DNA of 64,000 nucleotides, taken from assembly GCA_964494505.1 (NCBI GenBank), contig CAZBRO010000015.1, positions 27,876-91,875 on the forward strand. The letters run 5' to 3'. The position numbers were made by a program, and so were the translations under genes. Of this stretch, positions 1-64,000 are shown one piece after another (position 1 is the first letter of the stretch; every line of letters starts with the position of its first letter). The DNA comes from an uncultured Bordetella sp. GTDB taxonomy: Bacteria; Pseudomonadota; Alphaproteobacteria; Micropepsales; Micropepsaceae. A model generated the notes under the pieces. That model was not told the DNA's origin, did not search any database, and saw nothing but the letters and a program-made list of their open reading frames with translations.

Positions 1-987
1 GATAGCGACCATGATGCGAAACGCGAAGAAAACGATCGGCACATAGGGGCGATCTTCCGGCGCCGCGGATTTTAGCCCCTGCACCACGCCGTTGACACGA
101 TGCGTGAGAATGAGGCTGCCGAGTTCGGGTATCGCGATTGCATAGTCATTGCGTTCGCCCGCCATGTCGGGCCACGCGAACAGAGTCAGCGGCTGATGCG
201 GCTCCGTTTCCCAATCGCCCTCCATCGCCGCGACCTTGATGGGCTGGTAGCGAAGGCTGTTGAGTCCGTGCGCGTCGCCGATTGCAAGTTGCAGCGGCGC
301 GAGCACGGCTGCGATCCCTATTGCGACCGAAAAGCCCGCACGGGCAAAGGCAAGATGTTGCCGCCGCCAGAGATACCAACCCATTACGCCAATGACGACG
401 AACGTGCCGGTCAGATAGGCGGCAACGACCATATGGAAGAAACGGTACGGAAAGGACGGCGTGAAAATCGCCGCCCACCAGGAGACGATCCTGAAATTGT
501 CGCCTTCCAGGCGAAAGCCGGCTGGCGTCTGCATCCAACTGTTCGCCGCCAGAATCCAGAATGCGCTCGCCACAGCGCCAAGCGCCACTACCATGCAGGA
601 GAGTGAATGCAGCCGCGGTGGAAAGCGGTCTATGCCAAACAGCATGATCCCGATGAATCCGGCTTCCAGGAAAAACGCTGTGAGCACCTCATAGCCGAAG
701 AACGGCCCCAACACATTGCTGGTACGCTCTGCAAAGACACTCCAATTGGTCCCGATCTCATAGGACAGAACGATTCCGGTCACGACACCCATCGCGAAGC
801 CGAGCGCGAACAGATGAATCCAGAAGCGCAATTGCTCTCGATAGACTTGCTTGCGCGTGACAAGCCACATCAAATTCAGAACGACAATGAACCCGGAGAT
901 ACCGATGGTATAAGCCGGCCACAATATGTGATAGCCGATCGTGAACGCGAATTGCAGGCGGGACAGCATCACTGCATCGAGGGTCAT
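1..987 (-). CDS. cydA: cytochrome bd-type quinol oxidase subunit I, N-terminal 329 codons (C-terminus lies beyond the left edge)
   Basis: Absent from the ORF track because it runs off the window. My translation of the minus strand from ATG at 987 gives MTLDAVMLSRLQFAFTIGYHILWPAYTIG...LSYEIGTNWSVFAERTSNVLGPFFGYEVLTAFFLEAGFIGIMLFG...WILAANSWMQTPAGF...YQPIKVAAMEGDWET...PIVFFAFRIMVAI. It stays open in frame to base 1. It is collinear with E. coli CydA blocks (SRLQFA, GTNWS, FFLE, ANGWMQ, AAxExxWET, FAFRIMV). The Q-loop region looks short, as in CioA-type enzymes. Confidence 0.9.
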   Translation of the reverse strand, partial: MTLDAVMLSRLQFAFTIGYHILWPAYTIGISGFIVVLNLMWLVTRKQVYREQLRFWIHLFALGFAMGVVTGIVLSYEIGTNWSVFAERTSNVLGPFFGYEVLTAFFLEAGFIGIMLFGIDRFPPRLHSLSCMVVALGAVASAFWILAANSWMQTPAGFRLEGDNFRIVSWWAAIFTPSFPYRFFHMVVAAYLTGTFVVIGVMGWYLWRRQHLAFARAGFSVAIGIAAVLAPLQLAIGDAHGLNSLRYQPIKVAAMEGDWETEPHQPLTLFAWPDMAGERNDYAIAIPELGSLILTHRVNGVVQGLKSAAPEDRPYVPIVFFAFRIMVAI

Positions 988-1332
988 GGCATACTCTACC
1001 AGCCATTTGAACCATGCCACAAAGGGCATGTTCGTACTCAGGTACTGTGAAGCTCGATGTCACATTGAAGCTCGGGCATTCCGACCATCAGTACGAACGT
1101 CTGAACTGGCCGGATAGCGGCCATTCAGAACCCGCAATGAGTTTCCTGTTGGCGCTCCCAGATAAGCCGAGATGTCCCCCCGGGTCCGCCACATGGCTTC
1201 GGCCGCACAGGCCGCATCGGCTTGCCGCACCGTTGTACAAATGCGATCCTGTGCACAGCGCGGGCAGCAAGTGTTTGCAGCCGTGCGGAGCGTTGGAGAG
1301 GCAGTTCACTTGCCGCCGGGAGGGTTGACACC

Positions 1333-2433
1333 ATGTTGAAAGCAGTAGGTTTTGCAGCAATATGCGGTTCCGCGCTGTTGGCGGCATTCGGTCCCGTAAA
1401 AGCGCAGATTTCAAGCAATCCTTATCATGTCGATTACAACTGGGACAAAATCCAGGGCCGCAAGATCGGTGTTGCTAGCGGATTCAAAATGGATCCCGAC
1501 GGCAAACATCTTTGGATCATCGACCGTTGCGGCGCCAATGGCTGTGCCGATTCGGACCTCGATCCGATCATCGAGGTCACACTCGATGGCAAAATGGTCA
1601 AGAGCTTCGGCAAGGGATTGATCGGCTTCCCGCACGGACTGTTCGTCGACAAACAAGGAAATGTCTGGGTGACCGATGGCGCGCCCGAGGGCGATCCGCG
1701 CGCGGCCGCGAGCGTCAGAAAGCATATCGGCCACACGGTGATGAAATTCAGCCCCGACGGAAAGGTTCTGCTGACCCTTGGCACGCCGGGTGTCTCAGGC
1801 GGCGATGCCACACACATGAACGGACCAACCGGCGTGGTTGTGCAGGATGACGGGACGATCTGGGTAACGGACGGCCACGGCACCGGAACATTTTCGGGGC
1901 CTTACAAGGACAACATGTATGCATCGCGCGGCGGCAACAACCGCCTGGTGGAATTCTCGCCCGACGGCAAATTTGTCCGGCAATGGGGCGGCGGTAAGGG
2001 CTCCGAAGGCAGTATGCCGCTGCAATTCAATGATCCCCACGACATCGAGCTCGATCCCGCCACGGGAAATATGTACATCGCCGACCGGGGCAATCAGCGG
2101 GTTCAGGTCATCGACAAGCACGGAAACTTCATCTCGCGCTGGACGCAGTTCGGCAAACCGAGCGCGATTGCGATCGACAACAAAGAACATATCTATGTGG
2201 CCGACGGAATGTCGAATGAGCGCTGGAATCCAGGCTGGGAACGGGGCATCCGCGTCGGCGACATCAAGACCGGTTGGGTGAAGGCCTTCATACCGGATGA
2301 AATAGACACTCCGGTGGGCAATGGCGTTGCGGGCACCGAATTTCTCGGCGTGGATCCGGATGGCAATATTTATTCCGGCGGCGCAGGCATCAAGGGAATG
2401 GTGGTGCACAAACCGTTCCGCCCGTTGGATTAG
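1333..2433 (+). CDS. secreted NHL-repeat beta-propeller protein (peptidyl-alpha-hydroxyglycine lyase-like fold)
   Basis: Internal ATG at 1333 gives a signal peptide (MLKAVGFAAICGSALLAAFGPVKAQ). Recurring NHL-type blades are present (GNVWVTDG, GTIWVTDGHG, GNMYIADRGNQRVQVID, HIYVADG). It is a paralog of 34194..35303. Confidence 0.8.
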   Translation: MLKAVGFAAICGSALLAAFGPVKAQISSNPYHVDYNWDKIQGRKIGVASGFKMDPDGKHLWIIDRCGANGCADSDLDPIIEVTLDGKMVKSFGKGLIGFPHGLFVDKQGNVWVTDGAPEGDPRAAASVRKHIGHTVMKFSPDGKVLLTLGTPGVSGGDATHMNGPTGVVVQDDGTIWVTDGHGTGTFSGPYKDNMYASRGGNNRLVEFSPDGKFVRQWGGGKGSEGSMPLQFNDPHDIELDPATGNMYIADRGNQRVQVIDKHGNFISRWTQFGKPSAIAIDNKEHIYVADGMSNERWNPGWERGIRVGDIKTGWVKAFIPDEIDTPVGNGVAGTEFLGVDPDGNIYSGGAGIKGMVVHKPFRPLD

Positions 2434-2463
2434 CCATCAGTTTCAGCCGGGAATATCCGGGTG

Positions 2464-4635
2464 CTACACCCCTCCGTTGCTAAGATCCTGTCCGCGGATC
2501 GGCAGCGAGCGTAAGCGCTTGCCGGTGGCGGCGAAGATCGCATTGGTGATCGCGGGCTGGATCATGGTCGCGCCGGGTTCGCCGATACCGCCCCATCGCT
2601 TGCCGGGCGTGGGCGAGATGTAGACTTCCGTCTTCGGCGCGTCCTTGAGGCGCACGACCGGATAGGTATCGAAATTGCCCTGTTCGACGCGGCCGTCCTT
2701 GACTGTGATCTCGCCGAACAGCGCCGCTGAAAGCCCGTAGATCATGCCGCCTTCGAGTTGCGTCTCGACGCCGCGCGGGTTGACGACCGTGCCGCAATCG
2801 CACGCGATGACCACGCGCTCGACCTTGACTTGGCCGTTACTCACCGCAACCTCGGCGATCATGCCGACGATCGAGTCATAAGACTCGTTAAGGGCGACGC
2901 CACGTCCTGAACCGCGAGGCATCGGCTTGCCCCAGTCGCCCTTCTCGACCAGGAGATCGATCACCTGCTGGAAGTCGGGGCGATGCGCAAGCAGCTCGCG
3001 CCGCAGCTCCACCGGGTCCTTGCCGGACGCGTGCGCCATTTCGTCGATGAAGCTTTCCATGAAGAACACGTTCTGCGAATGGCCCGGTGCGCGCCATGGG
3101 CCAAGCGGCACATGGGTGTTCTTGAGGATGGAGACTACGCGGTAGTTCGGTAGCTTGTAGGCCGTGTTGATCAAGCCCTGCATCGTCTGCGCGTCGAGCC
3201 CGTCCTTCACGGCGCCCGGGTTCGCGCTGCCCGCGGAGTTGCGCATATCGAGCGCAATCGGCGTTCCGTCGGCCGCAAAACCCGCCTTGAAGCGGATCGC
3301 GGCCTGCGTGCGGTAACGGCCCTGTCGAATTTCTTCCTCGCGTGTCCAGACAAGCTTCACCGGCTTGCCGACCGCCTTGGAAACCGCAACGGCTTGGGCA
3401 ACTTCGTCGGGACCCAACCTTCGGCCGAAGCCGCCGCCGGAAAACGTGTTGTGGATGAAGACGTTCTCAGGCTTCTGGCCTGAGGCTTGTGCGGCAAGAG
3501 CCAGCGCGGCGTCGGCGTTCTGAGTGCCAACCCAAACGTCCACACGATCGGCCTGCACATGCGCGATGGCGTTGAGCGGCTCCATGGGTGCGTGCGCGAT
3601 GATCGGCACGTCGTAGGTTGCCTCGACCACCTTGGCGGCTGTGGCCATGGCGGCGTCGACGTTGCCGTCGTGACGCGCCTCGGCGCCTTTCTGGTCCAGC
3701 GCATCAAGATACGCCTTGCGGAATTGCGCGCTGTTGGTTGTGCCTGCAGGCCCGACCTCCCACTCGATCTTCAGCGCGTTCAGCGCTTTCTGAGCGCGGA
3801 AGGTGCGGTCCGCCACGACAGCGACCGCGTCCTTGAGCTTGACCACTTGAACGCCGCCGCGGCGGGAGGCGATCGCGCTTTCGTCGACCGATTTCACCGT
3901 GCCGCCGAACACCGGGGATTTGATGATCGCGGCCCGCACCATGCCGGGCACTTCCAAATCGATTCCGTATTTCGCCGAACCGTTGATCTTGAGGGGCACG
4001 TCCAACCGCGCGAGCCGCCGGCCGATGAACTTGTACTGATCCGGCCGCTTGAGCGCCGGCTCCTTGTCGAGTTTGATTGCCGCCGCCTCGACCGCCAGTT
4101 CGCCGAAACGGTAGGTGCGCGCGCTCGGCTTGTGCGTGACCTTGCTCATGGCGGCCTGGCACTCGGACGCAGGCACGCTCCAGCGCTTCGCAGCCGCAGC
4201 GATCAAGCGTTCGCGCGCGCTCGCGCCGGCCTGCTGGACGATATCGCCGGTCTCGCGCACGGCACGGCTGCCGCCGGTGGAGAGGCTTCCGTAAACTTTG
4301 TTCTCCCTGACATTGCGATTGGCCGAAGCATATTCCGGCTTGACCAGCGCCCAATCGCATTCGAGCTCCTCGGCCAGAATCTGCGGCAGGGCGGTGAAGC
4401 TCCCTTGCCCCATCTCGGCGCGCCCATAGCGGATGATCACGGTGTCATCGGGCTGGATCACGACCCAGGCGTTGATCTCGCCGGGATAGCGGGTGGTGTC
4501 ATCGTTCCAGGGACGCACGCTCAAGGTTGCTGCCTCCGCCGGAGCGAAGATGCCGACGCCGAGCGCAAAGCCGCCGCCGGCGGTGAGCGCAGTGGCGACG
4601 AACTGGCGACGGGAGAGATTTGTAAAGGTCATCAT
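2464..4635 (-). CDS. molybdopterin-binding aldehyde oxidase/xanthine dehydrogenase-family large subunit (IorB-like), Tat signal
   Basis: 723 aa. The N-terminus LSRRQFVATALTAGGGFALGV is a twin-arginine signal. The length and blocks (GQG..T, GGGFGRR) are typical of isoquinoline 1-oxidoreductase beta-type subunits. A GGGAGGG RBS precedes the ATG. Confidence 0.9.
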   Translation of the reverse strand: MMTFTNLSRRQFVATALTAGGGFALGVGIFAPAEAATLSVRPWNDDTTRYPGEINAWVVIQPDDTVIIRYGRAEMGQGSFTALPQILAEELECDWALVKPEYASANRNVRENKVYGSLSTGGSRAVRETGDIVQQAGASARERLIAAAAKRWSVPASECQAAMSKVTHKPSARTYRFGELAVEAAAIKLDKEPALKRPDQYKFIGRRLARLDVPLKINGSAKYGIDLEVPGMVRAAIIKSPVFGGTVKSVDESAIASRRGGVQVVKLKDAVAVVADRTFRAQKALNALKIEWEVGPAGTTNSAQFRKAYLDALDQKGAEARHDGNVDAAMATAAKVVEATYDVPIIAHAPMEPLNAIAHVQADRVDVWVGTQNADAALALAAQASGQKPENVFIHNTFSGGGFGRRLGPDEVAQAVAVSKAVGKPVKLVWTREEEIRQGRYRTQAAIRFKAGFAADGTPIALDMRNSAGSANPGAVKDGLDAQTMQGLINTAYKLPNYRVVSILKNTHVPLGPWRAPGHSQNVFFMESFIDEMAHASGKDPVELRRELLAHRPDFQQVIDLLVEKGDWGKPMPRGSGRGVALNESYDSIVGMIAEVAVSNGQVKVERVVIACDCGTVVNPRGVETQLEGGMIYGLSAALFGEITVKDGRVEQGNFDTYPVVRLKDAPKTEVYISPTPGKRWGGIGEPGATMIQPAITNAIFAATGKRLRSLPIRGQDLSNGGV

Positions 4636-4648
4636 GGTGCCCTCCCGC

Positions 4649-5104
4649 TCACGTACGCATCAAGGCTGCAGCGCGATGCACCGCGCGGCGGAGCCGCTCG
4701 TAGGTGCCGCAACGGCAGATGTTGGTGAGATTGGCGTCGATATCGGCGTCGGTCGGGTTTGGATTGGTCTTGAGATAGGCGACCGTCGCCATGATCTGGC
4801 CGGACTGGCAGTAGCCGCATTGCGGGACCTGTTCGGTCAACCACGCCTGCTGAACCGGGTGCGTGCTGTTGGGCGACAGCCCCTCGATGGTCGTGATCTG
4901 CTTTCCGGCGACGGTCCTGACCGGCACCGAGCAGGACCGAATGGCCTCTCCGTTGACGTGCACGGTGCAAGCACCGCACTGGGCGATGCCGCAGCCGAAT
5001 TTCGTTCCCGTCAGTCCGATCTCTTCCCGCAACACCCAGAGAAGCGGGGTCTCATCCTCGACATCGATCTGATGCGAGGTCCCGTTGACGACGATGTTGA
5101 CCAT
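4649..5104 (-). CDS. (2Fe-2S)-binding small subunit (IorA-like)
   Basis: MVNIVVNG...[16 protein letters not shown]...[11 protein letters not shown]...NICRCGTY shows the two classic [2Fe-2S] cysteine clusters. I chose the start at the internal ATG 5104. The gene lies 13 nt upstream of its large subunit. Confidence 0.9.
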
Positions 5105-5372
5105 GATGTCCTTCCTCGTGCCTTCCGCCGGGCAGCCGGCCGGCGCAAAACCGGGGTGCCTCAAACCCATTCAACCTAGCACGGATTGCTTCCCGTGCGC
5201 AGCAAACGCGCGTTCCGATGACGATCGGCACGATAAGATTTTGATCTTTCTGGTATTTTACGAGGCCCCACTCCGACGCCCATTCTCACTGTGCCGCTCG
5301 ATGGGCGCAGACGTCGGAGGTTACGCGACTGCGGTTCGAAATAGCGTGCCAAACAGGCAATACGAGTCCGAA

Positions 5373-7727
5373 TCAACCCCAGGTCAGGTCGTGATTGCGG
5401 AAGGGCAGGTCCCGATAACGCTTTCCGGTGATCTGGAAAATGGCATCGGCAATGCCGGATTGAATGGAAGTGCCACGGTCGTGCCCCATGCCATCCAGCC
5501 AATGCCCGGTCTTAAAGAAGGTGATGTTGATTTGCGGCGGGTCCTCCTTGATGCGCGACAGCAAGAATGTATCGAAGTTGTTCTCCGCCATGCGGCCTTC
5601 TGTGACGTTGACCTCTTGATACATCGCGTCGTTGTAGAACCACACGATCTGGCCTTCGATCTGTTTTCTGACCGTTAGCGGATTGACCAAACCGAATCCT
5701 TCGTCATGCGCGATATCGACGCGCTCCAGACGCACTTGGCCTTGCTTGCTGATCGAAACGGTATGGACTTGGGCACTGATGGTCGCATGGTGGCCGGCCT
5801 CGGCTCCGCGTTCTTCGAGCGCGATGGCCCGCGCCGTCCCTTGCGGCAGCGGCGTGCCCCAGCCCGACATCTTCGCGGCAGTGTCCAACGCATTGATCAT
5901 GTCGGCCTTGTAAGGAAGATTGGTGCGCGCAATCAACTCACGGCGGTAAAGGTACGGGTCCTTGCCGGCGGCGTGGGCAAGTTCATCCATAAAGCTCTCG
6001 CGATAAAAATGCTGGGCCGGCGCGCCCACGCCACGTCGCGTGCCCACGGGAATGTGGAACCGCGCGCTATGCATGGAAAAGCGGTAATTGGGCGTGAAAT
6101 AGCGCGCGGCGACATCGAATCCAGCGTTGGCACCGGGGGCTTCCGCATCTGTGGCAGTCCGGACTTCAATCGCGATCGGCCAGCCATCTTTATCGAGAGC
6201 GGCGCGTAAGCGTGCGACGCCTATGGAGCGATACGTGGTGTTGATGAAGTCTTCCTCGCGCGTCCACAGAAGATGGATGGGAATACCGCGGTTATGGTTG
6301 GCGATGTAGATCGCCTGTTCGGCTTGCGGGCCGTTGCCGTTGCGGCCATAGCCGCCGCCCAGATGACACAAATGGATATAGACGTTGGCCTCCGGAATGC
6401 CGGTGATCTGGGAGGCCGAATAGCGCGTCTCCTGCGGGCTCTGGTCACCGATCCAGATGTCGACGCGGTTGTCGGTGACAAGCACGGTCGCGTTTCCGGG
6501 CTCCATCCGGGCACGCGGGAGATAGGGCACCGAATACGTCGCTTCAACGATTTTCGCGGCGCCCCCGAACGCGCGGTCGCAATCTCCGATATTCACGCCG
6601 ACTTTGCCGGGCTGGTTTAAGGCCGCCGCCAGTTCTGCCCGTATGTTGGCCGTGTTCCGTCGGGCGTATTCGGGCGGCACATCCCATTCTATCGGCATCT
6701 TCTCGATGGCCGTCTCGGCCTGGTACCAGCTGTCCCCGATGACGGCGACGCCGCCGCCAAAGATACGGCCCCGAATCAATTTCGGCTCGGGGATTGGGAA
6801 TTGGATTGCTGAGATGACGCCTGGCTCGTTGCGGATCCGCTCGAAATCGTAACGCTTCACCTTGCCGCCATAGACCGGGCAGGATTTAACCGCCGCCCAT
6901 TTCATGCCGGGCAGTTTGACGTCGATGCCGTAGACGGCTTTGCCGCTGACTTTCAGAGGGACATCGAGATTCTTCTGCTCGGTCCCCATCAGCGTCCATT
7001 CCGAGGGGGATTTGATGCGGATCTGCTCAGGGTTCGGGTGGGGAGTCTGAGCAGCGAGTGCGGCAACCTTGCCATAGGTGATGGTGCGCCCCGTCGGCCG
7101 GTGGGTGATAACACCGTTGGCCGAGTTCACCTCTTTGACAGACACCCCCCAGGTCTTGGCGGCCGCCAACAGTAGTCGCTCGCGCGCTTCCGCGCCGGCA
7201 AGTTGAAGATAATAGCGGCCGTCCTTCACCGACGCAGCGGCGTTGGTCCGCATACGCCGGTAGAGGCTGTCCGGGATTCCGGTTACGCCGGTCCGGTCGC
7301 GGGTGCCGAACTCGGGCTCTCCCCCGCCGGAGGGGTCGGTGGCGCCATTGCCCATGACGTTAAGCGTCCATTTTGGCGCCATTTCTTTCGCGTCACGATT
7401 GGCGGAGGCGTATTGCGGCCGGACTTTGTTCCAGTCGCATTGCAGTTCTTCGGCGACGATCATGGCGTTGGAGGTCCACACACCCTGGCCGAGCTCAGTC
7501 TGGGCGATCCGGACGGTCACCGTCTCGTCGGGCGCGACAACAACCCAGGCATTGACTTCATCGGCTACGGATTCATTGGACCATGCGGCACCTTCCGGAT
7601 TTGTGGTTTGCGCTTGAACCCGTTGCGGCATCCAGAAGCCGATAACGAGAGCACCGGTTGCAGCGGCGGCGGTGGAGAGAAGATCACGCCGGGAAAGAGC
7701 CGGTGCGGTGCGATCGTTGGTGCTCAC
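5373..7727 (-). CDS. second IorB-like molybdopterin large subunit, Tat signal
   Basis: I set the start at GTG 7727 (GGAGGA RBS), which overlaps the TGA of the upstream 2Fe-2S gene as GTGA. The product begins VSTNDRTAPALSRRDLLSTAAAATGALVIGF (Tat signal). It is a paralog of 2464..4635. Confidence 0.88.
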   Translation of the reverse strand: MSTNDRTAPALSRRDLLSTAAAATGALVIGFWMPQRVQAQTTNPEGAAWSNESVADEVNAWVVVAPDETVTVRIAQTELGQGVWTSNAMIVAEELQCDWNKVRPQYASANRDAKEMAPKWTLNVMGNGATDPSGGGEPEFGTRDRTGVTGIPDSLYRRMRTNAAASVKDGRYYLQLAGAEARERLLLAAAKTWGVSVKEVNSANGVITHRPTGRTITYGKVAALAAQTPHPNPEQIRIKSPSEWTLMGTEQKNLDVPLKVSGKAVYGIDVKLPGMKWAAVKSCPVYGGKVKRYDFERIRNEPGVISAIQFPIPEPKLIRGRIFGGGVAVIGDSWYQAETAIEKMPIEWDVPPEYARRNTANIRAELAAALNQPGKVGVNIGDCDRAFGGAAKIVEATYSVPYLPRARMEPGNATVLVTDNRVDIWIGDQSPQETRYSASQITGIPEANVYIHLCHLGGGYGRNGNGPQAEQAIYIANHNRGIPIHLLWTREEDFINTTYRSIGVARLRAALDKDGWPIAIEVRTATDAEAPGANAGFDVAARYFTPNYRFSMHSARFHIPVGTRRGVGAPAQHFYRESFMDELAHAAGKDPYLYRRELIARTNLPYKADMINALDTAAKMSGWGTPLPQGTARAIALEERGAEAGHHATISAQVHTVSISKQGQVRLERVDIAHDEGFGLVNPLTVRKQIEGQIVWFYNDAMYQEVNVTEGRMAENNFDTFLLSRIKEDPPQINITFFKTGHWLDGMGHDRGTSIQSGIADAIFQITGKRYRDLPFRNHDLTWG

Positions 7728-8197
7728 AGTGTCCTCCCTTCCGCCGAAATCTTCGTGGCGGCCAGTCGGATTGCCTGACGGATGCGATGATACGTGCTGC
7801 AACGGCACGCATTGGTGATCTCAGCGTCGATCTCCGCATTGGTCGGATTCGGGCGTTTCTTAAGCAGAGCCACAACACTCATGATCATCCCCGATTGGCA
7901 GTATCCACATTGCGGAACGTCGAGCTCGATCCAAGCGAGCTGCACGGGATGTTTGCCATCAGGCGACAAGCCTTCGATCGTGGTCACAGCCTTACCGACT
8001 GCGGCCGAGACCGGAACGCTGCAGGAGCGAACGGGACGGCCGTCAATGTGCAGCGTGCAGGCGCCGCATTGGGCAATGCCGCAGCTGAATTTGGTCCCTG
8101 TCAGTCCAAGATGGTCGCGGATAACCCAGAGCAGCGGCGTTTCAGGCGCTACCTCAAGCGAATGCCGAACGCCGTTCACTGTAAGGTCTACTGCCAT
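7724..8197 (-). CDS. (2Fe-2S)-binding small subunit (IorA-like), second copy
   Basis: MAVDLTVNG...[16 protein letters not shown]...[11 protein letters not shown]...NACRCSTY. The stop is coupled to the downstream large subunit. Confidence 0.9.
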   Translation of the reverse strand: MAVDLTVNGVRHSLEVAPETPLLWVIRDHLGLTGTKFSCGIAQCGACTLHIDGRPVRSCSVPVSAAVGKAVTTIEGLSPDGKHPVQLAWIELDVPQCGYCQSGMIMSVVALLKKRPNPTNAEIDAEITNACRCSTYHRIRQAIRLAATKISAEGRTL

Positions 8198-8577
8198 AGC
8201 GTCCCCTCACCGATTGACTATTTCCCGCGCGCATCTCCGCACCGATCGAGGGTCGTCAGCGTAAACCCGCCCGCGGCTCGGAGCGATGCTGTCTCTTTCC
8301 ATCGACCCTTGCCTTTTATCTTAACAAAACGCGTGGGTTATCTCCACGCCGCTGAAGGGAGGGCGCCCCAAGGAGCAGCGACATCGTGAAAAGTCGATTT
8401 TGCCGATGACCACCCTCAACCGGCTGCGGGGGGCATTTACCGCCTTAGGCGCAAAACGACTGTTCGACCGCTCGCTCCAGAGCGAAAATCGGACTAAGGG
8501 TGAGGCAAGCGTCGTGAGTAAGATACGCCGACAGCAATTCCGAGACAGATCGAGGCCTTCTGCGGAGGAAAGCGCGA

Positions 8578-9159
8578 ATGGGCGTTTCAGTGACACCGGC
8601 CGAACTTCCAAACGGATGGGCAGATGGTGAGCTTCCGACCAATGTGCGATTGGGCAGGGGCTGCCGGATTCTCGGGGTGGACTCGTTCAAGCGCTTCTTC
8701 TCAGAACACGAGGTCGGACTGTCCATCGGAGATGGCAGTCTCGCAGACGGCGTTAAGTTTGCCGTTGGCCCCAAAGGCCGAATCCTGATCGGGAAGAATT
8801 CCTATCTGAACGACTGCATCCTGCTGGCCGAGGAAGAAATCGAGATTGGAAACCACGTGGTGATCGGTTGGAACACCACCATAGCGGACAGTGACTTTCA
8901 TCCGCTCTCACCAGCGGCACGAATCCTGGATGCAATTGCGCTCTCCCCCGCGAACGAAGGCCGCGCCCGCCCTGAGACTGTTCGCCGGCCCGTGTCCATC
9001 GCCGATGACGTATTTATCGGTCCGGCATGCACGATTCTGAAAGGAGTCAGTATCGGCGCAGGCGCCTTTATCGAACCTGGAAGCGTGATCACAAGCAACG
9101 TGCCGGCCAACGCTCATATGCTCGGTAATCCCGCTTCAATCGTCGCTGTGTTCGAATGA
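8578..9159 (+). CDS. hexapeptide-repeat (left-handed beta-helix) acyl/acetyltransferase
   Basis: Imperfect [LIV]-G-x4 hexapeptide runs are present (IGNHVVIGWNTTI, VSIADDVFIGPACTILKGVSIGAGAFIEPGSVI). A GGAGGA RBS precedes the ATG. Confidence 0.8.
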   Translation: MGVSVTPAELPNGWADGELPTNVRLGRGCRILGVDSFKRFFSEHEVGLSIGDGSLADGVKFAVGPKGRILIGKNSYLNDCILLAEEEIEIGNHVVIGWNTTIADSDFHPLSPAARILDAIALSPANEGRARPETVRRPVSIADDVFIGPACTILKGVSIGAGAFIEPGSVITSNVPANAHMLGNPASIVAVFE

Positions 9160-9752
9160 GCAGATCAATTCTGACAGGCGCGAACAGGCTGCCGAACGAC
9201 TGGTATGACGGCGCGATTCCAGGCAACGTCAGATATGACGCAAGCAATTTCATCGAGTCGAGTTATTCGTTTCGCTATTTCCGCAGCCGTTCGCCGGACG
9301 CTTTGACGTTAGGCCGCGGCGCGTCGATTTACACCAACGCCACACTCGATTTCGGTCTCGATGCACGCGTCTCGATCGGAGCATTTGCAATGCTGAACGG
9401 GACGAAGATCATTTGCGACGACAGTATAACCATCGGCGATTATTGCCTGGTGTCATGGAATGTCGTCTTGATGGACAACTATCGGGTCCCGCATTGCGCC
9501 GTGAAGAGGCGTTCATACGTGGATGCCTTGTTGAACAACACCGATAAAGTTGTCGGTCTACAGGATCGACCACGACCGATCGCAATCGAGGCCAATGTCT
9601 GGATAGGGCATGATACGGTCGTTTTGCCGGGTGTAACGATCGGCATGGGCGCAGTGATAGGGGCACGCTCCGTCGTGTTTGGATCAATTCCTCAATTCAG
9701 CGTCGCCGCAGGCAATCCCGCACGTGTTCTCCGATCTCTGGAATCCGATTAG
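9156..9752 (+). CDS. hexapeptide-repeat acyl/acetyltransferase, second copy
   Basis: ATGA overlap with the upstream gene. Motifs: IEANVWIGHDTVVLPGVTIGMGAVIGARSVV. Confidence 0.8.
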   Translation: MSRSILTGANRLPNDWYDGAIPGNVRYDASNFIESSYSFRYFRSRSPDALTLGRGASIYTNATLDFGLDARVSIGAFAMLNGTKIICDDSITIGDYCLVSWNVVLMDNYRVPHCAVKRRSYVDALLNNTDKVVGLQDRPRPIAIEANVWIGHDTVVLPGVTIGMGAVIGARSVVFGSIPQFSVAAGNPARVLRSLESD

Positions 9753-10046
9753 GAAGATGCTTTAGCGGAAACCCATCCCGTCTCATTTCGTTGCTGCCTC
9801 AAAGATGTGCAGCGTACGGAATTGGACCCCTGCGGCAATCGGAACGGCTTTGGCTTTACTTTTGGTCACCAGAAGCGTGACCGCAGATTACCGCGCGCTT
9901 TCAAAATCGGAACTCTGTGACAAGTTTTGGAATCGCTTCAGCGGTCATTCGCAACGGGGCGATAAAGCCTTTATCTCGCCTTAATGCAATGAGAAACGAG
10001 AACTGAATTACAGATGAGGCGTTTCCGATGCTCGCAACGGTCAATG

Positions 10047-10101
10047 CTTAACTCAGTACACGACTTAACTCGGTACACGGTTTAACAGCGCGTGCGTTAA
10101 G
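10047..10101. promoter_or_regulatory. tandem 17-bp direct repeats plus an inverted CTTAAC half-site upstream of the sugar-nucleotide/EPS genes
   Basis: cttaactcagtacacga (10047-10063), cttaactcggtacacgg (10064-10080) and tttaac (10081-10086), then gttaag (10096-10101), which is the reverse complement of cttaac. The element ends 27 nt before the ATG at 10128, inside a locally AT-richer 375-bp intergenic region. Confidence 0.4.
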
Positions 10102-10127
10102 CAGATGTTGCGGCGACGGAGGGTTGG

Positions 10128-11171
10128 ATGACTTGTTCGCAAACCTATCTTGGTTACAAGCGCATTCTGGTCGCAGGCGGCGCAGGCTTTTTGGGGTCTC
10201 ATCTTTGCGAGCGTCTGATTTCGCAGGGGCACGAGGTCTTTTGTCTCGACAACTTTCACACCGGCGCACGCGAGAACATAGAGCATCTCTTTCGCAAGCC
10301 GAAGTTCCACCTCGTTCATCATGATATTGTACTGCCTTACTATCTCCACATCGATGAGATCTATAATCTCGCGTGCCCAGCGTCCCCCGTTCACTACGCA
10401 TTCGATCCCATCCATACGATCAAGACCAGCGTGAACGGCGTGCTCAATCTCCTTGGCCTTGCCAAGCGTACGCGGGCAAAGCTTCTCCATACCTCGACCA
10501 GCGAAGTTTACGGGGACCCGCTGGAACATCCGCAGACCGAGAAATATTGGGGCAACGTGAATTCCTACGGGCCGCGTGCCTGTTATGACGAGGGGAAGAG
10601 ATGTGCCGAAGCGCTTCTCTACGCCTATCGCGAACAGCATGGCTTGGACGCACGCATTTGCCGAATCTTCAACACCTATGGCCCGCGCATGCATCAGAAC
10701 GATGGCCGCGTGGTTTCGAACTTTGTCGTACAGGCGCTCACGGGCGAAGCCATTACGATCTATGGTGACGGATCGCAGACACGGTCGTTCTGTTACGTCG
10801 ACGATCTGATCGATGGAATTATGGCTCTCATGGGTGCTCCGGAAGGCGTCGGTCATCCGGTCAATCTCGGAAATCCGGCTGAGTATACCGTCCTTCAGCT
10901 TGCGCAAACGGTCTGCGAATTGACGGCAACGCGCGCGCAACTCGTGTTCAGACCTCTGCCGCAGGACGATCCGACACGCAGACGTCCAGACATCTCCGTC
11001 GCCCGGGCAAAGCTCGGTTGGAATCCGAAGACGAAATTGCGGGACGGTCTTGGCCGCACGGTGGCTTATTTTGAAGCCGCTTTGTCCCGAGGCGGCCAGA
11101 GGCCGGCTGCGTCCGTCAGCCGGCTGTTCACACAGGATGTCCCCCTGAGTGCGGTAGGTTCTGCACGATGA
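10128..11171 (+). CDS. uxs: UDP-glucuronate decarboxylase (UDP-xylose synthase)
   Basis: [19 protein letters not shown]...[10 protein letters not shown]...[13 protein letters not shown]...[36 protein letters not shown]...IFNTYGPRM...DGRVVSNF are the hallmark UXS/ArnA-decarboxylase blocks. Confidence 0.9.
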
Positions 11172-12163
11172 GCCGAAGCGTTCTGGTTACGGGTGGTGCG
11201 GGTTACATCGGAAGCCATACCTGCAAAGCGCTCGCTCATCGGGGCTATCGTCCGGTCGTCTTCGACAATTTGAGCCGAGGCATGCGGTCCGCTGTGAAAT
11301 GGGGGCCGCTTGTGGTGGGGGATTTGCTGAATAAGCAGGAGATTCGGCAGGCCATCGACGTTTTTGCCATCGAAGCGGTCCTGCATTTTGCCGCCCTGGC
11401 CTATGTCGGCGAATCCATGCAACAGCCGGCACGCTATTTCCGCAATAACGCAGCCGGCACCCTCAACCTTCTCGACGCGATGGCGGAGGCTGGGATTGCA
11501 AGTCTTGTGCTTTCCTCCACATGCGCCGTCTACGGTATTCCGGAGCGTGTTCCTGTTTCGGAGGAGGCTTCAACGAAGCCGATTAGCCCTTATGGAGAAA
11601 GCAAGCTGCAGACCGAAAAGATGTTGCCGTGGTTCGCCAATATGCATGGCCTCAATTGGCTCGCGCTTCGCTACTTCAACGCCGCCGGGGCCGATCCTGA
11701 CGGTGAAATAGGGGAGAACCACGAACCCGAGACGCATCTCGTTCCGCTCGGGATTCAGGCTGCGATTGGGAGCGCCCCGCCATTGCGGATCTTCGGCACC
11801 GATTACCCCACGCCGGACGGAACAGCGGTGCGTGACTACATTCATGTGTCTGACTTGGCAGATGCCCACGTGTGCGCCCTCGACCACGTCTTGAGCGGCC
11901 GCGGGTCAGGTGTTCTCAATCTGGGCACGGGGAAGGGTTTTTCGGTACGCCAAATTGTTGAAGAGACCAAACGCATATCCAAGCGGCCGGTCCCGGTTAT
12001 CGAGTCCGATCGGCGCGCCGGCGATCCTGCGATGCTGATGGCCGATTCGAGCCGCGCGAGCAGCACACTCGGGTGGTGGCCGCGGCATTCGGATTTGACG
12101 AACATTGTGGGTACCGCACTCGATTGGGAGCGGAAGAAGAATTGGGCAGTGGCGGCGGAATAG
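11168..12163 (+). CDS. galE: UDP-glucose 4-epimerase
   Basis: ATGA overlap with uxs. Motifs: [28 protein letters not shown] (YxxxK), [15 protein letters not shown]. Confidence 0.9.
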
Positions 12164-12212
12164 AAGTCCGTTCGAGGAGTTGGATCATTTAGGAAGAGTA
12201 GGAGCATTTGGA

Positions 12213-14822
12213 ATGTGGGATGTGCCGGCGCTGGAACAGCCGAAAATACCGGCGGCCAAACCGGCTCCGATTATTCCGGTGGGTCCCGCAGGGAAATTTC
12301 TAATTCGCGGTGGTCAACCTTTCTTCATCCGGGGCGTGACGTATGGCACGTTCGCGCCGGACGCGAACGGCGATCAGTATCCGGACCAGCAACAGGTTAC
12401 CCGCGATTTTCACGCCATCGCAGCAAACGGCTTCAACACCGTGCGCTGCTACACCGTTCCCCCGGCTCGGGTGCTGGATGCGGCGGCCTATTGCGGATTG
12501 CAGATTCTCGCAGGTCTGACGTGGGAGCAGCACGTCTCATTTCTTGACGACGGAACCCGTGCGCGAGACGTCCTGAGAAGGGTTCACGGCCAGGTAGCAT
12601 CCTGCCGCGAGCATGAAAGCATTCTGGGCTTCACCGTAGGCAACGAGATTCCGGCGTCCATTGTGCGGTGGTATGGCCGGAAGCGGATTCAGCGTTTCCT
12701 GAGCGAGCTCTTCGACATTTCGAAGACGGTGTTTCCGAGGGCTCTGGCCACTTATGTAAACTTTCCGACGACCGCCTATCTCGAATTGCCGTTTCTCGAT
12801 TTTGTTTCTTACAACGTCTACCTTGAAGAAGAGGCGAAGCTATCGGCGTATTTGAAACGCTTGCAGAACATCGCCGGCGATCTGCCGCTGGTGCTTGCCG
12901 AAATCGGCCTCGATAGCCGCCGAAACGGCGAGATTGCCCAAGCGCACAGTCTCGAATGGCAAATCCGGACTGCATTCCGTGAGGGATGCGCCGGCGCTTT
13001 TGTCTATGCCTGGACCGATGAATGGCACCGCGGCGGCCAGCCAATCGAAGATTGGGATTTCGGCCTGACCACGCGCGCCCGCGAGCCCAAGGCCGCTCTG
13101 CGCAGAGTGCGGTCCATCATGGAGGAAGTGCCGTTCAAGAATTCGCGCTTTTGGCCCAAAGTTTCTGTGGTCGTGTGCTCGTATAATGGCGCAGGCACGA
13201 TCCGCGACACGCTGGAGCACCTGTCTCGCCTCGATTATCCGAATTATGAGGTCATCGTCGTCAATGACGGATCAAAGGACGCCACACCCGAGATCGCCAA
13301 GGAATATGGTATTCATCTGATTAGCACGCCCAACCAGGGCCTCGGCCAGGCACGCAATCAAGGCTTGGCGGCGGCGCGCGGCGAGTTCGTCGTCTATATC
13401 GACGATGACGCCTATCCTCCGCCGCTCTGGCTGAAATATCTCGTCTCGGCGTTCCTGCGCTCCGATCATGCCTGCATCGGCGGACCCAATCTGGTGCCGC
13501 CGGAAGACGGCTGGATCGGCCAATGCGTCGCGGATTCGCCGGGCGGGCCACTGCATGTGCTGATCGATGATGAGATCGCCGAACATGTGCCGGGTTGCAA
13601 CATGGCATTCCGGCGTTCATGCCTTGCCGCCATTGGCGGCTTCGATCCGCTGTATCGAGCCGCCGGCGACGATGTCGACGTGTGCTGGCGGCTGCAGGAC
13701 AAAGCCTGGACGATTGGATTTACGGCCGCGGCAATGGTTTGGCACCATCGGCGGGCTACTATCCGGCGTTATTGGCGCCAGCAAGTCGGCTACGGCAAAG
13801 CCGAGGCTCTCCTTGAACGCAAATGGCCGGCGCGGTTTTCGGCGCTGGGACATTTGAGTTGGGCCGGGCAGATCTATGGCCGCGGGCTTCCTCGTCCCGT
13901 AATTGCCTCGCGCCCGCGGATTTACCAGGGGACCTGGGGGCTTTCTTCCTATCAAAGCCTGTATGCGCCCATGCCCAATCATCTCTTGAGCTTCGCGCTG
14001 ACGCCCGAATGGCTGCTGCTTGCCGCTGTCATGCTGGGCGTTGGTCTACTCGGAATTCTCTTCGCGCCGTTCGTGTGGGGATTTGTGGGTTTTGCCGCGA
14101 TGGCAGCCGTGTCGGTTATCCAGGCGCTGCGAGGAGCAGCGGAAGCGAAATATCTCATGCGGGCCCGCAATTTGTCTTGCGTCAGCAAGGCGCGGGCCTT
14201 CGGCGTTATCTTCTTTTTCCATTTGATGCAGCCGTTCGCTCGGCTTTGGGGTCGCATCAAGCATGGTTTGACCCCGTGGCGCCGGCGTGAGGGAACTGCC
14301 CCCCCGCGTTCGATCCCGGTGACGACCGTCTGGAGCGAGACGTGGCGTCCGCCGGACGAATGGCTTCGCGACGTGGAGCAGGAACTCGGGAAAGCCCAGG
14401 CAATTGTCTGCCGCGGTGGGGACTATGACGGGTGGGACTTGCGAGTTCGCGGCGGATTGCTAGCCAATGTCTGCCTTTCGATGGCTGTGGAAGACCACAC
14501 AGGCGGCAAGCAGAACCTGCGCTTCCGCACCGTATTCAGTCCCACGCGCCTGTTCGCGGCGTCAAACGCCGGAGGGGCTCTCGTGGCAATCGCTGCAGCT
14601 TCGGCGCAGTCGTGGGCCGCTGCGGCGCTTGCCGTCGCCTTTCTCCTCGGCCTTGGCATGCGAGCAAGAGCCGACTGGAACGTAGCAACCGGGCAGGTCG
14701 GGATGGCGTTGAATGCCCTCAGCAACCGCGGCCCGTTCTTCATCGAGCGGAAACAGGTTGAGCAACGAGCGGGTCACGCGAAATCCCTCAATCGGCCGAA
14801 TACCGCAAACGCCGCGGAGTGA
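12213..14822 (+). CDS. tri-modular polysaccharide synthase: N-terminal clan-A-like glycoside hydrolase domain + GT2 glycosyltransferase + C-terminal multi-pass membrane domain
   Basis: I set the start at ATG 12213 (AGGAG RBS). The N-terminal roughly 300 aa carry TVGNEIP and VLAEIGLD, the acid/base and nucleophile Glu pattern of TIM-barrel GH clan A. The middle part has VSVVVCSYNG...VIVVNDGS.D...YIDDDA...GCNMAFRR...GDDVDVCWR...WHHRR (GT2 DxD and QxxRW-like motifs). The last roughly 270 aa contain several hydrophobic helices. Confidence 0.85.
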   Translation: MWDVPALEQPKIPAAKPAPIIPVGPAGKFLIRGGQPFFIRGVTYGTFAPDANGDQYPDQQQVTRDFHAIAANGFNTVRCYTVPPARVLDAAAYCGLQILAGLTWEQHVSFLDDGTRARDVLRRVHGQVASCREHESILGFTVGNEIPASIVRWYGRKRIQRFLSELFDISKTVFPRALATYVNFPTTAYLELPFLDFVSYNVYLEEEAKLSAYLKRLQNIAGDLPLVLAEIGLDSRRNGEIAQAHSLEWQIRTAFREGCAGAFVYAWTDEWHRGGQPIEDWDFGLTTRAREPKAALRRVRSIMEEVPFKNSRFWPKVSVVVCSYNGAGTIRDTLEHLSRLDYPNYEVIVVNDGSKDATPEIAKEYGIHLISTPNQGLGQARNQGLAAARGEFVVYIDDDAYPPPLWLKYLVSAFLRSDHACIGGPNLVPPEDGWIGQCVADSPGGPLHVLIDDEIAEHVPGCNMAFRRSCLAAIGGFDPLYRAAGDDVDVCWRLQDKAWTIGFTAAAMVWHHRRATIRRYWRQQVGYGKAEALLERKWPARFSALGHLSWAGQIYGRGLPRPVIASRPRIYQGTWGLSSYQSLYAPMPNHLLSFALTPEWLLLAAVMLGVGLLGILFAPFVWGFVGFAAMAAVSVIQALRGAAEAKYLMRARNLSCVSKARAFGVIFFFHLMQPFARLWGRIKHGLTPWRRREGTAPPRSIPVTTVWSETWRPPDEWLRDVEQELGKAQAIVCRGGDYDGWDLRVRGGLLANVCLSMAVEDHTGGKQNLRFRTVFSPTRLFAASNAGGALVAIAAASAQSWAAAALAVAFLLGLGMRARADWNVATGQVGMALNALSNRGPFFIERKQVEQRAGHAKSLNRPNTANAAE

Positions 14823-16658
14823 ATGCAGCAAATGGCTCACGGAGATGAGCGGCACAATGGAACCAATGGATCCTCGCTCAGCGTCGCAACCGCGGATTAC
14901 CGGCACGCCTGCAAATATTTCCTTCGCGAATGGCGCAGCCTGGCATTTCTCGTCGCGCTCTGCGGTCTTGCGAGTGGTCTGTACGTTCTCCAGCCATGGC
15001 CCCTCAAGCTCCTGATCGATACCATATTCGGCTCGGGAAGGGCACCGCTTTGGCTCAACCATCTGGGACTCGAGACATCCAACCCAAAAACACATGCCGC
15101 TGTTCTGATACTTGCCGCGAGCATCGGAACATTTCTTATCTATGGTTCCATCAGTCTCGTAGAAGTGGGATTGTCTTATGGCTGGATGAAGTCAGGCCAG
15201 CGCATGGTGTACGATCTTGCTGCGGACATCTACAGCAGGCTGCAGCAGCGCTCGCTCGCCCATCATGACGAACAGGCGATCGGCGACTCTCTCAATAGGC
15301 TGTTTGGCGACAGTTGGTCGCTTTATACGATCTCCTACACGCTGCTGACGGTGCCCCTTCAGCATATCGCGACGATTGCCGCGATCGGCTACGTCGCATG
15401 GCGGATCGATCCCACGCTGACGTTGATAGCCGTTGGCGCCGTTCCTGTCGCAACGGCGATTTCTTATGCCTTGGTGCAGCGCCTCCGCCGCCTTGCCCGC
15501 AACGAAGCCGTGGTGACTTCGGAGATGATGGCTCTTGTGCAGCAAAGCCTGTCCGCAATTCCCCTGATCCAGGTCTTCGGAGCCGCGCAGCGTACCCAAA
15601 CGGTATATCGGGACCTCGCAGAGCGCGGCGTGGGCATCGCGGCACGGACGGCCCTTGTGAATCAGACGGTGCTAACGGTGAACAATTTGACGGTGGCTGC
15701 GGCAACCTCGGCCGTGTTGCTGGTGGGGGGCGTTCGCGTCCTCTCGGGAGAGATCACGCTCGGGGCCCTCGTTGTTTTCCTCGCCTATCTCAAGACCGTC
15801 AACAATTCCGTCGAGGCCTGTCTTACGGCTCTGGTGAAGATCATCGCCGCGAACGTGGGGCTGAGGCGCGCATGCGAGATTCTGAACGAGGGCCTCGGTA
15901 TCATCGAATCGCCTGACGCGATTCCCTATGGCAGATCACAATCGCAACCCGTTGGACGGATCACCTTCCAATCCGTGAGCTTCGGCTATCCCGGGCGAAA
16001 ACCCGTTCTCGACAAGATCGACCTTGACATTGAGCCCGGTCAAACCATCGCGCTGGTCGGGCCAAGCGGAGCCGGGAAGAGCACGCTCGTGTCGCTGCTT
16101 CCCCGGTTTTTTGATCCCACCGACGGAAGAATTCTGATCGACGGTCAGGACATCAAGTCCCTGACATTGTCGAGCTTGCGGTCTCATATTTCGGTGGTCT
16201 TGCAAGACCCGTTCCTGATGCCCGCCAATGTGCTCAAGAACATCGCTTACGACCCGAAGGCCTATAGTCGCGACGAGGTGATTGCCGCTGCGGTCGCCAG
16301 CGGCGCGCATGAATTCATTCGCACGCTCCCTCATGGTTATGACACCGTGCTGGGCGAGCAGGGCGCGACCTTATCCGGCGGCCAGAAACAGTTGATTGCG
16401 ATTTCGCGGGCGCTTCTCAAGAACGCACCCGTTCTCATCCTGGACGAGCCGACATCGGCGCTCGATGTGGAAACCGAAGCCGAAGTGATGAGGAGTTTGC
16501 GCAAGTTGATGGCGCATCGCACCACCATCATCGTGGCTCACCGCCTCAGCACGATCAGGTGCGCCGATCGCATTCTCCTCGTCCGGGATGGAAGCGTCCG
16601 TGAGCTGCGATCCTTCGCGGAAATCGAAAAGAATATCAGTAGGAGCGTGAACGGATGA
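14823..16658 (+). CDS. ABC exporter, fused permease/ATPase (MsbA-like half transporter)
   Basis: Starts on the base immediately after the preceding stop. It has a six-helix TMD followed by an NBD with GPSGAGKST, LSGGQKQ and ILILDEPTSALD. Confidence 0.9.
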   Translation: MQQMAHGDERHNGTNGSSLSVATADYRHACKYFLREWRSLAFLVALCGLASGLYVLQPWPLKLLIDTIFGSGRAPLWLNHLGLETSNPKTHAAVLILAASIGTFLIYGSISLVEVGLSYGWMKSGQRMVYDLAADIYSRLQQRSLAHHDEQAIGDSLNRLFGDSWSLYTISYTLLTVPLQHIATIAAIGYVAWRIDPTLTLIAVGAVPVATAISYALVQRLRRLARNEAVVTSEMMALVQQSLSAIPLIQVFGAAQRTQTVYRDLAERGVGIAARTALVNQTVLTVNNLTVAAATSAVLLVGGVRVLSGEITLGALVVFLAYLKTVNNSVEACLTALVKIIAANVGLRRACEILNEGLGIIESPDAIPYGRSQSQPVGRITFQSVSFGYPGRKPVLDKIDLDIEPGQTIALVGPSGAGKSTLVSLLPRFFDPTDGRILIDGQDIKSLTLSSLRSHISVVLQDPFLMPANVLKNIAYDPKAYSRDEVIAAAVASGAHEFIRTLPHGYDTVLGEQGATLSGGQKQLIAISRALLKNAPVLILDEPTSALDVETEAEVMRSLRKLMAHRTTIIVAHRLSTIRCADRILLVRDGSVRELRSFAEIEKNISRSVNG

Positions 16659-18442
16659 GCATCCGGTGGGCGGAGATCCGGCAATTGCGCGTTTTGCATT
16701 GCGCGAGCCTGTTTGGGGTCGCGGCCCTGTCGCTCCTCTCCGTTGGTTTCAACCTGTTGCTACCTTGGCCCATCAAGTTGATCGTGGACTCCGTGCTGGG
16801 CGGCAAGCTACTTCCATACTATGCATTTCCGGCTTTTCTCCAAACACAGGACAAGTTTCACCAATTGGTGTTTCTGGCTTGCGCCTCCGCCGGGCTCGTC
16901 TTGTCGGCGCGAGTGACGGAAATGGGAAGGATATATATTGCCGCCAAAATCGGCCGCCAGATGCAGTACGAACTTGGCGACACGCTGTTTCTCCATCTCC
17001 AGCGACTGTCGCCGGTTTTCCATGCGCGCTCCCAAACAGGAGATTTGGTGCGCCGCGTCGTGATGGATAGCAAATGCGCCGAGGAATTTTTCATCGGCAT
17101 TATCATCCCGGCAGCCACATCGATTCTCATGCTGATCGCTATGTTCACAATCCTGGTGAACATGAGCTTGCCGATTGCATTGCTCGCTCTCTTAATGGCC
17201 ACCCCAATCGCCATATTGGTTCACAATCTGATTCCAACGATCACCGAGCAATCGTTAGCGCAGCAGAATATCGAGGCCCAGATAATGGCGCTCGCCGAGA
17301 CCAATCTGTCGGCGCTTCCTATCGTGCACGCATTCGACAGAACGGAGCTCGAAGGAAAACGCTTTCGCAATCTGACCGGTCAATCCGTCGAGGCGCTGGC
17401 GCGCGCGACCGCGAGCGAACAGCTTTTCGGCGTTCTTGCCGGCGGCACAATCGCGTTGGGCACCGCGATCGTTTTGGGCGTCGGCGGGTTCGAGACGCTG
17501 AACGGGACATTGCAGGTCGGTAGCCTGCTCGTCATCCTCACCTATCTCGCTCTGCTTTACGCGCCGGTCGACGCGCTTGCACGATTGTCGTCCGCTTTCG
17601 CGCATTCCGCGGCAAAGAGCCATCGCGCACTTGCGATATTGCGCGAGCGGAATTTTGTCGCAGACGCCTCCCAAAGGATCACCTTTCCCTCGGTGCCGAA
17701 CCGGGCAGCCGGGTCACTTCATTTTGAAAACGTGTCCTTCGCCTATGAAGCGGGCGGCAGCGGCTTGCACGGCGTCAACATGACAATCTCCCCCGGGGAG
17801 ACGATTGCGATCGTTGGACCGACGGGGGCCGGGAAATCGACGCTGGCCTCTTTGGCCTTGCGGCTTTTCGATCCCGACACAGGACGTATCACGCTCGACG
17901 GAATCGATCTGCGCGAATGGCCGCTCCAGGCGCTTCGGCGCCAGTTTGGCCTCGTGTTACAGGATCCATTTATACTTTCTCTCTCGGCCGCGGATAACAT
18001 CGCCTTAGGCAAGCCCGATGCCGATTTGAAGCAGATCGTCTCGGCAGCCGAGGCGGCGATGGCAGATGGGTTCATCCGCAGATTTCCCGAGGGCTATGCT
18101 ACGCGGTTGGCCGAAGGGGGTATCGCCCTTTCGGGAGGAGAAAGGCAAAGGATTGCGAACGCGCGCGCGCTGTTGCGGGATGCACCGGTTCTCATTCTGG
18201 ACGAGCCGACCGCCGCATTGGATATCGAAACTGAGCGCAGTCTGCTCGCCGCCCTTCATTGCGACGCCCGCAATCGCACCACGATCATCATCGCGCACCG
18301 GCTGTCGACGGTACGTGGGGCCGACAGAATTCTCGTGCTGGATCGTGGGCAGATTGTCGAAAGCGGAACGCATACGGAGCTTCTGGCTCGCCGCGGCCGC
18401 TATTCGAAGCTGCACTTGCAAAGCTTAAGCGGAGAGTTGTGA
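16655..18442 (+). CDS. ABC exporter, fused permease/ATPase, partner half transporter
   Basis: ATGA overlap with the upstream half transporter. Motifs: GPTGAGKST, LSGGERQ, VLILDEPTAALD. Confidence 0.9.
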   Translation: MSIRWAEIRQLRVLHCASLFGVAALSLLSVGFNLLLPWPIKLIVDSVLGGKLLPYYAFPAFLQTQDKFHQLVFLACASAGLVLSARVTEMGRIYIAAKIGRQMQYELGDTLFLHLQRLSPVFHARSQTGDLVRRVVMDSKCAEEFFIGIIIPAATSILMLIAMFTILVNMSLPIALLALLMATPIAILVHNLIPTITEQSLAQQNIEAQIMALAETNLSALPIVHAFDRTELEGKRFRNLTGQSVEALARATASEQLFGVLAGGTIALGTAIVLGVGGFETLNGTLQVGSLLVILTYLALLYAPVDALARLSSAFAHSAAKSHRALAILRERNFVADASQRITFPSVPNRAAGSLHFENVSFAYEAGGSGLHGVNMTISPGETIAIVGPTGAGKSTLASLALRLFDPDTGRITLDGIDLREWPLQALRRQFGLVLQDPFILSLSAADNIALGKPDADLKQIVSAAEAAMADGFIRRFPEGYATRLAEGGIALSGGERQRIANARALLRDAPVLILDEPTAALDIETERSLLAALHCDARNRTTIIIAHRLSTVRGADRILVLDRGQIVESGTHTELLARRGRYSKLHLQSLSGEL

Positions 18443-18571
18443 CGAAGATACAAAACCGTGAAAGCTATGGCTTAGCCGAGTGCCATCAACTCTTTTCGAT
18501 ACGTCTGAATCCGTATTGTTCAGCAAGCACCCGCCCGTATATTGGGCGAGCTTGTAGCCAGACCTCGTCGA

Positions 18572-20116
18572 GTGGGGATTGCGTTGACGCAAAGCTGCCG
18601 CCTTAGCGCGCTTAAGCTGACGATTGCAGCCGCTTCACTTGTCTCCATCACTGCGCGCGCTGAAGCGGATACCAGCGCCACCGATTCCGACGCCTCCTCA
18701 TTACAGAAGGGAGCGCGCGCATCTGCCGCCCAGATTCCTTCTTATCACATTGAGCGCGTCGGCAATGAAGGCATCAAGCTTGTCTCTAACAACGCCGAAA
18801 ACAATTATGCGATTACGTTATCGGGATCGAACGCGGACGGCGAGCCCGGTCACGGCTCGCTCTTGGCCGGGGAAGAGTGGCAACGATCGCTCGGCGTGGA
18901 AGTCGAGGGAAAACTTGGCAGCGTCTTGACGACCGAACTGCAGTCGCATTTCACCCAGGCGGAGCGCACCCCCGATGCGGAGCTTTTCGGGCTCCAGATG
19001 TTGGACAGCAATGGGAGCGATCGCCGGGCTTTGGGGGAATTCACTTTCAAGACGCAATTCCTGGGCAATCGAATCACCGTGAACTCATCGCGTCTGGAAT
19101 CCAATCTTGAACCCCTCGGGAGTGTCGCGCGCAGCAAAGGCGCTTCGGAGAAGGATGGCTTCAGCGCTTGGATTTGGCGTTCAGATCACAGCGGCCTCTC
19201 GGTCGATGGAACATTGACGCGAGTCGATGCCGATTATCAAGATCTCACGGGCATGCACACGGCCGAGATGTTGCAGCTTTCGAACAAGCAAATTCGTCAG
19301 GTCCAATCCAAATTGGATATCGACCGCGTGAGCGTCTTCCTGAAACAACGGGGCACGTCCACGCTTGCCCCTGATCGTCAGGGAGATCGTCCCGACCAAT
19401 CGGAGACTGAAACGGGCGTAAGCTTTGGCCTGTCCGATTTGCGCCAGTTGGGCAGCGGGAGCCTCGTGGCCGCGGTTCTGCCTCTCGTGCCGGATTCGGT
19501 TTGGATCAGCACAGATACAGGTACGGTGGAAACCAATGGCGCGCTTCCTACCGCCCGCGGCCAATTGGAAAAGATGGCTGTGGGAACCACCCGAAGCCTT
19601 GATATAGGGACAGTCAGCATCAGCTATTGGGAATCTGCGGTGCAAAACCCGGCGCTGCAGGGAACCGACAATGCGCTGTGGCGCGGACACGGCACTGATA
19701 TAGCCGGGAATCTGTACTCGGGCCGCTGGTCCATTTCGGGCAATTTGTCTTTGTACGGAGCCAGCAATACGGCGCTGTCCGGCAACAGCACGGAAAATAG
19801 CCTCAACGCCTCCGTCTTCGTGAACTGGAAACCGCAACGTTGGCCCAGTCTATCGGCTGGGATGACAAACTACACCGACGAGACGGCGTTCTTCGATTAC
19901 AATGGGGCCGAGCAGAGTGGGCTTATCCATTACCAGTTCGCGGTGGATTTTTCCCCTCTCGTCGCCGCAGCATTTTCCGACAAGAACTCGCAGCTGACAT
20001 TCCTGACCTCGTTCCAGGGCGAAGGAAGCCGTTCTCGGTGGGGTGCGGCCGATTATGCCAACGGAACGGGAAACGTTTTCGTCGGTCTGAAATTCGCGCG
20101 CCCGTTTCTTCCCTGA
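18572..20116 (+). CDS. hypothetical secreted, beta-rich (possibly outer-membrane) protein
   Basis: Long ORF on the same strand as the EPS genes. GTG 18572 gives a signal-like N-terminus (GIALTQSCRLSALKLTIAAASLVSITARAEA). The composition is Ser/Thr/Asn/Gly-rich. I recognised no motif. The start codon is uncertain (the track uses TTG 18542). Confidence 0.55.
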   Translation: MGIALTQSCRLSALKLTIAAASLVSITARAEADTSATDSDASSLQKGARASAAQIPSYHIERVGNEGIKLVSNNAENNYAITLSGSNADGEPGHGSLLAGEEWQRSLGVEVEGKLGSVLTTELQSHFTQAERTPDAELFGLQMLDSNGSDRRALGEFTFKTQFLGNRITVNSSRLESNLEPLGSVARSKGASEKDGFSAWIWRSDHSGLSVDGTLTRVDADYQDLTGMHTAEMLQLSNKQIRQVQSKLDIDRVSVFLKQRGTSTLAPDRQGDRPDQSETETGVSFGLSDLRQLGSGSLVAAVLPLVPDSVWISTDTGTVETNGALPTARGQLEKMAVGTTRSLDIGTVSISYWESAVQNPALQGTDNALWRGHGTDIAGNLYSGRWSISGNLSLYGASNTALSGNSTENSLNASVFVNWKPQRWPSLSAGMTNYTDETAFFDYNGAEQSGLIHYQFAVDFSPLVAAAFSDKNSQLTFLTSFQGEGSRSRWGAADYANGTGNVFVGLKFARPFLP

Positions 20117-20147
20117 TAGCGTACAGGGCGATTCAAGGGCCGAGTTC

Positions 20148-21356
20148 GTGCGCGATTCCGCCTTACGCATTATCATAACCGGATATGTCGGAGCGTTTCC
20201 GGTCGGCGGCGTCGCCTGGGATTATCTTCAATATGCGATCGGCCTGAAGCGATTGGGGCATGATGTGCTCTATCACGAGGATTCGCGGCTGTGGCCATAC
20301 CACCCGCTGGAGAACCAGCGCGTCGGAACAGCAGACTATTCTGTCGCTTACATCGATCAATTCTTTCAGGCATTCGCACCGGAACTCGCCGGCAGATGGC
20401 ACTATCGTCATCGCGGCGCCACTTCGTTCGGAATCTCCGAAGCCGAGTTTCGGCGATTTGCCCAATCCGCCGACCTATTCCTGAATGTGAGCGGTTCGAG
20501 CCGCATTCCAACGGATTTACGGCCTGGTTGCATAAAGGCGTATTTGGATACTGACCCTGGATACAACCAGATTTTGATTGCGGAGCCGCCGTCCTGGTAC
20601 GAAGACGCCGCGCGTGAGGCGGAACTATTCGGGGCGTATGATCGTCATCTGACCTATGCCGAAAATGTCGGGAAGAAGGACTGTCTAGTCCCCCAGCTTG
20701 GCGTGGACTGGATTACAACGCGGATACCGATTGTTCGCTCGTTTTGGAGCGGCTGTCCGCGCCCGCCCGCGGATGCGGCATGGTCGACCATCATGACCTG
20801 GAATGCTTTCCGTGGCCCGCTCATTTATCAGGGCCGCGAATACGGCAGCAAGAATATCGAGTTCGCCAGGATCGCAAGCTTGCCCCAAAAGACATCCGTT
20901 ACTCTTGAACTTGCTGTAGGCGGAGGCGCGCCGGAACACGAGCTCATTAGGCATGGGTGGCGCGTCGTCAACGGTCCCGCCGTGACCGCAACACCGGGCA
21001 CGTATCGGGATTTTATCGCGCGATCGCGCGGAGAGATTTCGACGGCGAAAAATATCTACGTTGCGATGAGAACGGGTTGGTTCAGTTGCCGTAGCGCGTG
21101 CTACCTCGCCGCTGGCCGGCCTGCGATCGTGCAAGACACCGGATTTTCAAAATATATCCCGACCGGTGAAGGCCTCATTGCCTTCGACACTGTGGAGCAA
21201 GCGCATTCCGCGATCGACGTGGTGGAGAACGACTATCCCAAACATGCGGCTGCCGCGAAAGACATCGCCGCAGCATACTTTGATTCCGAGATCGTTCTCT
21301 CCCACATGCTCAGCGAAATCTTCAAAGGCGGCCGATCGATGGGCGGCATGAATTAA
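20148..21356 (+). CDS. conserved hypothetical protein, possible GT-B-fold glycosyltransferase
   Basis: 402-aa ORF with GTG start. The N-terminus RIIITGYVGAFPVGGVAWDYLQYAIGLKRLGHDVLY looks like the first Rossmann unit of a GT-B/CgeB-like enzyme. The function is not established. Confidence 0.6.
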   Translation: MRDSALRIIITGYVGAFPVGGVAWDYLQYAIGLKRLGHDVLYHEDSRLWPYHPLENQRVGTADYSVAYIDQFFQAFAPELAGRWHYRHRGATSFGISEAEFRRFAQSADLFLNVSGSSRIPTDLRPGCIKAYLDTDPGYNQILIAEPPSWYEDAAREAELFGAYDRHLTYAENVGKKDCLVPQLGVDWITTRIPIVRSFWSGCPRPPADAAWSTIMTWNAFRGPLIYQGREYGSKNIEFARIASLPQKTSVTLELAVGGGAPEHELIRHGWRVVNGPAVTATPGTYRDFIARSRGEISTAKNIYVAMRTGWFSCRSACYLAAGRPAIVQDTGFSKYIPTGEGLIAFDTVEQAHSAIDVVENDYPKHAAAAKDIAAAYFDSEIVLSHMLSEIFKGGRSMGGMN

Positions 21357-21616
21357 TAACGCCCTGAAGAGATGCGGTTCGTCGCGCCGCGCAGACAGTT
21401 CCGGCCATCGTGGCCCCTGTTTCCTGCGGGAGGTTTCTTTCGAACCTGTAATGTTCTCCCCTGAGGGGCCTCCCTCGCACGCCGCGATTGCACGGATTGT
21501 GTTCGCGCGGCAAAATCAGTAATGACGCGTAAAATCTAGGCGCGAGACCTAGGGACTCGCCAACAACGGCGGGGATGGACTTGGTTTGGCGACGCGAGCG
21601 GTCCAGGGAGGATGAC

Positions 21617-22399
21617 ATGAGAGCCACTGCGCGGCTTACGAAACGACGCCTCGTTCCGGCGATTGCCGCCGGTCTCACCTGCGCGGCGCTCGCGGCTGTG
21701 GCCGCAACCGCCCCGAGCGGCGACATTGCGGGCATATGGTGGGCGAATTCGTACAGCCCTTCCATCAAGGCATACCTCGTCGGCGGTGGTGACGTTCCGT
21801 TGAACGACGCCGGCAAGATGAAGTACGCCGAGAACCAAGCCGGGCTGAAGGACGGTTCCATGGTCGATCGGGCGCGGCGCTATTGTACGCCGGATGGCAT
21901 CCCCCGTTCCCTCTCGACGCCGTACCCGTTCCAGATCATCGACGCGCCACCGGGCCAGATGAGCTGGGTCTATGAGCAGAACCGTATGATCCGCGGCATT
22001 TCCATGGTGAAGCCGATCGACAGTCTGGAGAAGCTGTCGGTCCTGCCCTTCTGGAACGGCCACTCCGCCGGGCGCTGGGAGGGCGATACGCTCGTCGTAC
22101 AGTCGGCGGGCTTCAATGAGAGCACGTTCGTCGATGCAACCGGCTTGCCGCACAGCGATCAATTGCAGACCACGGAACGGGTGCGCAAGATCAATGGCGG
22201 CAAGCAGCTCGAGGATGTCATTACCGTCCACGATCCCTTTTATTATTCGCGCGATTGGCAAGCCCGCTATGTCTATGACAATCATGATGGGATGCGGATG
22301 ATGGAATACATCTGCGGCGAGCCCCACCGCGATATTTCCGGGATCAAAGGGGTGAATGAGGCCCGTGCCGCAAACGCGTCCCGCGCCCAGGGACGTTAA
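21617..22399 (+). CDS. secreted protein, divergent member (P1) of the PDF-tail family; lacks the IPDF head and PDF tail
   Basis: Start at ATG 21617 (GGGAGGA RBS) gives the signal peptide MRATARLTKRRLVPAIAAGLTCAALAAVAA. It shares the family core: RYCTPDGIPRS, GHSAGRWEGDTLVVQSAGF, GLPHSDQLQTTERV, EYICGE. Confidence 0.75.
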   Translation: MRATARLTKRRLVPAIAAGLTCAALAAVAATAPSGDIAGIWWANSYSPSIKAYLVGGGDVPLNDAGKMKYAENQAGLKDGSMVDRARRYCTPDGIPRSLSTPYPFQIIDAPPGQMSWVYEQNRMIRGISMVKPIDSLEKLSVLPFWNGHSAGRWEGDTLVVQSAGFNESTFVDATGLPHSDQLQTTERVRKINGGKQLEDVITVHDPFYYSRDWQARYVYDNHDGMRMMEYICGEPHRDISGIKGVNEARAANASRAQGR

Positions 22400-22416
22400 C
22401 AAACAAAGGCTGTGCT

Positions 22417-23295
22417 ATGGCAGGTTCCCGTTCTTCGATCGCGGCTCTCGCAGCAGGTGCGTTGGGCACGTGCGTTATTGCAGGCCTTGCATTGGCTGCC
22501 GACCTCCCGGCGCCGCATTTTCCATCCGGCATTCCGGACTTCTCGTCCAACAACATGGGTTGGGCATCCGATGGGATCGAGTTCCTTCCGGTGCCGGGTG
22601 AAAAATATGTGCCGATCACCAGCGATCCCCAGCACCCCTATTGCGGCAACCGGATCCTGGCAAAATGCAATTTCCAGAATCTGCCGCCCATCGGTGACAC
22701 CGGCAATCCGATCCTGCAACCATGGGCCGCAGCCGCGATGAGAAAGACGAATGCCGAGATTCTGGGCGGCAAAACTGTCTTCGAGGCGATGGGCCGGTGC
22801 TGGCCGGGCGGCATTCCGGGGATGATGCTGTTCACGGCGGAGCCGGCATATTTTCTGCAGACGCCCAAGGAGGTCACGATCCTGTATTCCCGCGGGCCAA
22901 ACATTCGGCATGTCTACATGAATGCGGAACACAGCCGGAATCCGGCGCCCACTTGGCTCGGCGAATCTGTCGGCCATTACGAGGGCGATGAGCTCGTTAT
23001 CGATACCATCGGGCTGAGCGACAAGACCTTCGTGGATTTCTACCATACGCCGCACACCGGCAAGCTGCACGTGGTCGAACGCTACAAATTGCTCGACGGA
23101 GGCAAGCGCATGCAGGGTTTCGTGACGATCGAGGATCCCGGCACGTTCACGACGAAATGGTCGGCGCTGCATTATTATATCCGGCACGACACTGCGATTG
23201 CGGATTCGGAGTCGATCTGCGCCGAGAATAACGACGCGAACTATTTCCACCAGGACGAGGCGCCAATTCCGCAGACAAAGACGCCCGACTTCTGA
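22417..23295 (+). CDS. secreted PDF-tail family protein P2
   Basis: Signal peptide, then SGIPDFSSNNMGW. Core: GRCWPGGIPGM, TWLGESVGHYEGDELVIDTIGL, YHTPHTGKLHVVERY, SICAEN. The last residues are APIPQTKTPDF followed by the stop. Confidence 0.85.
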   Translation: MAGSRSSIAALAAGALGTCVIAGLALAADLPAPHFPSGIPDFSSNNMGWASDGIEFLPVPGEKYVPITSDPQHPYCGNRILAKCNFQNLPPIGDTGNPILQPWAAAAMRKTNAEILGGKTVFEAMGRCWPGGIPGMMLFTAEPAYFLQTPKEVTILYSRGPNIRHVYMNAEHSRNPAPTWLGESVGHYEGDELVIDTIGLSDKTFVDFYHTPHTGKLHVVERYKLLDGGKRMQGFVTIEDPGTFTTKWSALHYYIRHDTAIADSESICAENNDANYFHQDEAPIPQTKTPDF

Positions 23296-23435
23296 TCTCC
23301 CGTATCGAGAGGTGATGTCATGCTCAAATCCGGTTAGTCGGACAGTTTGCTTCACGGAAGAAAGCCGTCCTCGGCATTGCCGGTCTTTGCTGCATTGCCG
23401 GAACGGCATTCGCTGCCGGAGCACAAGCTCCCGGT

Positions 23436-24200
23436 TTGCCTCCCGGGGTTCCGGACTTCTCTTCTGGCAATATGGGCTGGGCGGCGGCAAGTTTCGATTT
23501 GCTTCCGCCGGTTGACGGCGGGCCGGGCCCGGTAAAGAACGACCCGAGATTTCCGTTCTGCCGAAACGGCCAAGGCTGCACCGTGATGCCCCGCATGGCC
23601 GACCCGCACAGCCCGATATTGCTGCCTTGGGCGCAGGCTGTCGTGAACAGGTGGAACGACGACATTCAGAAGGGTAAGCAAGCCTTTGCCGCACAATCGC
23701 GCTGCTGGCCGGGCGGCGTTCCGAACATGCTGACCTACACGGCAGAACCGACCTATTTCCTGCAAACGCCGAACGAGGTCACGATACTGTACGAGCGCGG
23801 GCCCAATATCCGCCACGTCTATATGAACGTGCCGCACAGTCAAAATCTCATGCCAAGCTGGCTGGGTGAATCCGTGGGCCATTACGAAGGCGACACGCTC
23901 GTCATCGACACCATCGGCCTGAACGACAGGACCTTCGTCGACAATTACCGCACCCCGCACACGACTGAGCTTCACGTGGTCGAGCGCTACACCATCGCCA
24001 ACGATCGCAAGTCGATGATGGCAACCCTTACAGTGGAAGATCCCGGCACCTTTACGGGCAAATGGGGAGCGTCACAGCGATTCATTCTGCACAATCAGCC
24101 AATTTCGGAAGCCGAGAATGTTTGTGTGGAGAACAACGACGCGAATTACTTCCACGAAGACGAGACACCGATTCCACAGACGAAAACGCCCGATTTTTGA
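23436..24200 (+). CDS. PDF-tail family protein P3; its signal-peptide coding region is out of frame with the only plausible ATG
   Basis: The track ORF starts at TTG 23436 inside the sequence. The same frame stays open back to 23316 and encodes a signal peptide (SRKKAVLGIAGLCCIAGTAFAAGAQA) but contains no start codon. ATG 23320, which has a GAGAGG RBS, is in another frame. The protein ends ...TPIPQTKTPDF. Confidence 0.7.
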   Translation: MPPGVPDFSSGNMGWAAASFDLLPPVDGGPGPVKNDPRFPFCRNGQGCTVMPRMADPHSPILLPWAQAVVNRWNDDIQKGKQAFAAQSRCWPGGVPNMLTYTAEPTYFLQTPNEVTILYERGPNIRHVYMNVPHSQNLMPSWLGESVGHYEGDTLVIDTIGLNDRTFVDNYRTPHTTELHVVERYTIANDRKSMMATLTVEDPGTFTGKWGASQRFILHNQPISEAENVCVENNDANYFHEDETPIPQTKTPDF

Positions 24201-24231
24201 TAAGGGCGGCCCCGATAAGCACCGCTCAGGG

Positions 24232-24603
24232 TCATCTGCCTCCCCTCGAGCAGATCAAATCGGCGTTCGAAAGAGGGCCTCCCAACCGTCCGGTCGAAGG
24301 ACCATTGAAATAGCATTGGTCATTGGTCTTCAGCGCCTCCTTTGTGCGGCAGCGCGCATAGTCTGATGATCCGGCAGGGTAACCCGCCTTTACGCATGCT
24401 TGGTCGCCTGGCGAACAATCGCCCAACCCACGTCGCTGGCGCTCCGCATCAACGCTTGGGCTTTGAGCATATGGTTTGCACAGCGCGGCGATGGCCACCC
24501 CTCTGAGTTCCGTCGGAGCAAAGTCCGAATTCTCGCCGCCGGCCGTCGAACTGCAGCCAGCCAGCAACAGAAATGCGAGCAATATTCGCACAGCGCACTC
24601 CAA
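24232..24603 (-). CDS. small Cys-rich lipoprotein (hypothetical)
   Basis: N-terminal lipobox LLLAGC. 123 aa with 7 Cys. I recognised no family. Confidence 0.5.
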   Translation of the reverse strand: MECAVRILLAFLLLAGCSSTAGGENSDFAPTELRGVAIAALCKPYAQSPSVDAERQRRGLGDCSPGDQACVKAGYPAGSSDYARCRTKEALKTNDQCYFNGPSTGRLGGPLSNADLICSRGGR

Positions 24604-24986
24604 CGCTTTCCTGCAATTTAACAGACGAACAGGATCAGGACCTTTGAAATCGGCCGTGCACTGGCCCGCCGAAGTATGCGGAAGTGAAGCGCGGCGACGC
24701 GCCGGAACGCTTTAAAACGGCAGAGCAAGTACTCGATCTGGAAGGGCTGTGTGCATCGCTTCTTTCCGATAAAGCTTGCGCTCACAATCCGTACGCTTCC
24801 GTACATGTCCGGCTTTTAATGCAACGGACGTGCATATGCGGCTCGTAGGGTCCACACTCCCACGATTGAAGTTGTGCCGATGCGGACGCGTATGCGGCTC
24901 GCGGGGGAGAAATCGGCCTTAATGAAAACTGGGAGTGCAAAGACCAACTCAAAATCCAGAATTTCGCAAATGAGCGGGAGGGGAAA

Positions 24987-27926
24987 ATGTCACCGTCAAA
25001 AAGAGGGCGTTGGTATTTAGGCGTATCGGCATTGGGGTTTCTGAGCGGCCATGCGGCCTACGCTCAGAATGCCCCTGCACCTGAAATGGCTCCAGAGCAA
25101 GTACTTATCACCGGTTCACTACTTGGCGCCGCGAATTTTGAGGCGCCAACACCGGTGACCCAAGTGGGCGCCGTCCAAGTGGAAACGCGGGCGCTGACTG
25201 GTGTCGGTACTTTGATTGAGGAGCTACCCTTCGCTCAAACCGGTGGAGGGCTTACCCGCAACACCAATGGCATCGTGGCGGCCGCCCAGAGCCTTCCCAA
25301 TCTGCGGGGCCTTACGGCAAACAATACCTTGGTGCTCATCGACGGCCAGCGTCCCACGCCGATAAACCCGACCAACAATTTCGATACCGATATGATTCCT
25401 TCGAGCCTTTTGGATCGGTTCGAGGTGGTCACGACCGGTGCATCGGCGAGTTATGGTTCGGACGCCGTTGCCGGCGTGGTCAATTTCATCCTGAAGGACC
25501 ACCTGGAAGGCTTTACCGGCAGCGTGCAATACGGAACCTCCCAGCGCGGCGATGAGAATCAGACCGTCGACAGCGCCGCGTTCGGTACGGCCTTTGCCGG
25601 CGGCAAAGGCCATTTCATCATCGGTGGCGAATTCGCAAAGCAATTCAGAACAGTCAACATGTACGCCCGGGATTGGGGAAGAAACGAACCCGGTCTCGTC
25701 GCATTGCCTGCGACGAGGGCTGCCGGTTTACCTGCCAATCTGCTGACCAACCATGCCGAGATCGATAACGGCACCCAGGGCGGCTTGATTACCGGTTGTG
25801 CGCCGTCCACCGCAGTATGCCCGTTCGGTTCCCAATCTTTGCAGAATCAAGTCTCGTTCGATCAGAACGGCCAGCCGTACAACTTCCCCTATGGATCGCT
25901 CGTGGGCGGATCATACATGGTCGGCACCGGAAATTACGGCGTCAGCAGCCTCAACCGGCAGCTCTCTCCACCCTACCAGCGTACCGCGAGTCTGGCGCGG
26001 ATCGAATACGACATAACCCCGGATATCAACGCTTACGCCTCGATCAATTATGGCCAATTGGAAAGCAACGACCCGTCTCAAGGATCGCCGTTTCCCATTC
26101 CGCTGAAAATCCTGTCGGGTAATCCGTATATCCCCGCCTCGATTCAAGCAGTAATGACCGCGAACAAGATAACGTCGATTACCCTCGCCAAGGAAAATCT
26201 CGACGGCTTGGGGACGGGAAACACTGCCAATAACAAGAATACGCTGCTGCAATCCTTCTTTGGGGTCAAAGGCAGCATATTCGGCGACTGGAATTGGGAT
26301 GTTCAGGGCAGCGACGGGCGGGCAGTCGTCTGGCAGGCCTTCTCTAACGTTCCGCTTGTGGCGAATCTGGATTCCGCAGCCTATGTGGTGAAGGATGCAA
26401 ACGGGACGCCGGTTTGCGGGCCGGCGGCAACCAACCCCATACCCTTAGGGAACCCCGCCTTGACCACAGCGCAAATCGCAGCGCAGGCGAGCCCCGGTTG
26501 CCAGCCCTACAATCCATTTGGCGTTCCATCGGCTGCCTCCGTCAACTACATCAACAATGACCCGAACCCCGGCGGGGTCGATGGCTCGAAAGCGAATATC
26601 CGCCAATACATGTTCAACGCCGATCTCAGGGGCTCGCCGTTGATGCTGCCGGCCGGGCCGCTCGATGTCGCCGTCGGCGCGAACTACCGGCACAACAGCT
26701 ACGCCCAACTTGGCAGCCCGCCAGCAGAATTGGGACTTTATCAAACCCGCAATCCGCCGACATTCTTCATCGATCAGTCGGTGTGGGAGACCTTTGGCGA
26801 AGTCGGCATTCCGGTGGTCAAGGATCTGCCCTTTGCGCAATCGGTCGATCTAAATGCCGCAGCCCGCTATACCGATTACAGCATCACCGGCGGCACGACG
26901 ACGTGGAAATTCGGAGGAACCTGGGACATCAACGACGTGGTGCGTTTACGCGCCACCCGGTCGCAGGACATTCGCGCCCCGAACTTCACCGAGCTGTCGA
27001 CGTTTCCGACCTCGTCGGCCACCAACGTACAAAATCCAATCAGCGGCATTTCTCAACGCGTCAGCAACATAATAACCACCGGCAACCCGGATCTGAGCCC
27101 GGAAGTCTCCCAGAACGTGACCGGAGGCATCGTGTTTCAGCCGAATGCCGATTTTCTCTCAGGCTTTCTCTCTGGCTTCCGGGCCTCGGCCGATTATTAT
27201 CGCATCAGGATTTCGGGCCAGATCGCGGCGGTCAGCGCGCCGGACGTTATTAACCGGTGCCTGTTGCTGAAGCTGCAGAACTTCTGCAATCAGATCACGT
27301 TCACAGGAGGTGTCGTTGGCACTCCCGGTCCCGATATAACCACCGGTTTTGGCATCACCGCCCTCCATCTGGAGTCGGTGAATTTGAATTCCGAAGTCCA
27401 AGACGGGTGGGACTTCAATCTCAGTGAGCACTTCGTACTCGAGCAGCTGGGCGTGCCCGGTTCCTTCGACCTTTCGGCGCTAGGCTCTTACATCAATCAG
27501 CAAAGAACCTTTCAGTCGCAAAGCGATGGCACGGTCATAAACATCAACGCCGCCGACACAACGACCGCGCCACGCTGGTCGTGGAACGTTAATTTCACTT
27601 ATAACCTCGAGCGCCTGACGGCGAACCTGCAAATGCGTTACTATTCACCCATCAAATACGCTACCACGAACATCGGGCCCGATGACCGCAATTATAGCCC
27701 AAGCAACCCCCTCAGCATCAATCAAAATATCTGGCCGGCAGCAGTGACCTTCAATCTCCATCTGGCCTACGACGTCATCCAGGAACCCGACGGCCGGGAT
27801 TTGCAGGTCTACCTCAACGTCGACAATCTGCTCGACAAGAACCCGCCGATCATCTGGTGGTATGTCAGCAACTACGATGTCGTTGGTCGCTACTTCAAGC
27901 TGGGGGTACGCTACTCTATGCCGTAG
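24987..27926 (+). CDS. TonB-dependent receptor (TBDR1)
   Basis: GGGAGGGG RBS and a signal peptide. Plug motifs: EQVLITGSLL, LDRFEVVTTGASASYGSDAVAGVVNFILKD. A long beta-barrel follows with a Tyr/Asn/Gly-rich alternating pattern. The C-terminus is ...GVRYSMP, so it is not the usual terminal aromatic residue. Confidence 0.9.
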   Translation: MSPSKRGRWYLGVSALGFLSGHAAYAQNAPAPEMAPEQVLITGSLLGAANFEAPTPVTQVGAVQVETRALTGVGTLIEELPFAQTGGGLTRNTNGIVAAAQSLPNLRGLTANNTLVLIDGQRPTPINPTNNFDTDMIPSSLLDRFEVVTTGASASYGSDAVAGVVNFILKDHLEGFTGSVQYGTSQRGDENQTVDSAAFGTAFAGGKGHFIIGGEFAKQFRTVNMYARDWGRNEPGLVALPATRAAGLPANLLTNHAEIDNGTQGGLITGCAPSTAVCPFGSQSLQNQVSFDQNGQPYNFPYGSLVGGSYMVGTGNYGVSSLNRQLSPPYQRTASLARIEYDITPDINAYASINYGQLESNDPSQGSPFPIPLKILSGNPYIPASIQAVMTANKITSITLAKENLDGLGTGNTANNKNTLLQSFFGVKGSIFGDWNWDVQGSDGRAVVWQAFSNVPLVANLDSAAYVVKDANGTPVCGPAATNPIPLGNPALTTAQIAAQASPGCQPYNPFGVPSAASVNYINNDPNPGGVDGSKANIRQYMFNADLRGSPLMLPAGPLDVAVGANYRHNSYAQLGSPPAELGLYQTRNPPTFFIDQSVWETFGEVGIPVVKDLPFAQSVDLNAAARYTDYSITGGTTTWKFGGTWDINDVVRLRATRSQDIRAPNFTELSTFPTSSATNVQNPISGISQRVSNIITTGNPDLSPEVSQNVTGGIVFQPNADFLSGFLSGFRASADYYRIRISGQIAAVSAPDVINRCLLLKLQNFCNQITFTGGVVGTPGPDITTGFGITALHLESVNLNSEVQDGWDFNLSEHFVLEQLGVPGSFDLSALGSYINQQRTFQSQSDGTVININAADTTTAPRWSWNVNFTYNLERLTANLQMRYYSPIKYATTNIGPDDRNYSPSNPLSINQNIWPAAVTFNLHLAYDVIQEPDGRDLQVYLNVDNLLDKNPPIIWWYVSNYDVVGRYFKLGVRYSMP

Positions 27927-28211
27927 CAGAACCGCTGAAAGGCCGCGCTCAGTCTGCTCCGCGAAAAGAACCGCCCCTGTTCCGCTCTGCCAAGACTGCC
28001 CCCCAGGGCGCATCGGGATTGTCATCGGCAGCGGGCGGGTGATTGAAAGCATCCGCACGCGCCAACCTCGCATCGCGCGGGCCTAGGCATTTATGCGATC
28101 ACGAACCCGGCGGAGGCTGCGTCGCAAAGTGGCACTGTGGGGCGCCATTGACGCGCGTCTCAGCCCTTGAATACCGTTGGCCTCGGGCAGGAGGAAAGCA
28201 AGGTCGGTCGC

Positions 28212-30578
28212 ATGCTTGCGAAAGCGCTCTCTCTTCATCAAGAAGGCAAGCTTGATGAAGCGTCGGCCCTTTACCGCAAGATCCTGGCTCTCAACCCGAG
28301 AAATGCCGATGCCCTCCATCTGCTCGGCGTGATCGAACTCCAAAGAAAGAACCCATCAGCAGCCATCGAATTGATAGACCGAGCGATCGAGATCGACCCA
28401 AACAACGCAGTGTTTTTCTCTAACCGCGGCCTCGCTTTCGAAGGCCTGAAGCGTTTCCATGATGCACTCGCCAGCTACGGTCGTGCGCTGACGATCCAGC
28501 CCGGCTACGCCGACGCGCTCAATAACCGCGGCAATGCACTTCGAGCCCTGAACCGCTTCGATGACGCATTGGCGAGCTATGCTCGCGCATTGGCTGTCAA
28601 GCCCGACTACGCTGACGCTCTGAACAATCGGGGTGCGACGCTGAGCGATCTGAAGCGTTTCAGTCAAGCACTCGCCAGCTACGATCGTGCACTGGCGATC
28701 AAGCCCGACTATGCCGATGCGCTCAATAACCGAGGTGCAGCGCTAAGCCGCCTGCACCGCTTCGATGACGCCATCGACAGCTACGATCGCGCTTTGGCGA
28801 TCAGGCCTGACTATGCGGAAGCACTCAATAACCGCGGCAACGCGTTGAGCGAACTCAAGCGCTTCGACGACGCGATCGACAGCTATGATCGTGCCTTGGT
28901 AATCAGACCCGACTATGCCGAGGCGCTCTATAACCGGGGTGCAGCGCTGAACGACCTGAGGCGTCTTGAAGACGCACTGGTAAGCTACGATCTCGCCTTA
29001 GTCTGCAAACCCGACTATGCCGAAGCGCTCAATAGCCGGGGCGTCGCACTGAGCGGTCTGAAGCGCTTCGATCAAGCGCTTGCAAGCTATGACCGTGCTC
29101 TGGCGATCAAGCCAGATTATGCGGAAGCGCACTATAATCGTGGCAACGTCCTCAGCGATTTGAAGCACTTTGACGAGGCACTTGCCAGCTATGATCGCGC
29201 GCTGGCGATTGAGCCCAACTATGCGTTCCTTATTGGAATGCGGCTACATTGCAAGATGAGGATTTGCGATTGGCGTGCAATCGCCGAAGATACCTTTCTG
29301 CTTTCCGAACGGATTGAGTCGGGCGAAAAGGCGTCACTGCCATCCTCAGTCCTCGCCACGCCGTTGCCGGCAGCACTCCAGAAGAGATGTGCAGAGATCT
29401 TTATACGGGAAGAACATCCGCGAAGTTCCGTTCTACCAGACTTCAAAGCCCCGTACGCGCATGAGCGAATCCGGTTAGGCTATTTTTCGGCGGATTTTCA
29501 CAGCCATGCCACCGCCTATCTGACCGCCGGTTTATTTGAGCATCACGACAGAACCCAGTTTGAATTGATTGCCTTTTCGTTTGGTCCAGCGCAAGAAGAT
29601 GCGATGAGAACAAGGTTAAAGACCTCGTTCGCCCGATTTCTGGAGGTGAACACTCTTTCGGATAAGGACATCGCCTCGCTCGCCCGCAGCCTTGAAGTTG
29701 ACATAGCCATCGACCTTAAAGGATTTACGCAGGACAGCCGGACAGGCGTGTTCGCGATGAGACCGGCGCCGGTTCAGGTCAGCTATCTCGGATACCCCGG
29801 AACGATGGGGGCGGATTACATCGACTACCTGATCGCAGATGCAACTCTTATTCCAGAGGAACATCAAAAACACTATGCTGAAAAAATTGTCTACCTTCCT
29901 GACACATATCAAGTCAATGACTCAAAGCGCCTGATTGCCAACAGGCACTTTACCAGGACCGAATGTGGCTTGCCTGAAGATGGCTTTGTCTTTTGCTGTT
30001 TCAATAACAACTATAAGATTACCGGCGATATATTCGATGTATGGATGCGCCTATTGACTGCGGTCGATGGGAGCGTCCTATGGTTATTTGAAGATAATGC
30101 TTTTGCCATTAGGAATTTGAGAGCGGAAGCGCAGGCTCGCGGCATCGCACCTGAACGGCTTGTGTTTGCCAAGCGGATGGACTTGCCGGAGCATTTGTCT
30201 CGCCATCGATTGGCGGATTTGTTCTTGGACACTCTTCCCTACAACGCACATACCACTGCCAGCGACGCGCTCTGGGCTGGGTTGCCGGTCCTGACGTGTG
30301 TGGGCAAGACATTTCCAGGCAGGGTTGCGGCAAGCCTGCTCAATGCGGTCGGCCTGCCGGAGTTGATAACGCGAGACCTGGATGCGTACGAATGCTTAGC
30401 ACGCGACCTCGCCACGGATCCGAGTAAATTGCGGTCGATAAGGGACAAATTGGCGGCCAATCGTCTTACCCATCCATTATTCGACACAGCGCGCTTCGCC
30501 AGACATATTGAATCGGCCTATGCGTCGATGTGGACACGTCAACAGGCCGGGCTCACACCTCAGCGCATTTATGTTTAA
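28212..30578 (+). CDS. TPR-repeat protein fused to a GT41 (O-GlcNAc transferase / SPINDLY-like) glycosyltransferase domain
   Basis: No signal peptide. There are about 10 TPRs, then GYFSADFHSHAT, LPDTYQVND, FCCFNNNYKI and LDTLPYNAHTTASDALWAGLPVLTC. These match the eukaryotic OGT block ...CNGHTTGMDVLWAGTPMVT. The start was chosen at ATG 28212. Confidence 0.9.
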   Translation: MLAKALSLHQEGKLDEASALYRKILALNPRNADALHLLGVIELQRKNPSAAIELIDRAIEIDPNNAVFFSNRGLAFEGLKRFHDALASYGRALTIQPGYADALNNRGNALRALNRFDDALASYARALAVKPDYADALNNRGATLSDLKRFSQALASYDRALAIKPDYADALNNRGAALSRLHRFDDAIDSYDRALAIRPDYAEALNNRGNALSELKRFDDAIDSYDRALVIRPDYAEALYNRGAALNDLRRLEDALVSYDLALVCKPDYAEALNSRGVALSGLKRFDQALASYDRALAIKPDYAEAHYNRGNVLSDLKHFDEALASYDRALAIEPNYAFLIGMRLHCKMRICDWRAIAEDTFLLSERIESGEKASLPSSVLATPLPAALQKRCAEIFIREEHPRSSVLPDFKAPYAHERIRLGYFSADFHSHATAYLTAGLFEHHDRTQFELIAFSFGPAQEDAMRTRLKTSFARFLEVNTLSDKDIASLARSLEVDIAIDLKGFTQDSRTGVFAMRPAPVQVSYLGYPGTMGADYIDYLIADATLIPEEHQKHYAEKIVYLPDTYQVNDSKRLIANRHFTRTECGLPEDGFVFCCFNNNYKITGDIFDVWMRLLTAVDGSVLWLFEDNAFAIRNLRAEAQARGIAPERLVFAKRMDLPEHLSRHRLADLFLDTLPYNAHTTASDALWAGLPVLTCVGKTFPGRVAASLLNAVGLPELITRDLDAYECLARDLATDPSKLRSIRDKLAANRLTHPLFDTARFARHIESAYASMWTRQQAGLTPQRIYV
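28452..29230 (+). repeat. about 7.6 tandem copies of a 102-bp unit (homogenised 34-aa TPRs) inside the GT41 gene
   Basis: Successive 34-aa units read RF(D/H/S)(D/Q)A(L/I)(A/D)SY(D/A/G)RALA(I/V)(K/R)PDYA(D/E)ALNNRG.ALS.L(K/N/H). The period is exactly 102 bp starting at cgt 28452. Confidence 0.85.
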
Positions 30579-30714
30579 CTCTGTTTCGGCCGGCACTCTG
30601 GGCCAGGCCGGATAACCCCGTGAAGATTAACTATCTTTCGAGAAGTCCCTCGATAGCGCGGGCGAATTCGCTAGGACTGCCGCTCGAAAATGGAGCCGTT
30701 GCGAGGACAGCCTA

Positions 30715-31449
30715 GTGAAAAGTAATGTCATCAAACCAATTCTTGTTGCAAGCGCCCTGGGTTTAGGAATTTTTGGCTTCACGATCGACGCACGCGCAAC
30801 GCTTCTTGTCAGCGCATCGGTCGGCGGCGCTCCGAATGGCGCCAATTATGTTAATTTCGACAACCTGCCTCTCGGCAATGGGGCGGGCGTTAGCGGTGGC
30901 GTGGGAGTGACCTTTACCTCAGGGGACGCCGCTGCCGTCGCAGGGGCATTGGTGAACCGATATGCAGCGCCATACCTGTCCAACGGAAATGGCGCGTCCT
31001 TCGGTGATTTCAGCAACGGTCCCGACACCACAAACTATTTGTCCACCGGGATAGGCTCGGTCACTCTGACCTTCTCCACGGATCATCATTATCTGGGCCT
31101 TCTCTGGGGATCCGTCGATGGTTATAACACGCTGAGCTTTTACGACGGCGCAAATTTGGTAGGATTGATTACCGGCGCCGATGTGTGGGCGAGCGCCAAT
31201 GGCGATCAAGGCGTCAACGGCAGCTACTACGCAAATATCACATCAGACATTCCGTTCGATTCCGTCGTCGCCTCAAGCAGCAACTATGCATTTGAGTTCG
31301 ACAATGTGGCATATGTTTCGGAAGCCGGAACAAATGGCGCTAATCCTCCGGCAAATGTACCAGAACCTTCTGCGCTTGCGCTTTTCTGCACCGCAGTTCT
31401 TGGCTTTGTGGGACTCGGGCGAACTCGCCGCCGCCGTGCACGGGCATAA
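30715..31449 (+). CDS. PEP-CTERM sorting-signal surface protein
   Basis: GTG start and an N-terminal signal peptide. The C-terminus NVPEPSALALFCTAVLGFVGLGRTRRRRARA is VPEP + TM helix + Arg cluster, which is the exosortase recognition tag. The body contains YLGLLWGSVDGYNTLSFY. Confidence 0.85.
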   Translation: MKSNVIKPILVASALGLGIFGFTIDARATLLVSASVGGAPNGANYVNFDNLPLGNGAGVSGGVGVTFTSGDAAAVAGALVNRYAAPYLSNGNGASFGDFSNGPDTTNYLSTGIGSVTLTFSTDHHYLGLLWGSVDGYNTLSFYDGANLVGLITGADVWASANGDQGVNGSYYANITSDIPFDSVVASSSNYAFEFDNVAYVSEAGTNGANPPANVPEPSALALFCTAVLGFVGLGRTRRRRARA

Positions 31450-31723
31450 TCCAAAGCGGCCATTTCAATCTTACATTCGAGTGCAGTCCGACGTAACACG
31501 TTGATGCCCATGCTTGCCTTCATGCCGCCGGCGAGCGGTGGCCATCCGAGCTTTCGAGACTCTTACACCGAAGTGTGGTGACCAACTGACTCGATGCACG
31601 TAAATTCACACCCGGGCCTCAGCGGTTCATCTCGACGGCTAAGGATTAATGCCCCCCGGCTTGTCCTCCACCGAGCCGCTGGGGCCCACAACGCTAATCT
31701 TTTTGCGACCGCAAGGGGCTTGC

Positions 31724-32155
31724 ATGCGTCGCTGCATGATGCTGGCTGCCTGCGCCGTGTTCTTGAGCGGCTGCACCGTGGATTACCCGATCCTGGTCGA
31801 GAACGATATGGGCCTGCTGATGCGCGGGCGCGGGGAGCTGTATCCCACGGGCGGTAGCTTCAGCATCATGGACCAGAGTCTGACCTGCAGCGGTAGCTAT
31901 GAATCCTATAACACCGAATGGACCTTCGTGATCCCGACGACTTGCAGCGACGGTCGCACAGGCACCGTCTTGGCGACCCGTGACAGCGGTCTTAGCGGAC
32001 GCGGAACAATGACCCTGAACGATGGCACGACGGTGAGGTTCTTCTATGGCGCGGCAGCGGCCTACCATGAGTATCTTCGCGGGTTGCCGCCATCCGTCCC
32101 CGAACGTCAGGGTGCAATGTTTCCAGTGGAATTGCCGTCTCCCGAAGAGATGTGA
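31724..32155 (+). CDS. small lipoprotein (hypothetical)
   Basis: ATG 31724 gives MRRCMMLAACAVFLSGC, with lipobox LSGC. 143 aa. Confidence 0.6.
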   Translation: MRRCMMLAACAVFLSGCTVDYPILVENDMGLLMRGRGELYPTGGSFSIMDQSLTCSGSYESYNTEWTFVIPTTCSDGRTGTVLATRDSGLSGRGTMTLNDGTTVRFFYGAAAAYHEYLRGLPPSVPERQGAMFPVELPSPEEM

Positions 32156-32225
32156 TCCATTGACTTGCCCCCGTTGCCGGCGGCTACTTACACGCGCCAC
32201 ACATAATTGATTCCGCAAACCCTGC

Positions 32226-33152
32226 TCAGAAATCTGCCTTGTCCGCAGTAGGGACGAACGCATCGTTCCTTCCAGCGAAGAAATCAAACGGGTTCTCGGA
32301 GCAAACGTTTTCCTCCCATGCCATTGCCGGGCGCTCGTATGTGATCGCCCCAGACCAGGGCATCGTGAAGACGCCTTCATCCTCCACGGTAAAAACAACT
32401 TGGAGGCGTTTGCCCCGATACGAAAGGTCGGAAGCGGTATCGGGAACGCGGGCATTTTCTTTCAGATTGCGCGCCACCGCTGCCTGGGCCTCATCGTATT
32501 CGACCATCCGATAGCGCTCCACCACGTGGAGCGCCGAGCTGAAGGGGGTGCCGTACATATCGACCATCGCAAATGGTCTGTCGGCCTTGATCCCGACTGT
32601 GTCGATTACCAGTGTGTCACCTTCGTAATGACCGACCGAATCTCCGTACCAGGACGGGGCAACGCGTACCGGATGAGGCTCATTCAAGCGCACATGGCGA
32701 AATTCATGATTGCGCAGATAGAGGAAAACGATCTCCCGCGGCTGTTGCAGCATCTGCATGCCGGGCTGGAAAAAAATGTAGGGTACCCCGGAGGGCCAGC
32801 ACCGGTTGCTTGGCGTCGGAGACGTCGTACCGGACAACGCGATTTCACCGATTCTTTTCACGGTTGCCGCCGCCCCGGGCTTCAGAATGGGATTGGTGTA
32901 GTCGCCAACGAATTGACCGTTGTTTCCCGCCCCGTTCGCGCGGCGCGATCGGTTGAAGACAGGCCCTGGTCCCGATGCTGGTGGCTCGATGCCGGGAAAG
33001 TATGGATGGACCCACATGCCGGAAAAATCAGGTATGGAGACGGCTCCTTCCGCATGGCCCGCCGCAAGGGACACCATTGGACCGAGGGCGATCACCGCCA
33101 CCGCGGTCCCCAATGCCGCCAAGAGAACGAGGCTCCGGCGCAGCCGGTTCAT
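32226..33152 (-). CDS. secreted PDF-tail family protein P4
   Basis: Signal peptide, then AVSIPDFSGMW. Core: NRCWPSGVPY, SWYGDSVGHYEGDTLVIDTVG, LHVVERY, NVCSEN. The terminal residues are FVPTADKADF. Confidence 0.85.
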   Translation of the reverse strand: MNRLRRSLVLLAALGTAVAVIALGPMVSLAAGHAEGAVSIPDFSGMWVHPYFPGIEPPASGPGPVFNRSRRANGAGNNGQFVGDYTNPILKPGAAATVKRIGEIALSGTTSPTPSNRCWPSGVPYIFFQPGMQMLQQPREIVFLYLRNHEFRHVRLNEPHPVRVAPSWYGDSVGHYEGDTLVIDTVGIKADRPFAMVDMYGTPFSSALHVVERYRMVEYDEAQAAVARNLKENARVPDTASDLSYRGKRLQVVFTVEDEGVFTMPWSGAITYERPAMAWEENVCSENPFDFFAGRNDAFVPTADKADF

Positions 33153-33812
33153 GATCGCCCCCCTATTGCTATTTGGCGCTTGCGCACACCACGCTGCCCA
33201 AAGTTCTTAGATACTGATCCATGCATCGGCAAGGAGCGCGAGATGGGGTTTGCTGCGCTGCAATATTCCAACCTCTCAGGTACCAGCACAACCGAACATG
33301 ACGCCGTTATCACTCCCCGTTCAGGCTGGCGGAACGAAACCTGCGTACTATCGGCGAATTCGGGGAATTCCACCAGATAGGAGAGGACGGGCAAATTTAC
33401 GCTCTCAGGGTAGCCATTTCAGTTTTGGTTTTGGGTCTGTGGTTCGTCGATAGGGCGCATGCCGGTATGCCCGTTGGACATTTCGCCGCTCTTAGGACGT
33501 TTGCTGGAAAGATAGGCCCTGGGACAGGATCTCGAAGCAGCCCTGCTGCTGGCTCTCGCCAGCTCCGAACCACAAATAAGGACGGTGCTGGTTCGCCGCG
33601 CCAAGTGCCGCCCAAAGATGCTTGTGCCGCTCAGGCCGGACCACGCGGCAACAGCGATGTGCCGGAGTGTTCAAGCGCAAATTCGATCAAAGCACCAAAA
33701 ACGAACGATGAAAAGCAGGTTGCCCCTACCACCCATCCGAATGTCGTACCGTGTATTTTATATCCGGGCCGACAGTGCCTATAATCGCCAAAGTCAATAT
33801 TCTGGATGAAAG

Positions 33813-34139
33813 ATGGTCCCGCGTCCGACTAAAGCGGCCTTGTTCATAATTCAACTCGCGACCGCGCTTTCTCTTTTCTTCCTTGATATCTACCTGGGCC
33901 CCGGCATTGCCGACGGGATCGGGTATTCGATTGTCATTGTGTTGTGCTTGGGAAGACCAAATCGGGTTTATTCGCTGGGGTGGGCAGGGTTCACGACAAT
34001 TCTTGTTGTCGCCGGCGGAATTATTTCACCAGATCGCAGTTTTCTTCACGTCGATCTCACCAATCGAGTCCTTGAGATATTCACAATTTGGGTTGTCTGG
34101 TTCGTCATATCAGAGGTTTGGCCAAAGACGCTGAATTGA
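33813..34139 (+). CDS. small integral membrane protein (hypothetical orphan)
   Basis: 108 aa with three or four hydrophobic helices. The DNA is visibly AT-richer than its neighbours. No RBS or motif was recognised. Confidence 0.4.
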   Translation: MVPRPTKAALFIIQLATALSLFFLDIYLGPGIADGIGYSIVIVLCLGRPNRVYSLGWAGFTTILVVAGGIISPDRSFLHVDLTNRVLEIFTIWVVWFVISEVWPKTLN

Positions 34140-34193
34140 AGCGTTGTAGCCCTCCCCGACAGATTTCCCGGGTTGGCCGACAGGGGCATACGT

Positions 34194-35303
34194 CTATTTC
34201 GTCTTCACATATTTGCGCAGATTGTGCGCCGCGACATCAGCGGAATAGATCGCGCCTTCGTCGTCTGCGGCAATGCCTGATGAGGTTGTGCCGCGGGTCA
34301 AGCTGTTCGGGTCTGCGGGATCAGGAATGAATGCCTTAAGCGAACCGTCCAAGGCATTGCCGACGACGATACCCCTGATCTCGCCTCTTTTGGCCGCCGG
34401 ATCGGGAAATCCAGAGCCCACATAGATTGTGTCGTCCTTGCCCACAAACACGGAACTTGGCTCGCCAAACTGCTTCCACACGGCCAGTAATTTACCGTCC
34501 AAATCGAAGACCTGGATCCGCTGATTGCGGCGGTCGGCAACATAAAGACGATTCTGCGTGCCCCCAATGAAGATGTCGTGCGGTTCGTCGAAATCGCCCG
34601 GTGCGGAGCCTCGCTTGCCCCAGCTTTTGATGAATTTTCCTTCCTTGGAAAATTTCAGCACCCGGCCATTGTTGTGTGCGTTGGGCAGATGGCCGTCCGT
34701 GACGAAGATATCGCCATTGGGTGCAATAGCGACGCCGGTCGGCCGATCGAACGTATCCGGGCCGCTGCCTGACACACCTTCCTTGCCAAGCGTCATCAGC
34801 ACTTTGCCGTCTGGCGAAAGTTTCAACACCTCCTGGCCCATGACGACACCAGCCGCGTTCCTGGCGGACATTCCGAGCACCGTCTCGGCGTCATTGACGT
34901 CCGTCACCCAAAGATTTCCGCCCTGATCCACGGTGAAGCCATGAGGGTAGGCGAACAGACCGGCGCCAAAGCTCTTCAGCAGTCTGCCGGCGTGATCGAA
35001 TTCCAGAATCGGCGGATTGGCGGGCCCGCGATTGATACAAACCGCACTGCCCGGAGGCACCGTATTGAAACAACGATGAAACACCCAAACATTGCCGTTT
35101 GGGACGACATGAACGCGGATGACTTCACCCCAATGGCCACCATTCATACTTTGCGGCAGCGTGGGCCACGTGGGATCGAGCCGGTAAGGATTGGGCAGGT
35201 CGCGAGGATTGGGATATTGCGTCTGCGCTACCGCGGCGAACGCAAAAATAGTGGCGGCGCCGCCAGCCAAAAGATGTGCCATAGCTTTTCTCGCGCGCGA
35301 CAT
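34194..35303 (-). CDS. secreted NHL-repeat beta-propeller protein, second copy
   Basis: ATG 35303 with a GGAGGA RBS gives MSRARKAMAHLLAGGAATIFAFAAVAQ. Blades: GNLWVTDV, GDIFVTDGH, NRLYVADRRNQRIQVFD, TIYVGSG. It is collinear with 1333..2433. Confidence 0.85.
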   Translation of the reverse strand: MSRARKAMAHLLAGGAATIFAFAAVAQTQYPNPRDLPNPYRLDPTWPTLPQSMNGGHWGEVIRVHVVPNGNVWVFHRCFNTVPPGSAVCINRGPANPPILEFDHAGRLLKSFGAGLFAYPHGFTVDQGGNLWVTDVNDAETVLGMSARNAAGVVMGQEVLKLSPDGKVLMTLGKEGVSGSGPDTFDRPTGVAIAPNGDIFVTDGHLPNAHNNGRVLKFSKEGKFIKSWGKRGSAPGDFDEPHDIFIGGTQNRLYVADRRNQRIQVFDLDGKLLAVWKQFGEPSSVFVGKDDTIYVGSGFPDPAAKRGEIRGIVVGNALDGSLKAFIPDPADPNSLTRGTTSSGIAADDEGAIYSADVAAHNLRKYVKTK

Positions 35304-35614
35304 TCTATTCCTCCCCAGTTTCCGTTCCACAAGCTTAATCGAAAAACTAGCTTATCGGCGCGTTTGATATCAAATCTTGCATGCAATTGGGATTATCCTC
35401 CGGGCTTCGCCTGCCCTGGGACCCGCGGTCCGGTGGTTGTCGATTTGGGAGCGTGTGTGATAATCAAACGATTCTATCGCGCGCGAAACCAACACGCGTA
35501 GTTGCCGTCTTTGCCGGCACGTGACCGAAAGCGAGGCAACAGTTTTGGGGCCGTTCAGATGTGTCCAAGTGCAATCCGCCACGGAGCGCGGCGCCGCGCT
35601 TGAGATATCCGTCC

Positions 35615-37900
35615 ATGCACGACCGATTTGATGCCGCGCTGGCTGCCCAGAAGGCGGGCAATCTCGCCGAAGCGATGCAGATTTGCCGGGACATCCTCAA
35701 AGCCGACGCAAGGAATTTCAAGGCGCTCTATCTGCTCGGTTATGTCCATGCACAGTCCGGCGAGATCGCCGAAGCGGAGCGCCTTATTGCGCAAGCGATA
35801 GGCGTCAATCCGCGCTCGCCGGATGCCCTGTACAATCGCGGCTGTCTGCTCCAGAAGCTGGATCGGCTCCAAGACGCGATTGTTTGCTTTGACAGCGCTA
35901 TCGCACTCAACCCCTATTATATCGACGCCCTGATCAATCGCGGCGTCACCCTGGCAGCGCTTAAGCGATACGGCGAAGCGGCCTCCGCTTTGGACCGAGC
36001 GTTGCGCATTCGGCCCGGCGATGCCGCGGTATGGATAGAGCGCGGAAATGCTCTCACCGGAGCGCGGCGGTATTCGGAGGCGCTTTCCAGCTATGACAAG
36101 GCGCTTGAGGTCAGGCCGAATTATGTGGAAGCCTGGGAAAATCGGGGGCGCGCTCTGATGCTGCTGGAGCGCCACTCCGAGGCGTTGACGGATTTCGACA
36201 AAGTGTTAGCGGCGGATCCGCGGAGCGTGGCCGCGTGGACCGGCCGCGGCAATGCACTTGGCGAACTTCGCCGCGACGGGGAAGCGCTCGCCGCATTCGG
36301 CCGCGCACTAAGGGGCAGGCCGGACAGCGTCGGGGCGCTCCTCGGCCGCGGCTATGTGTTGCTGCGGCTCATGCGCTACGAGGAAGCGATTGCCGATTAC
36401 AATAGGGCGCTCGCCATCGCCCCCGATTCTGTCCAGGCGCTCATCAACCGCGCTGCCGGTTTATTCGAACTGAAGCGCCTTGATGAGGCGATCCGCGATT
36501 ACGAGCGGGCGCTCGCGCTCAATCCGGACATCCCCTTTGCCCGCGGCAATCTCGCTTACTACAAGCTGCACGCTTGCGATTGGCGCCATCTTGAAGAAGA
36601 GCGAAACGCCATCTCTGAAGGCCTGCGTGCGGGGAAATCCATCGTATCGCCCTTCGTCAGTGTAGCGCTTTCGCCCTCAGCCGAGGAGCAATCACGCTCC
36701 GCTCACGTATGGATCGCAGACAAGTATCCACCAGCGCCGCCTTTGTGGCGGGGCGAAATCTACCGGCACGATAGGATGCGGATTGCCTATCTGTCGGCGG
36801 ATTTCAATGCCCATGCGACGGCGCATCTCATGTCGGGTGTCTTCGAGCACCATGATCGGCAGCGCTTCGAGACCATTGCGATCTCCTATGGTCCGGACGA
36901 TGAAAGCGGGATGCGAACGCGGCTGCAGACGGCATTCGATCGCTTCATCGATGTGCGTACAAAGAGCGATTTCGAAATCGCGGCGCTCTTGCGTCAGCTC
37001 GAGGTGAATATCGCCATCGATCTTAAAGGGCTGACCAAGGATGCCCGCAGCGGAATCCTGAGCCACCGTCCGGCGCCCATACAAACCCATTATCTGGGTT
37101 ATCCGGGGACCATGGGGGCGCCCTTTATGGACTATATCATCGCCGACGGGATCGTGATCCCGGAGGATCAGCGGCGATTCTACACCGAGCAGGTGGTCTA
37201 TCTTCCCGATACGTATCAATGCAACGACGGAGCGCGGGACGATACGGGGCCGGCAAAAGCCCGGGCCGAATACGGATTGCCCGAAACAGGCTTCGTCTTT
37301 TGCTGCTTCAACAACAATTTCAAGATTCTCCCCGACCTGTTCAAAATCTGGATGCGCCTTCTCGCCCGGGTCGATGGCGCGGTCCTGTGGCTCATGGCCG
37401 ACAACGCCAACGCAGCCCGCAATCTCGCTCAGGCCGCGAGCGAACACGGCATCGCGCCGGATCGATTGATTTTCGCGCCGCGCATAGGCGTGGCCGATCA
37501 TTTGGCGCGGCACCGCGCGGCCGATCTCTTTCTCGATACACTTCCCTATGGCGCCCACACCACGGCAAGCGACGCGTTATGGGCGGGACTTCCCGTCATT
37601 ACGTGCCTCGGTTCCACGTTCGCGGGCCGTGTGGGCGCAAGCCTGTTGTCGGCCATCGGCTTGCCGGAATTGGTCGCCCGGTCGCTCGAGGAATACGAAG
37701 CCCTAGTGCTGAAGCTTGTCCGCGATCCGGCAGCGCTTGCAGCGATCAAGGAGAAGCTGGCGCGCAACCGCGACACGCACGCGCTCTTCGATACATCCCG
37801 GTTCACGCGCAATCTCGAAGCCGCGCTGATCACGATGTGGGAGCGTCATCGGCGGGGTGAACCGCGGCAAGGCTTTACCGCCGCGTCCTCGCGCGAGTGA
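35615..37900 (+). CDS. TPR-repeat protein fused to a GT41 (OGT/SPINDLY-like) glycosyltransferase domain, second copy
   Basis: Start at ATG 35615. TPR array, then AYLSADFNAHAT, LPDTYQCND, FCCFNNNFKI and LDTLPYGAHTTASDALWAGLPVITC. It is a paralog of 28212..30578. Confidence 0.9.
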   Translation: MHDRFDAALAAQKAGNLAEAMQICRDILKADARNFKALYLLGYVHAQSGEIAEAERLIAQAIGVNPRSPDALYNRGCLLQKLDRLQDAIVCFDSAIALNPYYIDALINRGVTLAALKRYGEAASALDRALRIRPGDAAVWIERGNALTGARRYSEALSSYDKALEVRPNYVEAWENRGRALMLLERHSEALTDFDKVLAADPRSVAAWTGRGNALGELRRDGEALAAFGRALRGRPDSVGALLGRGYVLLRLMRYEEAIADYNRALAIAPDSVQALINRAAGLFELKRLDEAIRDYERALALNPDIPFARGNLAYYKLHACDWRHLEEERNAISEGLRAGKSIVSPFVSVALSPSAEEQSRSAHVWIADKYPPAPPLWRGEIYRHDRMRIAYLSADFNAHATAHLMSGVFEHHDRQRFETIAISYGPDDESGMRTRLQTAFDRFIDVRTKSDFEIAALLRQLEVNIAIDLKGLTKDARSGILSHRPAPIQTHYLGYPGTMGAPFMDYIIADGIVIPEDQRRFYTEQVVYLPDTYQCNDGARDDTGPAKARAEYGLPETGFVFCCFNNNFKILPDLFKIWMRLLARVDGAVLWLMADNANAARNLAQAASEHGIAPDRLIFAPRIGVADHLARHRAADLFLDTLPYGAHTTASDALWAGLPVITCLGSTFAGRVGASLLSAIGLPELVARSLEEYEALVLKLVRDPAALAAIKEKLARNRDTHALFDTSRFTRNLEAALITMWERHRRGEPRQGFTAASSRE

Positions 37901-37901
37901 C

Positions 37902-38780
37902 TTAGAAATCCGGCCTGTCCGCACGTGGGATCGGCGGCATGCCGATGTCGACCGGCGTGGCAGACGTTTCGGCGCAAACTTCCTCATAGAGATATGGGAG
38001 ATCGTTGCCCGATTCGTTGCCGGCATGCCGGTATTTCTGCAGCGCATGCCAGGGCTGGGTGAAGGCGCCCGGGTCGTCGACCGTGACCTCCACCTCAAGC
38101 GATTTCTTGTCGATCATATGGTAGCGCTCCACCACATGCATCTGCTCCGTATGTGGCGTATGGTAATTGTCGACGGTGGTCTTCGCGTTCATTCCGATCG
38201 TGTCCACGACCAGCGTGTCGCCGTTCTCATAATGGCCGACCGATTCGCCGAACCAGGACGGCTTCAGATTCTTGGAATGCTCCTGATTCAGGAACACGCG
38301 GCGCACCTGATGGTCGTTCTGCCAAACCAGCCAGACTTCCTTCGGCGTCTGCACGAAGAAGAAAGGCGTGATGCGGACCAGCAGCATGTTCGGAACGCCC
38401 GCGGGCCGGCATGAATTCGCGACCGTGTAGAGCGGTTTGCCGGACAACACCTGGTCGTTGACCTTTTTCAGCTCATCCTTCACCCACGGCATCAGCGCGG
38501 GATGACTGGTGTCCGACACGCGGAAGGTCTGCCGCTGCCCGTTGCCGCTTTCCATCACGTAGGGATTTTTCGGATCGGACCTGACGGGCCCGAGGCCGCT
38601 CTTGGGGGGGAAGAAGTCATTGCTCATCGTGACCCAGCCGCCGCCATCCATATAAAAATCGGGGACGGAGCCGGCGCTTTGGGCCGCGACGGTGGATGCC
38701 GCCCCGGTGAGAAGGAATCCGCTTGCAGCCAAGCATGAGGCGATGGCACAGAGCTTCTTCGCCGGCAAGGATTTGGGCAT
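37902..38780 (-). CDS. secreted PDF-tail family protein P5
   Basis: ATG 38780 with a GGGAGG RBS gives MPKSLPAKKLCAIASCLAASGFLLTGAAS..., then SVPDFYMDGGGW. Core: NSCRPAGVPNM, SWFGESVGHYENGDTLVVDTIG, YHTPHTEQMHVVERY, EVCAET. It ends MPPIPRADRPDF. Its stop codon is 1 nt from the stop of the convergent GT41 gene. Confidence 0.9.
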   Translation of the reverse strand: MPKSLPAKKLCAIASCLAASGFLLTGAASTVAAQSAGSVPDFYMDGGGWVTMSNDFFPPKSGLGPVRSDPKNPYVMESGNGQRQTFRVSDTSHPALMPWVKDELKKVNDQVLSGKPLYTVANSCRPAGVPNMLLVRITPFFFVQTPKEVWLVWQNDHQVRRVFLNQEHSKNLKPSWFGESVGHYENGDTLVVDTIGMNAKTTVDNYHTPHTEQMHVVERYHMIDKKSLEVEVTVDDPGAFTQPWHALQKYRHAGNESGNDLPYLYEEVCAETSATPVDIGMPPIPRADRPDF

Positions 38781-38916
38781 ATGACCTCCCCTTCGTTCCA
38801 ATGGCTCACGGCTGTTCCGGTCCGATGGCCGGCCGCCGATTGGGGATAGCATAATCCGGCGATCGCGCTCGAACAACGTCGCCAAGCCGGCGCGGGGGAC
38901 CAAGGATCGAAGAGGC

Positions 38917-39816
38917 TTAGAAGTCCGGCATGTCCGCCCGCGGGACAGGGGGCATGCCGATATTGACCGGTGTCTGCGCAGTCTCGGCGCACACCTCTTC
39001 GGACAAAAACGGTTCGGCGTCGCCGGCCAATTCGCCGAGCTCCGGAGTGCGGCGCGACTTGAAGTCCACGCGGCCGTATTTCTGCAAAGCATGCATGGGC
39101 TGCGTAAAGGCGCCGGGGTCCTCCACCGTGACCTCCACTTCCATCGCATTGCCGAGCTTATGGAAGCGCTCGATCACATGCAGCTTGTCGGTATGGGGCG
39201 TATGGTAGTTGTCGATGGTCGTCTTGTCGTTCAAACCGATCGTATCGACGACCAACGTATCGCCATTTTCATAGTGACCGACGGATTCGCCAAACCAGGT
39301 TGGCTTCAGATTCTTGGAATGCTCCCGATCCAGGAACACGCGCCGCACCATGTGGTCGTTTTGCCAGATCAGCCACACTTCTTTCGGCGTTTGGAGGAAA
39401 AAGAAAGGCGTCAAGCGCACGAGCAGCATATTGGGCACACCGGCGGGCCGGCACGAATTGGCCACCGTGTAGAGCGGCTTGCCAGTCATGACCACATCGT
39501 TTTGTTTTTTCAGCACGTCCTTGACCCATGGCATCAGGGCCGGATTGTTCACGTCCGCGACCCGGAAGGTCTGCACCCGGCCCGCGCCGGTTTCCATCAC
39601 GTAGGGATGGGACGCATCGGCCCCCACCGTCGCAAGTCCGCTGTGCGGCGGAAAGAAATCATTGCTCCGCGTAATCCAGCCGACGCCGTTCTCGTAAAAA
39701 TCCGGGATGGAACTGTCCGGCTTGGCGGCGCCTTGCGCCAGCACGACTCCGGTGCTTGCAATCGAGGCAAGCAGGGCCCCCGCAACCAGGCACGAAACGC
39801 GGGCGCGAACCTTCAT
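38917..39816 (-). CDS. secreted PDF-tail family protein P6
   Basis: ATG 39816 gives MKVRARVSCLVAGALLASIASTGVVLAQG, then SIPDFYENGVGW. The core is the same as in P5. It ends MPPVPRADMPDF. Confidence 0.9.
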   Translation of the reverse strand: MKVRARVSCLVAGALLASIASTGVVLAQGAAKPDSSIPDFYENGVGWITRSNDFFPPHSGLATVGADASHPYVMETGAGRVQTFRVADVNNPALMPWVKDVLKKQNDVVMTGKPLYTVANSCRPAGVPNMLLVRLTPFFFLQTPKEVWLIWQNDHMVRRVFLDREHSKNLKPTWFGESVGHYENGDTLVVDTIGLNDKTTIDNYHTPHTDKLHVIERFHKLGNAMEVEVTVEDPGAFTQPMHALQKYGRVDFKSRRTPELGELAGDAEPFLSEEVCAETAQTPVNIGMPPVPRADMPDF

Positions 39817-40316
39817 TTTCGACACGGATTCAAGCACCGGAAGACCCCTCTTGTTTTCATCATTTTGCGGAATCCTAACGCAGATATGACGGGCGGGCAA
39901 CGACGGCGGCCGATTCGTGCTCATTCGCCCCCCCGATCTTGTACAATAGAGCAGAAGCGACCCCGACCTAACCGATGCTTCACAACCGAGGAGCCGGAAC
40001 CTTTGTTTCGAGTTCTGCAAAGTGGCCATGAGCGACCACGATGGCTGGCGCGATTTTGAATATCGTGGGCGCGTGAAGAATTATCCTGCAATCGATGTCG
40101 CATCAGACGTGCCCACATGGTCAGGCGACGCGGCGGCATCAGAGCCCGTGGTATCCTTCTGCCCGGCTGTTCCCGCAACCGGCCCGCGGGGACTGGAGCG
40201 CCGTGCTCCACGAAATATCATCGGACCTGAAGGCGCTTCTCGCGAGGCCGCACCGGGGAAGCCCTGACGATCAGTTCACGCTTCTCTCGAACGTCTCTCC
40301 TCTTGCGAGGCTCGCT

Positions 40317-40643
40317 CTACTTCTTGTCGCCTGCAGGACCGCCATTCCCGATATGTTCGGTGAGATACTTGGTCACGGCGTCGACTTCCTCAGGGAACAG
40401 CTGAGCGCCGTTGGAAACCATCTGCTCAACGGTCTTGCGCCATTCTGCGGGTGTCTTGCGCGCATTTAGGATGCGATCCGAGGAATGACAGGCCCCGGCA
40501 CAGTTCTCGATCACCAATTGACGGCCCTCGCCATCCGGCAATTTGCTCGCCAGCGGATCGGATTCCCTCGCCTGCGCGGCCTCCGCGAGACCAAGGCAAA
40601 AGACAAAAATGCCCGCCAAACGGCGGCCGGCACGATGACTCAT
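40317..40643 (-). CDS. small secreted cytochrome-c-like protein with a CxxxCH motif
   Basis: ATG 40643 with a GAGGAGGAG RBS. Signal peptide MSHRAGRRLAGIFVFCLGLAEAAQA. The mature roughly 83 aa contain ENCAGACHSSDRILNARKTPAEWRKTVEQMVSNGAQL. From memory this resembles the haem-binding domain seen in the quinohaemoprotein amine dehydrogenase alpha subunit (CxxCH ... R.T..W..T..RM). It lies 56 nt downstream of the ThDP gene on the same strand. Confidence 0.6.
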   Translation of the reverse strand: MSHRAGRRLAGIFVFCLGLAEAAQARESDPLASKLPDGEGRQLVIENCAGACHSSDRILNARKTPAEWRKTVEQMVSNGAQLFPEEVDAVTKYLTEHIGNGGPAGDKK

Positions 40644-40699
40644 ATCCCAATTCTCCTCCTCACAACCGCCCAGCCGAAATTGCTGCGCCGTTCGATGGC

Positions 40700-42601
40700 T
40701 CATACCTGCTTCGTGCGCCTCTCGGCCACCGAGTATTTCGGATACCACGTCGATTCGGCGAGCGGGCCGACACGTTCGGCCACCACGTCGAGCACGAAAG
40801 GCCGGCCGTCCTTCAACTCCCGCACGCCGCGCTTGAGCGCATCGGCAAGCTCGGCCGGCTTGGTCACGGTCGCCCCCTTGACGTCGAAGCCCTTGGCCAA
40901 TTGTTCGAAGCTGACATCGGGGTTGCCGAGATAGCTTCCCATGTCCTGCTGAGCCTCGCGCATTCTCGGCGCGTTGGGCATCACGCGCATGCGCGTATCG
41001 TTGAAGCTTCGGTTGTTGAAAACGATATACATCACGGGCGCCTCATGGCGTCTGGCTGCCCACAGCGCTTCGACTTGGCCCATCAGGAAAGCGCCGTCGC
41101 CGAGCAGGCAGACGACCTGACGATCGGGCTTGGCCATCTTGATGCCGACGGCGGCGCCAACCGACCATCCGAGCCCCGACCCGACCGTGCGACCGAACAG
41201 CTCCTTCTTGCCGCGGCCGAATTCGAACCACGGCAAGGTGCGCGGCATAGCCGAGTTGAACTCGTGTGTGATGATCGCATCCTGCTCGAGCACAAGGTTG
41301 GCTTCATATGCCACGCGCTCCCAGGCGATGGGCACGTCGTCGCGCCGCTTTGCAAGCACCTGCTCGCGGGCCGCCTGCACTCGTTTGTTGAAAGCGCCCG
41401 ATTCCTGGATGCGACCCTTCGCCGCCGCCTTCTGCGCGGGCGTCATCGATTGCCCCAATGCGTCGACGAGCATCTTGGTGGATTCTTTGAGATCGGCGAT
41501 CACCGCAAGGTCGGTGGGGTTGACGAGCGCCACGTCATTGGGCGCGGTGCGGAAATCGATGAGCTTCCACTCTCTTGGAATCGCCGGCCCGGCACCGCCC
41601 TGATAGAAATTGTGCGCGCCCATGTTCAACATCAGATCGGCGTCGCGCAGCGGCCGAAGACCTGCAACCGCCCTATCTGTCTGGCCGATATAGAGCGGGT
41701 GTCCGGTCGGGAAATCCGTATACGGGCTGATGCCCTGCACGACCTGAAGACCCGCGAGTTCGGCAAGCTTCACCACGTCGTCATAGGCATCCGAGCGCCA
41801 CACTTCGTGGCCCACGGTCATGAACGGCTTCTTGGCCTCCAGCAGCATTTTCGCTGTCTGCTCCACCAGCCGCGCTTCGGGCTTCGTGCGAATCGGAAGG
41901 GTAAAATATTCCTTCGGGATAATTTCGGCCCTGGCGACGGCGCCACCATTCGGAATCGCCATGTAGCAGGGGCCGCCAGGCGGCGTCATCGATATCCGGA
42001 TTGCGTTGCGCAGGATTTCCGGGATACGGCGGGGGGCCGGGACCTCGAAACTCCAGCGCGTGAATTGTTTGGTGATCTCGACAATGTCGTCTACCGATTC
42101 GAAGCCGTCATGCCCCAGATCATCCTGCCCCGTCGTGAAGGATGACACGACCAGCGGGACGCCATCCTTCTTGGCATTGAACATGTTCAGCATCTGGTGC
42201 GCGGTGCCAACATCGCCATGGATGTTGACGAAGGTCGGATCGTTGCTCGCAAGCGCATAGCCGGACGCGATCGCGGTCACGATGTTTTCTTCGGTCGCCA
42301 GGATCAGATGGATGTCGTTGTCCCCCACCATGGCATCGAGCATCGGCCCCGAACCCGTGCCGTTGCCGTAGAAGACGTGCTTGACGCCGGCTGCCTTGAG
42401 CTGCTGCACCAGAAGATAGCCGCCGGTGCCTTCCACGGTGCGGAATCGCCCAGTCGGCATTTCCGCGGCTTCGACCATCGGCGCCAAAGCCGCCAAAACG
42501 GATTCGGCCGCTGCGACCGTGAAGCCGGCCGTGGCCATTCCTTTCAGGAAGCCACGACGATCGAGGTTCCTTGAAATATAGGCGTGCACCAAGTCTCGCA
42601 T
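40700..42601 (-). CDS. thiamine-diphosphate-dependent enzyme (acetolactate synthase / pyruvate oxidase superfamily) with a twin-arginine export signal
   Basis: 633 aa. The N-terminus SRNLDRRGFLKGMATAGFTVAAAESVLAALAP matches the Tat consensus (S/T)RRxFLK. It is followed by the three-domain ThDP architecture, including the ThDP motif LLGDGAFLMGQVEALWAARRHEAPVMYIVFNN (GDG...NN). Confidence 0.9.
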   Translation of the reverse strand: MRDLVHAYISRNLDRRGFLKGMATAGFTVAAAESVLAALAPMVEAAEMPTGRFRTVEGTGGYLLVQQLKAAGVKHVFYGNGTGSGPMLDAMVGDNDIHLILATEENIVTAIASGYALASNDPTFVNIHGDVGTAHQMLNMFNAKKDGVPLVVSSFTTGQDDLGHDGFESVDDIVEITKQFTRWSFEVPAPRRIPEILRNAIRISMTPPGGPCYMAIPNGGAVARAEIIPKEYFTLPIRTKPEARLVEQTAKMLLEAKKPFMTVGHEVWRSDAYDDVVKLAELAGLQVVQGISPYTDFPTGHPLYIGQTDRAVAGLRPLRDADLMLNMGAHNFYQGGAGPAIPREWKLIDFRTAPNDVALVNPTDLAVIADLKESTKMLVDALGQSMTPAQKAAAKGRIQESGAFNKRVQAAREQVLAKRRDDVPIAWERVAYEANLVLEQDAIITHEFNSAMPRTLPWFEFGRGKKELFGRTVGSGLGWSVGAAVGIKMAKPDRQVVCLLGDGAFLMGQVEALWAARRHEAPVMYIVFNNRSFNDTRMRVMPNAPRMREAQQDMGSYLGNPDVSFEQLAKGFDVKGATVTKPAELADALKRGVRELKDGRPFVLDVVAERVGPLAESTWYPKYSVAERRTKQV

Positions 42602-42832
42602 GCGACCCTCCCCAGCTCCGTTTTGTCTCCGGCAGAATTACCCACCGCAGGGCCCTTCGGCACGTCGGCGCGACGCAAAACTGACATTCACAGCAGGCTG
42701 AAATCGCGGCGCGCGAACGAAAAAAGAAACGAACCGACCAAGAGCGATTTATTCCTGAAAATATGCGCGCAACCGGGCATTTGGGTCAAGGCAAGTACTG
42801 GAACGCCGGCGAATTCTGAGCCACAAATTCCT

Positions 42833-44035
42833 ATGACCTCAGAAGATCTCTTGCTGGAAGCGCAACATCTTGCCCGGCGTGGGCAGGTGCCGGCAGCAGC
42901 CGAAATATACCACCGCATCCTGCGTACAAATCCGCGGCACTTCGAGGCCCTGTCCGCACTCGGCGCCATCTATTTCCGCCATGGACAGTTCGACCGGGCG
43001 CAATATCTCCTTGCCGAAGCGTCGAAAATCGACCCGCTGTTTACTGACGGCCTCTGCCTGCGCGGCATCGCTCTGTTGCAGATGAACCGTCATAGTGAGG
43101 CGCTCGCTTGCTTCGACCGCGCGTTGGCCGTCCGGCCCGATTTCGTCGAAGCGCTGTGCAATCGCGGCATCGCACTCCAGGAGATGCAGCGATATGACGA
43201 GGCGCTTGCAACCTTCGACACTGCGGTGGCGATTCAACCCCGGCACGCGCTAAGCTGGAATAACCGCGGCAGCACGCTCGCTGCGATGCAGCGAAACGCC
43301 GAGGCGCTGGAAGACTTCGAGCGGGCGTTGGAGATCGATCCCGATCTGAAGGAAGCAAGGGAGAACCGCGAGCAAGTCTCCTTCAAGCTGGGCCGTACCA
43401 GCCGTGCTCCGGCGGTCTACCTGCAACATCTGTTCGATCGGTTTTCCACCTTTTACGACGACAACATGCTGAAGACGCTCGGTTATGTCGGCCACACGCA
43501 TTTGCGCAAGCTGGCCGAGCGCGTCGTTCCCGGGATCGCCCCGCCATTGCGGATTCTCGACCTCGGCACCGGCACAGGATTGGTCGGCGAAGCCTTCAAG
43601 GACCTTGCTGCCGGCGGATGCCTCGATGGCATCGATCTTGCCCCGCTGATGATCGAAAAGGCCCGGGAACGCGGCGTTTACAACGATCTGATCCTGGGCG
43701 ATCTGGAAGTGGTGCTGATGCGTGACGGTCCTTCCTATGATCTCATCCTGTCCGCGGACACGATGATTTACATCGGGGATCTCGCACCCACGCTGACCGG
43801 TGTCGCACGACGCCTGAGGCCCGGGGGATTCTACTTCTTCATGGTGGAAAGCGGGGACGGCGAGAGCTGGGAATTCACCGCGAATTCCCGGTACCGCCAC
43901 GGCCCCGATTACTTGCGCGCCGCTGCCGCGCGCGCGGGCCTTGAATTTGTCGACATCATGGATTGCACGCTGCGCACGGAATTGTCGGTCCCGGTGCCCG
44001 GATTCGGGGTGGCGCTGTCAAAGCCCGTCGCCTGA
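42833..44035 (+). CDS. TPR-repeat protein fused to a class I SAM-dependent methyltransferase domain
   Basis: Start at ATG 42833. About 6 TPRs of the same subtype as the GT41 proteins (FEALSALG, FVEALCNRG, ALSWNNRG). Then SAM motif I ILDLGTGTGLVGE, and LILSADTMIYIGDL and LRPGGFYFF. Confidence 0.85.
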   Translation: MTSEDLLLEAQHLARRGQVPAAAEIYHRILRTNPRHFEALSALGAIYFRHGQFDRAQYLLAEASKIDPLFTDGLCLRGIALLQMNRHSEALACFDRALAVRPDFVEALCNRGIALQEMQRYDEALATFDTAVAIQPRHALSWNNRGSTLAAMQRNAEALEDFERALEIDPDLKEARENREQVSFKLGRTSRAPAVYLQHLFDRFSTFYDDNMLKTLGYVGHTHLRKLAERVVPGIAPPLRILDLGTGTGLVGEAFKDLAAGGCLDGIDLAPLMIEKARERGVYNDLILGDLEVVLMRDGPSYDLILSADTMIYIGDLAPTLTGVARRLRPGGFYFFMVESGDGESWEFTANSRYRHGPDYLRAAAARAGLEFVDIMDCTLRTELSVPVPGFGVALSKPVA

Positions 44036-44038
44036 GAT

Positions 44039-44938
44039 TCAGAAATCCGGCTTGTCCGCCCGCGGAACAGGCGGCATGCCGATGTCCACCGGTTGAACGG
44101 CTGTCTCCGCGCAAATCTCCTCCGACAAGAAGGGCTCCGCATCGGCCGCTATGTTGCCGAGTTCCGGCGTACGGCGGGATTTGAAATCGACCCGGCCGTA
44201 TTTCTGCAATGCATGCCAGGGCTGGGTGAACGCGCCCGGATCCTCGATCGTGACTTCCACCTCCAGTGTGGTACCAATCCGGTGGAAGCGCTCCACCACA
44301 TGCAGCTTTTCCGTATGCGGCGTGTGGTAATTGTCGACCGTCGTCTGTGCGTTCATCCCGATCGTGTCCACAACCAGCGTATCGCCATTCTCGTAATGGC
44401 CGACGGATTCGCCGAACCAGGACGGCTTCAGGTTCTTGGAGTGCTCCTGATTCAGGAACACGCGGCGTACCATGTGATCGTTCTGCCAGATCAGCCAGAC
44501 CTCTTTCGGCGTCTGGACGAAAAAGAACGGCGTCGCGCGCACCAGCAACATGTTCGGGACGCCGGCCGGGCGGCAGGAATTGGCAACCGAGTAGAGCGGC
44601 TTTCCCGACATAACCTGGTCATTGATAGTCTTCAGCGCATCTCTGACCCACGGCATGAGGGCGGGATGGCTCAGATCCGCGACCCGGAATGTCCCGCCGC
44701 CGGGCGCGCCATTCGGCCTGTAAGGATGGGCGGGATCGTCTTTGACGGGACCAAGCCCGCTTTTGGGCGGCAGGAAGTCGTTGCTCCGGGTGATCCATCC
44801 AATCCCATTCTCGTAAAAATCGGGAATGGAGGCATTCGGATTGCCGCTGTCGGCCGCCATCGTGATGCTTATGCAGGCGACCGAGGCAAGAAGGCCGCCC
44901 GCAACGAGAGACCGTATGCTGGAGACGGATCGAAACAT
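44039..44938 (-). CDS. secreted PDF-tail family protein P7
   Basis: Signal peptide MFRSVSSIRSLVAGGLLASVACISITMA, then SIPDFYENGIGW. The core is as in P5 and P6. It ends MPPVPRADKPDF. Its stop is 3 nt from the stop of the convergent TPR-methyltransferase gene, and the gene lies 153 nt downstream of TBDR2 on the same strand. Confidence 0.9.
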   Translation of the reverse strand: MFRSVSSIRSLVAGGLLASVACISITMAADSGNPNASIPDFYENGIGWITRSNDFLPPKSGLGPVKDDPAHPYRPNGAPGGGTFRVADLSHPALMPWVRDALKTINDQVMSGKPLYSVANSCRPAGVPNMLLVRATPFFFVQTPKEVWLIWQNDHMVRRVFLNQEHSKNLKPSWFGESVGHYENGDTLVVDTIGMNAQTTVDNYHTPHTEKLHVVERFHRIGTTLEVEVTIEDPGAFTQPWHALQKYGRVDFKSRRTPELGNIAADAEPFLSEEICAETAVQPVDIGMPPVPRADKPDF

Positions 44939-45004
44939 TGCAGCCTTCCCCTTTATCCTTGGTAGGCTCCGCCAAAAAAGTGGCGAAAGTGTACCGGAAA
45001 GCCT

Positions 45005-45031
45005 CCGAACCGTTGGGTAGGTACGGTTCGG
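45005..45031 (-). terminator. perfect 9-bp stem / 9-nt loop hairpin between TBDR2 and P7 (attenuator, processing site or weak terminator)
   Basis: ccgaaccgt (45005-45013), loop tgggtaggt, acggttcgg (45023-45031). No U-run follows directly on the minus-strand transcript. A second small hairpin, cgcca-cttttt-tggcg, follows about 25 nt later. Confidence 0.35.
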
Positions 45032-45091
45032 GACCGGCCAGGAAAGGGCTGCGATCTTCTTTCGAGCGCAACCCCTTCCGTTCCGTCTCTG

Positions 45092-48000
45092 CTACCAGGT
45101 CTTGGTCAAAACGACGTTGAACACGCGGCCCACATCGGTCTTGAACTGGTCATAGGCAGTGGGCGTGTGGCCTGAAGTGCCCGGCGCGTATTGGAATGCC
45201 GGGTGCCTGTCCATGATGTTATTGATCACGAAATTGATTTGGATGTTCTTGAGGGAATCTCTCGTGGGCATATCGCCGGTGTTGTAGCCGAACGACAAAT
45301 CGAACGTGTACTGCGATGGCGTTATGCCGGTAAAGCCGGTGATGGCACACGGAAACGTGCCCGTCGGCGTTGTGCCGCCGGCTACGGAGCATTGATTGTT
45401 GACATTGGGGGGCGATGGCTGGGTGGAATAGTAATGGCCCTGATAATTCATAAAGCCCGTCACATCCCACTGCCCGTCACTCCAGCCCAACCGGGCTCGA
45501 TAAGCCATCCGCGGGGCCGTCAACACGCCATTGATAGGAAGTCCACCGATGGAAGCGATGGTGGTCGTTATGGTTTCTATCGGATCCTGGCCCGGAGCGT
45601 TTTGCGTCTTGCTGATATAGTAGGTGCCCACGATTCCGGTATTGAAGGCGCCAAGATCGCCTGCGTCGTAATCGTAGCTTGCCTGCCAGTCGATGCCCGT
45701 GAACTTCTCCGAGCCGTGGTTGATGACGCCCGCGTCGTTGATCCAGTAGATCAGCGTTTTGGCTGCGGGCAAGGCGGATGCATTTCTCGGGTTGAACAAG
45801 ATCGAATCAACCATCGCCTCGAACGGCGCACAGGCGGTTGGGTTGCCGTTGGCCGTGGCGCAGCCCTGATCGTTGGGCAGGCCGATACCGGCCAGATCGC
45901 TCGGAAGAATGTAGGAGAAGCGGCTGTTCGGATCGGAGAAGGTCGATCCGCTTGCGCCGAAGGAGTTCAGCACGTTGTTGATCTTGACGCTGAACCAGGT
46001 CGCCTGAAGGTCGAGCCCCTTCAAGAAGGTGGTCGGCGCGAACTCCCCTCCGAGGACATAGTTGATCGACGTCTCCGGGCCGAGATCGGTCCCGCCGTGG
46101 AAACCGTTGGGCCTGAGGGATTTCAGAGGACCGCCGCCCGGCGAGAGGCCGCCCAGGTTCTTGTTGCAAACACTCGATCCTAACGCCGCCACCAGATCGG
46201 CTGCTGCCGACCCCGGCGTCGCGGCGTTGTTCACGCACGGAAGCGCAAAAGCCGAAGTCCCGAGCTGCAGATTCGTCGGCAGGTTAAAGGCCTGAATATT
46301 ATTCACGTAATCGGCCGAGTATTCGCCTGCCTCGGGGAGCCGGAATGACGAGTTCCACGAGCCTTTGGCACTAAGTCCCAAGAGCTCCGACAACACCCAG
46401 GTGAAGCCCACTTTCGGGTTGCTGGTGTTGCCCTGGAGATCGCCCGAATATTCGTCGTGGCGCCAGGACAATTCGAGATCGAGCCTGTCGATCAGCGGCG
46501 CTTTGAAATTCTCGCCGAAGACCGGCACGTTCAACTGAGCGAACCCCGCCCAGACCTGGAAGGGATTGTAGGCGAGGATCGGCGACAGGACCAAGCTTGG
46601 CGAGCCGGAGTTCACCAAGAGCGTGTTCTTGAAGACGTCGCTTCTATAGTCACCGCCGACAGCAGCCCTGACAGGACCGGCGGGCAGATCGAACAACGGA
46701 CCGTCGAACGTCACGTTGCTTTCGTCGGAAGCGTATTCCGAGTACTCGTTCATGATGCCGCGGATATAGTTCAGCGTATCCGGCGAGTTGCACTGGAAGG
46801 CGGTCGGGTCGCAGAACAGGTTTAGATATGGCACGCCGGCTGGCTTGGTGAATGTCGAGATGCCAGGCGCGGTACCCGATGGGGGCGTCGAGGCGATCGT
46901 CCAGCCCAATGCTGCCGAAACGGCATTCACGTTCGCAAGGTGGGTGTCATCGATACGGGTGTCGTCCCACGTCCGCGCATAATATATGTCGCCGTGCCAG
47001 TTGAGAGGCAGGTCGAATTTCACTCCGGCTTGATAGCGCGCGGCATATTCTTCATAGGCCACGTAGGGGGGGATTTCGATGCCGAGATTATAGGCGACGC
47101 GCAAACCGCTGGGCGCGCCCACGGGATAATAGGGATTGACGGTGGGCACGGCGATCGACTGCAGGAGCAGCGTGTTGACCGGCTTGGCGCTCGTCGGGTT
47201 GAGGATTTGGCCCCGGCGATTGCTGTAGAAACCCTCGCCATAAAGGGTAACCCCCGGAATCAATCTCTGATCGAATGTCGCGGTTGCCGCATTGCGCTGC
47301 TGGCCGCCTTCCTCCTGCGAGATCAATAAGGGGTCGAAGATATTGCGCGTACCGTTGGTGCCGCTATTGGCCGCGACCGCGAAGGTCGACCAGTTCAGCA
47401 CGCCGGGGGCGCTGGAGGGAGCGGTCGGGCCGAGACCATTGTTCAGTGAAGATGCGAAATCGCCGCCGGCGCCGGCCGGAATGGCAAAGCAATTGGTGCA
47501 ATTCCTGCCAAGGCTCGCCTTGAATCCATTGGCCGAATTGGCCGTGGCGCCCACACTGATCGTGCCCGGAATCGAGGAACCGATCGGCGTCAAATCGTCG
47601 AGCCCCCAGGGGCGATAATCGCTGGTGTAAGCCGAATGTTTGCTGCCGGAAACCGGCTTGTCGTCGTACCATTCGTAGCTCAGCGTAATGTCGCCGCCGT
47701 CCCAGGTACGGCCCCATAATTGCGCGGCTTGATAGTGCGTGGGGCCGTCGCCGGCCGCGAAGTTCAGCTGGGTAATCGCGCCGTCATAGCCCCGCCTCAA
47801 AATGACGTTGATCACGCCTGTGACCGCGTCCGATCCGTAAGTCGCCGATGCCCCATCCGCGAGCAGGTCGATGCGATCGACGGCAAGCGAGGGAATCACA
47901 GAAGGGTCATGTAAATTGAGATGATCGCCCTGAATCGGAAAGCGCACACCGTCAACCATCATCAGCGATCGTGGCGCGCGGGCTTCGTCGATGCCGTGAA

Positions 48001-48337
48001 TGTTGATTTGCACCGCTCTCGATTGGTGTCCGCCATTGTTGATGGCGTCCGAGAGTGTGGGAATACTGACGGCGGGAACGTTCTTGAACAGGTCGCCGAT
48101 CTTGGCCGCGCCGGTTGTCTGGAAATCCTGCAGGCTCAGATTCGTCACCGGCACGCCGACCGCAACGGCGCCGTGAATGAGCGATCCCGTTATCAGCACC
48201 TGCTCGGGAGGAGCCTCTGGGCTGACTTGCGCCGTTTGTGCTTGCGCCGTCTGTGCCTGAGCCCCGATGACACTTGCCATCGCAAATAAAGAAGCCGTCC
48301 CCATGAGCGTGGAAATTCTGGACGCAACTGGATTCAT
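45092..48337 (-). CDS. TonB-dependent receptor (TBDR2), large
   Basis: GGGAGGG RBS and a signal peptide. Motifs: PEQVLITGSLIHG, VDRIDLLADGASATYGSDAVTGVINVILRRG. 1081 aa, with C-terminus ...VLTKTW (terminal aromatic). Confidence 0.9.
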   Translation of the reverse strand: MNPVASRISTLMGTASLFAMASVIGAQAQTAQAQTAQVSPEAPPEQVLITGSLIHGAVAVGVPVTNLSLQDFQTTGAAKIGDLFKNVPAVSIPTLSDAINNGGHQSRAVQINIHGIDEARAPRSLMMVDGVRFPIQGDHLNLHDPSVIPSLAVDRIDLLADGASATYGSDAVTGVINVILRRGYDGAITQLNFAAGDGPTHYQAAQLWGRTWDGGDITLSYEWYDDKPVSGSKHSAYTSDYRPWGLDDLTPIGSSIPGTISVGATANSANGFKASLGRNCTNCFAIPAGAGGDFASSLNNGLGPTAPSSAPGVLNWSTFAVAANSGTNGTRNIFDPLLISQEEGGQQRNAATATFDQRLIPGVTLYGEGFYSNRRGQILNPTSAKPVNTLLLQSIAVPTVNPYYPVGAPSGLRVAYNLGIEIPPYVAYEEYAARYQAGVKFDLPLNWHGDIYYARTWDDTRIDDTHLANVNAVSAALGWTIASTPPSGTAPGISTFTKPAGVPYLNLFCDPTAFQCNSPDTLNYIRGIMNEYSEYASDESNVTFDGPLFDLPAGPVRAAVGGDYRSDVFKNTLLVNSGSPSLVLSPILAYNPFQVWAGFAQLNVPVFGENFKAPLIDRLDLELSWRHDEYSGDLQGNTSNPKVGFTWVLSELLGLSAKGSWNSSFRLPEAGEYSADYVNNIQAFNLPTNLQLGTSAFALPCVNNAATPGSAAADLVAALGSSVCNKNLGGLSPGGGPLKSLRPNGFHGGTDLGPETSINYVLGGEFAPTTFLKGLDLQATWFSVKINNVLNSFGASGSTFSDPNSRFSYILPSDLAGIGLPNDQGCATANGNPTACAPFEAMVDSILFNPRNASALPAAKTLIYWINDAGVINHGSEKFTGIDWQASYDYDAGDLGAFNTGIVGTYYISKTQNAPGQDPIETITTTIASIGGLPINGVLTAPRMAYRARLGWSDGQWDVTGFMNYQGHYYSTQPSPPNVNNQCSVAGGTTPTGTFPCAITGFTGITPSQYTFDLSFGYNTGDMPTRDSLKNIQINFVINNIMDRHPAFQYAPGTSGHTPTAYDQFKTDVGRVFNVVLTKTW

Positions 48338-48673
48338 TTTGACCCTCCCCTAGATGACCGTCCTCCCGGATTTTTTTTAGCCGGCTGCCGCCTTCTTATC
48401 TGATTCGCGGCCCCGCAAGTTAAAACGAAAGCAATCGCGCACAAATTATGCGAGGATTACAAATCGAGCAGTGCGAAGGAGCCAGCTTTGGTTGAAGGGG
48501 AGGGCCCGTTGGGTTATCAATCGAGCCTGTTCGTCAGAAACGAGTCACCGCCACTTCTTTGCTTAGGGATCGAAGGATCTATTGAGGTACGGGCGTTCGT
48601 GCAACGACCCGCTCAGTTCGAATCAGAATTGCCAGGCATCTGAGCGGGGTGGCTGCAACCGTCGGGAGGACAC

Positions 48674-49267
48674 GTGATGATTGTCGAACGTCACTTCAAA
48701 CAACTGTTGGTGGCCAGCGGGCTAATGCTGGCGTCGTCGTACATGGTGTTTACTGCGCACGCGGCAGAGGCGCCGACCGGATTCAACGTTACGTCCTCCA
48801 CCTTCACGGATGGCGGGATGATGCCGGCAAGAACCGCCTATACCAAAGCGGCTAATTTTCCCAACTGCGTCGGCCAGAATGTTTCGCCGCAATTGTCGTG
48901 GTCAAAGCCTTATCCGGGGGTCAAGAGCTTCGCGGTCGTGATGTTCGATCTGGAAGATATCCAGAACGATACGGACTTGGTCGCCTACGGCATTCCCGCC
49001 GCGGTCACATCGTTTGCGGAAGGAGAGTTCAGCAAGCCTTCGGACAAATTCGTCGGCGGCAGGGGGAGCCGGGGCGATGCGACGTGGCGGGGGATGTGTC
49101 CGCCGCCGGGCACGGCGCCACACCATTATGCCTTTATTGTCAGAGGCACGGATCTGGACCCGAAGGAGTTGCCGCCGGGTCTGACTTCGGCCGAGTTGGA
49201 TGCGAGGCTGAGGGGGCACCTCAGAGGGACGGCTGCTATTGTCGGTGTGTTCGTGCGGCCGCAATGA
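48674..49267 (+). CDS. secreted PEBP (YbhB/YbcL, Raf-kinase-inhibitor-like) family protein, copy 1
   Basis: Signal peptide. Motifs: NVSPQLSWSKPYPGVKSFAVVMFD, WRGMCPPPGTAPHHYAFIVRGTDLD. GGGAGGA RBS. The start is GTG 48674 or ATG 48677. Confidence 0.85.
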   Translation: MMIVERHFKQLLVASGLMLASSYMVFTAHAAEAPTGFNVTSSTFTDGGMMPARTAYTKAANFPNCVGQNVSPQLSWSKPYPGVKSFAVVMFDLEDIQNDTDLVAYGIPAAVTSFAEGEFSKPSDKFVGGRGSRGDATWRGMCPPPGTAPHHYAFIVRGTDLDPKELPPGLTSAELDARLRGHLRGTAAIVGVFVRPQ

Positions 49268-49332
49268 ATTGACGTCGGCCTTTCCTTCGCGATCAGGCAA
49301 AAGAATGGCATCTCGCCTTCAAGGGAGGAATC

Positions 49333-49959
49333 GTGATGCACGGTAAGCGTCAGTGCAGGCTTCTGTTCGCCGCCGGTGGGCTGGCGCTGGCCTCGTTGTG
49401 TGCGGGCTCGCTTGCGAGCGGCGAGGAACGGCGACTGACCGGTTTCATGCTGACATCCACGTCCTTCAAGGACGGAGGGATGATGCCAGGAAAAGCGGCG
49501 GCCGGTCTTCCTTGCGGCCTCAAAGGGCCAAATATATCGCCTCAACTGGGCTGGTCGAATCCGCCTGCGGGGACCAAGAGTTTCGCGATTGTCGAGTATT
49601 CCGAGGAGGGCGGCGCCGGACTGGGCACATGGATGAACGACTACTCCCATGGAGTCGGCGACGTGAATTTGGTTGTCTATGGCATTCCCGCGAGCGTGAC
49701 GTCCCTTACGGAGGGCGAGCTCAGCAAGCCCTCTCCCAATTACGTTGGCGGCAAGAACCGTTTCGGCCAGACCAATTGGAGGGGGATGTGTGCGCCGCCC
49801 GGGGCCTCGGCGCCGCACCACTATCTCTTCAAGATGTTCGCCACCGACCTTGACCCGAAAGCATTGCCGCCGGGTTTGACGCATCCCGAGCTTGTCAAAA
49901 GGCTCGAAGGTCACGCGCTGGATGCGGCCGTCATTGTCGGCCTCTATACCAATCCATAG
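49333..49959 (+). CDS. secreted PEBP family protein, copy 2
   Basis: Signal peptide. Motifs: NISPQLGWSNPPAGTKSFAIV, WRGMCAPPGASAPHHYLFKMFATDLD. It carries an extra insert (EYSEEGGAGLGTWMNDYSHGVGDVN) relative to copies 1 and 3. Confidence 0.85.
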   Translation: MMHGKRQCRLLFAAGGLALASLCAGSLASGEERRLTGFMLTSTSFKDGGMMPGKAAAGLPCGLKGPNISPQLGWSNPPAGTKSFAIVEYSEEGGAGLGTWMNDYSHGVGDVNLVVYGIPASVTSLTEGELSKPSPNYVGGKNRFGQTNWRGMCAPPGASAPHHYLFKMFATDLDPKALPPGLTHPELVKRLEGHALDAAVIVGLYTNP

Positions 49960-49988
49960 AACTTCGATCTTGCAGGAGGAATGTCGGG

Positions 49989-50594
49989 ATGTTCGGTAAG
50001 CGCCAGACGAAATTTGCCGTAGGCGCCGGAGCGGCTGTACTGGCTGTTTCGGCCATCGCCCCCGGCACGAAAGCCGTAGAAGCCCCGCCCCAGACCGGTT
50101 TCATGATGACATCTGCAACGTTCAAAGACGGCGAGATGTTGCCCGCCAGGATCGCATTCACGAAGACTGCCCAGGTTCCCTTCTGTGTCGGCGAAAATAT
50201 ATCGCCGCAATTGGCGTGGTCGAATCCGCCGCCGGGAGTCAAAAGCTACGCGCTGACCATGGTCGACCAGGAAGGTGGCGGCGGGGTTGGCGATTTCGAT
50301 CTGGTGGCCTATGGCATTCCAGCCAACGTGACGTCCTTCGCGGAAGGCGACCTGAACAAGCCTTCCGACAAATTCGTCGGCGGCAAGAATGTCTGGAACA
50401 CTTTCACCTGGCGTGGAATGTGTCCACCGGCCGGGACGGCGCCGCATCATTACGTGTTCAAGGTTGTCGCAACCGATCTCGACCCGAAAGATTTGCCGCC
50501 CGGCCTGACCTATGAGGAGCTGCAAGGCCGAATTAAGGGGCACGCAAAAGGCGCGACGGCGCTTGTCGGGACTTTCGTACGGCCGAAGATCTGA
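49989..50594 (+). CDS. secreted PEBP family protein, copy 3
   Basis: AGGAGGA RBS and a signal peptide. Motifs: NISPQLAWSNPPPGVKSYALTMVD, WRGMCPPAGTAPHHYVFKVVATDLD. Confidence 0.85.
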   Translation: MFGKRQTKFAVGAGAAVLAVSAIAPGTKAVEAPPQTGFMMTSATFKDGEMLPARIAFTKTAQVPFCVGENISPQLAWSNPPPGVKSYALTMVDQEGGGGVGDFDLVAYGIPANVTSFAEGDLNKPSDKFVGGKNVWNTFTWRGMCPPAGTAPHHYVFKVVATDLDPKDLPPGLTYEELQGRIKGHAKGATALVGTFVRPKI

Positions 50595-50751
50595 CGACGC
50601 TCCGCGGACGCAGGGAACGGGGTCCCCGCCGTGCCGGGTTCCGATTGTATCCTTTCAGATCGACGTTGGCGGCGAACAAGTGCGCGCGATGGGATATTTC
50701 TATCGGCGCTCGCCGGCGTTTGAGAGTGCGCTCTTTGTGTCTTCCACGAAA

Positions 50752-51567
50752 TCAGGAACCACGCTCCAATTCCGCCATGTGGCGCGCCGACGCCCGTTCC
50801 AGCTCCGGTATGAGAGTCGCGACCGAATCGATAATGAGGTCGGCTCCAGCGTCGAGCAGCCCCTGCCGTGCGATCGCGATCCGGTTGGCGCGTTCGGACG
50901 AGGACAAGCCCTGAAAGGCCTCCAGCGAAAGCCCGAGTGCGTTGCCGGATGCAACCCCGACCGTAAACACGCCAGCGGCCTTGCCTTCTGCGATTCCCAC
51001 TTCCGCGTCGTCTACTTTGACGACCCGTGACAACGGCCAAACACCGAGGTCCACGCAGGCTTTGTAAATCATCAGGGGCGAAGGCCGGCCCGCCGCGGTC
51101 TCGCCGGAGCACACAACATGCTCCGGCACATAACCCTGCTCGGCTGCCTGTGCCAGAACAGGCTCCATCATGTCGCGCGTATATCCGGTGGACGAGGCAA
51201 TTCTGAGACCGGCAGCACGCAACTGATCGAAAGTGTCCCGCGCCCCGGGGATCAGGGTGGACGCGCGCGTCGCGTGCTCACGCATCAGCGGCCCGAGACG
51301 CGTCATGATTCTCTCCATGTCGCTGTCATCGGCGGCGCGACCGTGGCGAGCCTGCCAGGCGGCCGCCACCGAAGGGTCCATCATAAGGCTGCGCACATGA
51401 TCCCGCTTTGCCTTGCCCATATCCCGGCGCGCGGCAGCTTCGTCGATGAGCACGCCCTCGGCATCGAACGCCTCGATCAGGGCCTTGACCGGCGCCTCGC
51501 ACCCGAAGTCGACCATCGTGCCAGCCCAATCGAAGATGACCAGATCGTAGTGATCCTTGAGACTCAT
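50752..51567 (-). CDS. phnX: phosphonoacetaldehyde hydrolase (phosphonatase)
   Basis: DLVIFDWAGTMVDFGCEAPV...RRDMGKAKRDHVRSL...SSTGYTRDMM...GRPSPLMIYKA...VKVDDAEVGIAEGKAAG is collinear with the characterised PhnX blocks (FDWAGT nucleophile motif, MG..K.DH Schiff-base Lys region, STGYTR, GRP.P.M). ATGA overlap with the upstream gene. Confidence 0.9.
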   Translation of the reverse strand: MSLKDHYDLVIFDWAGTMVDFGCEAPVKALIEAFDAEGVLIDEAAARRDMGKAKRDHVRSLMMDPSVAAAWQARHGRAADDSDMERIMTRLGPLMREHATRASTLIPGARDTFDQLRAAGLRIASSTGYTRDMMEPVLAQAAEQGYVPEHVVCSGETAAGRPSPLMIYKACVDLGVWPLSRVVKVDDAEVGIAEGKAAGVFTVGVASGNALGLSLEAFQGLSSSERANRIAIARQGLLDAGADLIIDSVATLIPELERASARHMAELERGS

Positions 51568-52700
51568 GCTGCTCCTCCCGCGTCAAAGAAACTGGCAATC
51601 AATTCCTCGCCGATCGCAAAACCCGTGGACGCCCCCGCGCCACAGGTGACAATCCCAATACGAACCGATGCTTCAGGCGCGTCGATCAAAACGGGACGAT
51701 CCGCGGCAGATGCGTAGGTGCCGATCCAGCGCTCCAGCACCGGCGGCGGCTCAATTCCCAGCGCAGCGGCGAACTCCCCGAGGATCAGCGCGTCAACCTC
51801 ATGATGCGAGAACGGGTCAGGGGTCGCGGCGTAATGATGGCTGTCCCCCACCACGAGACTGCCATCCGCACTTTGCACAACGATAAGATGGACGCCGTGC
51901 TTGATGTGGTCTGCTTGATCGCTGGCAAGACGCGCTTTGAGCGGTACGGCGGCATCCAGATCCGAATAGCCGTGGTATCGCCCGAGTCCAAGATCGGACA
52001 TAACGGCGCCCGGAAGCTTGAACCCTGGATCGGCAAGCCGCAACATTTGCAATTTGCAGCGCGTGAGCCTGTATGCGCTGAGGCGCTCCGCATACAGACC
52101 GTTGAAGTCGTCGCCGGGACATACCGCTGCCCGATCCGCCTGCACCGTGCCGCGCGAGGTATGCACCTGTGGCATTTCGATCGAGGTTACGGCGGCCGCG
52201 CGCAGGAACGTGACACCGTGGGCTTCGGCAAGCCACGCTGCAAGACGCGGAATCGCCTCCTTCGACTCGACGCGCAACTCGACCGAGCTTTCGAGAATCG
52301 CCAGCGTGTCCGGCGCAGCGATCTGCGGGCAGCGACGGCGCGCCTCCGCAGGCTCGAGCAAACGGCATCCCGCGGCCATTTCCGTCTCCATGAACGCGCG
52401 CAGGACATCCACGGATTCCGGGCGTCGGGCGATCATCCAGAGGCCCGTTTGCAGGATTGCAATGCCGGCTGCGGGGGCTATTTCTCGCCACACCTCGCGA
52501 CTGCGACGCGCGCGTGCCCACATCGCCCCGCGTTCCTGCCCGGTCACGGTGACAAAACCGAAGTTGCGGACAGAGGCTCCGTTCGCTTGGGTGTCGCGGT
52601 CGATTACGATCACGCGCAATCCCCGCCGGACGGCGGCGAACGCCGTGGCCAGACCCACGATGCCTGCGCCTACGACGGCGAGATCAAATCGCTCTGTCAA
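51564..52700 (-). CDS. FAD-dependent amine oxidoreductase of the type recurrent in 2-aminoethylphosphonate clusters (TIGR03364-like)
   Basis: TTG start. FDLAVVGAGIVGLATAFAAVRRGLRVIVIDRD is the GxGxxG dinucleotide fold. About 378 aa, DAO-like. It is translationally coupled to phnX. Confidence 0.85.
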   Translation of the reverse strand: MTERFDLAVVGAGIVGLATAFAAVRRGLRVIVIDRDTQANGASVRNFGFVTVTGQERGAMWARARRSREVWREIAPAAGIAILQTGLWMIARRPESVDVLRAFMETEMAAGCRLLEPAEARRRCPQIAAPDTLAILESSVELRVESKEAIPRLAAWLAEAHGVTFLRAAAVTSIEMPQVHTSRGTVQADRAAVCPGDDFNGLYAERLSAYRLTRCKLQMLRLADPGFKLPGAVMSDLGLGRYHGYSDLDAAVPLKARLASDQADHIKHGVHLIVVQSADGSLVVGDSHHYAATPDPFSHHEVDALILGEFAAALGIEPPPVLERWIGTYASAADRPVLIDAPEASVRIGIVTCGAGASTGFAIGEELIASFFDAGGAA

Positions 52701-52771
52701 ACGCGCCTATCCCTCATAACGACGCCCGATTTCGAGCAGTCAGTACCATTGTTTTCGCTTGCCGATCCATC

Positions 52772-52789
52772 GTGTCATCAGGATGTAAC
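52772..52789 (+). promoter_or_regulatory. Pho-box-like direct repeat in the divergent phosphonate promoter region
   Basis: GTGTCAT-cagg-ATGTAAC has the 7+4+7 architecture of the E. coli PhoB box CTGTCAT-N4-CTGTCAT, with 6/7 and 4/7 matches. It lies 47 nt upstream of the permease ATG. A perfect palindrome TGACATGTCA overlaps that ATG (52832-52841). Confidence 0.3.
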
Positions 52790-52835
52790 GCATAAGCGGC
52801 TTAATGCCGCTTCATTCATCCGTCACAGAGTTGAC

Positions 52836-54140
52836 ATGTCACGAATGCCCGCACACTGGCTCCGCAATGGCTCGTCCATCGCGTTTACAGCCTTCGCTTC
52901 GCTCGCGGGATTCACGGCCTATTTTTCGATGTATGCATTCCGGAAGCCGTTCACGGCTGCAAGTTTCGACGGCGTCGTCGGCTGGCATTACGCTTTGGAC
53001 TTCAAGATCGCTCTGGTGCTCGCTCAGCTCGTCGGCTACGCCGCATCAAAGTTCATTGGCATAAAGGTCATTTCCGGGATGCAGCGGACGTACAGGGCCC
53101 AGGCGATCCTGGGCCTCATCGGTGCGTCCTGGCTCGCGTTGGTTGTATTCGCGGTCGTGCCCGCTGTTTTCAAAGTGCCAGCGATGTTTTTCAATGGGCT
53201 GTGCCTCGGAATGATATGGGGACTGGTATTCTCCTACATGGAAGGCCGGCGGACATCCGAGATTCTGGGCGCGGTGCTTTGCGCGAGTTTCATAGTATCG
53301 TCAGGCGCGGTGAAATCCGTTGGCATATTGCTAATTCAGCTCGTTCATGTGCCGGTGTTCTGGATGCCGGCCGCGACCGGTTTGGTGTTCGTGCCTTTGC
53401 TGTTTCTATCGGTATGGGGCCTTTCGATGTTGCCCCCTCCGAGTGCCGAAGACGAGGCGGCCCGGGTTCGCCGCGCACCAATGAGCGGGCACGAAATACG
53501 TGACTTTCTCCGGGATTATGGCGTGGGCATCGCGCTTCTCGTGGTGCTCTACGTGTTCGTGACTGCTCTGCGCGATTTCCGCGACAACTTCGCCGCTGAG
53601 CTGTGGACGGCCCTCGGATATAGCGATCCTGCTTCGGTATTCACCTCGACGGAGATCGTCGTTGCGGCCGTGGCGCTTGTCGCGATGGGCGTGGTTGTCA
53701 AGGTACGGAGCAACGTGCGCGCGCTGGCCGTCATTCACGGCCTGATAATGGCCGGGCTGGTGCTGCTCGGTGCATCGACCCTGGCCTTCGATGCCGGATG
53801 GTTGGGGCCACTCCCGTGGATGATTGCAAGCGGCGCGGGCCTTTACGTCGTTTACACCCCGTTCAACGCCATGCTGTTCGACCGCATGGTTGCGGTAAGC
53901 GGCCGGGTGGCAAACGCCGGGTTCCTGATATACGTCGCCGACGCCTCCGGTTATGCGGGCAGCTGCGCTTTGTTGCTGTGGCGAAATTTCGGGATGCAGC
54001 ACGTCGAATGGCTGACCGTATTCCGATTATCCGTGTACGCGACGACTTTGGTTGGCCTGTTTCTCGTGACGCTGTCGCTGTATTACTTCAATGGCCGGGC
54101 CCGCATGGCTGTTGCCGTGCCGGCGCTTTCGGGGGCCTGA
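52836..54140 (+). CDS. multi-pass membrane transporter (DUF5690/MFS-like permease type found next to AEP catabolic genes)
   Basis: Only the last 434 codons of the 779-aa track ORF are credible. ATG 52836 gives MSRMPAHWLRNGSSIAFTAFASLAGFTAYFSMYAFRKPF followed by about 12 hydrophobic helices. The upstream part of that ORF is antisense to the FAD oxidoreductase gene. Confidence 0.75.
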   Translation: MSRMPAHWLRNGSSIAFTAFASLAGFTAYFSMYAFRKPFTAASFDGVVGWHYALDFKIALVLAQLVGYAASKFIGIKVISGMQRTYRAQAILGLIGASWLALVVFAVVPAVFKVPAMFFNGLCLGMIWGLVFSYMEGRRTSEILGAVLCASFIVSSGAVKSVGILLIQLVHVPVFWMPAATGLVFVPLLFLSVWGLSMLPPPSAEDEAARVRRAPMSGHEIRDFLRDYGVGIALLVVLYVFVTALRDFRDNFAAELWTALGYSDPASVFTSTEIVVAAVALVAMGVVVKVRSNVRALAVIHGLIMAGLVLLGASTLAFDAGWLGPLPWMIASGAGLYVVYTPFNAMLFDRMVAVSGRVANAGFLIYVADASGYAGSCALLLWRNFGMQHVEWLTVFRLSVYATTLVGLFLVTLSLYYFNGRARMAVAVPALSGA

Positions 54141-54173
54141 GCTGCGGCACGTCGAGGCTGGCGCTGGCACCCG

Positions 54174-54716
54174 CTACGTTGCCAACAACCGCTCGATCAG
54201 CGGCAGGTAGTGTGCGAAGTCCAGTGTCTTGTATCCCGCGATCTTGGCCTGATCGTCCCATTGCCTCAGGAGCACCGCCTCGCGGAAATAAGGTTCGGCT
54301 TCGAATGCCTCCGTTTCGGCGGGCGACATTTGCCCGCCTTGGAGGCGAAGCGTCACGACGGATGCCGGGCTGAGCGTGGCGAAGTAAGCCGGGTCCATCG
54401 CACACAGATATCGCTTGGCCGGAACGTGGAGGCGCACGGGTTCGCAGACGTCTGGACCGAAACGCAACGCCAGCCACCGGCTGCCGATCCGTTCGTGGCC
54501 GGCATCGGTCTTCCAATCCGCGATATCTCCCGGCACGGGCTCGATCAGGTGACCGATGTCATGCAACAGCGCCGCAATGACGAGGCCATCGGGTGCATTT
54601 GAGCGTTGCGCGAAACGGGCGGCCTGCAGGCTATGCTCGGTGACGGTCACAGGCTCGCCAAAGTAGGCTGCCGCGCCGCGGCCGCAATAGATCGATACGA
54701 GTTGGTCCGTTGTCAT
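54174..54716 (-). CDS. HD-domain protein, PhnZ/TmpB-like (phosphonate-cluster-associated HD family)
   Basis: ATG 54716 overlaps the TGA of the sulfotransferase gene (ATGA). TEHSLQAARFAQRSNAPDGLVIAALLHDIGHL...HERIG matches the H...HD...H pattern and the local context of the PhnZ-type diiron oxygenases (EH.LQ.A..A...GA....V.AALLHDIGH). Confidence 0.8.
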   Translation of the reverse strand: MTTDQLVSIYCGRGAAAYFGEPVTVTEHSLQAARFAQRSNAPDGLVIAALLHDIGHLIEPVPGDIADWKTDAGHERIGSRWLALRFGPDVCEPVRLHVPAKRYLCAMDPAYFATLSPASVVTLRLQGGQMSPAETEAFEAEPYFREAVLLRQWDDQAKIAGYKTLDFAHYLPLIERLLAT

Positions 54717-56731
54717 TGCAGCTCCCGGTACCGAACCAAGGCGTCCCCGAGGGCGTTCCTGAGCGGGCCGAGCCAGGGCTCGTACTTCTTCCATTGCTCG
54801 ATGCCGTCACGGAAGATCGGCTGCCGAACCTGCTCGGAACTCGGCGTGCGAACGCTGCGCCTGGTCTTGTGGAAATCGATGCACGCGGGCTCGAACGCAA
54901 GGCCGCAATAATCCAGCATCCGCCGCACGCTGCCCTCCAGATCGGCAACCACGTCTTCGTAGTGGACACGCAATATGCGCCCGGGCAGCACCGCATCCCA
55001 GTGCTCCATCAACGCAAGATAAGTCCGGTAGTAGCGCGAGATGTCCTCGATGCTGTAGGTGAATTCCTGCCCGTTGGCGAAAAGCTGCTTCAAATTGCTG
55101 AAGCAGCAAGCCATGGGCTCCCGCCGGGCATCGATGATCCGTGCATTGGGCAGCATCAAGTGGATCAGGCCGATATGCCGGAAATTGTTCGGCATCTTGT
55201 CGATGAAAAAGGCCTTTCCGGTCCGGTAGACTTCCGTATCGGTCAGGTATTTCTCCCCGAGCCTAGCGAAATCCTCTTTGGTCATGTTCGCCAAGGCGGC
55301 CGGATAACGCGGATGATCGAAATCCGGATCGCGTCCCTGGATATCGAGGACAATCCGCTGAATGTCCGCGAGTTCCTGCGTGCCTTCTACCTGTGAATGA
55401 GAGGCAAGGATCTGCTCGATTAGTGTGGAACCCGACCGAGGCAGGCCGAGAATGAATATCGGGTCTCGGCGCGAGGTGCCCCACCCGGTTCGATGCTGGA
55501 AGAAATCCCGCGTGCAGATTTCGATCTGCCTGACCGTATTGTTCTCGATGATTTCGGGGTGGTAGCGGCTTTCCGAACGCTTCAAAGCGTTGCCCCGGTC
55601 GTAGTAGCGCCAGGATTCGGTTGTCTCACCGGCGTCCTCCAGGCCCTTGCCGAGCGCGAAACACAAATGATAGCGATCGACCAGAGACGTCGCCGGCGAG
55701 GCTTCTCCGGCGCGCATGAGAGCGACCTCCGCGTCATCGAAGCGATACATTTTCAGGTTTGCCAAACTCCAGTAGGCGTCGCCGAAATCCGGCCGCGCCG
55801 CGGCCGCCGCGCGATAGGCGTCGATCGCCTCCGATACTCGGCCGACCGTCTTCAACGCGTGTGCGATCCATAGGTGCACATCCGGGGATTCAGGCGCGGC
55901 GAGGAGCAGCTCCCGATAGAGCCCGATCGCCTTCTCGTGCTCCCCGAGGCCGACGGCGATTTGAGCCGCAAGGGAGCGGTATTCCGGATTGCTCGGCTCC
56001 AGGTCCAGCAACCGCCGGATTTGCTCGCGGGCCTCCCGGTATTTATGCCGCTGCACCAGGGTCTGCGCATAATCGTATCGAGCCGGCCGATAATCGGGCT
56101 CGAGCGTCAGGACCGCTTCAAGCAGCAATTCGGCGTCATCGAGAACATCGCGGGCCATCCCGATCTTTGCCAGCAGGCGCATCGCCTCGGGGTGGTTGCC
56201 GTGCGCCAAGAGAAATGCACGCACGATCTGCTCCGCCGGCGCCAGGTCCCCATCGGAAAAAAGGGAGGTTGCGGTCACCACTTCGGGCGGCAGCCGCTTG
56301 AGCGTCGCGACGTGGGCGGCGGCGGTGGACGCGTTCTGGGCGTCTCCCGTCATCCGATACAAGCCCTCAAGCATCCTCCAGCTCGAAGGCAAAGCAGGGT
56401 TGATGTTCACGCCGCGCAGGAAGGCATCGATCGCCCGCGGAGCATCCTTGAGCACGACGTAGCACAGGCCCCGCTCCTGATGCATCCGGCTGAACCGCGG
56501 TTGCAGTTGTTCCAGGCGATCGAGCGTCGCCAGGGCCTCAGGTATGCGCATGAGGTGCCGCAGGCTGATCGCCTCGATCAGCAGGAGATCGCGATTGTCC
56601 GGCAGGCTACAAACCAGTGCCTGCGCGCTTCGCAACGCCTCGGCATGGCGGCCACCCCTCTGCAATTCGCGCAGCCGGCGGACTTCCAATTCGATCGGAG
56701 ACGAAGGTGGGGCGGCTGCAGTCGCTTCCAT
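54713..56731 (-). CDS. TPR-repeat protein fused to a sulfotransferase domain
   Basis: The N-terminal roughly 400 aa are TPRs. Then ILGLPRSGSTLIEQILASHSQVEG (the PAPS 5-prime-phosphosulfate binding loop PRSGST), FIDKMPNNF and RDPI-type blocks of the Sulfotransfer_3-like family. No signal peptide. Confidence 0.9.
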   Translation of the reverse strand: MEATAAAPPSSPIELEVRRLRELQRGGRHAEALRSAQALVCSLPDNRDLLLIEAISLRHLMRIPEALATLDRLEQLQPRFSRMHQERGLCYVVLKDAPRAIDAFLRGVNINPALPSSWRMLEGLYRMTGDAQNASTAAAHVATLKRLPPEVVTATSLFSDGDLAPAEQIVRAFLLAHGNHPEAMRLLAKIGMARDVLDDAELLLEAVLTLEPDYRPARYDYAQTLVQRHKYREAREQIRRLLDLEPSNPEYRSLAAQIAVGLGEHEKAIGLYRELLLAAPESPDVHLWIAHALKTVGRVSEAIDAYRAAAAARPDFGDAYWSLANLKMYRFDDAEVALMRAGEASPATSLVDRYHLCFALGKGLEDAGETTESWRYYDRGNALKRSESRYHPEIIENNTVRQIEICTRDFFQHRTGWGTSRRDPIFILGLPRSGSTLIEQILASHSQVEGTQELADIQRIVLDIQGRDPDFDHPRYPAALANMTKEDFARLGEKYLTDTEVYRTGKAFFIDKMPNNFRHIGLIHLMLPNARIIDARREPMACCFSNLKQLFANGQEFTYSIEDISRYYRTYLALMEHWDAVLPGRILRVHYEDVVADLEGSVRRMLDYCGLAFEPACIDFHKTRRSVRTPSSEQVRQPIFRDGIEQWKKYEPWLGPLRNALGDALVRYRELQ

Positions 56732-56798
56732 GGGGCCGGGTCGAAACAGGAACAGGCGGGCGTTGCCGCCCGCCTGAGAACATTGGCAGAAATTCTCG

Positions 56799-59480
56799 TC
56801 AATAATTATACCCGATCTTCATGCCGATTACGCGCGGCCGCAGCGGGACCTCCGATTTGATGAACTGCGCGGAGGAGGTAAACGTGCTGGCGTGAGAGTT
56901 GTTGAGATTTGTGCCGTAAAGCTGCACGTACCATTTATCCATGGCGATTCCGAAGGATGCATCGACGGTCGTGTAAGCCGGCTGAAGGTAGCGCAGGAAC
57001 GTCGTGTTCGGGATCGCCACGCCCGTCCCCGAGAGATAGGTTGCGGGCTGATTGTACATACTGCCCGTGTAGCTGAGGCCCACCATCGCGAAGGCCGCAT
57101 AGCCTCCCATCTCCCAATCATAGCGCGCACGCACATTGCCCTGGAATTTCGGCGAGAAGGCCGGAACCGTGCCGGGGGCGCCGAACGGGTTCTGGAAGGG
57201 CACCAGCCCAACCCCTTTCTGGACAATTTGCGTGATGCATTGGCCGAACGCCGGGGTTCCGGAGATATTGTCCACCAGGCATGGCGAGTTCGACTGCGTG
57301 TCGTCATTGTAGGACCCAGAGCCCTGCAACGTCAGTTCGTCGGTCAGCCGGGCGACGAGTTGCACCTCCGCGCCTTTGACTTCGTAGTTCGGGCCGTTGA
57401 CGCCAAAGGTGGTATTGCCGAGTTCCGTAGGATTGAAGAACAGGAACTGCACATTGTCCCAGGTCATGTAATAGGCTGACAGGTCCAGCTGCACGTGGCG
57501 ATCGAGAAACTCGCTCTTCAGGCCCACCTCGTGATTGGTGAGAGAGTCCGGGGCGTAACTATTAGGCTTTCTGAACTGCGCAGGATTGCCGGTGCCCGGC
57601 CCAGGGGCCACGTTGCTGACCGACCGGTTGAACCCACCCGGGCGGAAGCCCTGCGAGAATGTGTAATACACCATCGTGTCCGGCGTCACGTGCCACGTCA
57701 CATTCGCCCGGCTCTTGAAACCCGTATAAACGGTGTGGTCGTTCGCGGCGTCGATGTTGACCAAACCGCCCGTGCATTGCCCGTTCGGCACGTTCAGACA
57801 GCCTGTGCCCGTGCCATATTGGGATCCCACCTCGAACTCCGAATACCGGTACCAACGTGTTCCACCGGTCACCGTAAGAACGTTCGGGATAATGTCGTAA
57901 TCGACCGAGCCGAAAAGCGCCCATTGGTGATAGCCGCGTTGTGTGTCTTCGCCGAAGGCCGTTGAGTCGCTGCGAATGCCCGGAACGTTGGCGGTCGAAC
58001 CCGGAGCGGTGTGGACGTCGGCAACGCAGACCGGACCGCCGGAGAGCGCTATCGAGAGATTTGCCGAGGTGCAAGCGGGAATGGTCTTATAGTTGAAATT
58101 CATCACATCGAAGATGTTGAACTCTTCCTGGAAGGCGCCGGCGATCGCGCGCACACGCCACGTGTCGGGGGTGCTGAGTCGCACCTCATTGCTGAAATGG
58201 GTGTTCCTGACCGTGTCCTGCCAATAACCGAGCGGGGAATAACAGGTTGGCGGCGCGGTGCCCCAGCCGGTGGAGCCGCCGGTGCATTGGTAATACATGC
58301 CGCCGCCGGTGCGGGAATAGTTCGCGTAATCCATCTGCTGCGAGAATCGCCGCACCGTGTAACCGCCAGTGTACACCGCCGTAAGGTCGCCGACCTTGCC
58401 GTTGATGGTCCAGGCCGTGTTCTGGAATTTGTCTTTTTCGTAGGAGGGCGTGAAAGCCGTGACCTGAAGCGATTTCAACGGTTGGAAGTCCGAGCCGGTG
58501 GGGTATTCGACCGACAGGCCCTGGGCGTCCAGATCCTGCAAACTCTCCGAGATCAGCACATTCCAATCGTCATCGACCTTGTAGAGCGCAGACAAACGCG
58601 CACCGGTGTAAGTGGCAGGATTGAAATTCTTCTGTGCCGTTGTGTAATTATTGCCTTGCGGCGCGTTCGCGAGCGTGCACAGGCCCGCCGGACCGGGTGG
58701 CAGATGGTTGGGACAGAGACCCGCAGTCGGCGTGATATTGAAATAATAATTGCCGAGGTCGGTATTTGAACGGGTGAAAGTACTCGGCACATTGTCGATA
58801 TAGCCGCCTTGATGATCGTTGTAGATCACAATGCGGGCGGCGAGCTTGTTGTCGATCACGGGCAGGTTGAGGGTGGCATTCACACTGTTGTTCGGGTCGC
58901 CGCTTGCTGTGAAGCCATAGCTCGCCTCGGCCTTGCCTTCGATGACGTCGAGCTTCGGCTTGTTGGTGATGTAGCGCACGGCGCCCGCTTCCGCGCCGCC
59001 GCCGAACAGCGTTCCCTGCGGACCTTCGAGAACCTCGATATGATCTATGTCCACCACATAGATGTCGGCATTGCGCGCCGGGAACTGCATCGATTGGTCG
59101 TCCAGATACAGCGCGACATTGGGGAAATTTGCGATCGTGGCGCTGGATTGGTTGCCGCGAAAACCGGCGCTCAGGCCGCGCATGAAGATTTCGCCCTGAC
59201 CGGGGCCGTTGTTTCCATAGGAGACGTTGGGTGTGAACTTCAGGATGTCATCGAACGTCGAGACGTTCAGATCGATCAACGTTTGGCCTGTGAACGCCTG
59301 GATGGTTGTGGGGACGTTCTGCACGTTTTCGTCCCGGCGCTGAGCCGTGACCGTTACCGATTCAATGCCGGAAAACTGGGTGTCCGCGGCAACAACCTGC
59401 GCGTCGGCTGCTGTTGTTGCACTTCCCCATGCGCTAAGGATCGCCGCAGCAGCACAGGAAATCTTATATTTGCCTTTCAT
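56799..59480 (-). CDS. TonB-dependent receptor (TBDR3)
   Basis: ATG 59480 gives MKGKYKISCAAAAILSAWGSATTAADA. Motifs: VTVTAQRRDENVQNVPTTIQAF, IDHIEVLEGPQGTLFGGGAEAGAVRYITNKP. The C-terminus is ...KIGYNY. It lies 67 nt upstream of the TPR-sulfotransferase on the same strand. Confidence 0.9.
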   Translation of the reverse strand: MKGKYKISCAAAAILSAWGSATTAADAQVVAADTQFSGIESVTVTAQRRDENVQNVPTTIQAFTGQTLIDLNVSTFDDILKFTPNVSYGNNGPGQGEIFMRGLSAGFRGNQSSATIANFPNVALYLDDQSMQFPARNADIYVVDIDHIEVLEGPQGTLFGGGAEAGAVRYITNKPKLDVIEGKAEASYGFTASGDPNNSVNATLNLPVIDNKLAARIVIYNDHQGGYIDNVPSTFTRSNTDLGNYYFNITPTAGLCPNHLPPGPAGLCTLANAPQGNNYTTAQKNFNPATYTGARLSALYKVDDDWNVLISESLQDLDAQGLSVEYPTGSDFQPLKSLQVTAFTPSYEKDKFQNTAWTINGKVGDLTAVYTGGYTVRRFSQQMDYANYSRTGGGMYYQCTGGSTGWGTAPPTCYSPLGYWQDTVRNTHFSNEVRLSTPDTWRVRAIAGAFQEEFNIFDVMNFNYKTIPACTSANLSIALSGGPVCVADVHTAPGSTANVPGIRSDSTAFGEDTQRGYHQWALFGSVDYDIIPNVLTVTGGTRWYRYSEFEVGSQYGTGTGCLNVPNGQCTGGLVNIDAANDHTVYTGFKSRANVTWHVTPDTMVYYTFSQGFRPGGFNRSVSNVAPGPGTGNPAQFRKPNSYAPDSLTNHEVGLKSEFLDRHVQLDLSAYYMTWDNVQFLFFNPTELGNTTFGVNGPNYEVKGAEVQLVARLTDELTLQGSGSYNDDTQSNSPCLVDNISGTPAFGQCITQIVQKGVGLVPFQNPFGAPGTVPAFSPKFQGNVRARYDWEMGGYAAFAMVGLSYTGSMYNQPATYLSGTGVAIPNTTFLRYLQPAYTTVDASFGIAMDKWYVQLYGTNLNNSHASTFTSSAQFIKSEVPLRPRVIGMKIGYNY

Positions 59481-59617
59481 GTATTTCCCCAAAAGAAGCC
59501 GATAAAGGCTGCCTATACATGCTGTAGGGACGACAGCACCCCGCGCCCGCGCTCCAACCAGCGCACGCTAATCAAACGATTACGTATCCCCCAGCGCAGA
59601 AACCATAGGGATGCGAT

Positions 59618-59635
59618 ATGATATTTGGGTGACAG
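59618..59635 (-). promoter_or_regulatory. Pho-box-like direct repeat oriented toward TBDR3
   Basis: The minus strand reads CTGTCAC-ccaa-ATATCAT (7/7 to the CTGTCA(C/T) variant, then 5/7) with the canonical 4-nt A/T-leaning spacer. It is about 140 nt upstream of the TBDR3 ATG. Confidence 0.35.
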
Positions 59636-59697
59636 GAAATTTGCAGGACGATGAATAGATACGAAAACCGTTCTCTAAACATTCTGCCTGACCGCGC

Positions 59698-59715
59698 TTG
59701 TGACGGCGGTGTCAT
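59698..59715 (+). promoter_or_regulatory. Pho-box-like direct repeat oriented toward the phospholipase C gene
   Basis: TTGTGAC-ggcg-GTGTCAT (4/7 and 6/7). It is 77 nt upstream of ATG 59792. Confidence 0.3.
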
Positions 59716-59791
59716 AATGATTGCTTACTAAGCGCTGTGGCATCTTGTGTTGGGGGTGCCTGGACGCGAAGAGGCAGGCAATATTCCGATT

Positions 59792-61831
59792 ATGACAGAC
59801 CGCGATCGCCGAGAATTCATAAAGCAGGTTGGGCTTGCCGTTGGCGCGTGGTCATCGGTGATTCAGAGTGCGTTGGCGGCGCCTGCCAACCGCCGTAACG
59901 GCAGCGTCATGGATGTCGAACATGTCGTCATCCTGATGCAGGAAAACCGCGCCTTCGATCATTATTTCGGCACCCTGCGCGGCGTGCGCGGCTTTTCCGA
60001 TCCAAGGGCCGTGACGCTTCCTTCGAGAGACCTCGTGTGGCGTCAGCCGGCGCCGGATGGTCAAACCATCTCGCCCTTTCATCTTGATGCCATCGGCACG
60101 GCGGCGCAGTGGCTGCCAAGCCTGGATCACAGCTGGAAAGGCAGTCATGCGCGCTGGCAGCACCATGACGCCTGGATCGCCGCCAAGGGGCCGATGACAA
60201 TGGGATATTTTTCCCGGGCCGATCTGCCATTCTATTATGCGCTCGCCGATGCTTTCACGATCTGCGACGCCTATCATTGTTCGATTTTCGGGCCGACCAA
60301 TCCCAATCGGATGTTCCTGTTTACGGGCACCAACGGCTTGGCCGTCGGCGATGACGGACCGCAGGCCATCGAAAATCCGAGCGACGAAGCCAATGAGACG
60401 GCAGATCCTGCCAACGATTCGAGAGCCTTCGTGCCTTACCGCTGGACAACCTATGCCGAGCGGCTAAGCGCTGCCGGGATCGATTGGCGCGTTTATCAGG
60501 AATATGACAATTTTGGTGACAACGCGCTGGCGTATTTCGCGCGCTTCCGCGATCTGGACCGCGATTCCGATTTCTATCGGCGGGCGCGGCGTTGGGCGGA
60601 GAGTTCTAACGCCACCAATGCCAAACAATCTCTGGGTGAGCATTTGGTGGCGGATTTCGCCGCCGATGTGGCGGCGGGAACGCTGCCTCAGGTGAGTTGG
60701 ATCGTCGCGCCCACTATCGCCAGCGAACATCCGGAGGCGCCCCCGGCAATCGGCCAGGCGCTGGTCGCAAGGCTGCTGGCAGCGCTCGCGGCCTATCCGC
60801 AAGTGTGGGCCAAGACCGTGTTCATTCTGAATTATGACGAGAATGACGGCTTTTTCGATCATATTCCGCCGCCGGTGCCGGCAATTACGCCGGCGATGGG
60901 CAAGAGCACGGTCAGCGTGGCGGGAGAGATTTACAAGGGCGAGCTGGTTGGCCTGGGCCCGCGAGTGCCAATGCTGATCGTTTCCCCCTGGACCAAAGGC
61001 GGCTTCGTCAATTCGCAGGTGTTCGACCATACCTCGGTGATCCGCTTTCTCGAAGCCCGCTTCGGCGTCTCCGAGCCGAATATCACGCCTTGGCGTCGCG
61101 CGGTCTGCGGCGATTTGCTTTCGGCCTTCGATTTTGCCGCCGATGCGGACAGGGGTGACTGGAGCGCGGCGTTGCCCGACACGGCAGGCTACGCCGATAC
61201 AGCGGCTGCAGCCCGCGCCTTGCCGCCCGCGGTGCGTCCGCAAGCGGGCGCATTGCCGGCGCAGGAAAAAGGACAGCGTCCCGCCCGGCCTTTGCCTTAT
61301 GCGCTGGACGTGACGGGGAGCCCCAGCGACGGGGCCTTCGCTTTGACCATCGCCAATCGCGGAACGGCCGGCGCCTGTCTTGCGGTTTATGCGGATGGTG
61401 CCGGCCCCTGGTTCTACACCTGCGAGGCCGGCCGAACGCTCGGCGATCGACTTCCCATCTCGGCCGGCGGCTATGGCTTTCGGGTGCATGGTCCAAACGG
61501 CTTTCTGCGCGTGTTCCAGGATGCGGCGCCCTTTGCCGCCATCGGGATAGAAACCCGCTACGACGCGACGACGCAGGAACTGGTTCTCATGCTGCGCAAT
61601 TCCGCCGTGGCGGCGCGCGAGATTGTCACCCGGCCGCTTGCTTACTCGGGAGCATCGGCCCGTCGTTACCGCCTTGCCCCTGCTGAAATGTTGGAGGACC
61701 GTTGGGCGATCGCAGCCAGCGACCATTGGTACGATATTGAACTGCGCAGCGGCTCGGCAATCTGGCAGTTGGCCGGGCACATCGAGACAGGCCGAATTAG
61801 CCGCAGCGATCCGGCCATCGGTTCAAGTTGA
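59792..61831 (+). CDS. phosphocholine-specific phospholipase C / acid phosphatase family (PlcN/AcpA type), Tat signal
   Basis: MTDRDRREFIKQVGLAVGAWSSVIQSALA is a Tat signal. VEHVVILMQENRAFDHYFGTLRGVRGFSDP and NYDENDGFFDH are Phosphoesterase-family hallmarks. A C-terminal tandem beta-domain region follows. Confidence 0.9.
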   Translation: MTDRDRREFIKQVGLAVGAWSSVIQSALAAPANRRNGSVMDVEHVVILMQENRAFDHYFGTLRGVRGFSDPRAVTLPSRDLVWRQPAPDGQTISPFHLDAIGTAAQWLPSLDHSWKGSHARWQHHDAWIAAKGPMTMGYFSRADLPFYYALADAFTICDAYHCSIFGPTNPNRMFLFTGTNGLAVGDDGPQAIENPSDEANETADPANDSRAFVPYRWTTYAERLSAAGIDWRVYQEYDNFGDNALAYFARFRDLDRDSDFYRRARRWAESSNATNAKQSLGEHLVADFAADVAAGTLPQVSWIVAPTIASEHPEAPPAIGQALVARLLAALAAYPQVWAKTVFILNYDENDGFFDHIPPPVPAITPAMGKSTVSVAGEIYKGELVGLGPRVPMLIVSPWTKGGFVNSQVFDHTSVIRFLEARFGVSEPNITPWRRAVCGDLLSAFDFAADADRGDWSAALPDTAGYADTAAAARALPPAVRPQAGALPAQEKGQRPARPLPYALDVTGSPSDGAFALTIANRGTAGACLAVYADGAGPWFYTCEAGRTLGDRLPISAGGYGFRVHGPNGFLRVFQDAAPFAAIGIETRYDATTQELVLMLRNSAVAAREIVTRPLAYSGASARRYRLAPAEMLEDRWAIAASDHWYDIELRSGSAIWQLAGHIETGRISRSDPAIGSS

Positions 61832-61903
61832 TCCCGTCCAACATTGTTGACCGGAATCCTAACGCTCCAATATCGTCAGACTCCTAGCGAGCGAGTGATC
61901 ACA

Positions 61904-62704
61904 ATGGATCTTGAATTGGCCGGGAAAGTTGCGGTGGTGACCGGCGGCAGCCATGGCATCGGCAAGGCCATCGCGCGGGCGCTGTCGCGTGAAGGCGCCG
62001 ATCTCGCCCTGGTCGCACGCAATGTACACGACGCTGAAGCAACTGCGGCGGAGCTTGGCAATGAAACCGGACGGATCGTGCGTGCCTATAGCGCGGATAC
62101 GGGTGATGACGAGGCCGTGCGACAAGCCTTCGCGCAAATCGTGAATGACTTTGGGCGACTCGATATTCTGGTGAATGCGGCAGCAAAGCCCGGCGGGCAA
62201 GCTCCGCCACCCAAACTTGCCGAAATCACCAACGAGGATTTCTGGTCCGACGTCAACGTGAAGGTGCTCGGTTACTTGCGGTGCGCTCGCGAGGCTGCTC
62301 CTCACATGTTGAAACGCCGCTGGGGACGCATCATCAATATTAGCGGTCTGGCTGCTCGATCGACAGGCTCGATCATCGGCAGCATCAGGAACGTCGGGGT
62401 CGCGGCTCTCACCAAGAATCTCGCCGATGAGTTGGGTCCCGGCGGCATCAACGTGGTTTGCGTTCATCCAGGCGTGACGCGTACCGAAAAGACCCCTGGA
62501 GTCATCCATCGCCGCGCAGAAGCCGCGGGCGTTACGGTGGACGAGATCGAACGGCGTATGGCAGAGACAAACACAATCCGTCATATGGTGACGGCAGAAG
62601 AGGTCGCAGACGTTGTCGCTTTTCTGGCTTCGCCCAGATCGGTCGCGATCAATGGCGACGCGATTGCGGCGGGGGGCGGCATGCCGGGTGCCATCTACTA
62701 CTGA
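61904..62704 (+). CDS. short-chain dehydrogenase/reductase family protein (atypical: no obvious YxxxK)
   Basis: GKVAVVTGGSHGIGKAIA (TGxxxGIG), NAAA, and INISGLAARS...GSIRNVGVAALTKNLADEL. I find Gly and Asn where classical SDRs carry the catalytic Tyr and Lys upstream of the LTK block. Confidence 0.8.
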   Translation: MDLELAGKVAVVTGGSHGIGKAIARALSREGADLALVARNVHDAEATAAELGNETGRIVRAYSADTGDDEAVRQAFAQIVNDFGRLDILVNAAAKPGGQAPPPKLAEITNEDFWSDVNVKVLGYLRCAREAAPHMLKRRWGRIINISGLAARSTGSIIGSIRNVGVAALTKNLADELGPGGINVVCVHPGVTRTEKTPGVIHRRAEAAGVTVDEIERRMAETNTIRHMVTAEEVADVVAFLASPRSVAINGDAIAAGGGMPGAIYY

Positions 62705-62887
62705 TAGCGGTAGGCGTACCCCCGGCAATGCATCCATAGGTAGCAAATCTACAGCGAACAGAGGGGCGCCACCGCCCACCGCGCGATACCCTGAAAGTTG
62801 ACGCAGCCGGCAGCGCAAATTGATCTGGCGCAACGACAGAGCTGGCCGCACAGCCTTTATTGCATCGGGATTTCTGGAGCGCCGCCG

Positions 62888-63427
62888 ATGAGATTCATGC
62901 GTGATGGAACATTTGCAAGATGCCTCGCCATGGTTATCGCGGCCGGTGGGCTCGTCTATTCACAGGTCACCGCGCAGGCTCAGGTGCCGGCTTCGATGCC
63001 CTTCGACAGTGCGGTCACGATTTCCGGGGGCGAAGCCGTCTGCACTGGCGTTAGCATGGAGGCGCGTGAGGATTCGCGCTGGAATGCATATCCGTTGAAG
63101 GTCGAGATTGCAGGCAAGGGCGGACAGTATCTTGGTGACGTGCAGGTCACGGTGTCCAAAGACGGTGCTGAAGTTGCAAAGGTGACCTGCGGCGGGCCGT
63201 GGCTGCTGTTCAAACTGCCCCCCGGCCGTTACCAGGTCGACGCCACCATCGAAGGCAGTACCGCTTCATCGTCCGCATATTCCCTAGCCGAGGGGCAAGG
63301 TCGCATCATATTGCGGTTCCCGGAAATGGGAGGAGCGATGGATAAGGAGGCCGCGTCGGGGTCCGAAGAAAATATTGCGGCGGGCCAAAATCCGAATTGG
63401 GAACGAGGGGCGCGTTTACGCCAGTGA
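62888..63427 (+). CDS. hypothetical secreted beta-sandwich protein (carboxypeptidase-regulatory-like fold suspected)
   Basis: ATG 62888 gives a signal peptide (MRFMRDGTFARCLAMVIAAGGLVYSQVTAQA). The pattern KLPPGRYQVDATIEG...RIILRF is typical of CarboxypepD_reg-like domains. This is a weak call. Confidence 0.5.
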   Translation: MRFMRDGTFARCLAMVIAAGGLVYSQVTAQAQVPASMPFDSAVTISGGEAVCTGVSMEAREDSRWNAYPLKVEIAGKGGQYLGDVQVTVSKDGAEVAKVTCGGPWLLFKLPPGRYQVDATIEGSTASSSAYSLAEGQGRIILRFPEMGGAMDKEAASGSEENIAAGQNPNWERGARLRQ

Positions 63428-63429
63428 AC

Positions 63430-64000
63430 ATGGGATTCCGCGTTGTGTATCGGATTCTGCTCTTCTCTCTTGCTCTTTGCGGGCTGGGTATCCGCGCCGA
63501 TGCCGGCGCTCCCGGGTGGAGTGTCCCCATTCTGGTTTACCACCGTTTTGAGCCTGATGCGCCCGGTCTGACGGCGATACCGCCATCGCTGTTTGCGGAG
63601 CAACTCGAGTGGTTAAAGACACATGACATCGCCGTGCTGCCGCTGCAAACGCTAGTCGCTGCGCTGAAACGGGGAACGCCGCCTGGCCAGCCGGCTGTCG
63701 TGCTGACCGCCGATGACGGCCATCGGTCGGTTTACAACGAGATGTATCCCTTGCTTCAGAAATATAATGTCCATGCCACGCTTTTCATCTATCCGTCCGC
63801 GATCTCGAATTCCGAAGAGGCGCTCACCTGGGAGCAACTCGAGGAAATGGTGAAGAGCGGCTTGGTCGATGTGCAATCGCACACCTATTGGCATCCCAAT
63901 TTCAATGTTGAAAAGCGCAGGCTCGATCCGGCCGCCTATAAAGAATTTGTCAATTCGCAACTGACTCGCTCGAAAGAACGGCTTGAAGCGCACCTGGGGA
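63430..64000 (+). CDS. polysaccharide deacetylase (NodB-homology, PgaB/IcaB-like), N-terminal 190 codons, truncated by the right edge
   Basis: Not in the ORF track because it runs off the edge. My translation from ATG 63430 gives MGFRVVYRILLFSLALCGLGIRADA (signal), then ILVYHRF...VVLTADDGHRSVYNEMYPLLQKYNVHATLFIYPSAI...LTWEQLEEMVKSGLVDVQSHTYWHPN. These contain the DD and H...H metal/catalytic motifs of the CE4 family. Confidence 0.85.
   Translation, partial: MGFRVVYRILLFSLALCGLGIRADAGAPGWSVPILVYHRFEPDAPGLTAIPPSLFAEQLEWLKTHDIAVLPLQTLVAALKRGTPPGQPAVVLTADDGHRSVYNEMYPLLQKYNVHATLFIYPSAISNSEEALTWEQLEEMVKSGLVDVQSHTYWHPNFNVEKRRLDPAAYKEFVNSQLTRSKERLEAHLG

Follow-up and report, generated by a model that had tools for sequence, protein, structure and literature searches.

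A large family of exported proteins with a conserved Pro-Asp-Phe C-terminus and a predicted calycin-like barrel in soil Alphaproteobacteria

The seven genes described here belong to an unnamed and very large family of proteins that are exported by soil Alphaproteobacteria. Nearly all members of its main subfamily end in the same tail of fixed length with a terminal Phe, and the conservation of this C-terminus is far beyond chance. It is suggested that these are small-molecule-binding proteins of the periplasm in which the C-terminal tail docks on the protein itself as a latch, a reading to which we give a probability of about 0.45.

The genes lie in a stretch of 64,000 nucleotides, referred to as the window. 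When a profile built from homologues was compared with the six-frame translation of the window it matched exactly seven ORFs, with E-values from 7e-32 (P1) to 4e-134, and found no eighth copy. The seven-copy paralogous family proposed in the first-pass annotation is thereby borne out, all copies being located as in Table 1 and recognised by one profile. The collinear core that it described is also present, with the motifs C.P.G(I/V)P, W.G.S.G..EGD.LV, PH(T/S)..LHVVER and (I/V)C.E, and two Cys (C122 and C276 in P7) are invariant in 7/7 window copies and 81/81 aligned homologues. Six of the seven combine an (I/V)PDF N-terminus with a PDF-type C-terminus, as had been noted, with an ADF ending in P4, and in all six the stop codon directly follows [PA]DF. 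Pairwise identity is 70-74% among P5, P6 and P7, 59% between P2 and P3, 36-44% for the remaining PDF-type pairs and 26-29% between P1 and any other copy. P6 and P5 are in tandem, P6 being upstream, and P1 lies 17 bp upstream of P2. P4 carries a 27-residue insertion after the HVVER strand, and P2 and P3 have an additional Cys pair in the N-terminal extension (C76/C84 in P2).

Table 1. Family members and associated features in the window
Feature	Position	Strand	Description
P1	21617..22399	+	260 aa, exported, P1-type sister subfamily; profile E 7e-32
P2	22417..23295	+	292 aa, PDF-type, signal peptide; IPDF at residue 39; tail PIPQTKTPDF-stop
Broken P3 leader	23320..23435	+	ATG with Shine-Dalgarno at 23320, stop after 5 codons
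P3	23436..24200	+	254 aa from TTG, PDF-type; VPDF at residue 5; tail PIPQTKTPDF-stop
P4	32226..33152	-	308 aa, PDF-type, signal peptide; IPDF at residue 40; tail FVPTADKADF-stop
P5	37902..38780	-	292 aa, PDF-type, signal peptide; VPDF at residue 39; tail PIPRADRPDF-stop
P6	38917..39816	-	299 aa, PDF-type; IPDF at residue 37; tail PVPRADMPDF-stop
P7	44039..44938	-	299 aa, PDF-type; IPDF at residue 38; tail PVPRADKPDF-stop
P2 C-terminal decapeptide	23263..23292	+	coding segment, translated
P3 C-terminal decapeptide	24168..24197	+	coding segment, translated
P4 C-terminal decapeptide	32229..32258	-	coding segment, translated
P5 C-terminal decapeptide	37905..37934	-	coding segment, translated
P6 C-terminal decapeptide	38920..38949	-	coding segment, translated
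P7 C-terminal decapeptide	44042..44071	-	coding segment, translated

The further claim that all seven are proteins of 260-308 aa with a Sec signal peptide applies to six copies and fails for P3, which is shorter and, taken as an ORF, lacks a signal peptide. Upstream of P3, in its own frame, there is a signal-peptide-like stretch, RKKAVLGIAGLCCIAGTAFAAGAQA, and no ATG, GTG or TTG from which it could start is found downstream of the in-frame TGA at 23313-15; the ATG of the broken leader is in another frame. This defect is real, since six independent assemblies all carry it unchanged, and P3 is probably a pseudogene or poorly exported. In the five intact PDF-type precursors (P2 and P4-P7) the N-terminal motif begins at residue 37-40. 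A hydrophobic N-terminal segment is found in 6/7 window copies and 111/115 close homologues and, together with the invariant Cys pair, fits the extracytoplasmic location that had been put forward; the proteins are most likely Sec-exported to the periplasm.

The size of the family is considerable. An exhaustive profile search gave 13,216 clusters at 50% identity (E<1e-3), and a word-indexed search gave at least 6,870 homologues. The members are predominantly from Micropepsaceae and their relatives, with some from Xanthobacteraceae and Acidobacteria MAGs. Tandem arrays of up to 11 copies occur in Micropepsaceae MAGs. Profile searches of Pfam (nothing at E<=1), NCBIfam and the PDB returned no sequence match, and no homologue contains a Pfam domain or is named anything but 'hypothetical protein', in agreement with the earlier view that no named domain could be assigned; no characterised domain family was matched in these searches.

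Among the 340 homologues whose alignment extends to the profile end, 334 terminate in F and 305 in DF, so that the [PA]DF-COOH ending is kept far beyond this genome. The consensus is P(-10) [IVLM] P(-8, 98%) x A(-6, 79%) x [KRT] P(-3, 75%) D(-2, 91%) F(-1, 100%). The terminal F follows the last Cys at a distance of 23 residues in 255/341 sequences and of 20-25 residues in 323/341, and the loop ahead of this Cys is variable, from 26 to 45 residues. The tail is missing from the P1 subfamily and from relatives in sphingomonads, though the core is common to both. The latter, hypothetical proteins such as WP_273620495.1 of Novosphingobium humi, are of the same superfamily (31-34% core identity) and have in common an N-terminal RPDFTGVW, a C.(F)GMP loop, WEGD.LVVET, PHS..MHVTER and the second Cys; they lack P-x-A-x-K-P-D-F and end in unrelated Ser/Gly/Asp-rich sequence. 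The N. humi gene adjoins a DUF6152 gene, as do several family members.

The N-terminal motif is of a different kind. It had been regarded as a mirror of the C-terminal tripeptide, which is not upheld: close homologues have PDF and PNF in nearly equal numbers (55 and 53), the P1 subfamily has PD(I/L), and in fused two-domain proteins the motif is kept internally, degenerated to IPEL. Its general form is P[DN][FIL], and it directly precedes the first strand in the predicted models (46-49 in P7, 39-43 in P1). Because of this position in both models and its internal survival in the fusions, the motif does not need a free N-terminus. We suggest that it is part of the fold, (I/V)P(D/N)F...G-W serving as barrel lead-in and first strand in a manner comparable to the calycin G-x-W signature rather than as a signal, and that the likeness of the two termini is probably a coincidence.

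AlphaFold models of P7 (pLDDT 82, pTM 0.80) and P1 (pLDDT 87.6, pTM 0.82) have a common core of a first beta-strand, a helical insert and an eight-strand antiparallel meander. Each model was searched separately with Foldseek and only calycins were matched (best E 3.6e-3 and 2.3e-3, probability ~1.0), with target-normalised TM-scores of 0.45-0.58 and rmsd of 4-8 A over the barrel alone. The nearest solved structures are thus calycins (FABP/CRBP, avidins and lipocalins), and no close solved relative of either model was found in the PDB. The predicted fold is a calycin (FABP/CRBP-like) barrel, the structural similarity being weak. With FABP, CRBP, CRABP, avidins and lipocalins the modelled family would share the first strand, the helical insert and the antiparallel meander barrel, and it also has a Gly/Trp pair on the first strand (G47-W48 of P7). 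It differs from calycins in having no detectable sequence similarity to them, in being twice as large and Sec-exported, and in possessing a 45-residue ordered N-terminal extension, the invariant Cys pair, C122 and C276 of P7, which would form a disulfide, and a Pro-rich 23-residue tail ending in D-F-COOH.

An eight-strand antiparallel barrel with a Sec signal peptide and a C-terminal Phe might also bring to mind small outer-membrane proteins in which the Phe is the beta-signal read by the BAM complex. This signal is an amphipathic terminal strand, and DegS is activated by YxF-COOH peptides; the family resembles both in export and in an invariant last Phe with a free carboxylate. However, the Phe is preceded by P-D and a Pro-rich coil with no Tyr at -3, lies about 48 residues past the last strand, and has P, D and Q rather than hydrophobic residues at -3, -5 and -7. 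The strands are charged on both faces (for example HVVERFHRI and LEVEVTIED), the Cys pair and helical insert are atypical of outer-membrane proteins, and none of these is among the 50 Foldseek matches listed, which are soluble calycins. The barrel itself looks soluble, and we give the outer-membrane explanation hardly any credence.

In the P7 model the tail has no regular structure by DSSP (pLDDT 57-73), and confidence climbs toward the last ten residues (45, 57, 66, 73). The idea of paired terminal strands finds no counterpart here, no strand being predicted in the tail. In the preferred reading, the subfamily tail [IVLM]-P-x-A-x-[KRT]-P-D-F-COOH would be an arm of fixed length anchored by the second Cys, and its terminal Phe and carboxylate would dock either on the surface of the same protein or on an adjacent subunit, where the tail would serve as a latch or an intrinsic pseudo-ligand. 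Some avidins use a C-terminal tail as intrinsic ligand, and the family tail may be likened to these: the C-terminal 'Brad-tag' of bradavidin, of the same fold class, is described as such (PMC5398887), and in streptavidin C1 a C-terminal extension occupies the protein's own biotin sites (PMC7924230).

Alternatively, P-D-F-COOH might be a recognition tag read in trans by a periplasmic PDZ-domain protease or chaperone like HtrA, Prc or Ctp, by a TPR protein or by a sorting or export factor, and would then control turnover, assembly or delivery. PDZ-type binders such as DegS, DegP and Prc read C-terminal peptides, and a strictly terminal Phe, a Pro-rich extended tail and a free carboxylate would suit them; the moderate model confidence is also what is expected of an unpacked segment. 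No covariation beyond background linked tail and core (18 pairs exceeded the 99th percentile, with 30 expected and 24 in a signal-peptide control), which speaks for such a tag and against the docking reading. Single-PDZ HtrA-like proteases account for 3/132 flanking genes, but all three are convergent with the family gene. The MAGs concerned are related and their local gene order is alike, a flanking TPR gene being common to two of the three cases, so that these are probably not separate events. The family has no conserved partner gene beside it, the TPR-transferases of the window have no signal peptide, and the fixed 23-residue spacing from the putative disulfide Cys is easier to understand as geometry on the protein itself. 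We regard a tag read in trans as rather improbable.

Invariant across 81 homologues (P7 numbering) are R158, H166, D191, D202, H213, E216, R217, D233 and E273. The charged R158, D191, D202, E216, R217, D233 and E273 would suit an enzyme too, which counts against the preferred reading. The proteins could be periplasmic calycin-barrel enzymes (esterases, isomerases or lyases) with plant-derived aromatic esters or similar compounds as substrates, in which case the arrays would be variants in substrate specificity. Lipocalin-fold enzymes exist, and neighbouring genes have a catabolic flavour, with tannase/feruloyl esterases, metallo-beta-lactamase-fold and dienelactone hydrolases, PQQ dehydrogenases, aldehyde dehydrogenases and cytochromes c among them. 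However, the metal or enzyme site earlier considered for the family is not supported, as none of the His residues is kept in all of the window copies (H213 is replaced by Q in P1, which has no H166 either, and H208 by F in P4). In addition, no similarity to enzyme families emerged from Pfam, NCBIfam or PDB searches, and the best structural matches are all binding proteins. An enzymatic function is on balance unlikely.

The surroundings of the seven genes suggested yet another role. A TonB-dependent receptor gene lies 153 bp upstream of P7 on the same strand, P1-P3 are just upstream of another, and between the copies there are two TPR-GT41 genes, one for a TPR-methyltransferase and one for a TPR-sulfotransferase. 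This might be expected of a dedicated receptor accessory and/or of a protein on which the neighbouring TPR-fused glycosyl-, methyl- and sulfo-transferases act. Co-occurrence does not extend to related loci (+/-8 kb), where window-type receptors are found in 4/77 and full TPR-GT41 in 1/77. The 25 commonest Pfam families of 132 flanking genes include no receptor family, and no upstream motif common to the copies was found. The link is local to this window, and a dedicated module of this kind is very improbable. Neighbours in general are heterogeneous, no family exceeding 7/132 flanks. Genes flanking the tandem arrays encode a secreted tannase/feruloyl-esterase, an MFS transporter whose closest matches are aromatic-acid/H+ symporters, and a PcaD-like hydrolase, the latter two matched below curated cut-offs, and these offer a hint as to ligands. 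Binding proteins are not normally used by MFS transporters, which counts against the binding-protein reading.

Both PDF motifs are absent from P1: its N-terminus has GDIAGIWW where its subfamily has PD(I/L)SG.W, and it ends in ...RAQGR without the tail. It belongs to a distinct sister subfamily, the termini of which are conserved in a form of their own. In the window and at four other loci the gene immediately upstream of a PDF-type gene is of the P1 type, and the two types are fused together in proteins of 500 aa. Because of this adjacency at five loci and the fusions, it is proposed that P1-type and PDF-type proteins, such as P1 and P2, probably act as a pair where both occur.

In genomic behaviour the family is reminiscent of the Bug/TctC orphan solute receptors (PF03401), both being present as dozens of exported paralogues per genome, scattered or arrayed beside catabolic and transport genes of various kinds; genes of the TctC family also rank with the commonest neighbours (11/77 loci). 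The likeness is confined to this behaviour, as Bug/TctC proteins have a two-lobe Venus-flytrap fold whereas a calycin barrel is predicted here, and no cognate membrane component of the family was identified. If these proteins do bind small molecules in the periplasm, their ligands would probably be hydrophobic or aromatic and possibly anionic, and the expansion of paralogues, as in the longest arrays, would diversify ligand specificity in the manner of the orphan solute receptors.

Only seven ORFs in a six-frame translation of the window match a profile built from 81 homologues of the exported proteins, P1 to P3 on the forward strand and P4 to P7 on the reverse, with E-values of 4e-134 to 4e-83 for P2-P7 and 7e-32 for P1. 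All seven lie where the first-pass annotation had placed them and contain the collinear core motifs that it had described, including two invariant Cys residues. Judged by pairwise identity, duplication in the family shows three layers. P5, P6 and P7 are 70-74% identical, P2 and P3 59%, and the remaining pairs of PDF-type copies (P2-P7) 36-44%; P1 shares only 26-29% with the remaining copies and is a member of a separate subfamily. The (I/V)PDF sequence ascribed to six of the seven copies is indeed found in six, starting at residue 37-40 in the five intact precursors (P2 and P4-P7), and the same six end in PDF, or in P4 ADF, directly before the stop codon.

The export signal that had been claimed for each copy is present in the family but missing from the ORF of P3, which starts with TTG immediately before VPDF. 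A convincing signal-peptide sequence, RKKAVLGIAGLCCIAGTAFAAGAQA, lies in frame upstream, following a TGA, and the region that encodes it has no usable start codon after this TGA. A nearby ATG with a good Shine-Dalgarno sequence is in a different frame and meets a stop after five codons. The leader sequence is identical across six independent metagenome assemblies from different samples, which rules out assembly error as the cause of the missing start; the population therefore truly carries this defect. The leader represents either a fixed frameshift or pseudogene, or a case of unusual initiation.

The family proved to be very large. At least 6,870 homologues were retrieved with P7 as the query, none with a Pfam domain and all named 'hypothetical protein' at source. 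When the profile was searched exhaustively against 1.84 billion cluster representatives, 13,216 clusters (at 50% identity) were obtained at E<1e-3 and 6,867 at E<1e-10. In line with the earlier statement that no named domain could be assigned, a Pfam-A hmmscan of all seven copies at E<=1 matched no family, including lipocalin/cytosolic fatty-acid-binding protein (PF00061 and related). Nothing in NCBIfam at E<=1 was at or near a curated cut-off, the only matches being three to P5 at chance level (E 0.18-0.25), and a PDB profile search with the family at E<=10 gave no match. Since this sequence-profile test was negative, the family falls outside every sequence-defined lipocalin/FABP family. The literature on the WEGDTLVV motif, DUF6152, and Micropepsaceae together with TonB-dependent receptors yielded nothing relevant, and no description of the PDF tail was found in the libraries and literature searched. 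A plasmid collection held only remote sphingomonad relatives, annotated as hypothetical; these have the core and an N-terminal RPDFTGVW in common with the family but lack the DF tail.

Structure prediction helped to place the family. An AlphaFold2 model of P7 from an 81-sequence alignment (pLDDT 82, pTM 0.80) has a short strand at residues 46-49 directly after IPDF....G, a well-ordered 45-residue extension, helices in 96-132, where the C122-bearing loop is found, and eight antiparallel strands between 138 and 251 (residue numbers are those of P7). In the tail the pLDDT drops to 45, and in the last ten residues it climbs back to 73. P1, modelled separately (pLDDT 87.6, pTM 0.82), shows the same order of elements. 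Foldseek comparison of both models with the PDB retrieved only calycins, FABP/CRABP/CRBP first and then avidins and lipocalins, at a probability of about 1.0, E about 2-4e-3, target-normalised TM-scores of 0.45-0.58 and rmsd of 4-8 Å. The closed antiparallel up-and-down barrel of 8-10 strands that is expected of a calycin is seen in the models as one N-terminal strand and eight meander strands. As a prediction, assignment to the calycin fold class is reasonably secure, and there is no close solved relative. As reportedly defined by Flower et al. (2000), calycins have on their first strand a signature of the G-x-W type, with a short 3-10 helix before it and a basic residue in the last strand against which it packs. 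In the family G47 is nearly invariant and W48, also in the first strand, is invariant, with K246 and R249 on the last strand of the P7 model. The N-terminal motif resembles the G-x-W signature closing the calycin barrel. It is probable that these proteins work like calycins, although they differ from them in an architecture of their own that consists of Sec export, the ordered N-terminal extension, the Cys pair and a Pro-rich D-F-COOH tail. That the family members are enzymes built on a calycin scaffold, which would be compatible with either of the tail models discussed below, seems somewhat unlikely. Among the strands, (E)GDTLVV(D)T (in P7 GDTLVVDTI, residues 185-193) is the most conserved, and it almost matches DTLVVTA, the TonB box of E. 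coli BtuB. This strand is buried in the barrel of the models with pLDDT >95, and so the likeness is probably coincidental.

No feature of the family is more conserved than the C-terminus. Among the 340 homologues with an alignment extending to the profile end, the last residue is Phe in 334 and the last two are Asp-Phe in 305, and the alignment stops there; the tail is conserved beyond its own genome. Neither a characterised domain nor a tail confined to this genome, the two outcomes that the first-pass annotation had set against its proposal, was encountered. The tail reads P(-10), [IVLM](-9), P(-8, 98%), Q/T(-7), A(-6, 79%), D/E(-5), [KRT](-4), P(-3, 75%), D(-2, 91%), F(-1, 100%). In 255 of 341 sequences the terminal Phe follows the second invariant Cys at a distance of 23 residues, and in 323 at 20-25, whereas the loop before this Cys varies from 26 to 45 residues. 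The motif stands always at the true end, in one subfamily specifically, and its spacing from the presumed disulfide is fixed.

Several known types of terminal signal were considered for this tail. A PEP-CTERM, GlyGly-CTERM or LPXTG-type sorting signal, in which a motif is followed by a hydrophobic helix and basic cluster, was rejected as the proteins stop at F with nothing after it. The window does encode a true PEP-CTERM protein (VPEPSALAL...RRRRARA), unrelated to the PDF tail, and an exosortase system is therefore expected in the organism. A lipoprotein reading was also rejected, there being no conserved lipobox Cys; the Cys in the signal region of P7 (alignment column 22) is not conserved. 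The terminal aromatic residue would agree with the beta-signal of an outer-membrane protein, but the terminal amphipathic strand of such a signal, with hydrophobic residues at -3/-5/-7/-9, is absent: P occupies -3, D/E -5, Q/T -7 and P -8/-10, and no strand is predicted after residue 251 of P7. On the tail logo and the soluble-type barrel this reading was rejected as scarcely credible.

The N-terminal PDF had been regarded as a mirror of the C-terminal one, a notion that found no support. The N-terminal motif is looser (PDF in 55 and PNF in 53 close homologues, and PD(I/L) in the P1 subfamily) and is also found in subfamilies without the tail. It directly precedes and includes the first strand (G47-W48), and in natural fusions of P1-type and PDF-type proteins it is kept at the internal junction as IPEL...FAW or IPDF...YAW. 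It would therefore be part of the fold, with no need of a free N-terminus, and most simply the likeness of the two tripeptides is a coincidence.

It is suggested here, with a probability of about 0.45, that the family proteins are soluble, periplasmic, calycin-like binders of small molecules, in which expansion of paralogues would have led to diversified specificity. The tail may be an arm of fixed length, anchored by a C122-C276 disulfide, whose terminal Phe and carboxylate could act as a latch or intrinsic pseudo-ligand by docking on its own protein or a neighbouring subunit. Reports on bradavidin (PMC5398887) and streptavidin C1 (PMC7924230) describe a C-terminal calycin tail acting as an intrinsic ligand. 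Covariation between the last 13 residues and the core (mutual information with APC, Neff about 198), by a method that recovers neighbouring-strand pairs, was not enriched, with 18 pairs observed against about 30 expected and 24 in a signal-peptide control; 11 of the 18 fall in residues 101-123, near Cys122, in a total not above background. Alternatively, the tail could serve as a tag that is recognised in trans, by a receptor of the PDZ type or by another. PDZ domains of the HtrA/DegS type read C-terminal x-F-COOH peptides, and three of 132 flanking genes encode HtrA-like proteases; these cases, in related MAGs, are probably not independent events, and we think such a tag unlikely. All three are single-PDZ HtrA/DegS-like proteases, convergent beside a family member.

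The P1 subfamily, with 1,779 matches, has a conserved N-terminus, (A/T)PD(I/L)SG(I/T)(Y/W)W, and a conserved C-terminus, ...YVCGEPHRDISGVAGVRRP. P1 is separated from P2 by 17 bp, and a P1-type gene lies directly upstream of a PDF-type gene in four other loci as well (L012, L039, L046, L071). Natural fusions of the two types, 500 aa in length, also exist (P0025, P0026, P0030, P0053, P0124). Because of this adjacency in five places and the fused proteins, a Rosetta-stone pattern, it is suggested that they form a functional or physical pair and act together.

Genomic context was compared by a locus scan with one genome per species, which gave more than 552 related stretches, the best 77 of which, from about 25 MAGs, were used. 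Micropepsaceae and unclassified Alphaproteobacteria account for most of them; some are Xanthobacteraceae, two are Acidobacteria, and one MAG bears the label Bordetella. In these best 77 of more than 552 loci 159 family members were called, and 38 of the 77 have at least two copies within +/-8 kb. Tandem arrays in Micropepsaceae and related MAGs (L017, L006, L075, L014) hold up to 11 copies inside 16 kb, nearly all ending in [PA]DF. No conserved partner gene was found in the 77 loci, the commonest neighbour cluster (TctC) occurring in 11. No common promoter or operator motif was found upstream of the copies at the level of exact 8- or 9-mers in at least three regions. A Pfam census of the 132 flanking genes counted MFS (7), DUF6152 and Metallo-beta-lactamase (6 each), Aldehyde dehydrogenase and Cytochrome c (4 each), PQQ dehydrogenase, TctC, Dienelactone hydrolase and HtrA-like protease (3 each), and Tannase (2). 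The long arrays have a recurring frame. In two MAGs a gene for a secreted tannase/feruloyl esterase lies within the array, in four there is an MFS transporter gene of convergent orientation with its best match in the aromatic-acid/H+ symporter family, and in two a gene for a PcaD-like hydrolase; the MFS and PcaD matches fall below the curated cut-offs. The tannase/feruloyl-esterase and aromatic-acid-transporter-like neighbours suggest a role in periplasmic handling of plant-derived aromatics in soil. DUF6152 genes, present in 9/77 loci, encode small exported proteins with a mature N-terminus that starts HHSF; they are the commonest same-strand neighbours, and one adjoins a remote relative on a Novosphingobium humi plasmid.

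The neighbourhood in the window is striking, with three TonB-dependent receptors, two TPR-GT41 genes, one TPR-methyltransferase and one TPR-sulfotransferase, and co-occurrence of receptor and transferase genes with the family had been put forward as a point to check. Only 4/77 loci have receptors related to those of the window, and 1/77 has a full TPR-GT41, so that this neighbourhood is local; the association was rejected as a family-wide feature, and a functional module of the family with receptors and TPR-transferases appears very improbable. The four TPR proteins are cytoplasmic, with N-terminal TPR arrays, and their genes are interspersed with those of the exported proteins. Exported NHL-repeat beta-propeller proteins are encoded twice in the window, and their homologues (cluster 6) lie within 8 kb of family members in 7/77 loci. 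A thiamine-diphosphate (ThDP) enzyme with a twin-arginine signal (DRRGFLKG) has its best NCBIfam match, below cut-off, in benzoylformate decarboxylase, and its gene overlaps with that of a small c-type-cytochrome-like protein. It would be unusual for a ThDP enzyme to be exported to the periplasm by Tat and to have a cytochrome as its partner. Three tandem phosphatidylethanolamine-binding protein (PEBP) paralogues beside a TonB-dependent receptor gene are a further case in which copies of a small binding protein have multiplied locally, and a 779-aa protein combines a C-terminal DUF5690 (E 2e-148) with an unannotated N-terminal half of 380 residues.

Positions of features in the window and in related loci of other genomes (L numbers)
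Feature	Sequence	Position	Strand
NHL-repeat protein	window	1222-2433	+
P1 and P2	window	21617-23295	+
Region of the P3 leader	window	23313-23435	
ATG with Shine-Dalgarno sequence	window	23320	
TPR-transferase fusion	window	28167-30578	+
PEP-CTERM protein	window	30715-31449	+
NHL-repeat protein	window	34194-35330	-
TPR-transferase fusion	window	35561-37900	+
c-type-cytochrome-like gene	window	40317-40748	-
ThDP enzyme	window	40700-42601	-
TPR-transferase fusion	window	42584-44035	+
PEBP trio	window	48674-50594	+
DUF5690 protein	window	51801-54140	+
TPR-transferase fusion	window	54713-56731	-
Array, 11 copies	L017	130-15013	
Array, 9 copies	L006	135-15140	
DUF6152 gene	L012	7364-7774	
DUF6152 gene	L082	7552-7935	
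HtrA/DegS-like protease	L008	9138-10355	
HtrA/DegS-like protease	L011	9927-11015	
HtrA/DegS-like protease	L028	8982-10055	

A bolder reading, improbable as a whole, is that the tail is an unrecognised periplasmic signal, either an intrinsic pseudo-ligand that gates the barrel in what would be a new and very large class of periplasmic binding proteins, handling plant-derived aromatics in soil Alphaproteobacteria, or a C-terminal tag for a PDZ-type or other receptor in delivery or turnover, with P1-type and PDF-type proteins as obligate heterodimers. Micropepsaceae and related soil Alphaproteobacteria are known almost solely from metagenomes, and the family, with more than 13,000 clusters at 50% identity, is abundant yet has no entry in Pfam, NCBIfam or the PDB. 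Large, clearly bounded and 'dark', it combines a terminal signature of unusual sharpness with a familiar predicted fold. The fold class, the presumed disulfide and the near-invariant tail of fixed length offer concrete experimental handles. Should the tail be merely a structural latch, this would still be a well-delimited new domain family meriting a database entry; if it gates the barrel as a pseudo-ligand, or is a tag for recognition, a new type of C-terminal signal would be added to those of the periplasm.

Follow-up and report, generated by a model that had tools for sequence, protein, structure and literature searches.

A putative Tat-exported ThDP enzyme and its c-type cytochrome neighbour as a candidate periplasmic two-subunit dehydrogenase

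Pyruvate oxidase (POX) and PoxB (pyruvate:quinone oxidoreductase) oxidatively decarboxylate a 2-oxo acid through a hydroxyalkyl-ThDP enamine to the carboxylate and pass the electrons to the respiratory chain. A precedent for flavin-free, one-electron oxidation of the enamine, by way of a ThDP radical and a metal centre, is provided by pyruvate:ferredoxin oxidoreductase (PFOR). SorAB, the sulfite:cytochrome c oxidoreductase of Starkeya novella (PDB 2BLF), consists of a Tat-exported, cofactor-loaded catalytic subunit and a Sec-exported monohaem cytochrome c, both encoded by adjacent genes. To our knowledge, no characterised enzyme of the superfamily that includes POX works outside the cytoplasm or the inner face of the inner membrane, ThDP is not known to be among the cofactors recognised in Tat substrates, and none of the full-text literature searched mentions a ThDP enzyme that is periplasmic or exported by Tat. 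Here we describe a gene pair, located in a 64,000-nucleotide stretch of DNA (the window, meaning the whole stretch that was analysed), which combines a ThDP enzyme carrying a twin-arginine N-terminus with a small c-type cytochrome.

Both genes, and all features given below, lie on the (-) strand. The ThDP enzyme gene (40700-42601) encodes a three-domain protein of 633 aa with a GDG-X25-NN motif; it opens with an ATG at 42601, preceded at a distance of 4 nt by a Shine-Dalgarno-like GGGGAGGG (42613-42606) read from the sequence, and closes with a TGA at 40702-40700. Beyond a 56-nt intergenic spacer (40644-40699) follows the small ORF (40317-40643) for a 108-aa protein with a predicted Sec signal and a monohaem c-type motif, and the spacer itself holds AGGAGGAG (40660-40653), 9 nt 5' of the cytochrome ATG. 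The two genes probably form one operon, because no terminator-like site was found between them; in relatives L001, L002 and L003, the corresponding gap amounts to 0-10 nt or the genes overlap. A promoter and terminator scan of positions 39800-43100 returned counts not above those of shuffled sequence. The divergent TPR-methyltransferase ORF was listed in its longest possible form, with a GTG at 42584, and only for this reason shares 18 nt with the start of the ThDP gene. The first-pass annotation had claimed these ORFs and coordinates, a 633-aa three-domain ThDP enzyme with GDG...NN, a secreted 108-aa protein 56 nt downstream on the same strand, and divergent transcription of the pair from the TPR-methyltransferase, and each of these claims held, with secretion remaining a prediction.

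The product of 40700-42601 belongs to the ThDP-dependent decarboxylase (BFDC/ALS/POX) superfamily and carries a twin-arginine extension at its N-terminus. It matches the Pfam models TPP_enzyme_N, TPP_enzyme_M and TPP_enzyme_C with 75.3, 63.4 and 105.9 bits, respectively, each above the cut-off. The ThDP/Mg-binding motif G501-D502-G503-X25-N529-N530 (41012-41101) was read from the sequence; all five of these residues are invariant in the alignment of homologues except N529, which is nearly so. The cofactor-activating glutamate, E105, aligns with E47 of benzoylformate decarboxylase (BFDC) and is invariant or nearly so in the family, and H301, which corresponds to BFDC His281, occurs in 90% or more of the family sequences. 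From sequence alone, we infer that the catalytic machinery, that is, the three domains, GDG-X25-NN, E105 and H301, is intact. Among S26, E28, H70 and H281 of BFDC, only the last (H301 here) is conserved in the family: S26 and E28 are replaced in the alignment by T82 and S84, respectively, and H70 corresponds to H128 in the window enzyme at a position that is not conserved across its family.

The closest PDB relatives by sequence are benzoylformate decarboxylases (E 1e-43, about 24% identity), and the AF2 model of the enzyme (mean pLDDT 85.8) compares with these structures at TM 0.84-0.87 (target-normalised). Two features set the enzyme apart from BFDC: an extra long helix at approximately residues 388-418, and the C-terminal tail STWYPKYS.AE.RTK, which is conserved. 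The NCBIfam BFDC equivalog PRK07092 was not met (250.6 bits vs a cut-off of 493), POX models ranked low, and curated NCBIfam assignment failed for both the window enzyme and the second Tat-type ThDP family described below, which score below every cut-off. With regard to FAD, whole-protein and fold searches preferred the FAD-free BFDCs, and the middle domain alone scored much the same against FAD-free BFDCs (E 6e-9) as against glyoxylate carboligase, which binds FAD (E 1.4e-9). An RFDDR/RWANR-type element is a FAD-related motif of the middle domain of ThDP enzymes; the stretch GAHNFYQGG of the window enzyme lacks it, and inspection of the sequence revealed no evident flavin-type motifs. No redox cofactor that would bridge ThDP and haem was evident either. 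That the nearest relatives in sequence and in fold are non-oxidative, FAD-free decarboxylases is a point against the oxidative reading that we favour below.

The N-terminal module of the enzyme (residues 1-46; 42464-42601) comprises an n-region, the RR motif, an h-region, Pro41 and a cleavage-like site. Its n-region, MRDLVHAYISRNL, is conserved among the homologues, and the twin-arginine motif L-D-R-R-G-F-L-K (residues 13-20; 42542-42565), followed by GMATAGFTVAAA-E-SVLAALAPMVEA, meets the Tat consensus S/T-R-R-x-F-L-K near the N-terminus. At residues 14-20, the D-R-R-G-F-L-K of the window protein corresponds to S-R-R-G-F-L-K in most homologues, and none of 38 sequences of 37-77% identity deviates at R15, R16 or F18. 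The h-region consists of 12 uncharged residues (G21-A32), E33 and ten more uncharged residues; TATFIND-type rules expect at least 13, and a polar residue at position 33 is common to the whole family. In the c-region, Pro41, which is conserved only in the cytochrome-linked subfamily, is accompanied by VEA/EAA cleavage-like sites. The module scores below threshold with both Pfam TAT_signal (PF10518; 16.6 bits vs a cut-off of 22.7) and TIGR01409 (13.9 bits vs 16.7), and TAT_signal, at its sub-threshold score, is the only Pfam match when the N-terminal 58 residues are scanned alone. The low TAT_signal score carries little weight because the textbook Tat N-terminus of P0071, used as a control, itself reaches only 17.2 bits; the relative in L029 reaches 20.3 bits. 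Still to be set against our main reading are E33, the run of only 12 uncharged residues after K20 and the sub-threshold Tat models.

Column identity falls from 0.67 in the module and 0.61 in the catalytic body to 0.39 in the linker (residues 47-57), which follows the predicted cleavage region, contains indels and is the least conserved part of the enzyme; some family members carry long Pro/Ala linkers inserted after the module. A conserved module joined to a variable linker is, we infer, the pattern expected of a detachable targeting element. A profile of the module collected 696 cluster representatives at 50% identity, and its matches include a PI-PLC-C1 protein unrelated to ThDP enzymes. AF2 renders the module as helices (pLDDT 74-85). 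A module as conserved as the catalytic core and helical in the model is unusual for a cleaved signal and could be retained in the mature protein, which also speaks against the main reading. The first-pass annotation had called the signal almost perfect, and this was only partly borne out, given the good RR motif, E33 within the h-region and the HMM scores. It had also named a true start downstream of the RR and a signal not conserved in orthologs as observations that would refute export, and both came out in its favour: protein-level conservation begins at residue 1 (MRDLV...) and runs through the RR down to 35-40% overall identity, so the true start lies upstream of the RR, and the 46-residue N-terminus with its invariant R15, R16 and F18 is conserved across phyla.

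The small protein is likely to be a Sec-exported monohaem c-type cytochrome, its haem domain being of the type found in SorB and in the alpha subunit of quinohemoprotein amine dehydrogenase (QHNDH), with export and haem binding inferred. It passes the Pfam model Dehyd-heme_bind (PF09098; 29.7 bits vs a cut-off of 25.2) and misses the NCBIfam SorB equivalog (30.1 bits vs 93), from which we infer that it is SorB-like rather than a SorB orthologue. The predicted signal peptide (residues 1-25; 40569-40643), read from the sequence, ends in AQA immediately before an R; the signal-like N-terminus is MSHRAGRRLAGIFVFCLGLAEAAQA followed by RE, and the homologues have equivalent hydrophobic N-termini ending in A-x-A. 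A haem-c-like motif had been proposed and is present, but as C48-A-G-A-C52-H53 (40485-40502), that is, CX3CH and not the canonical CXXCH. CAGACH aligns, with a one-residue insertion, to CAACH of SorB and QHNDH, and the partners of distant ThDP relatives (35-42% identical) carry CXXCH at the aligned position or, in some cases, CX4CH; there are other cytochromes in which CX3CH and CX4CH motifs are known to bind haem. Met75 (40419-40421) is the candidate for the distal haem ligand, and SorB and the QHNDH haem domain each have a Met at the aligned position. CAGACH and Met75 are both invariant in 16 cytochrome homologues. A profile built from these 16 sequences retrieved QHNDH (1jju_A, E 6.6e-10) and, weakly, SorB (2blf_B, E 0.23). 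The AF2 model is weak (pLDDT 62), and a Foldseek search with it found nothing significant, SorB (2blf_B) ranking at the top with E 2.1, which is weak support only. The small ORF also withstood the question of whether it is real, as it is conserved, homologous to the QHNDH haem domain and adjacent to the ThDP gene in relatives.

Across 84 related loci, in which neighbours within 5 kb were clustered, the cytochrome is the sole widely conserved neighbour of the ThDP gene. An adjacent cytochrome on the same strand was found in half of the set (42/84), and all 42 of these loci encode an enzyme with RR-x-F-[LIVM]. Conversely, the cytochrome is present in 42 of the 51 loci with an intact RR-x-F-[LIVM] and in none of the 33 in which the motif is degenerate (RR-[DQE]-F-G/A/S/T). 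The expectation that Tat signal and adjacent cytochrome would go together at the level of the clade was met, only members with RR-x-F-[LIVM] having the cytochrome neighbour. The 42 cytochrome-linked loci span Alphaproteobacteria, Gammaproteobacteria, Acidobacteriota and Binatia, and the cytochrome, with one to three haem domains, lies directly upstream or directly downstream of the ThDP gene. With 42 independent loci from several phyla showing this two-gene arrangement, the pairing is not due to chance. Overall, at least 80 GTDB species contain relatives, and nearly all of these species are represented by MAGs, from Proteobacteria, Acidobacteriota and Binatia of soil and sea. In L010, the ThDP enzyme and the cytochrome look as if they were fused, but this was rejected as an artefact of a frameshift: out-of-frame sequence takes the place of the conserved C-terminal tail, and the cytochrome still has its own signal peptide.

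Other neighbours recur only in particular clades, among them TonB-dependent receptors, a bicupin, a TRAP transporter, FAA-hydrolase and luciferase-like genes. The TonB-dependent receptors beside the ThDP-cytochrome pair are in keeping with a substrate that is brought into the periplasm and count in favour of the main reading; as a clue to the substrate, the gene neighbourhoods of the 84 loci (5 kb) converge on no single compound. The TPR-methyltransferase, GT41 and secreted paralogs of the window do not accompany the pair in close (60-75% identical) alphaproteobacterial relatives, and the neighbour clustering yielded no third conserved redox enzyme that the cytochrome might serve. One related subfamily, B, has no adjacent cytochrome; its N-terminus is homologous and has no TAT_signal match, and it adjoins genes of cytoplasmic type, such as those for an arginase-family protein and an aminotransferase. 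The existence of a cytochrome-less subfamily in such company runs counter to the main reading.

A second, uncharacterised family, exemplified by P0071, resembles the window pair: its ThDP enzyme (approximately 640 aa) has a Tat N-terminus, and in 65 of the 75 loci with room for one, a small cytochrome c is encoded directly downstream. The two ThDP families are only 23-24% identical. Unlike the window protein, the P0071-like enzymes carry a textbook [DGN]RRxFLK signal without a long conserved n-region, and their cytochrome is a member of Cytochrome_CBB3 (CYQCH/CYECH) rather than of PF09098. From sequence alone, the ThDP-cytochrome architecture thus appears to have recurred independently, with a different cytochrome c family.

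On balance, we lean towards the view that the pair is a periplasmic two-subunit dehydrogenase composed of a Tat-exported ThDP enzyme and a cytochrome c subunit, although it is only inferred that the two proteins are exported, that haem is bound, that the chemistry is oxidative and which way the electrons flow. The idea of periplasmic ThDP-dependent oxidation coupled to a c-type electron carrier, put forward in the first-pass annotation, is supported by comparative evidence; there is no experimental evidence. The large subunit would fold, dimerise and take up ThDP-Mg2+ in the cytoplasm, an order inferred because ThDP active sites lie at dimer interfaces. The folded subunit would then be exported by Tat via its RR-bearing module, as inferred from the sequence and its conservation, whereas the small subunit would be exported unfolded by Sec and, by homology, receive covalent haem at CAGACH. 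In the periplasm, the ThDP subunit would bind a 2-oxo acid, or possibly an aldehyde or an alpha-dicarbonyl compound, and form a hydroxyalkyl-ThDP enamine, as in benzoylformate decarboxylase and pyruvate oxidase. Rather than being protonated and released as an aldehyde, the enamine would be oxidised by the cytochrome in two one-electron steps, the resulting acyl-ThDP would be hydrolysed to the carboxylate, and the reduced cytochrome would feed the respiratory chain.

Three alternatives, each of which we consider unlikely, can be set against this scheme. The first keeps the same partners and compartment and takes the module to be uncleaved, either as a Tat-inserted signal anchor of the kind found in Rieske proteins or as a docking element, so that the dehydrogenase would reduce the cytochrome while attached to the inner membrane on its periplasmic side. 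In its favour are the conservation of the module at the level of the catalytic body (0.67 vs 0.61), the AF2 helices (pLDDT 74-85), the conserved polar residue inside the h-region and the lack of a clear A-x-A site in several clades (e.g. ...AAVEPLVPGAELPE). However, Pro41 and A-x-A-like sites (VEA, AQA, AHA), with the variable linker behind them, are retained in the window protein and in most members from Proteobacteria and Binatia, and an h-region interrupted by a charged residue is short and polar for a stable membrane anchor.

The second alternative accepts export but holds that the ThDP enzyme is non-oxidative, a BFDC-type decarboxylase, lyase or carboligase, with the cytochrome serving either a different step of the same pathway or a different enzyme. 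This fits the closest relatives by sequence and fold, which are non-oxidative BFDCs, the conserved equivalent of His281, the residue that protonates the enamine in BFDC, the absence of evident flavin-type motifs in the enzyme and the existence of relatives without the cytochrome. Against it, the cytochrome gene lies strictly next to the ThDP gene in both gene orders, the two often overlapping or almost touching; no other neighbour is widely conserved, no third conserved redox enzyme is in sight, and a second ThDP lineage is independently paired with a different cytochrome c family. The third and weakest alternative, a cytoplasmic or inner-face enzyme whose N-terminal extension is no export signal and whose link to the cytochrome is one of co-regulation only, can point to E33, to the sub-threshold Tat scores and to subfamily B with its homologous N-terminus, missing TAT_signal match and arginase-family and aminotransferase neighbours, but it has to contend with a cytochrome partner in 0/33 loci with a degenerate motif vs 42/51 with an intact one, with a variable linker and a module portable to a PI-PLC protein, which argue for targeting, with a textbook Tat control that scores alike on the Pfam model, and with a second family of the same architecture and unambiguous Tat signals.

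Should the periplasmic dehydrogenase reading be correct, ThDP catalysis would extend to the periplasm, Tat biology would gain a new class of cofactor, electron transfer from ThDP to haem c would constitute a new route, and a function would be assigned to a large family now annotated as "acetolactate synthase-like" or "benzoylformate decarboxylase". Such pairs may also be a source of oxidative ThDP biocatalysts for coupling to cytochromes or electrodes. A bolder reading, which we offer only as a possibility, is that the Tat-exported, periplasmic enzymes of both lineages represent a third class of ThDP oxidoreductase, in which a c-type haem directly oxidises the enamine via a ThDP radical, without flavin or Fe-S cluster. 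If so, many uncultured soil and marine bacteria could gain respiratory electrons from 2-oxo acids and related carbonyls without importing them, and at least two ThDP lineages would have reached the same haem-c-coupled periplasmic solution.

Among the known systems, BFDC (MdlC of P. putida, PDB 1BFD) shares its three-domain ThDP architecture with the window enzyme, in which its E47 and H281 have conserved equivalents; unlike the enzyme proposed here, it is cytoplasmic and non-oxidative, and has neither an N-terminal extension nor a cytochrome partner. PFOR differs in its unrelated domain organisation, its [4Fe-4S] clusters, its cytoplasmic location, its dependence on CoA and its low potential, none of which was seen in the window pair. 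POX and PoxB belong to the same superfamily, and theirs is the chemistry inferred for the window enzyme; they work in the cytoplasm or attached to the membrane at its inner face, with FAD as an obligatory acceptor, whereas the proposed site of the window pair is the periplasm and its proposed acceptor a c-type cytochrome. For the small subunit, the best sequence relative is the N-terminal dihaem domain of QHNDH alpha (PF09098, PDB 1JJU), the haem c domain of which is periplasmic and takes electrons from a catalytic cofactor, the role proposed here; that domain is fused in tandem to a large quinoprotein subunit, whereas the window-type cytochrome is free-standing, has one to three domains and is paired with a ThDP enzyme. 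The window pair and SorAB follow the same quaternary logic, with a haem motif of CX3CH instead of the CXXCH of SorB, a score far below the cut-off of the SorB model, and a catalytic subunit that uses ThDP where SorA uses molybdopterin.

The 633-aa thiamine-diphosphate (ThDP) enzyme, read as an ORF at 40700-42601(-), is preceded by GGGGAGGG 5' of its ATG. A Pfam scan of the protein identified three ThDP domains, each above its cut-off, and the ThDP/Mg motif reads G501-D-G-X25-N529-N530, confirming the architecture and the GDG...NN motif proposed in the first-pass annotation. The solved structures nearest by sequence are benzoylformate decarboxylases (BFDC; E ~1e-43, ~24% identity), with the alignment starting only at residue 66, and a confident AF2 model (mean pLDDT 85.8; 38 homologues as input) compares with BFDC structures at TM 0.84-0.87, normalised to the target. 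No NCBIfam model reached its cut-off for the 633-aa protein, the top two, BFDC PRK07092 and PRK08327, both scoring ~250 bits where 493 and 456 are required. Because the Pfam domains pass, the fold is BFDC-like and all NCBIfam scores fall short, we infer that the protein is a ThDP-dependent member of the decarboxylase superfamily outside any curated family; public annotations of these proteins read "acetolactate synthase-like" or "benzoylformate decarboxylase". E105, GDG…NN and H301 (corresponding to H281 of BFDC) are kept in the catalytic subunit, which, judging from the alignment and its conservation, retains all residues needed to form the hydroxyalkyl-ThDP enamine. On flavin, which the first-pass annotation had considered possible, both the full-length sequence and the predicted fold have the FAD-free BFDC as nearest relative; the middle domain searched alone matched the FAD-binding glyoxylate carboligase about equally well.

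The N-terminus had been described as an almost perfect Tat signal, a claim that held in part. About 60 full-length homologues (37-77% identity) share the same start methionine and the pattern MR.LV..YL...LSRRGFLK.MAAAGFT.AAAESVL..L.P…A, with R15, R16 and F18 invariant in the family alignment; the signal is thus conserved in orthologs, and the true start of the gene cannot lie 3' of the RR motif. Column identity is 0.67 in residues 1-46 versus 0.61 in the catalytic body, and is 0.39 in residues 47-57, the stretch surrounding the predicted cleavage site and containing the indels. Such strong N-terminal conservation is unusual for a signal peptide; it is more typical of uncleaved anchors or of Tat signals that bind a chaperone of their own. 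When a profile restricted to residues 1-47 was run against 1.84 billion proteins, it retrieved 696 cluster representatives. Of the best 149 matches, at least 61 can be recognised as ThDP proteins, and nearly all the remainder are fragments too short or frameshifted to reveal a catalytic domain. Long Pro/Ala-rich linkers separate the module from the catalytic domain in some members, and the metagenomic protein P0212 (339 aa) carries the family-specific module (MRTLVKMFLEKEISRRYFVKEMMALGFSVTAANSVL…) on a Ca2+-dependent PI-PLC-C1 domain (55.6 bits), a single case showing that the module can shift between catalytic domains. A separable, portable module on a floppy linker resembles a targeting signal rather than part of the fold, an inference from sequence conservation in which export itself remains inferred.

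The part of the claim that did not hold concerns the h-region, which is interrupted by a charged or polar residue (E33 in the window protein; in other members R, Q, K, D or N), leaving an uncharged stretch of only 12 residues after K20, and the Tat models, the top matches on the N-terminus, both of which fall below cut-off (Pfam TAT_signal, 16.6 versus 22.7 bits; TIGR01409, 13.9 versus 16.7). These scores say little, however, since the control, a textbook Tat N-terminus, itself obtained only 17.2 bits on the TAT_signal model. Separately, a 723-aa ORF at 2464-4635(-) bears the conventional Tat-like N-terminus MMTFTNLSRRQFVATALTAGGGFALGVGIFAPAEA, from which we infer that this genome appears to use conventional Tat signals too.

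The small cytochrome (108 aa), an ORF at 40317-40643(-), is separated from the ThDP gene by 56 nt that include AGGAGGAG. It has a Sec-type N-terminus (…LGLAEAAQA/RE), scores above the cut-off for PF09098, the haem domain of quinohemoprotein amine dehydrogenase (QHNDH), and weakly matches the SorB model. The first-pass proposal of a secreted protein with a haem-c-like motif at this position therefore held at the sequence level, with the specification that the haem motif, C-A-G-A-C-H, is CX3CH rather than the canonical CXXCH; alignment to QHNDH and SorB places one extra residue between the two cysteines. Both CAGACH and Met75 are invariant across 16 homologues in the window's own alphaproteobacterial clade. 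In most clades the partner cytochrome has CXXCH, with CSRACH in Binatia (locus L029) and CGQSCH in some Terriglobia (L019/L056). One aligned position, occupied in the window by CAGACH at 40485-40502, holds CX2CH, CX3CH or CX4CH depending on the clade.

In a neighbour survey of 80 GTDB genomes, nearly all of them MAGs, and metagenomic contigs, with the genomes spanning Stellaceae, Xanthobacteraceae, Acidobacteriota, Woeseiaceae, Chromatiales, Binatia and others, the small cytochrome was the sole widely conserved neighbour of the ThDP gene. It is always on the same strand, directly 5' or 3' of the ThDP gene, often overlapping it or a few nt apart, and carries 1, 2 or 3 repeated haem domains. Among 84 non-redundant loci classified by motif and neighbour, RR-x-F-[LIVM] occurs with an adjacent cytochrome in 42 and without one in 9, at least 5 of which are cut by a contig end, whereas none of the 33 loci with the degenerate RR-[DQE]-F-[G/A/S/T] has a cytochrome. 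The association of Tat signals with an adjacent cytochrome across the clade, suggested for checking in the first-pass annotation, was thus borne out for the RR-x-F-[LIVM] loci. Pro41 in the c-region is kept specifically in the cytochrome-linked subfamily. The counts are not phylogenetically independent, but such a split is what one would predict were the presence of an electron acceptor in the periplasm tied to that of an intact export signal; this is inferred from comparative data, and the two genes are very likely functionally linked. In L010, from a long-read MAG, an ORF (7750-8244) that seemed to fuse the ThDP enzyme to a cytochrome was rejected as an artefact of a frameshift close to the ThDP gene's 3' end.

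Members of the same ThDP family without the cytochrome (subfamily B; L004, L005, L025, L031, L037, L044, L050, L053, L060, L067 and others) have a degenerate RR-[DQE]-F-G-K N-terminus, without Pro41 or a TAT_signal match, and might represent a lineage in which export was lost or altered. The L004 gene adjoins an arginase-family gene, an S9/S15 peptidase and a TonB receptor, with homologues of these neighbours in 6-7 related gammaproteobacterial loci; the L005 gene adjoins an aminotransferase.

Two distant matches, P0071 and P0073 (23-24% identity), possess textbook Tat N-termini (…GRRGFLKGAA…), and directly 3' of their genes lies a 113-114-aa cytochrome c of another family (Cytochrome_CBB3, CYQCH). 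Scanning metagenomes for the second family added 80 loci, for a total of 82 (L088, 6001-8305; L089, 3159-5415; L090-L169). Every N-terminus lying on the contig has [DGN]RRxFLK, and a mono- or dihaem cytochrome c is immediately 3' in 65 loci (65 of the 75 with room), absent in 10 and without room in 7. Because the second family pairs a Tat-type ThDP enzyme with a different cytochrome c family, the architecture is found, as a gene arrangement, in two divergent ThDP lineages.

The surrounding region is rich in TPR-fused enzymes (28167-30578(+), 35561-37900(+), 42584-44035(+) and 54713-56731(-)), namely two TPR-GT41 glycosyltransferases, one TPR-methyltransferase and one TPR-sulfotransferase, and in TonB-dependent receptors. 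It also encodes seven secreted-looking paralogs of ~250-300 aa (ORFs to 415 aa if listed from the first possible start) at 21575-22399, 22417-23295 and 23436-24200 (+) and 32226-33152, 37902-39149, 38917-40029 and 44039-44938 (-), none of which matched Pfam or NCBIfam. Two are directly 3' of the cytochrome gene and one is 5' of the ThDP gene; a homologue occurs near the ThDP gene in the Terriglobia loci L019/L056, and none was found there in close (60-75% identical) alphaproteobacterial relatives. A bicupin protein of ~400 aa repeatedly adjoins the pair elsewhere, in Acidobacteriota (L023, 4305-5546; L034; L045), in L003 (10225-11427), where its N-terminus is Tat-like (…LSRRRLMEALAIPLAAVTVSAQ), and in the gammaproteobacterial L082; a TonB-type outer-membrane barrel gene precedes it in L023 and L034.

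Comparative evidence, without experiments, makes a periplasmic location of the ThDP enzyme likely. The most economical mechanism would be oxidative decarboxylation of a 2-oxo acid, or aldehyde/dicarbonyl oxidation, in the periplasm; the cytochrome would take up both electrons from the enamine and relay them to the respiratory chain, and hydrolysis of the acyl-ThDP would yield a carboxylate. That the enzyme acts as a dehydrogenase reducing the cytochrome is the reading we favour by a modest margin, on comparative grounds only, with no experiments and no substrate identified. TonB-dependent receptors recur beside the pair, with three in the window itself (24987-27926(+), 45092-48337(-) and 56799-59492(-)), and TRAP transporter genes adjoin its close relatives; these neighbours could fit a substrate reaching the periplasm and uptake of the carboxylate product, which is weak support.

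Of the alternatives, an N-terminal module that is never removed and serves in anchoring or docking, with the same compartment and chemistry, remains possible. An exported but non-oxidative enzyme is disfavoured by the strict, order-independent cytochrome adjacency, which evolved twice, and by the lack of a third conserved redox enzyme in the neighbour survey. The absence of any export signal is likewise disfavoured, given the split of the RR motif with the cytochrome across the 84 loci, the portability of the module and the second Tat-type family.

In full-text literature searches, no ThDP enzyme described as periplasmic or Tat-exported came up, nor any ThDP:cytochrome c oxidoreductase. What is new, on strong comparative and no experimental evidence, is the proposed combination of a ThDP decarboxylase-superfamily enzyme with a SorAB-like periplasmic organisation of dehydrogenase and cytochrome. 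If no flavin is involved in the favoured dehydrogenase reaction, direct ThDP-to-haem transfer would be new chemistry for the superfamily, the only conceptual precedent for flavin-free transfer from ThDP being PFOR. The small subunit resembles SorB, and the gene logic of the pair is that of SorAB: a Tat-exported, cofactor-loaded catalytic subunit together with a Sec-exported cytochrome c.
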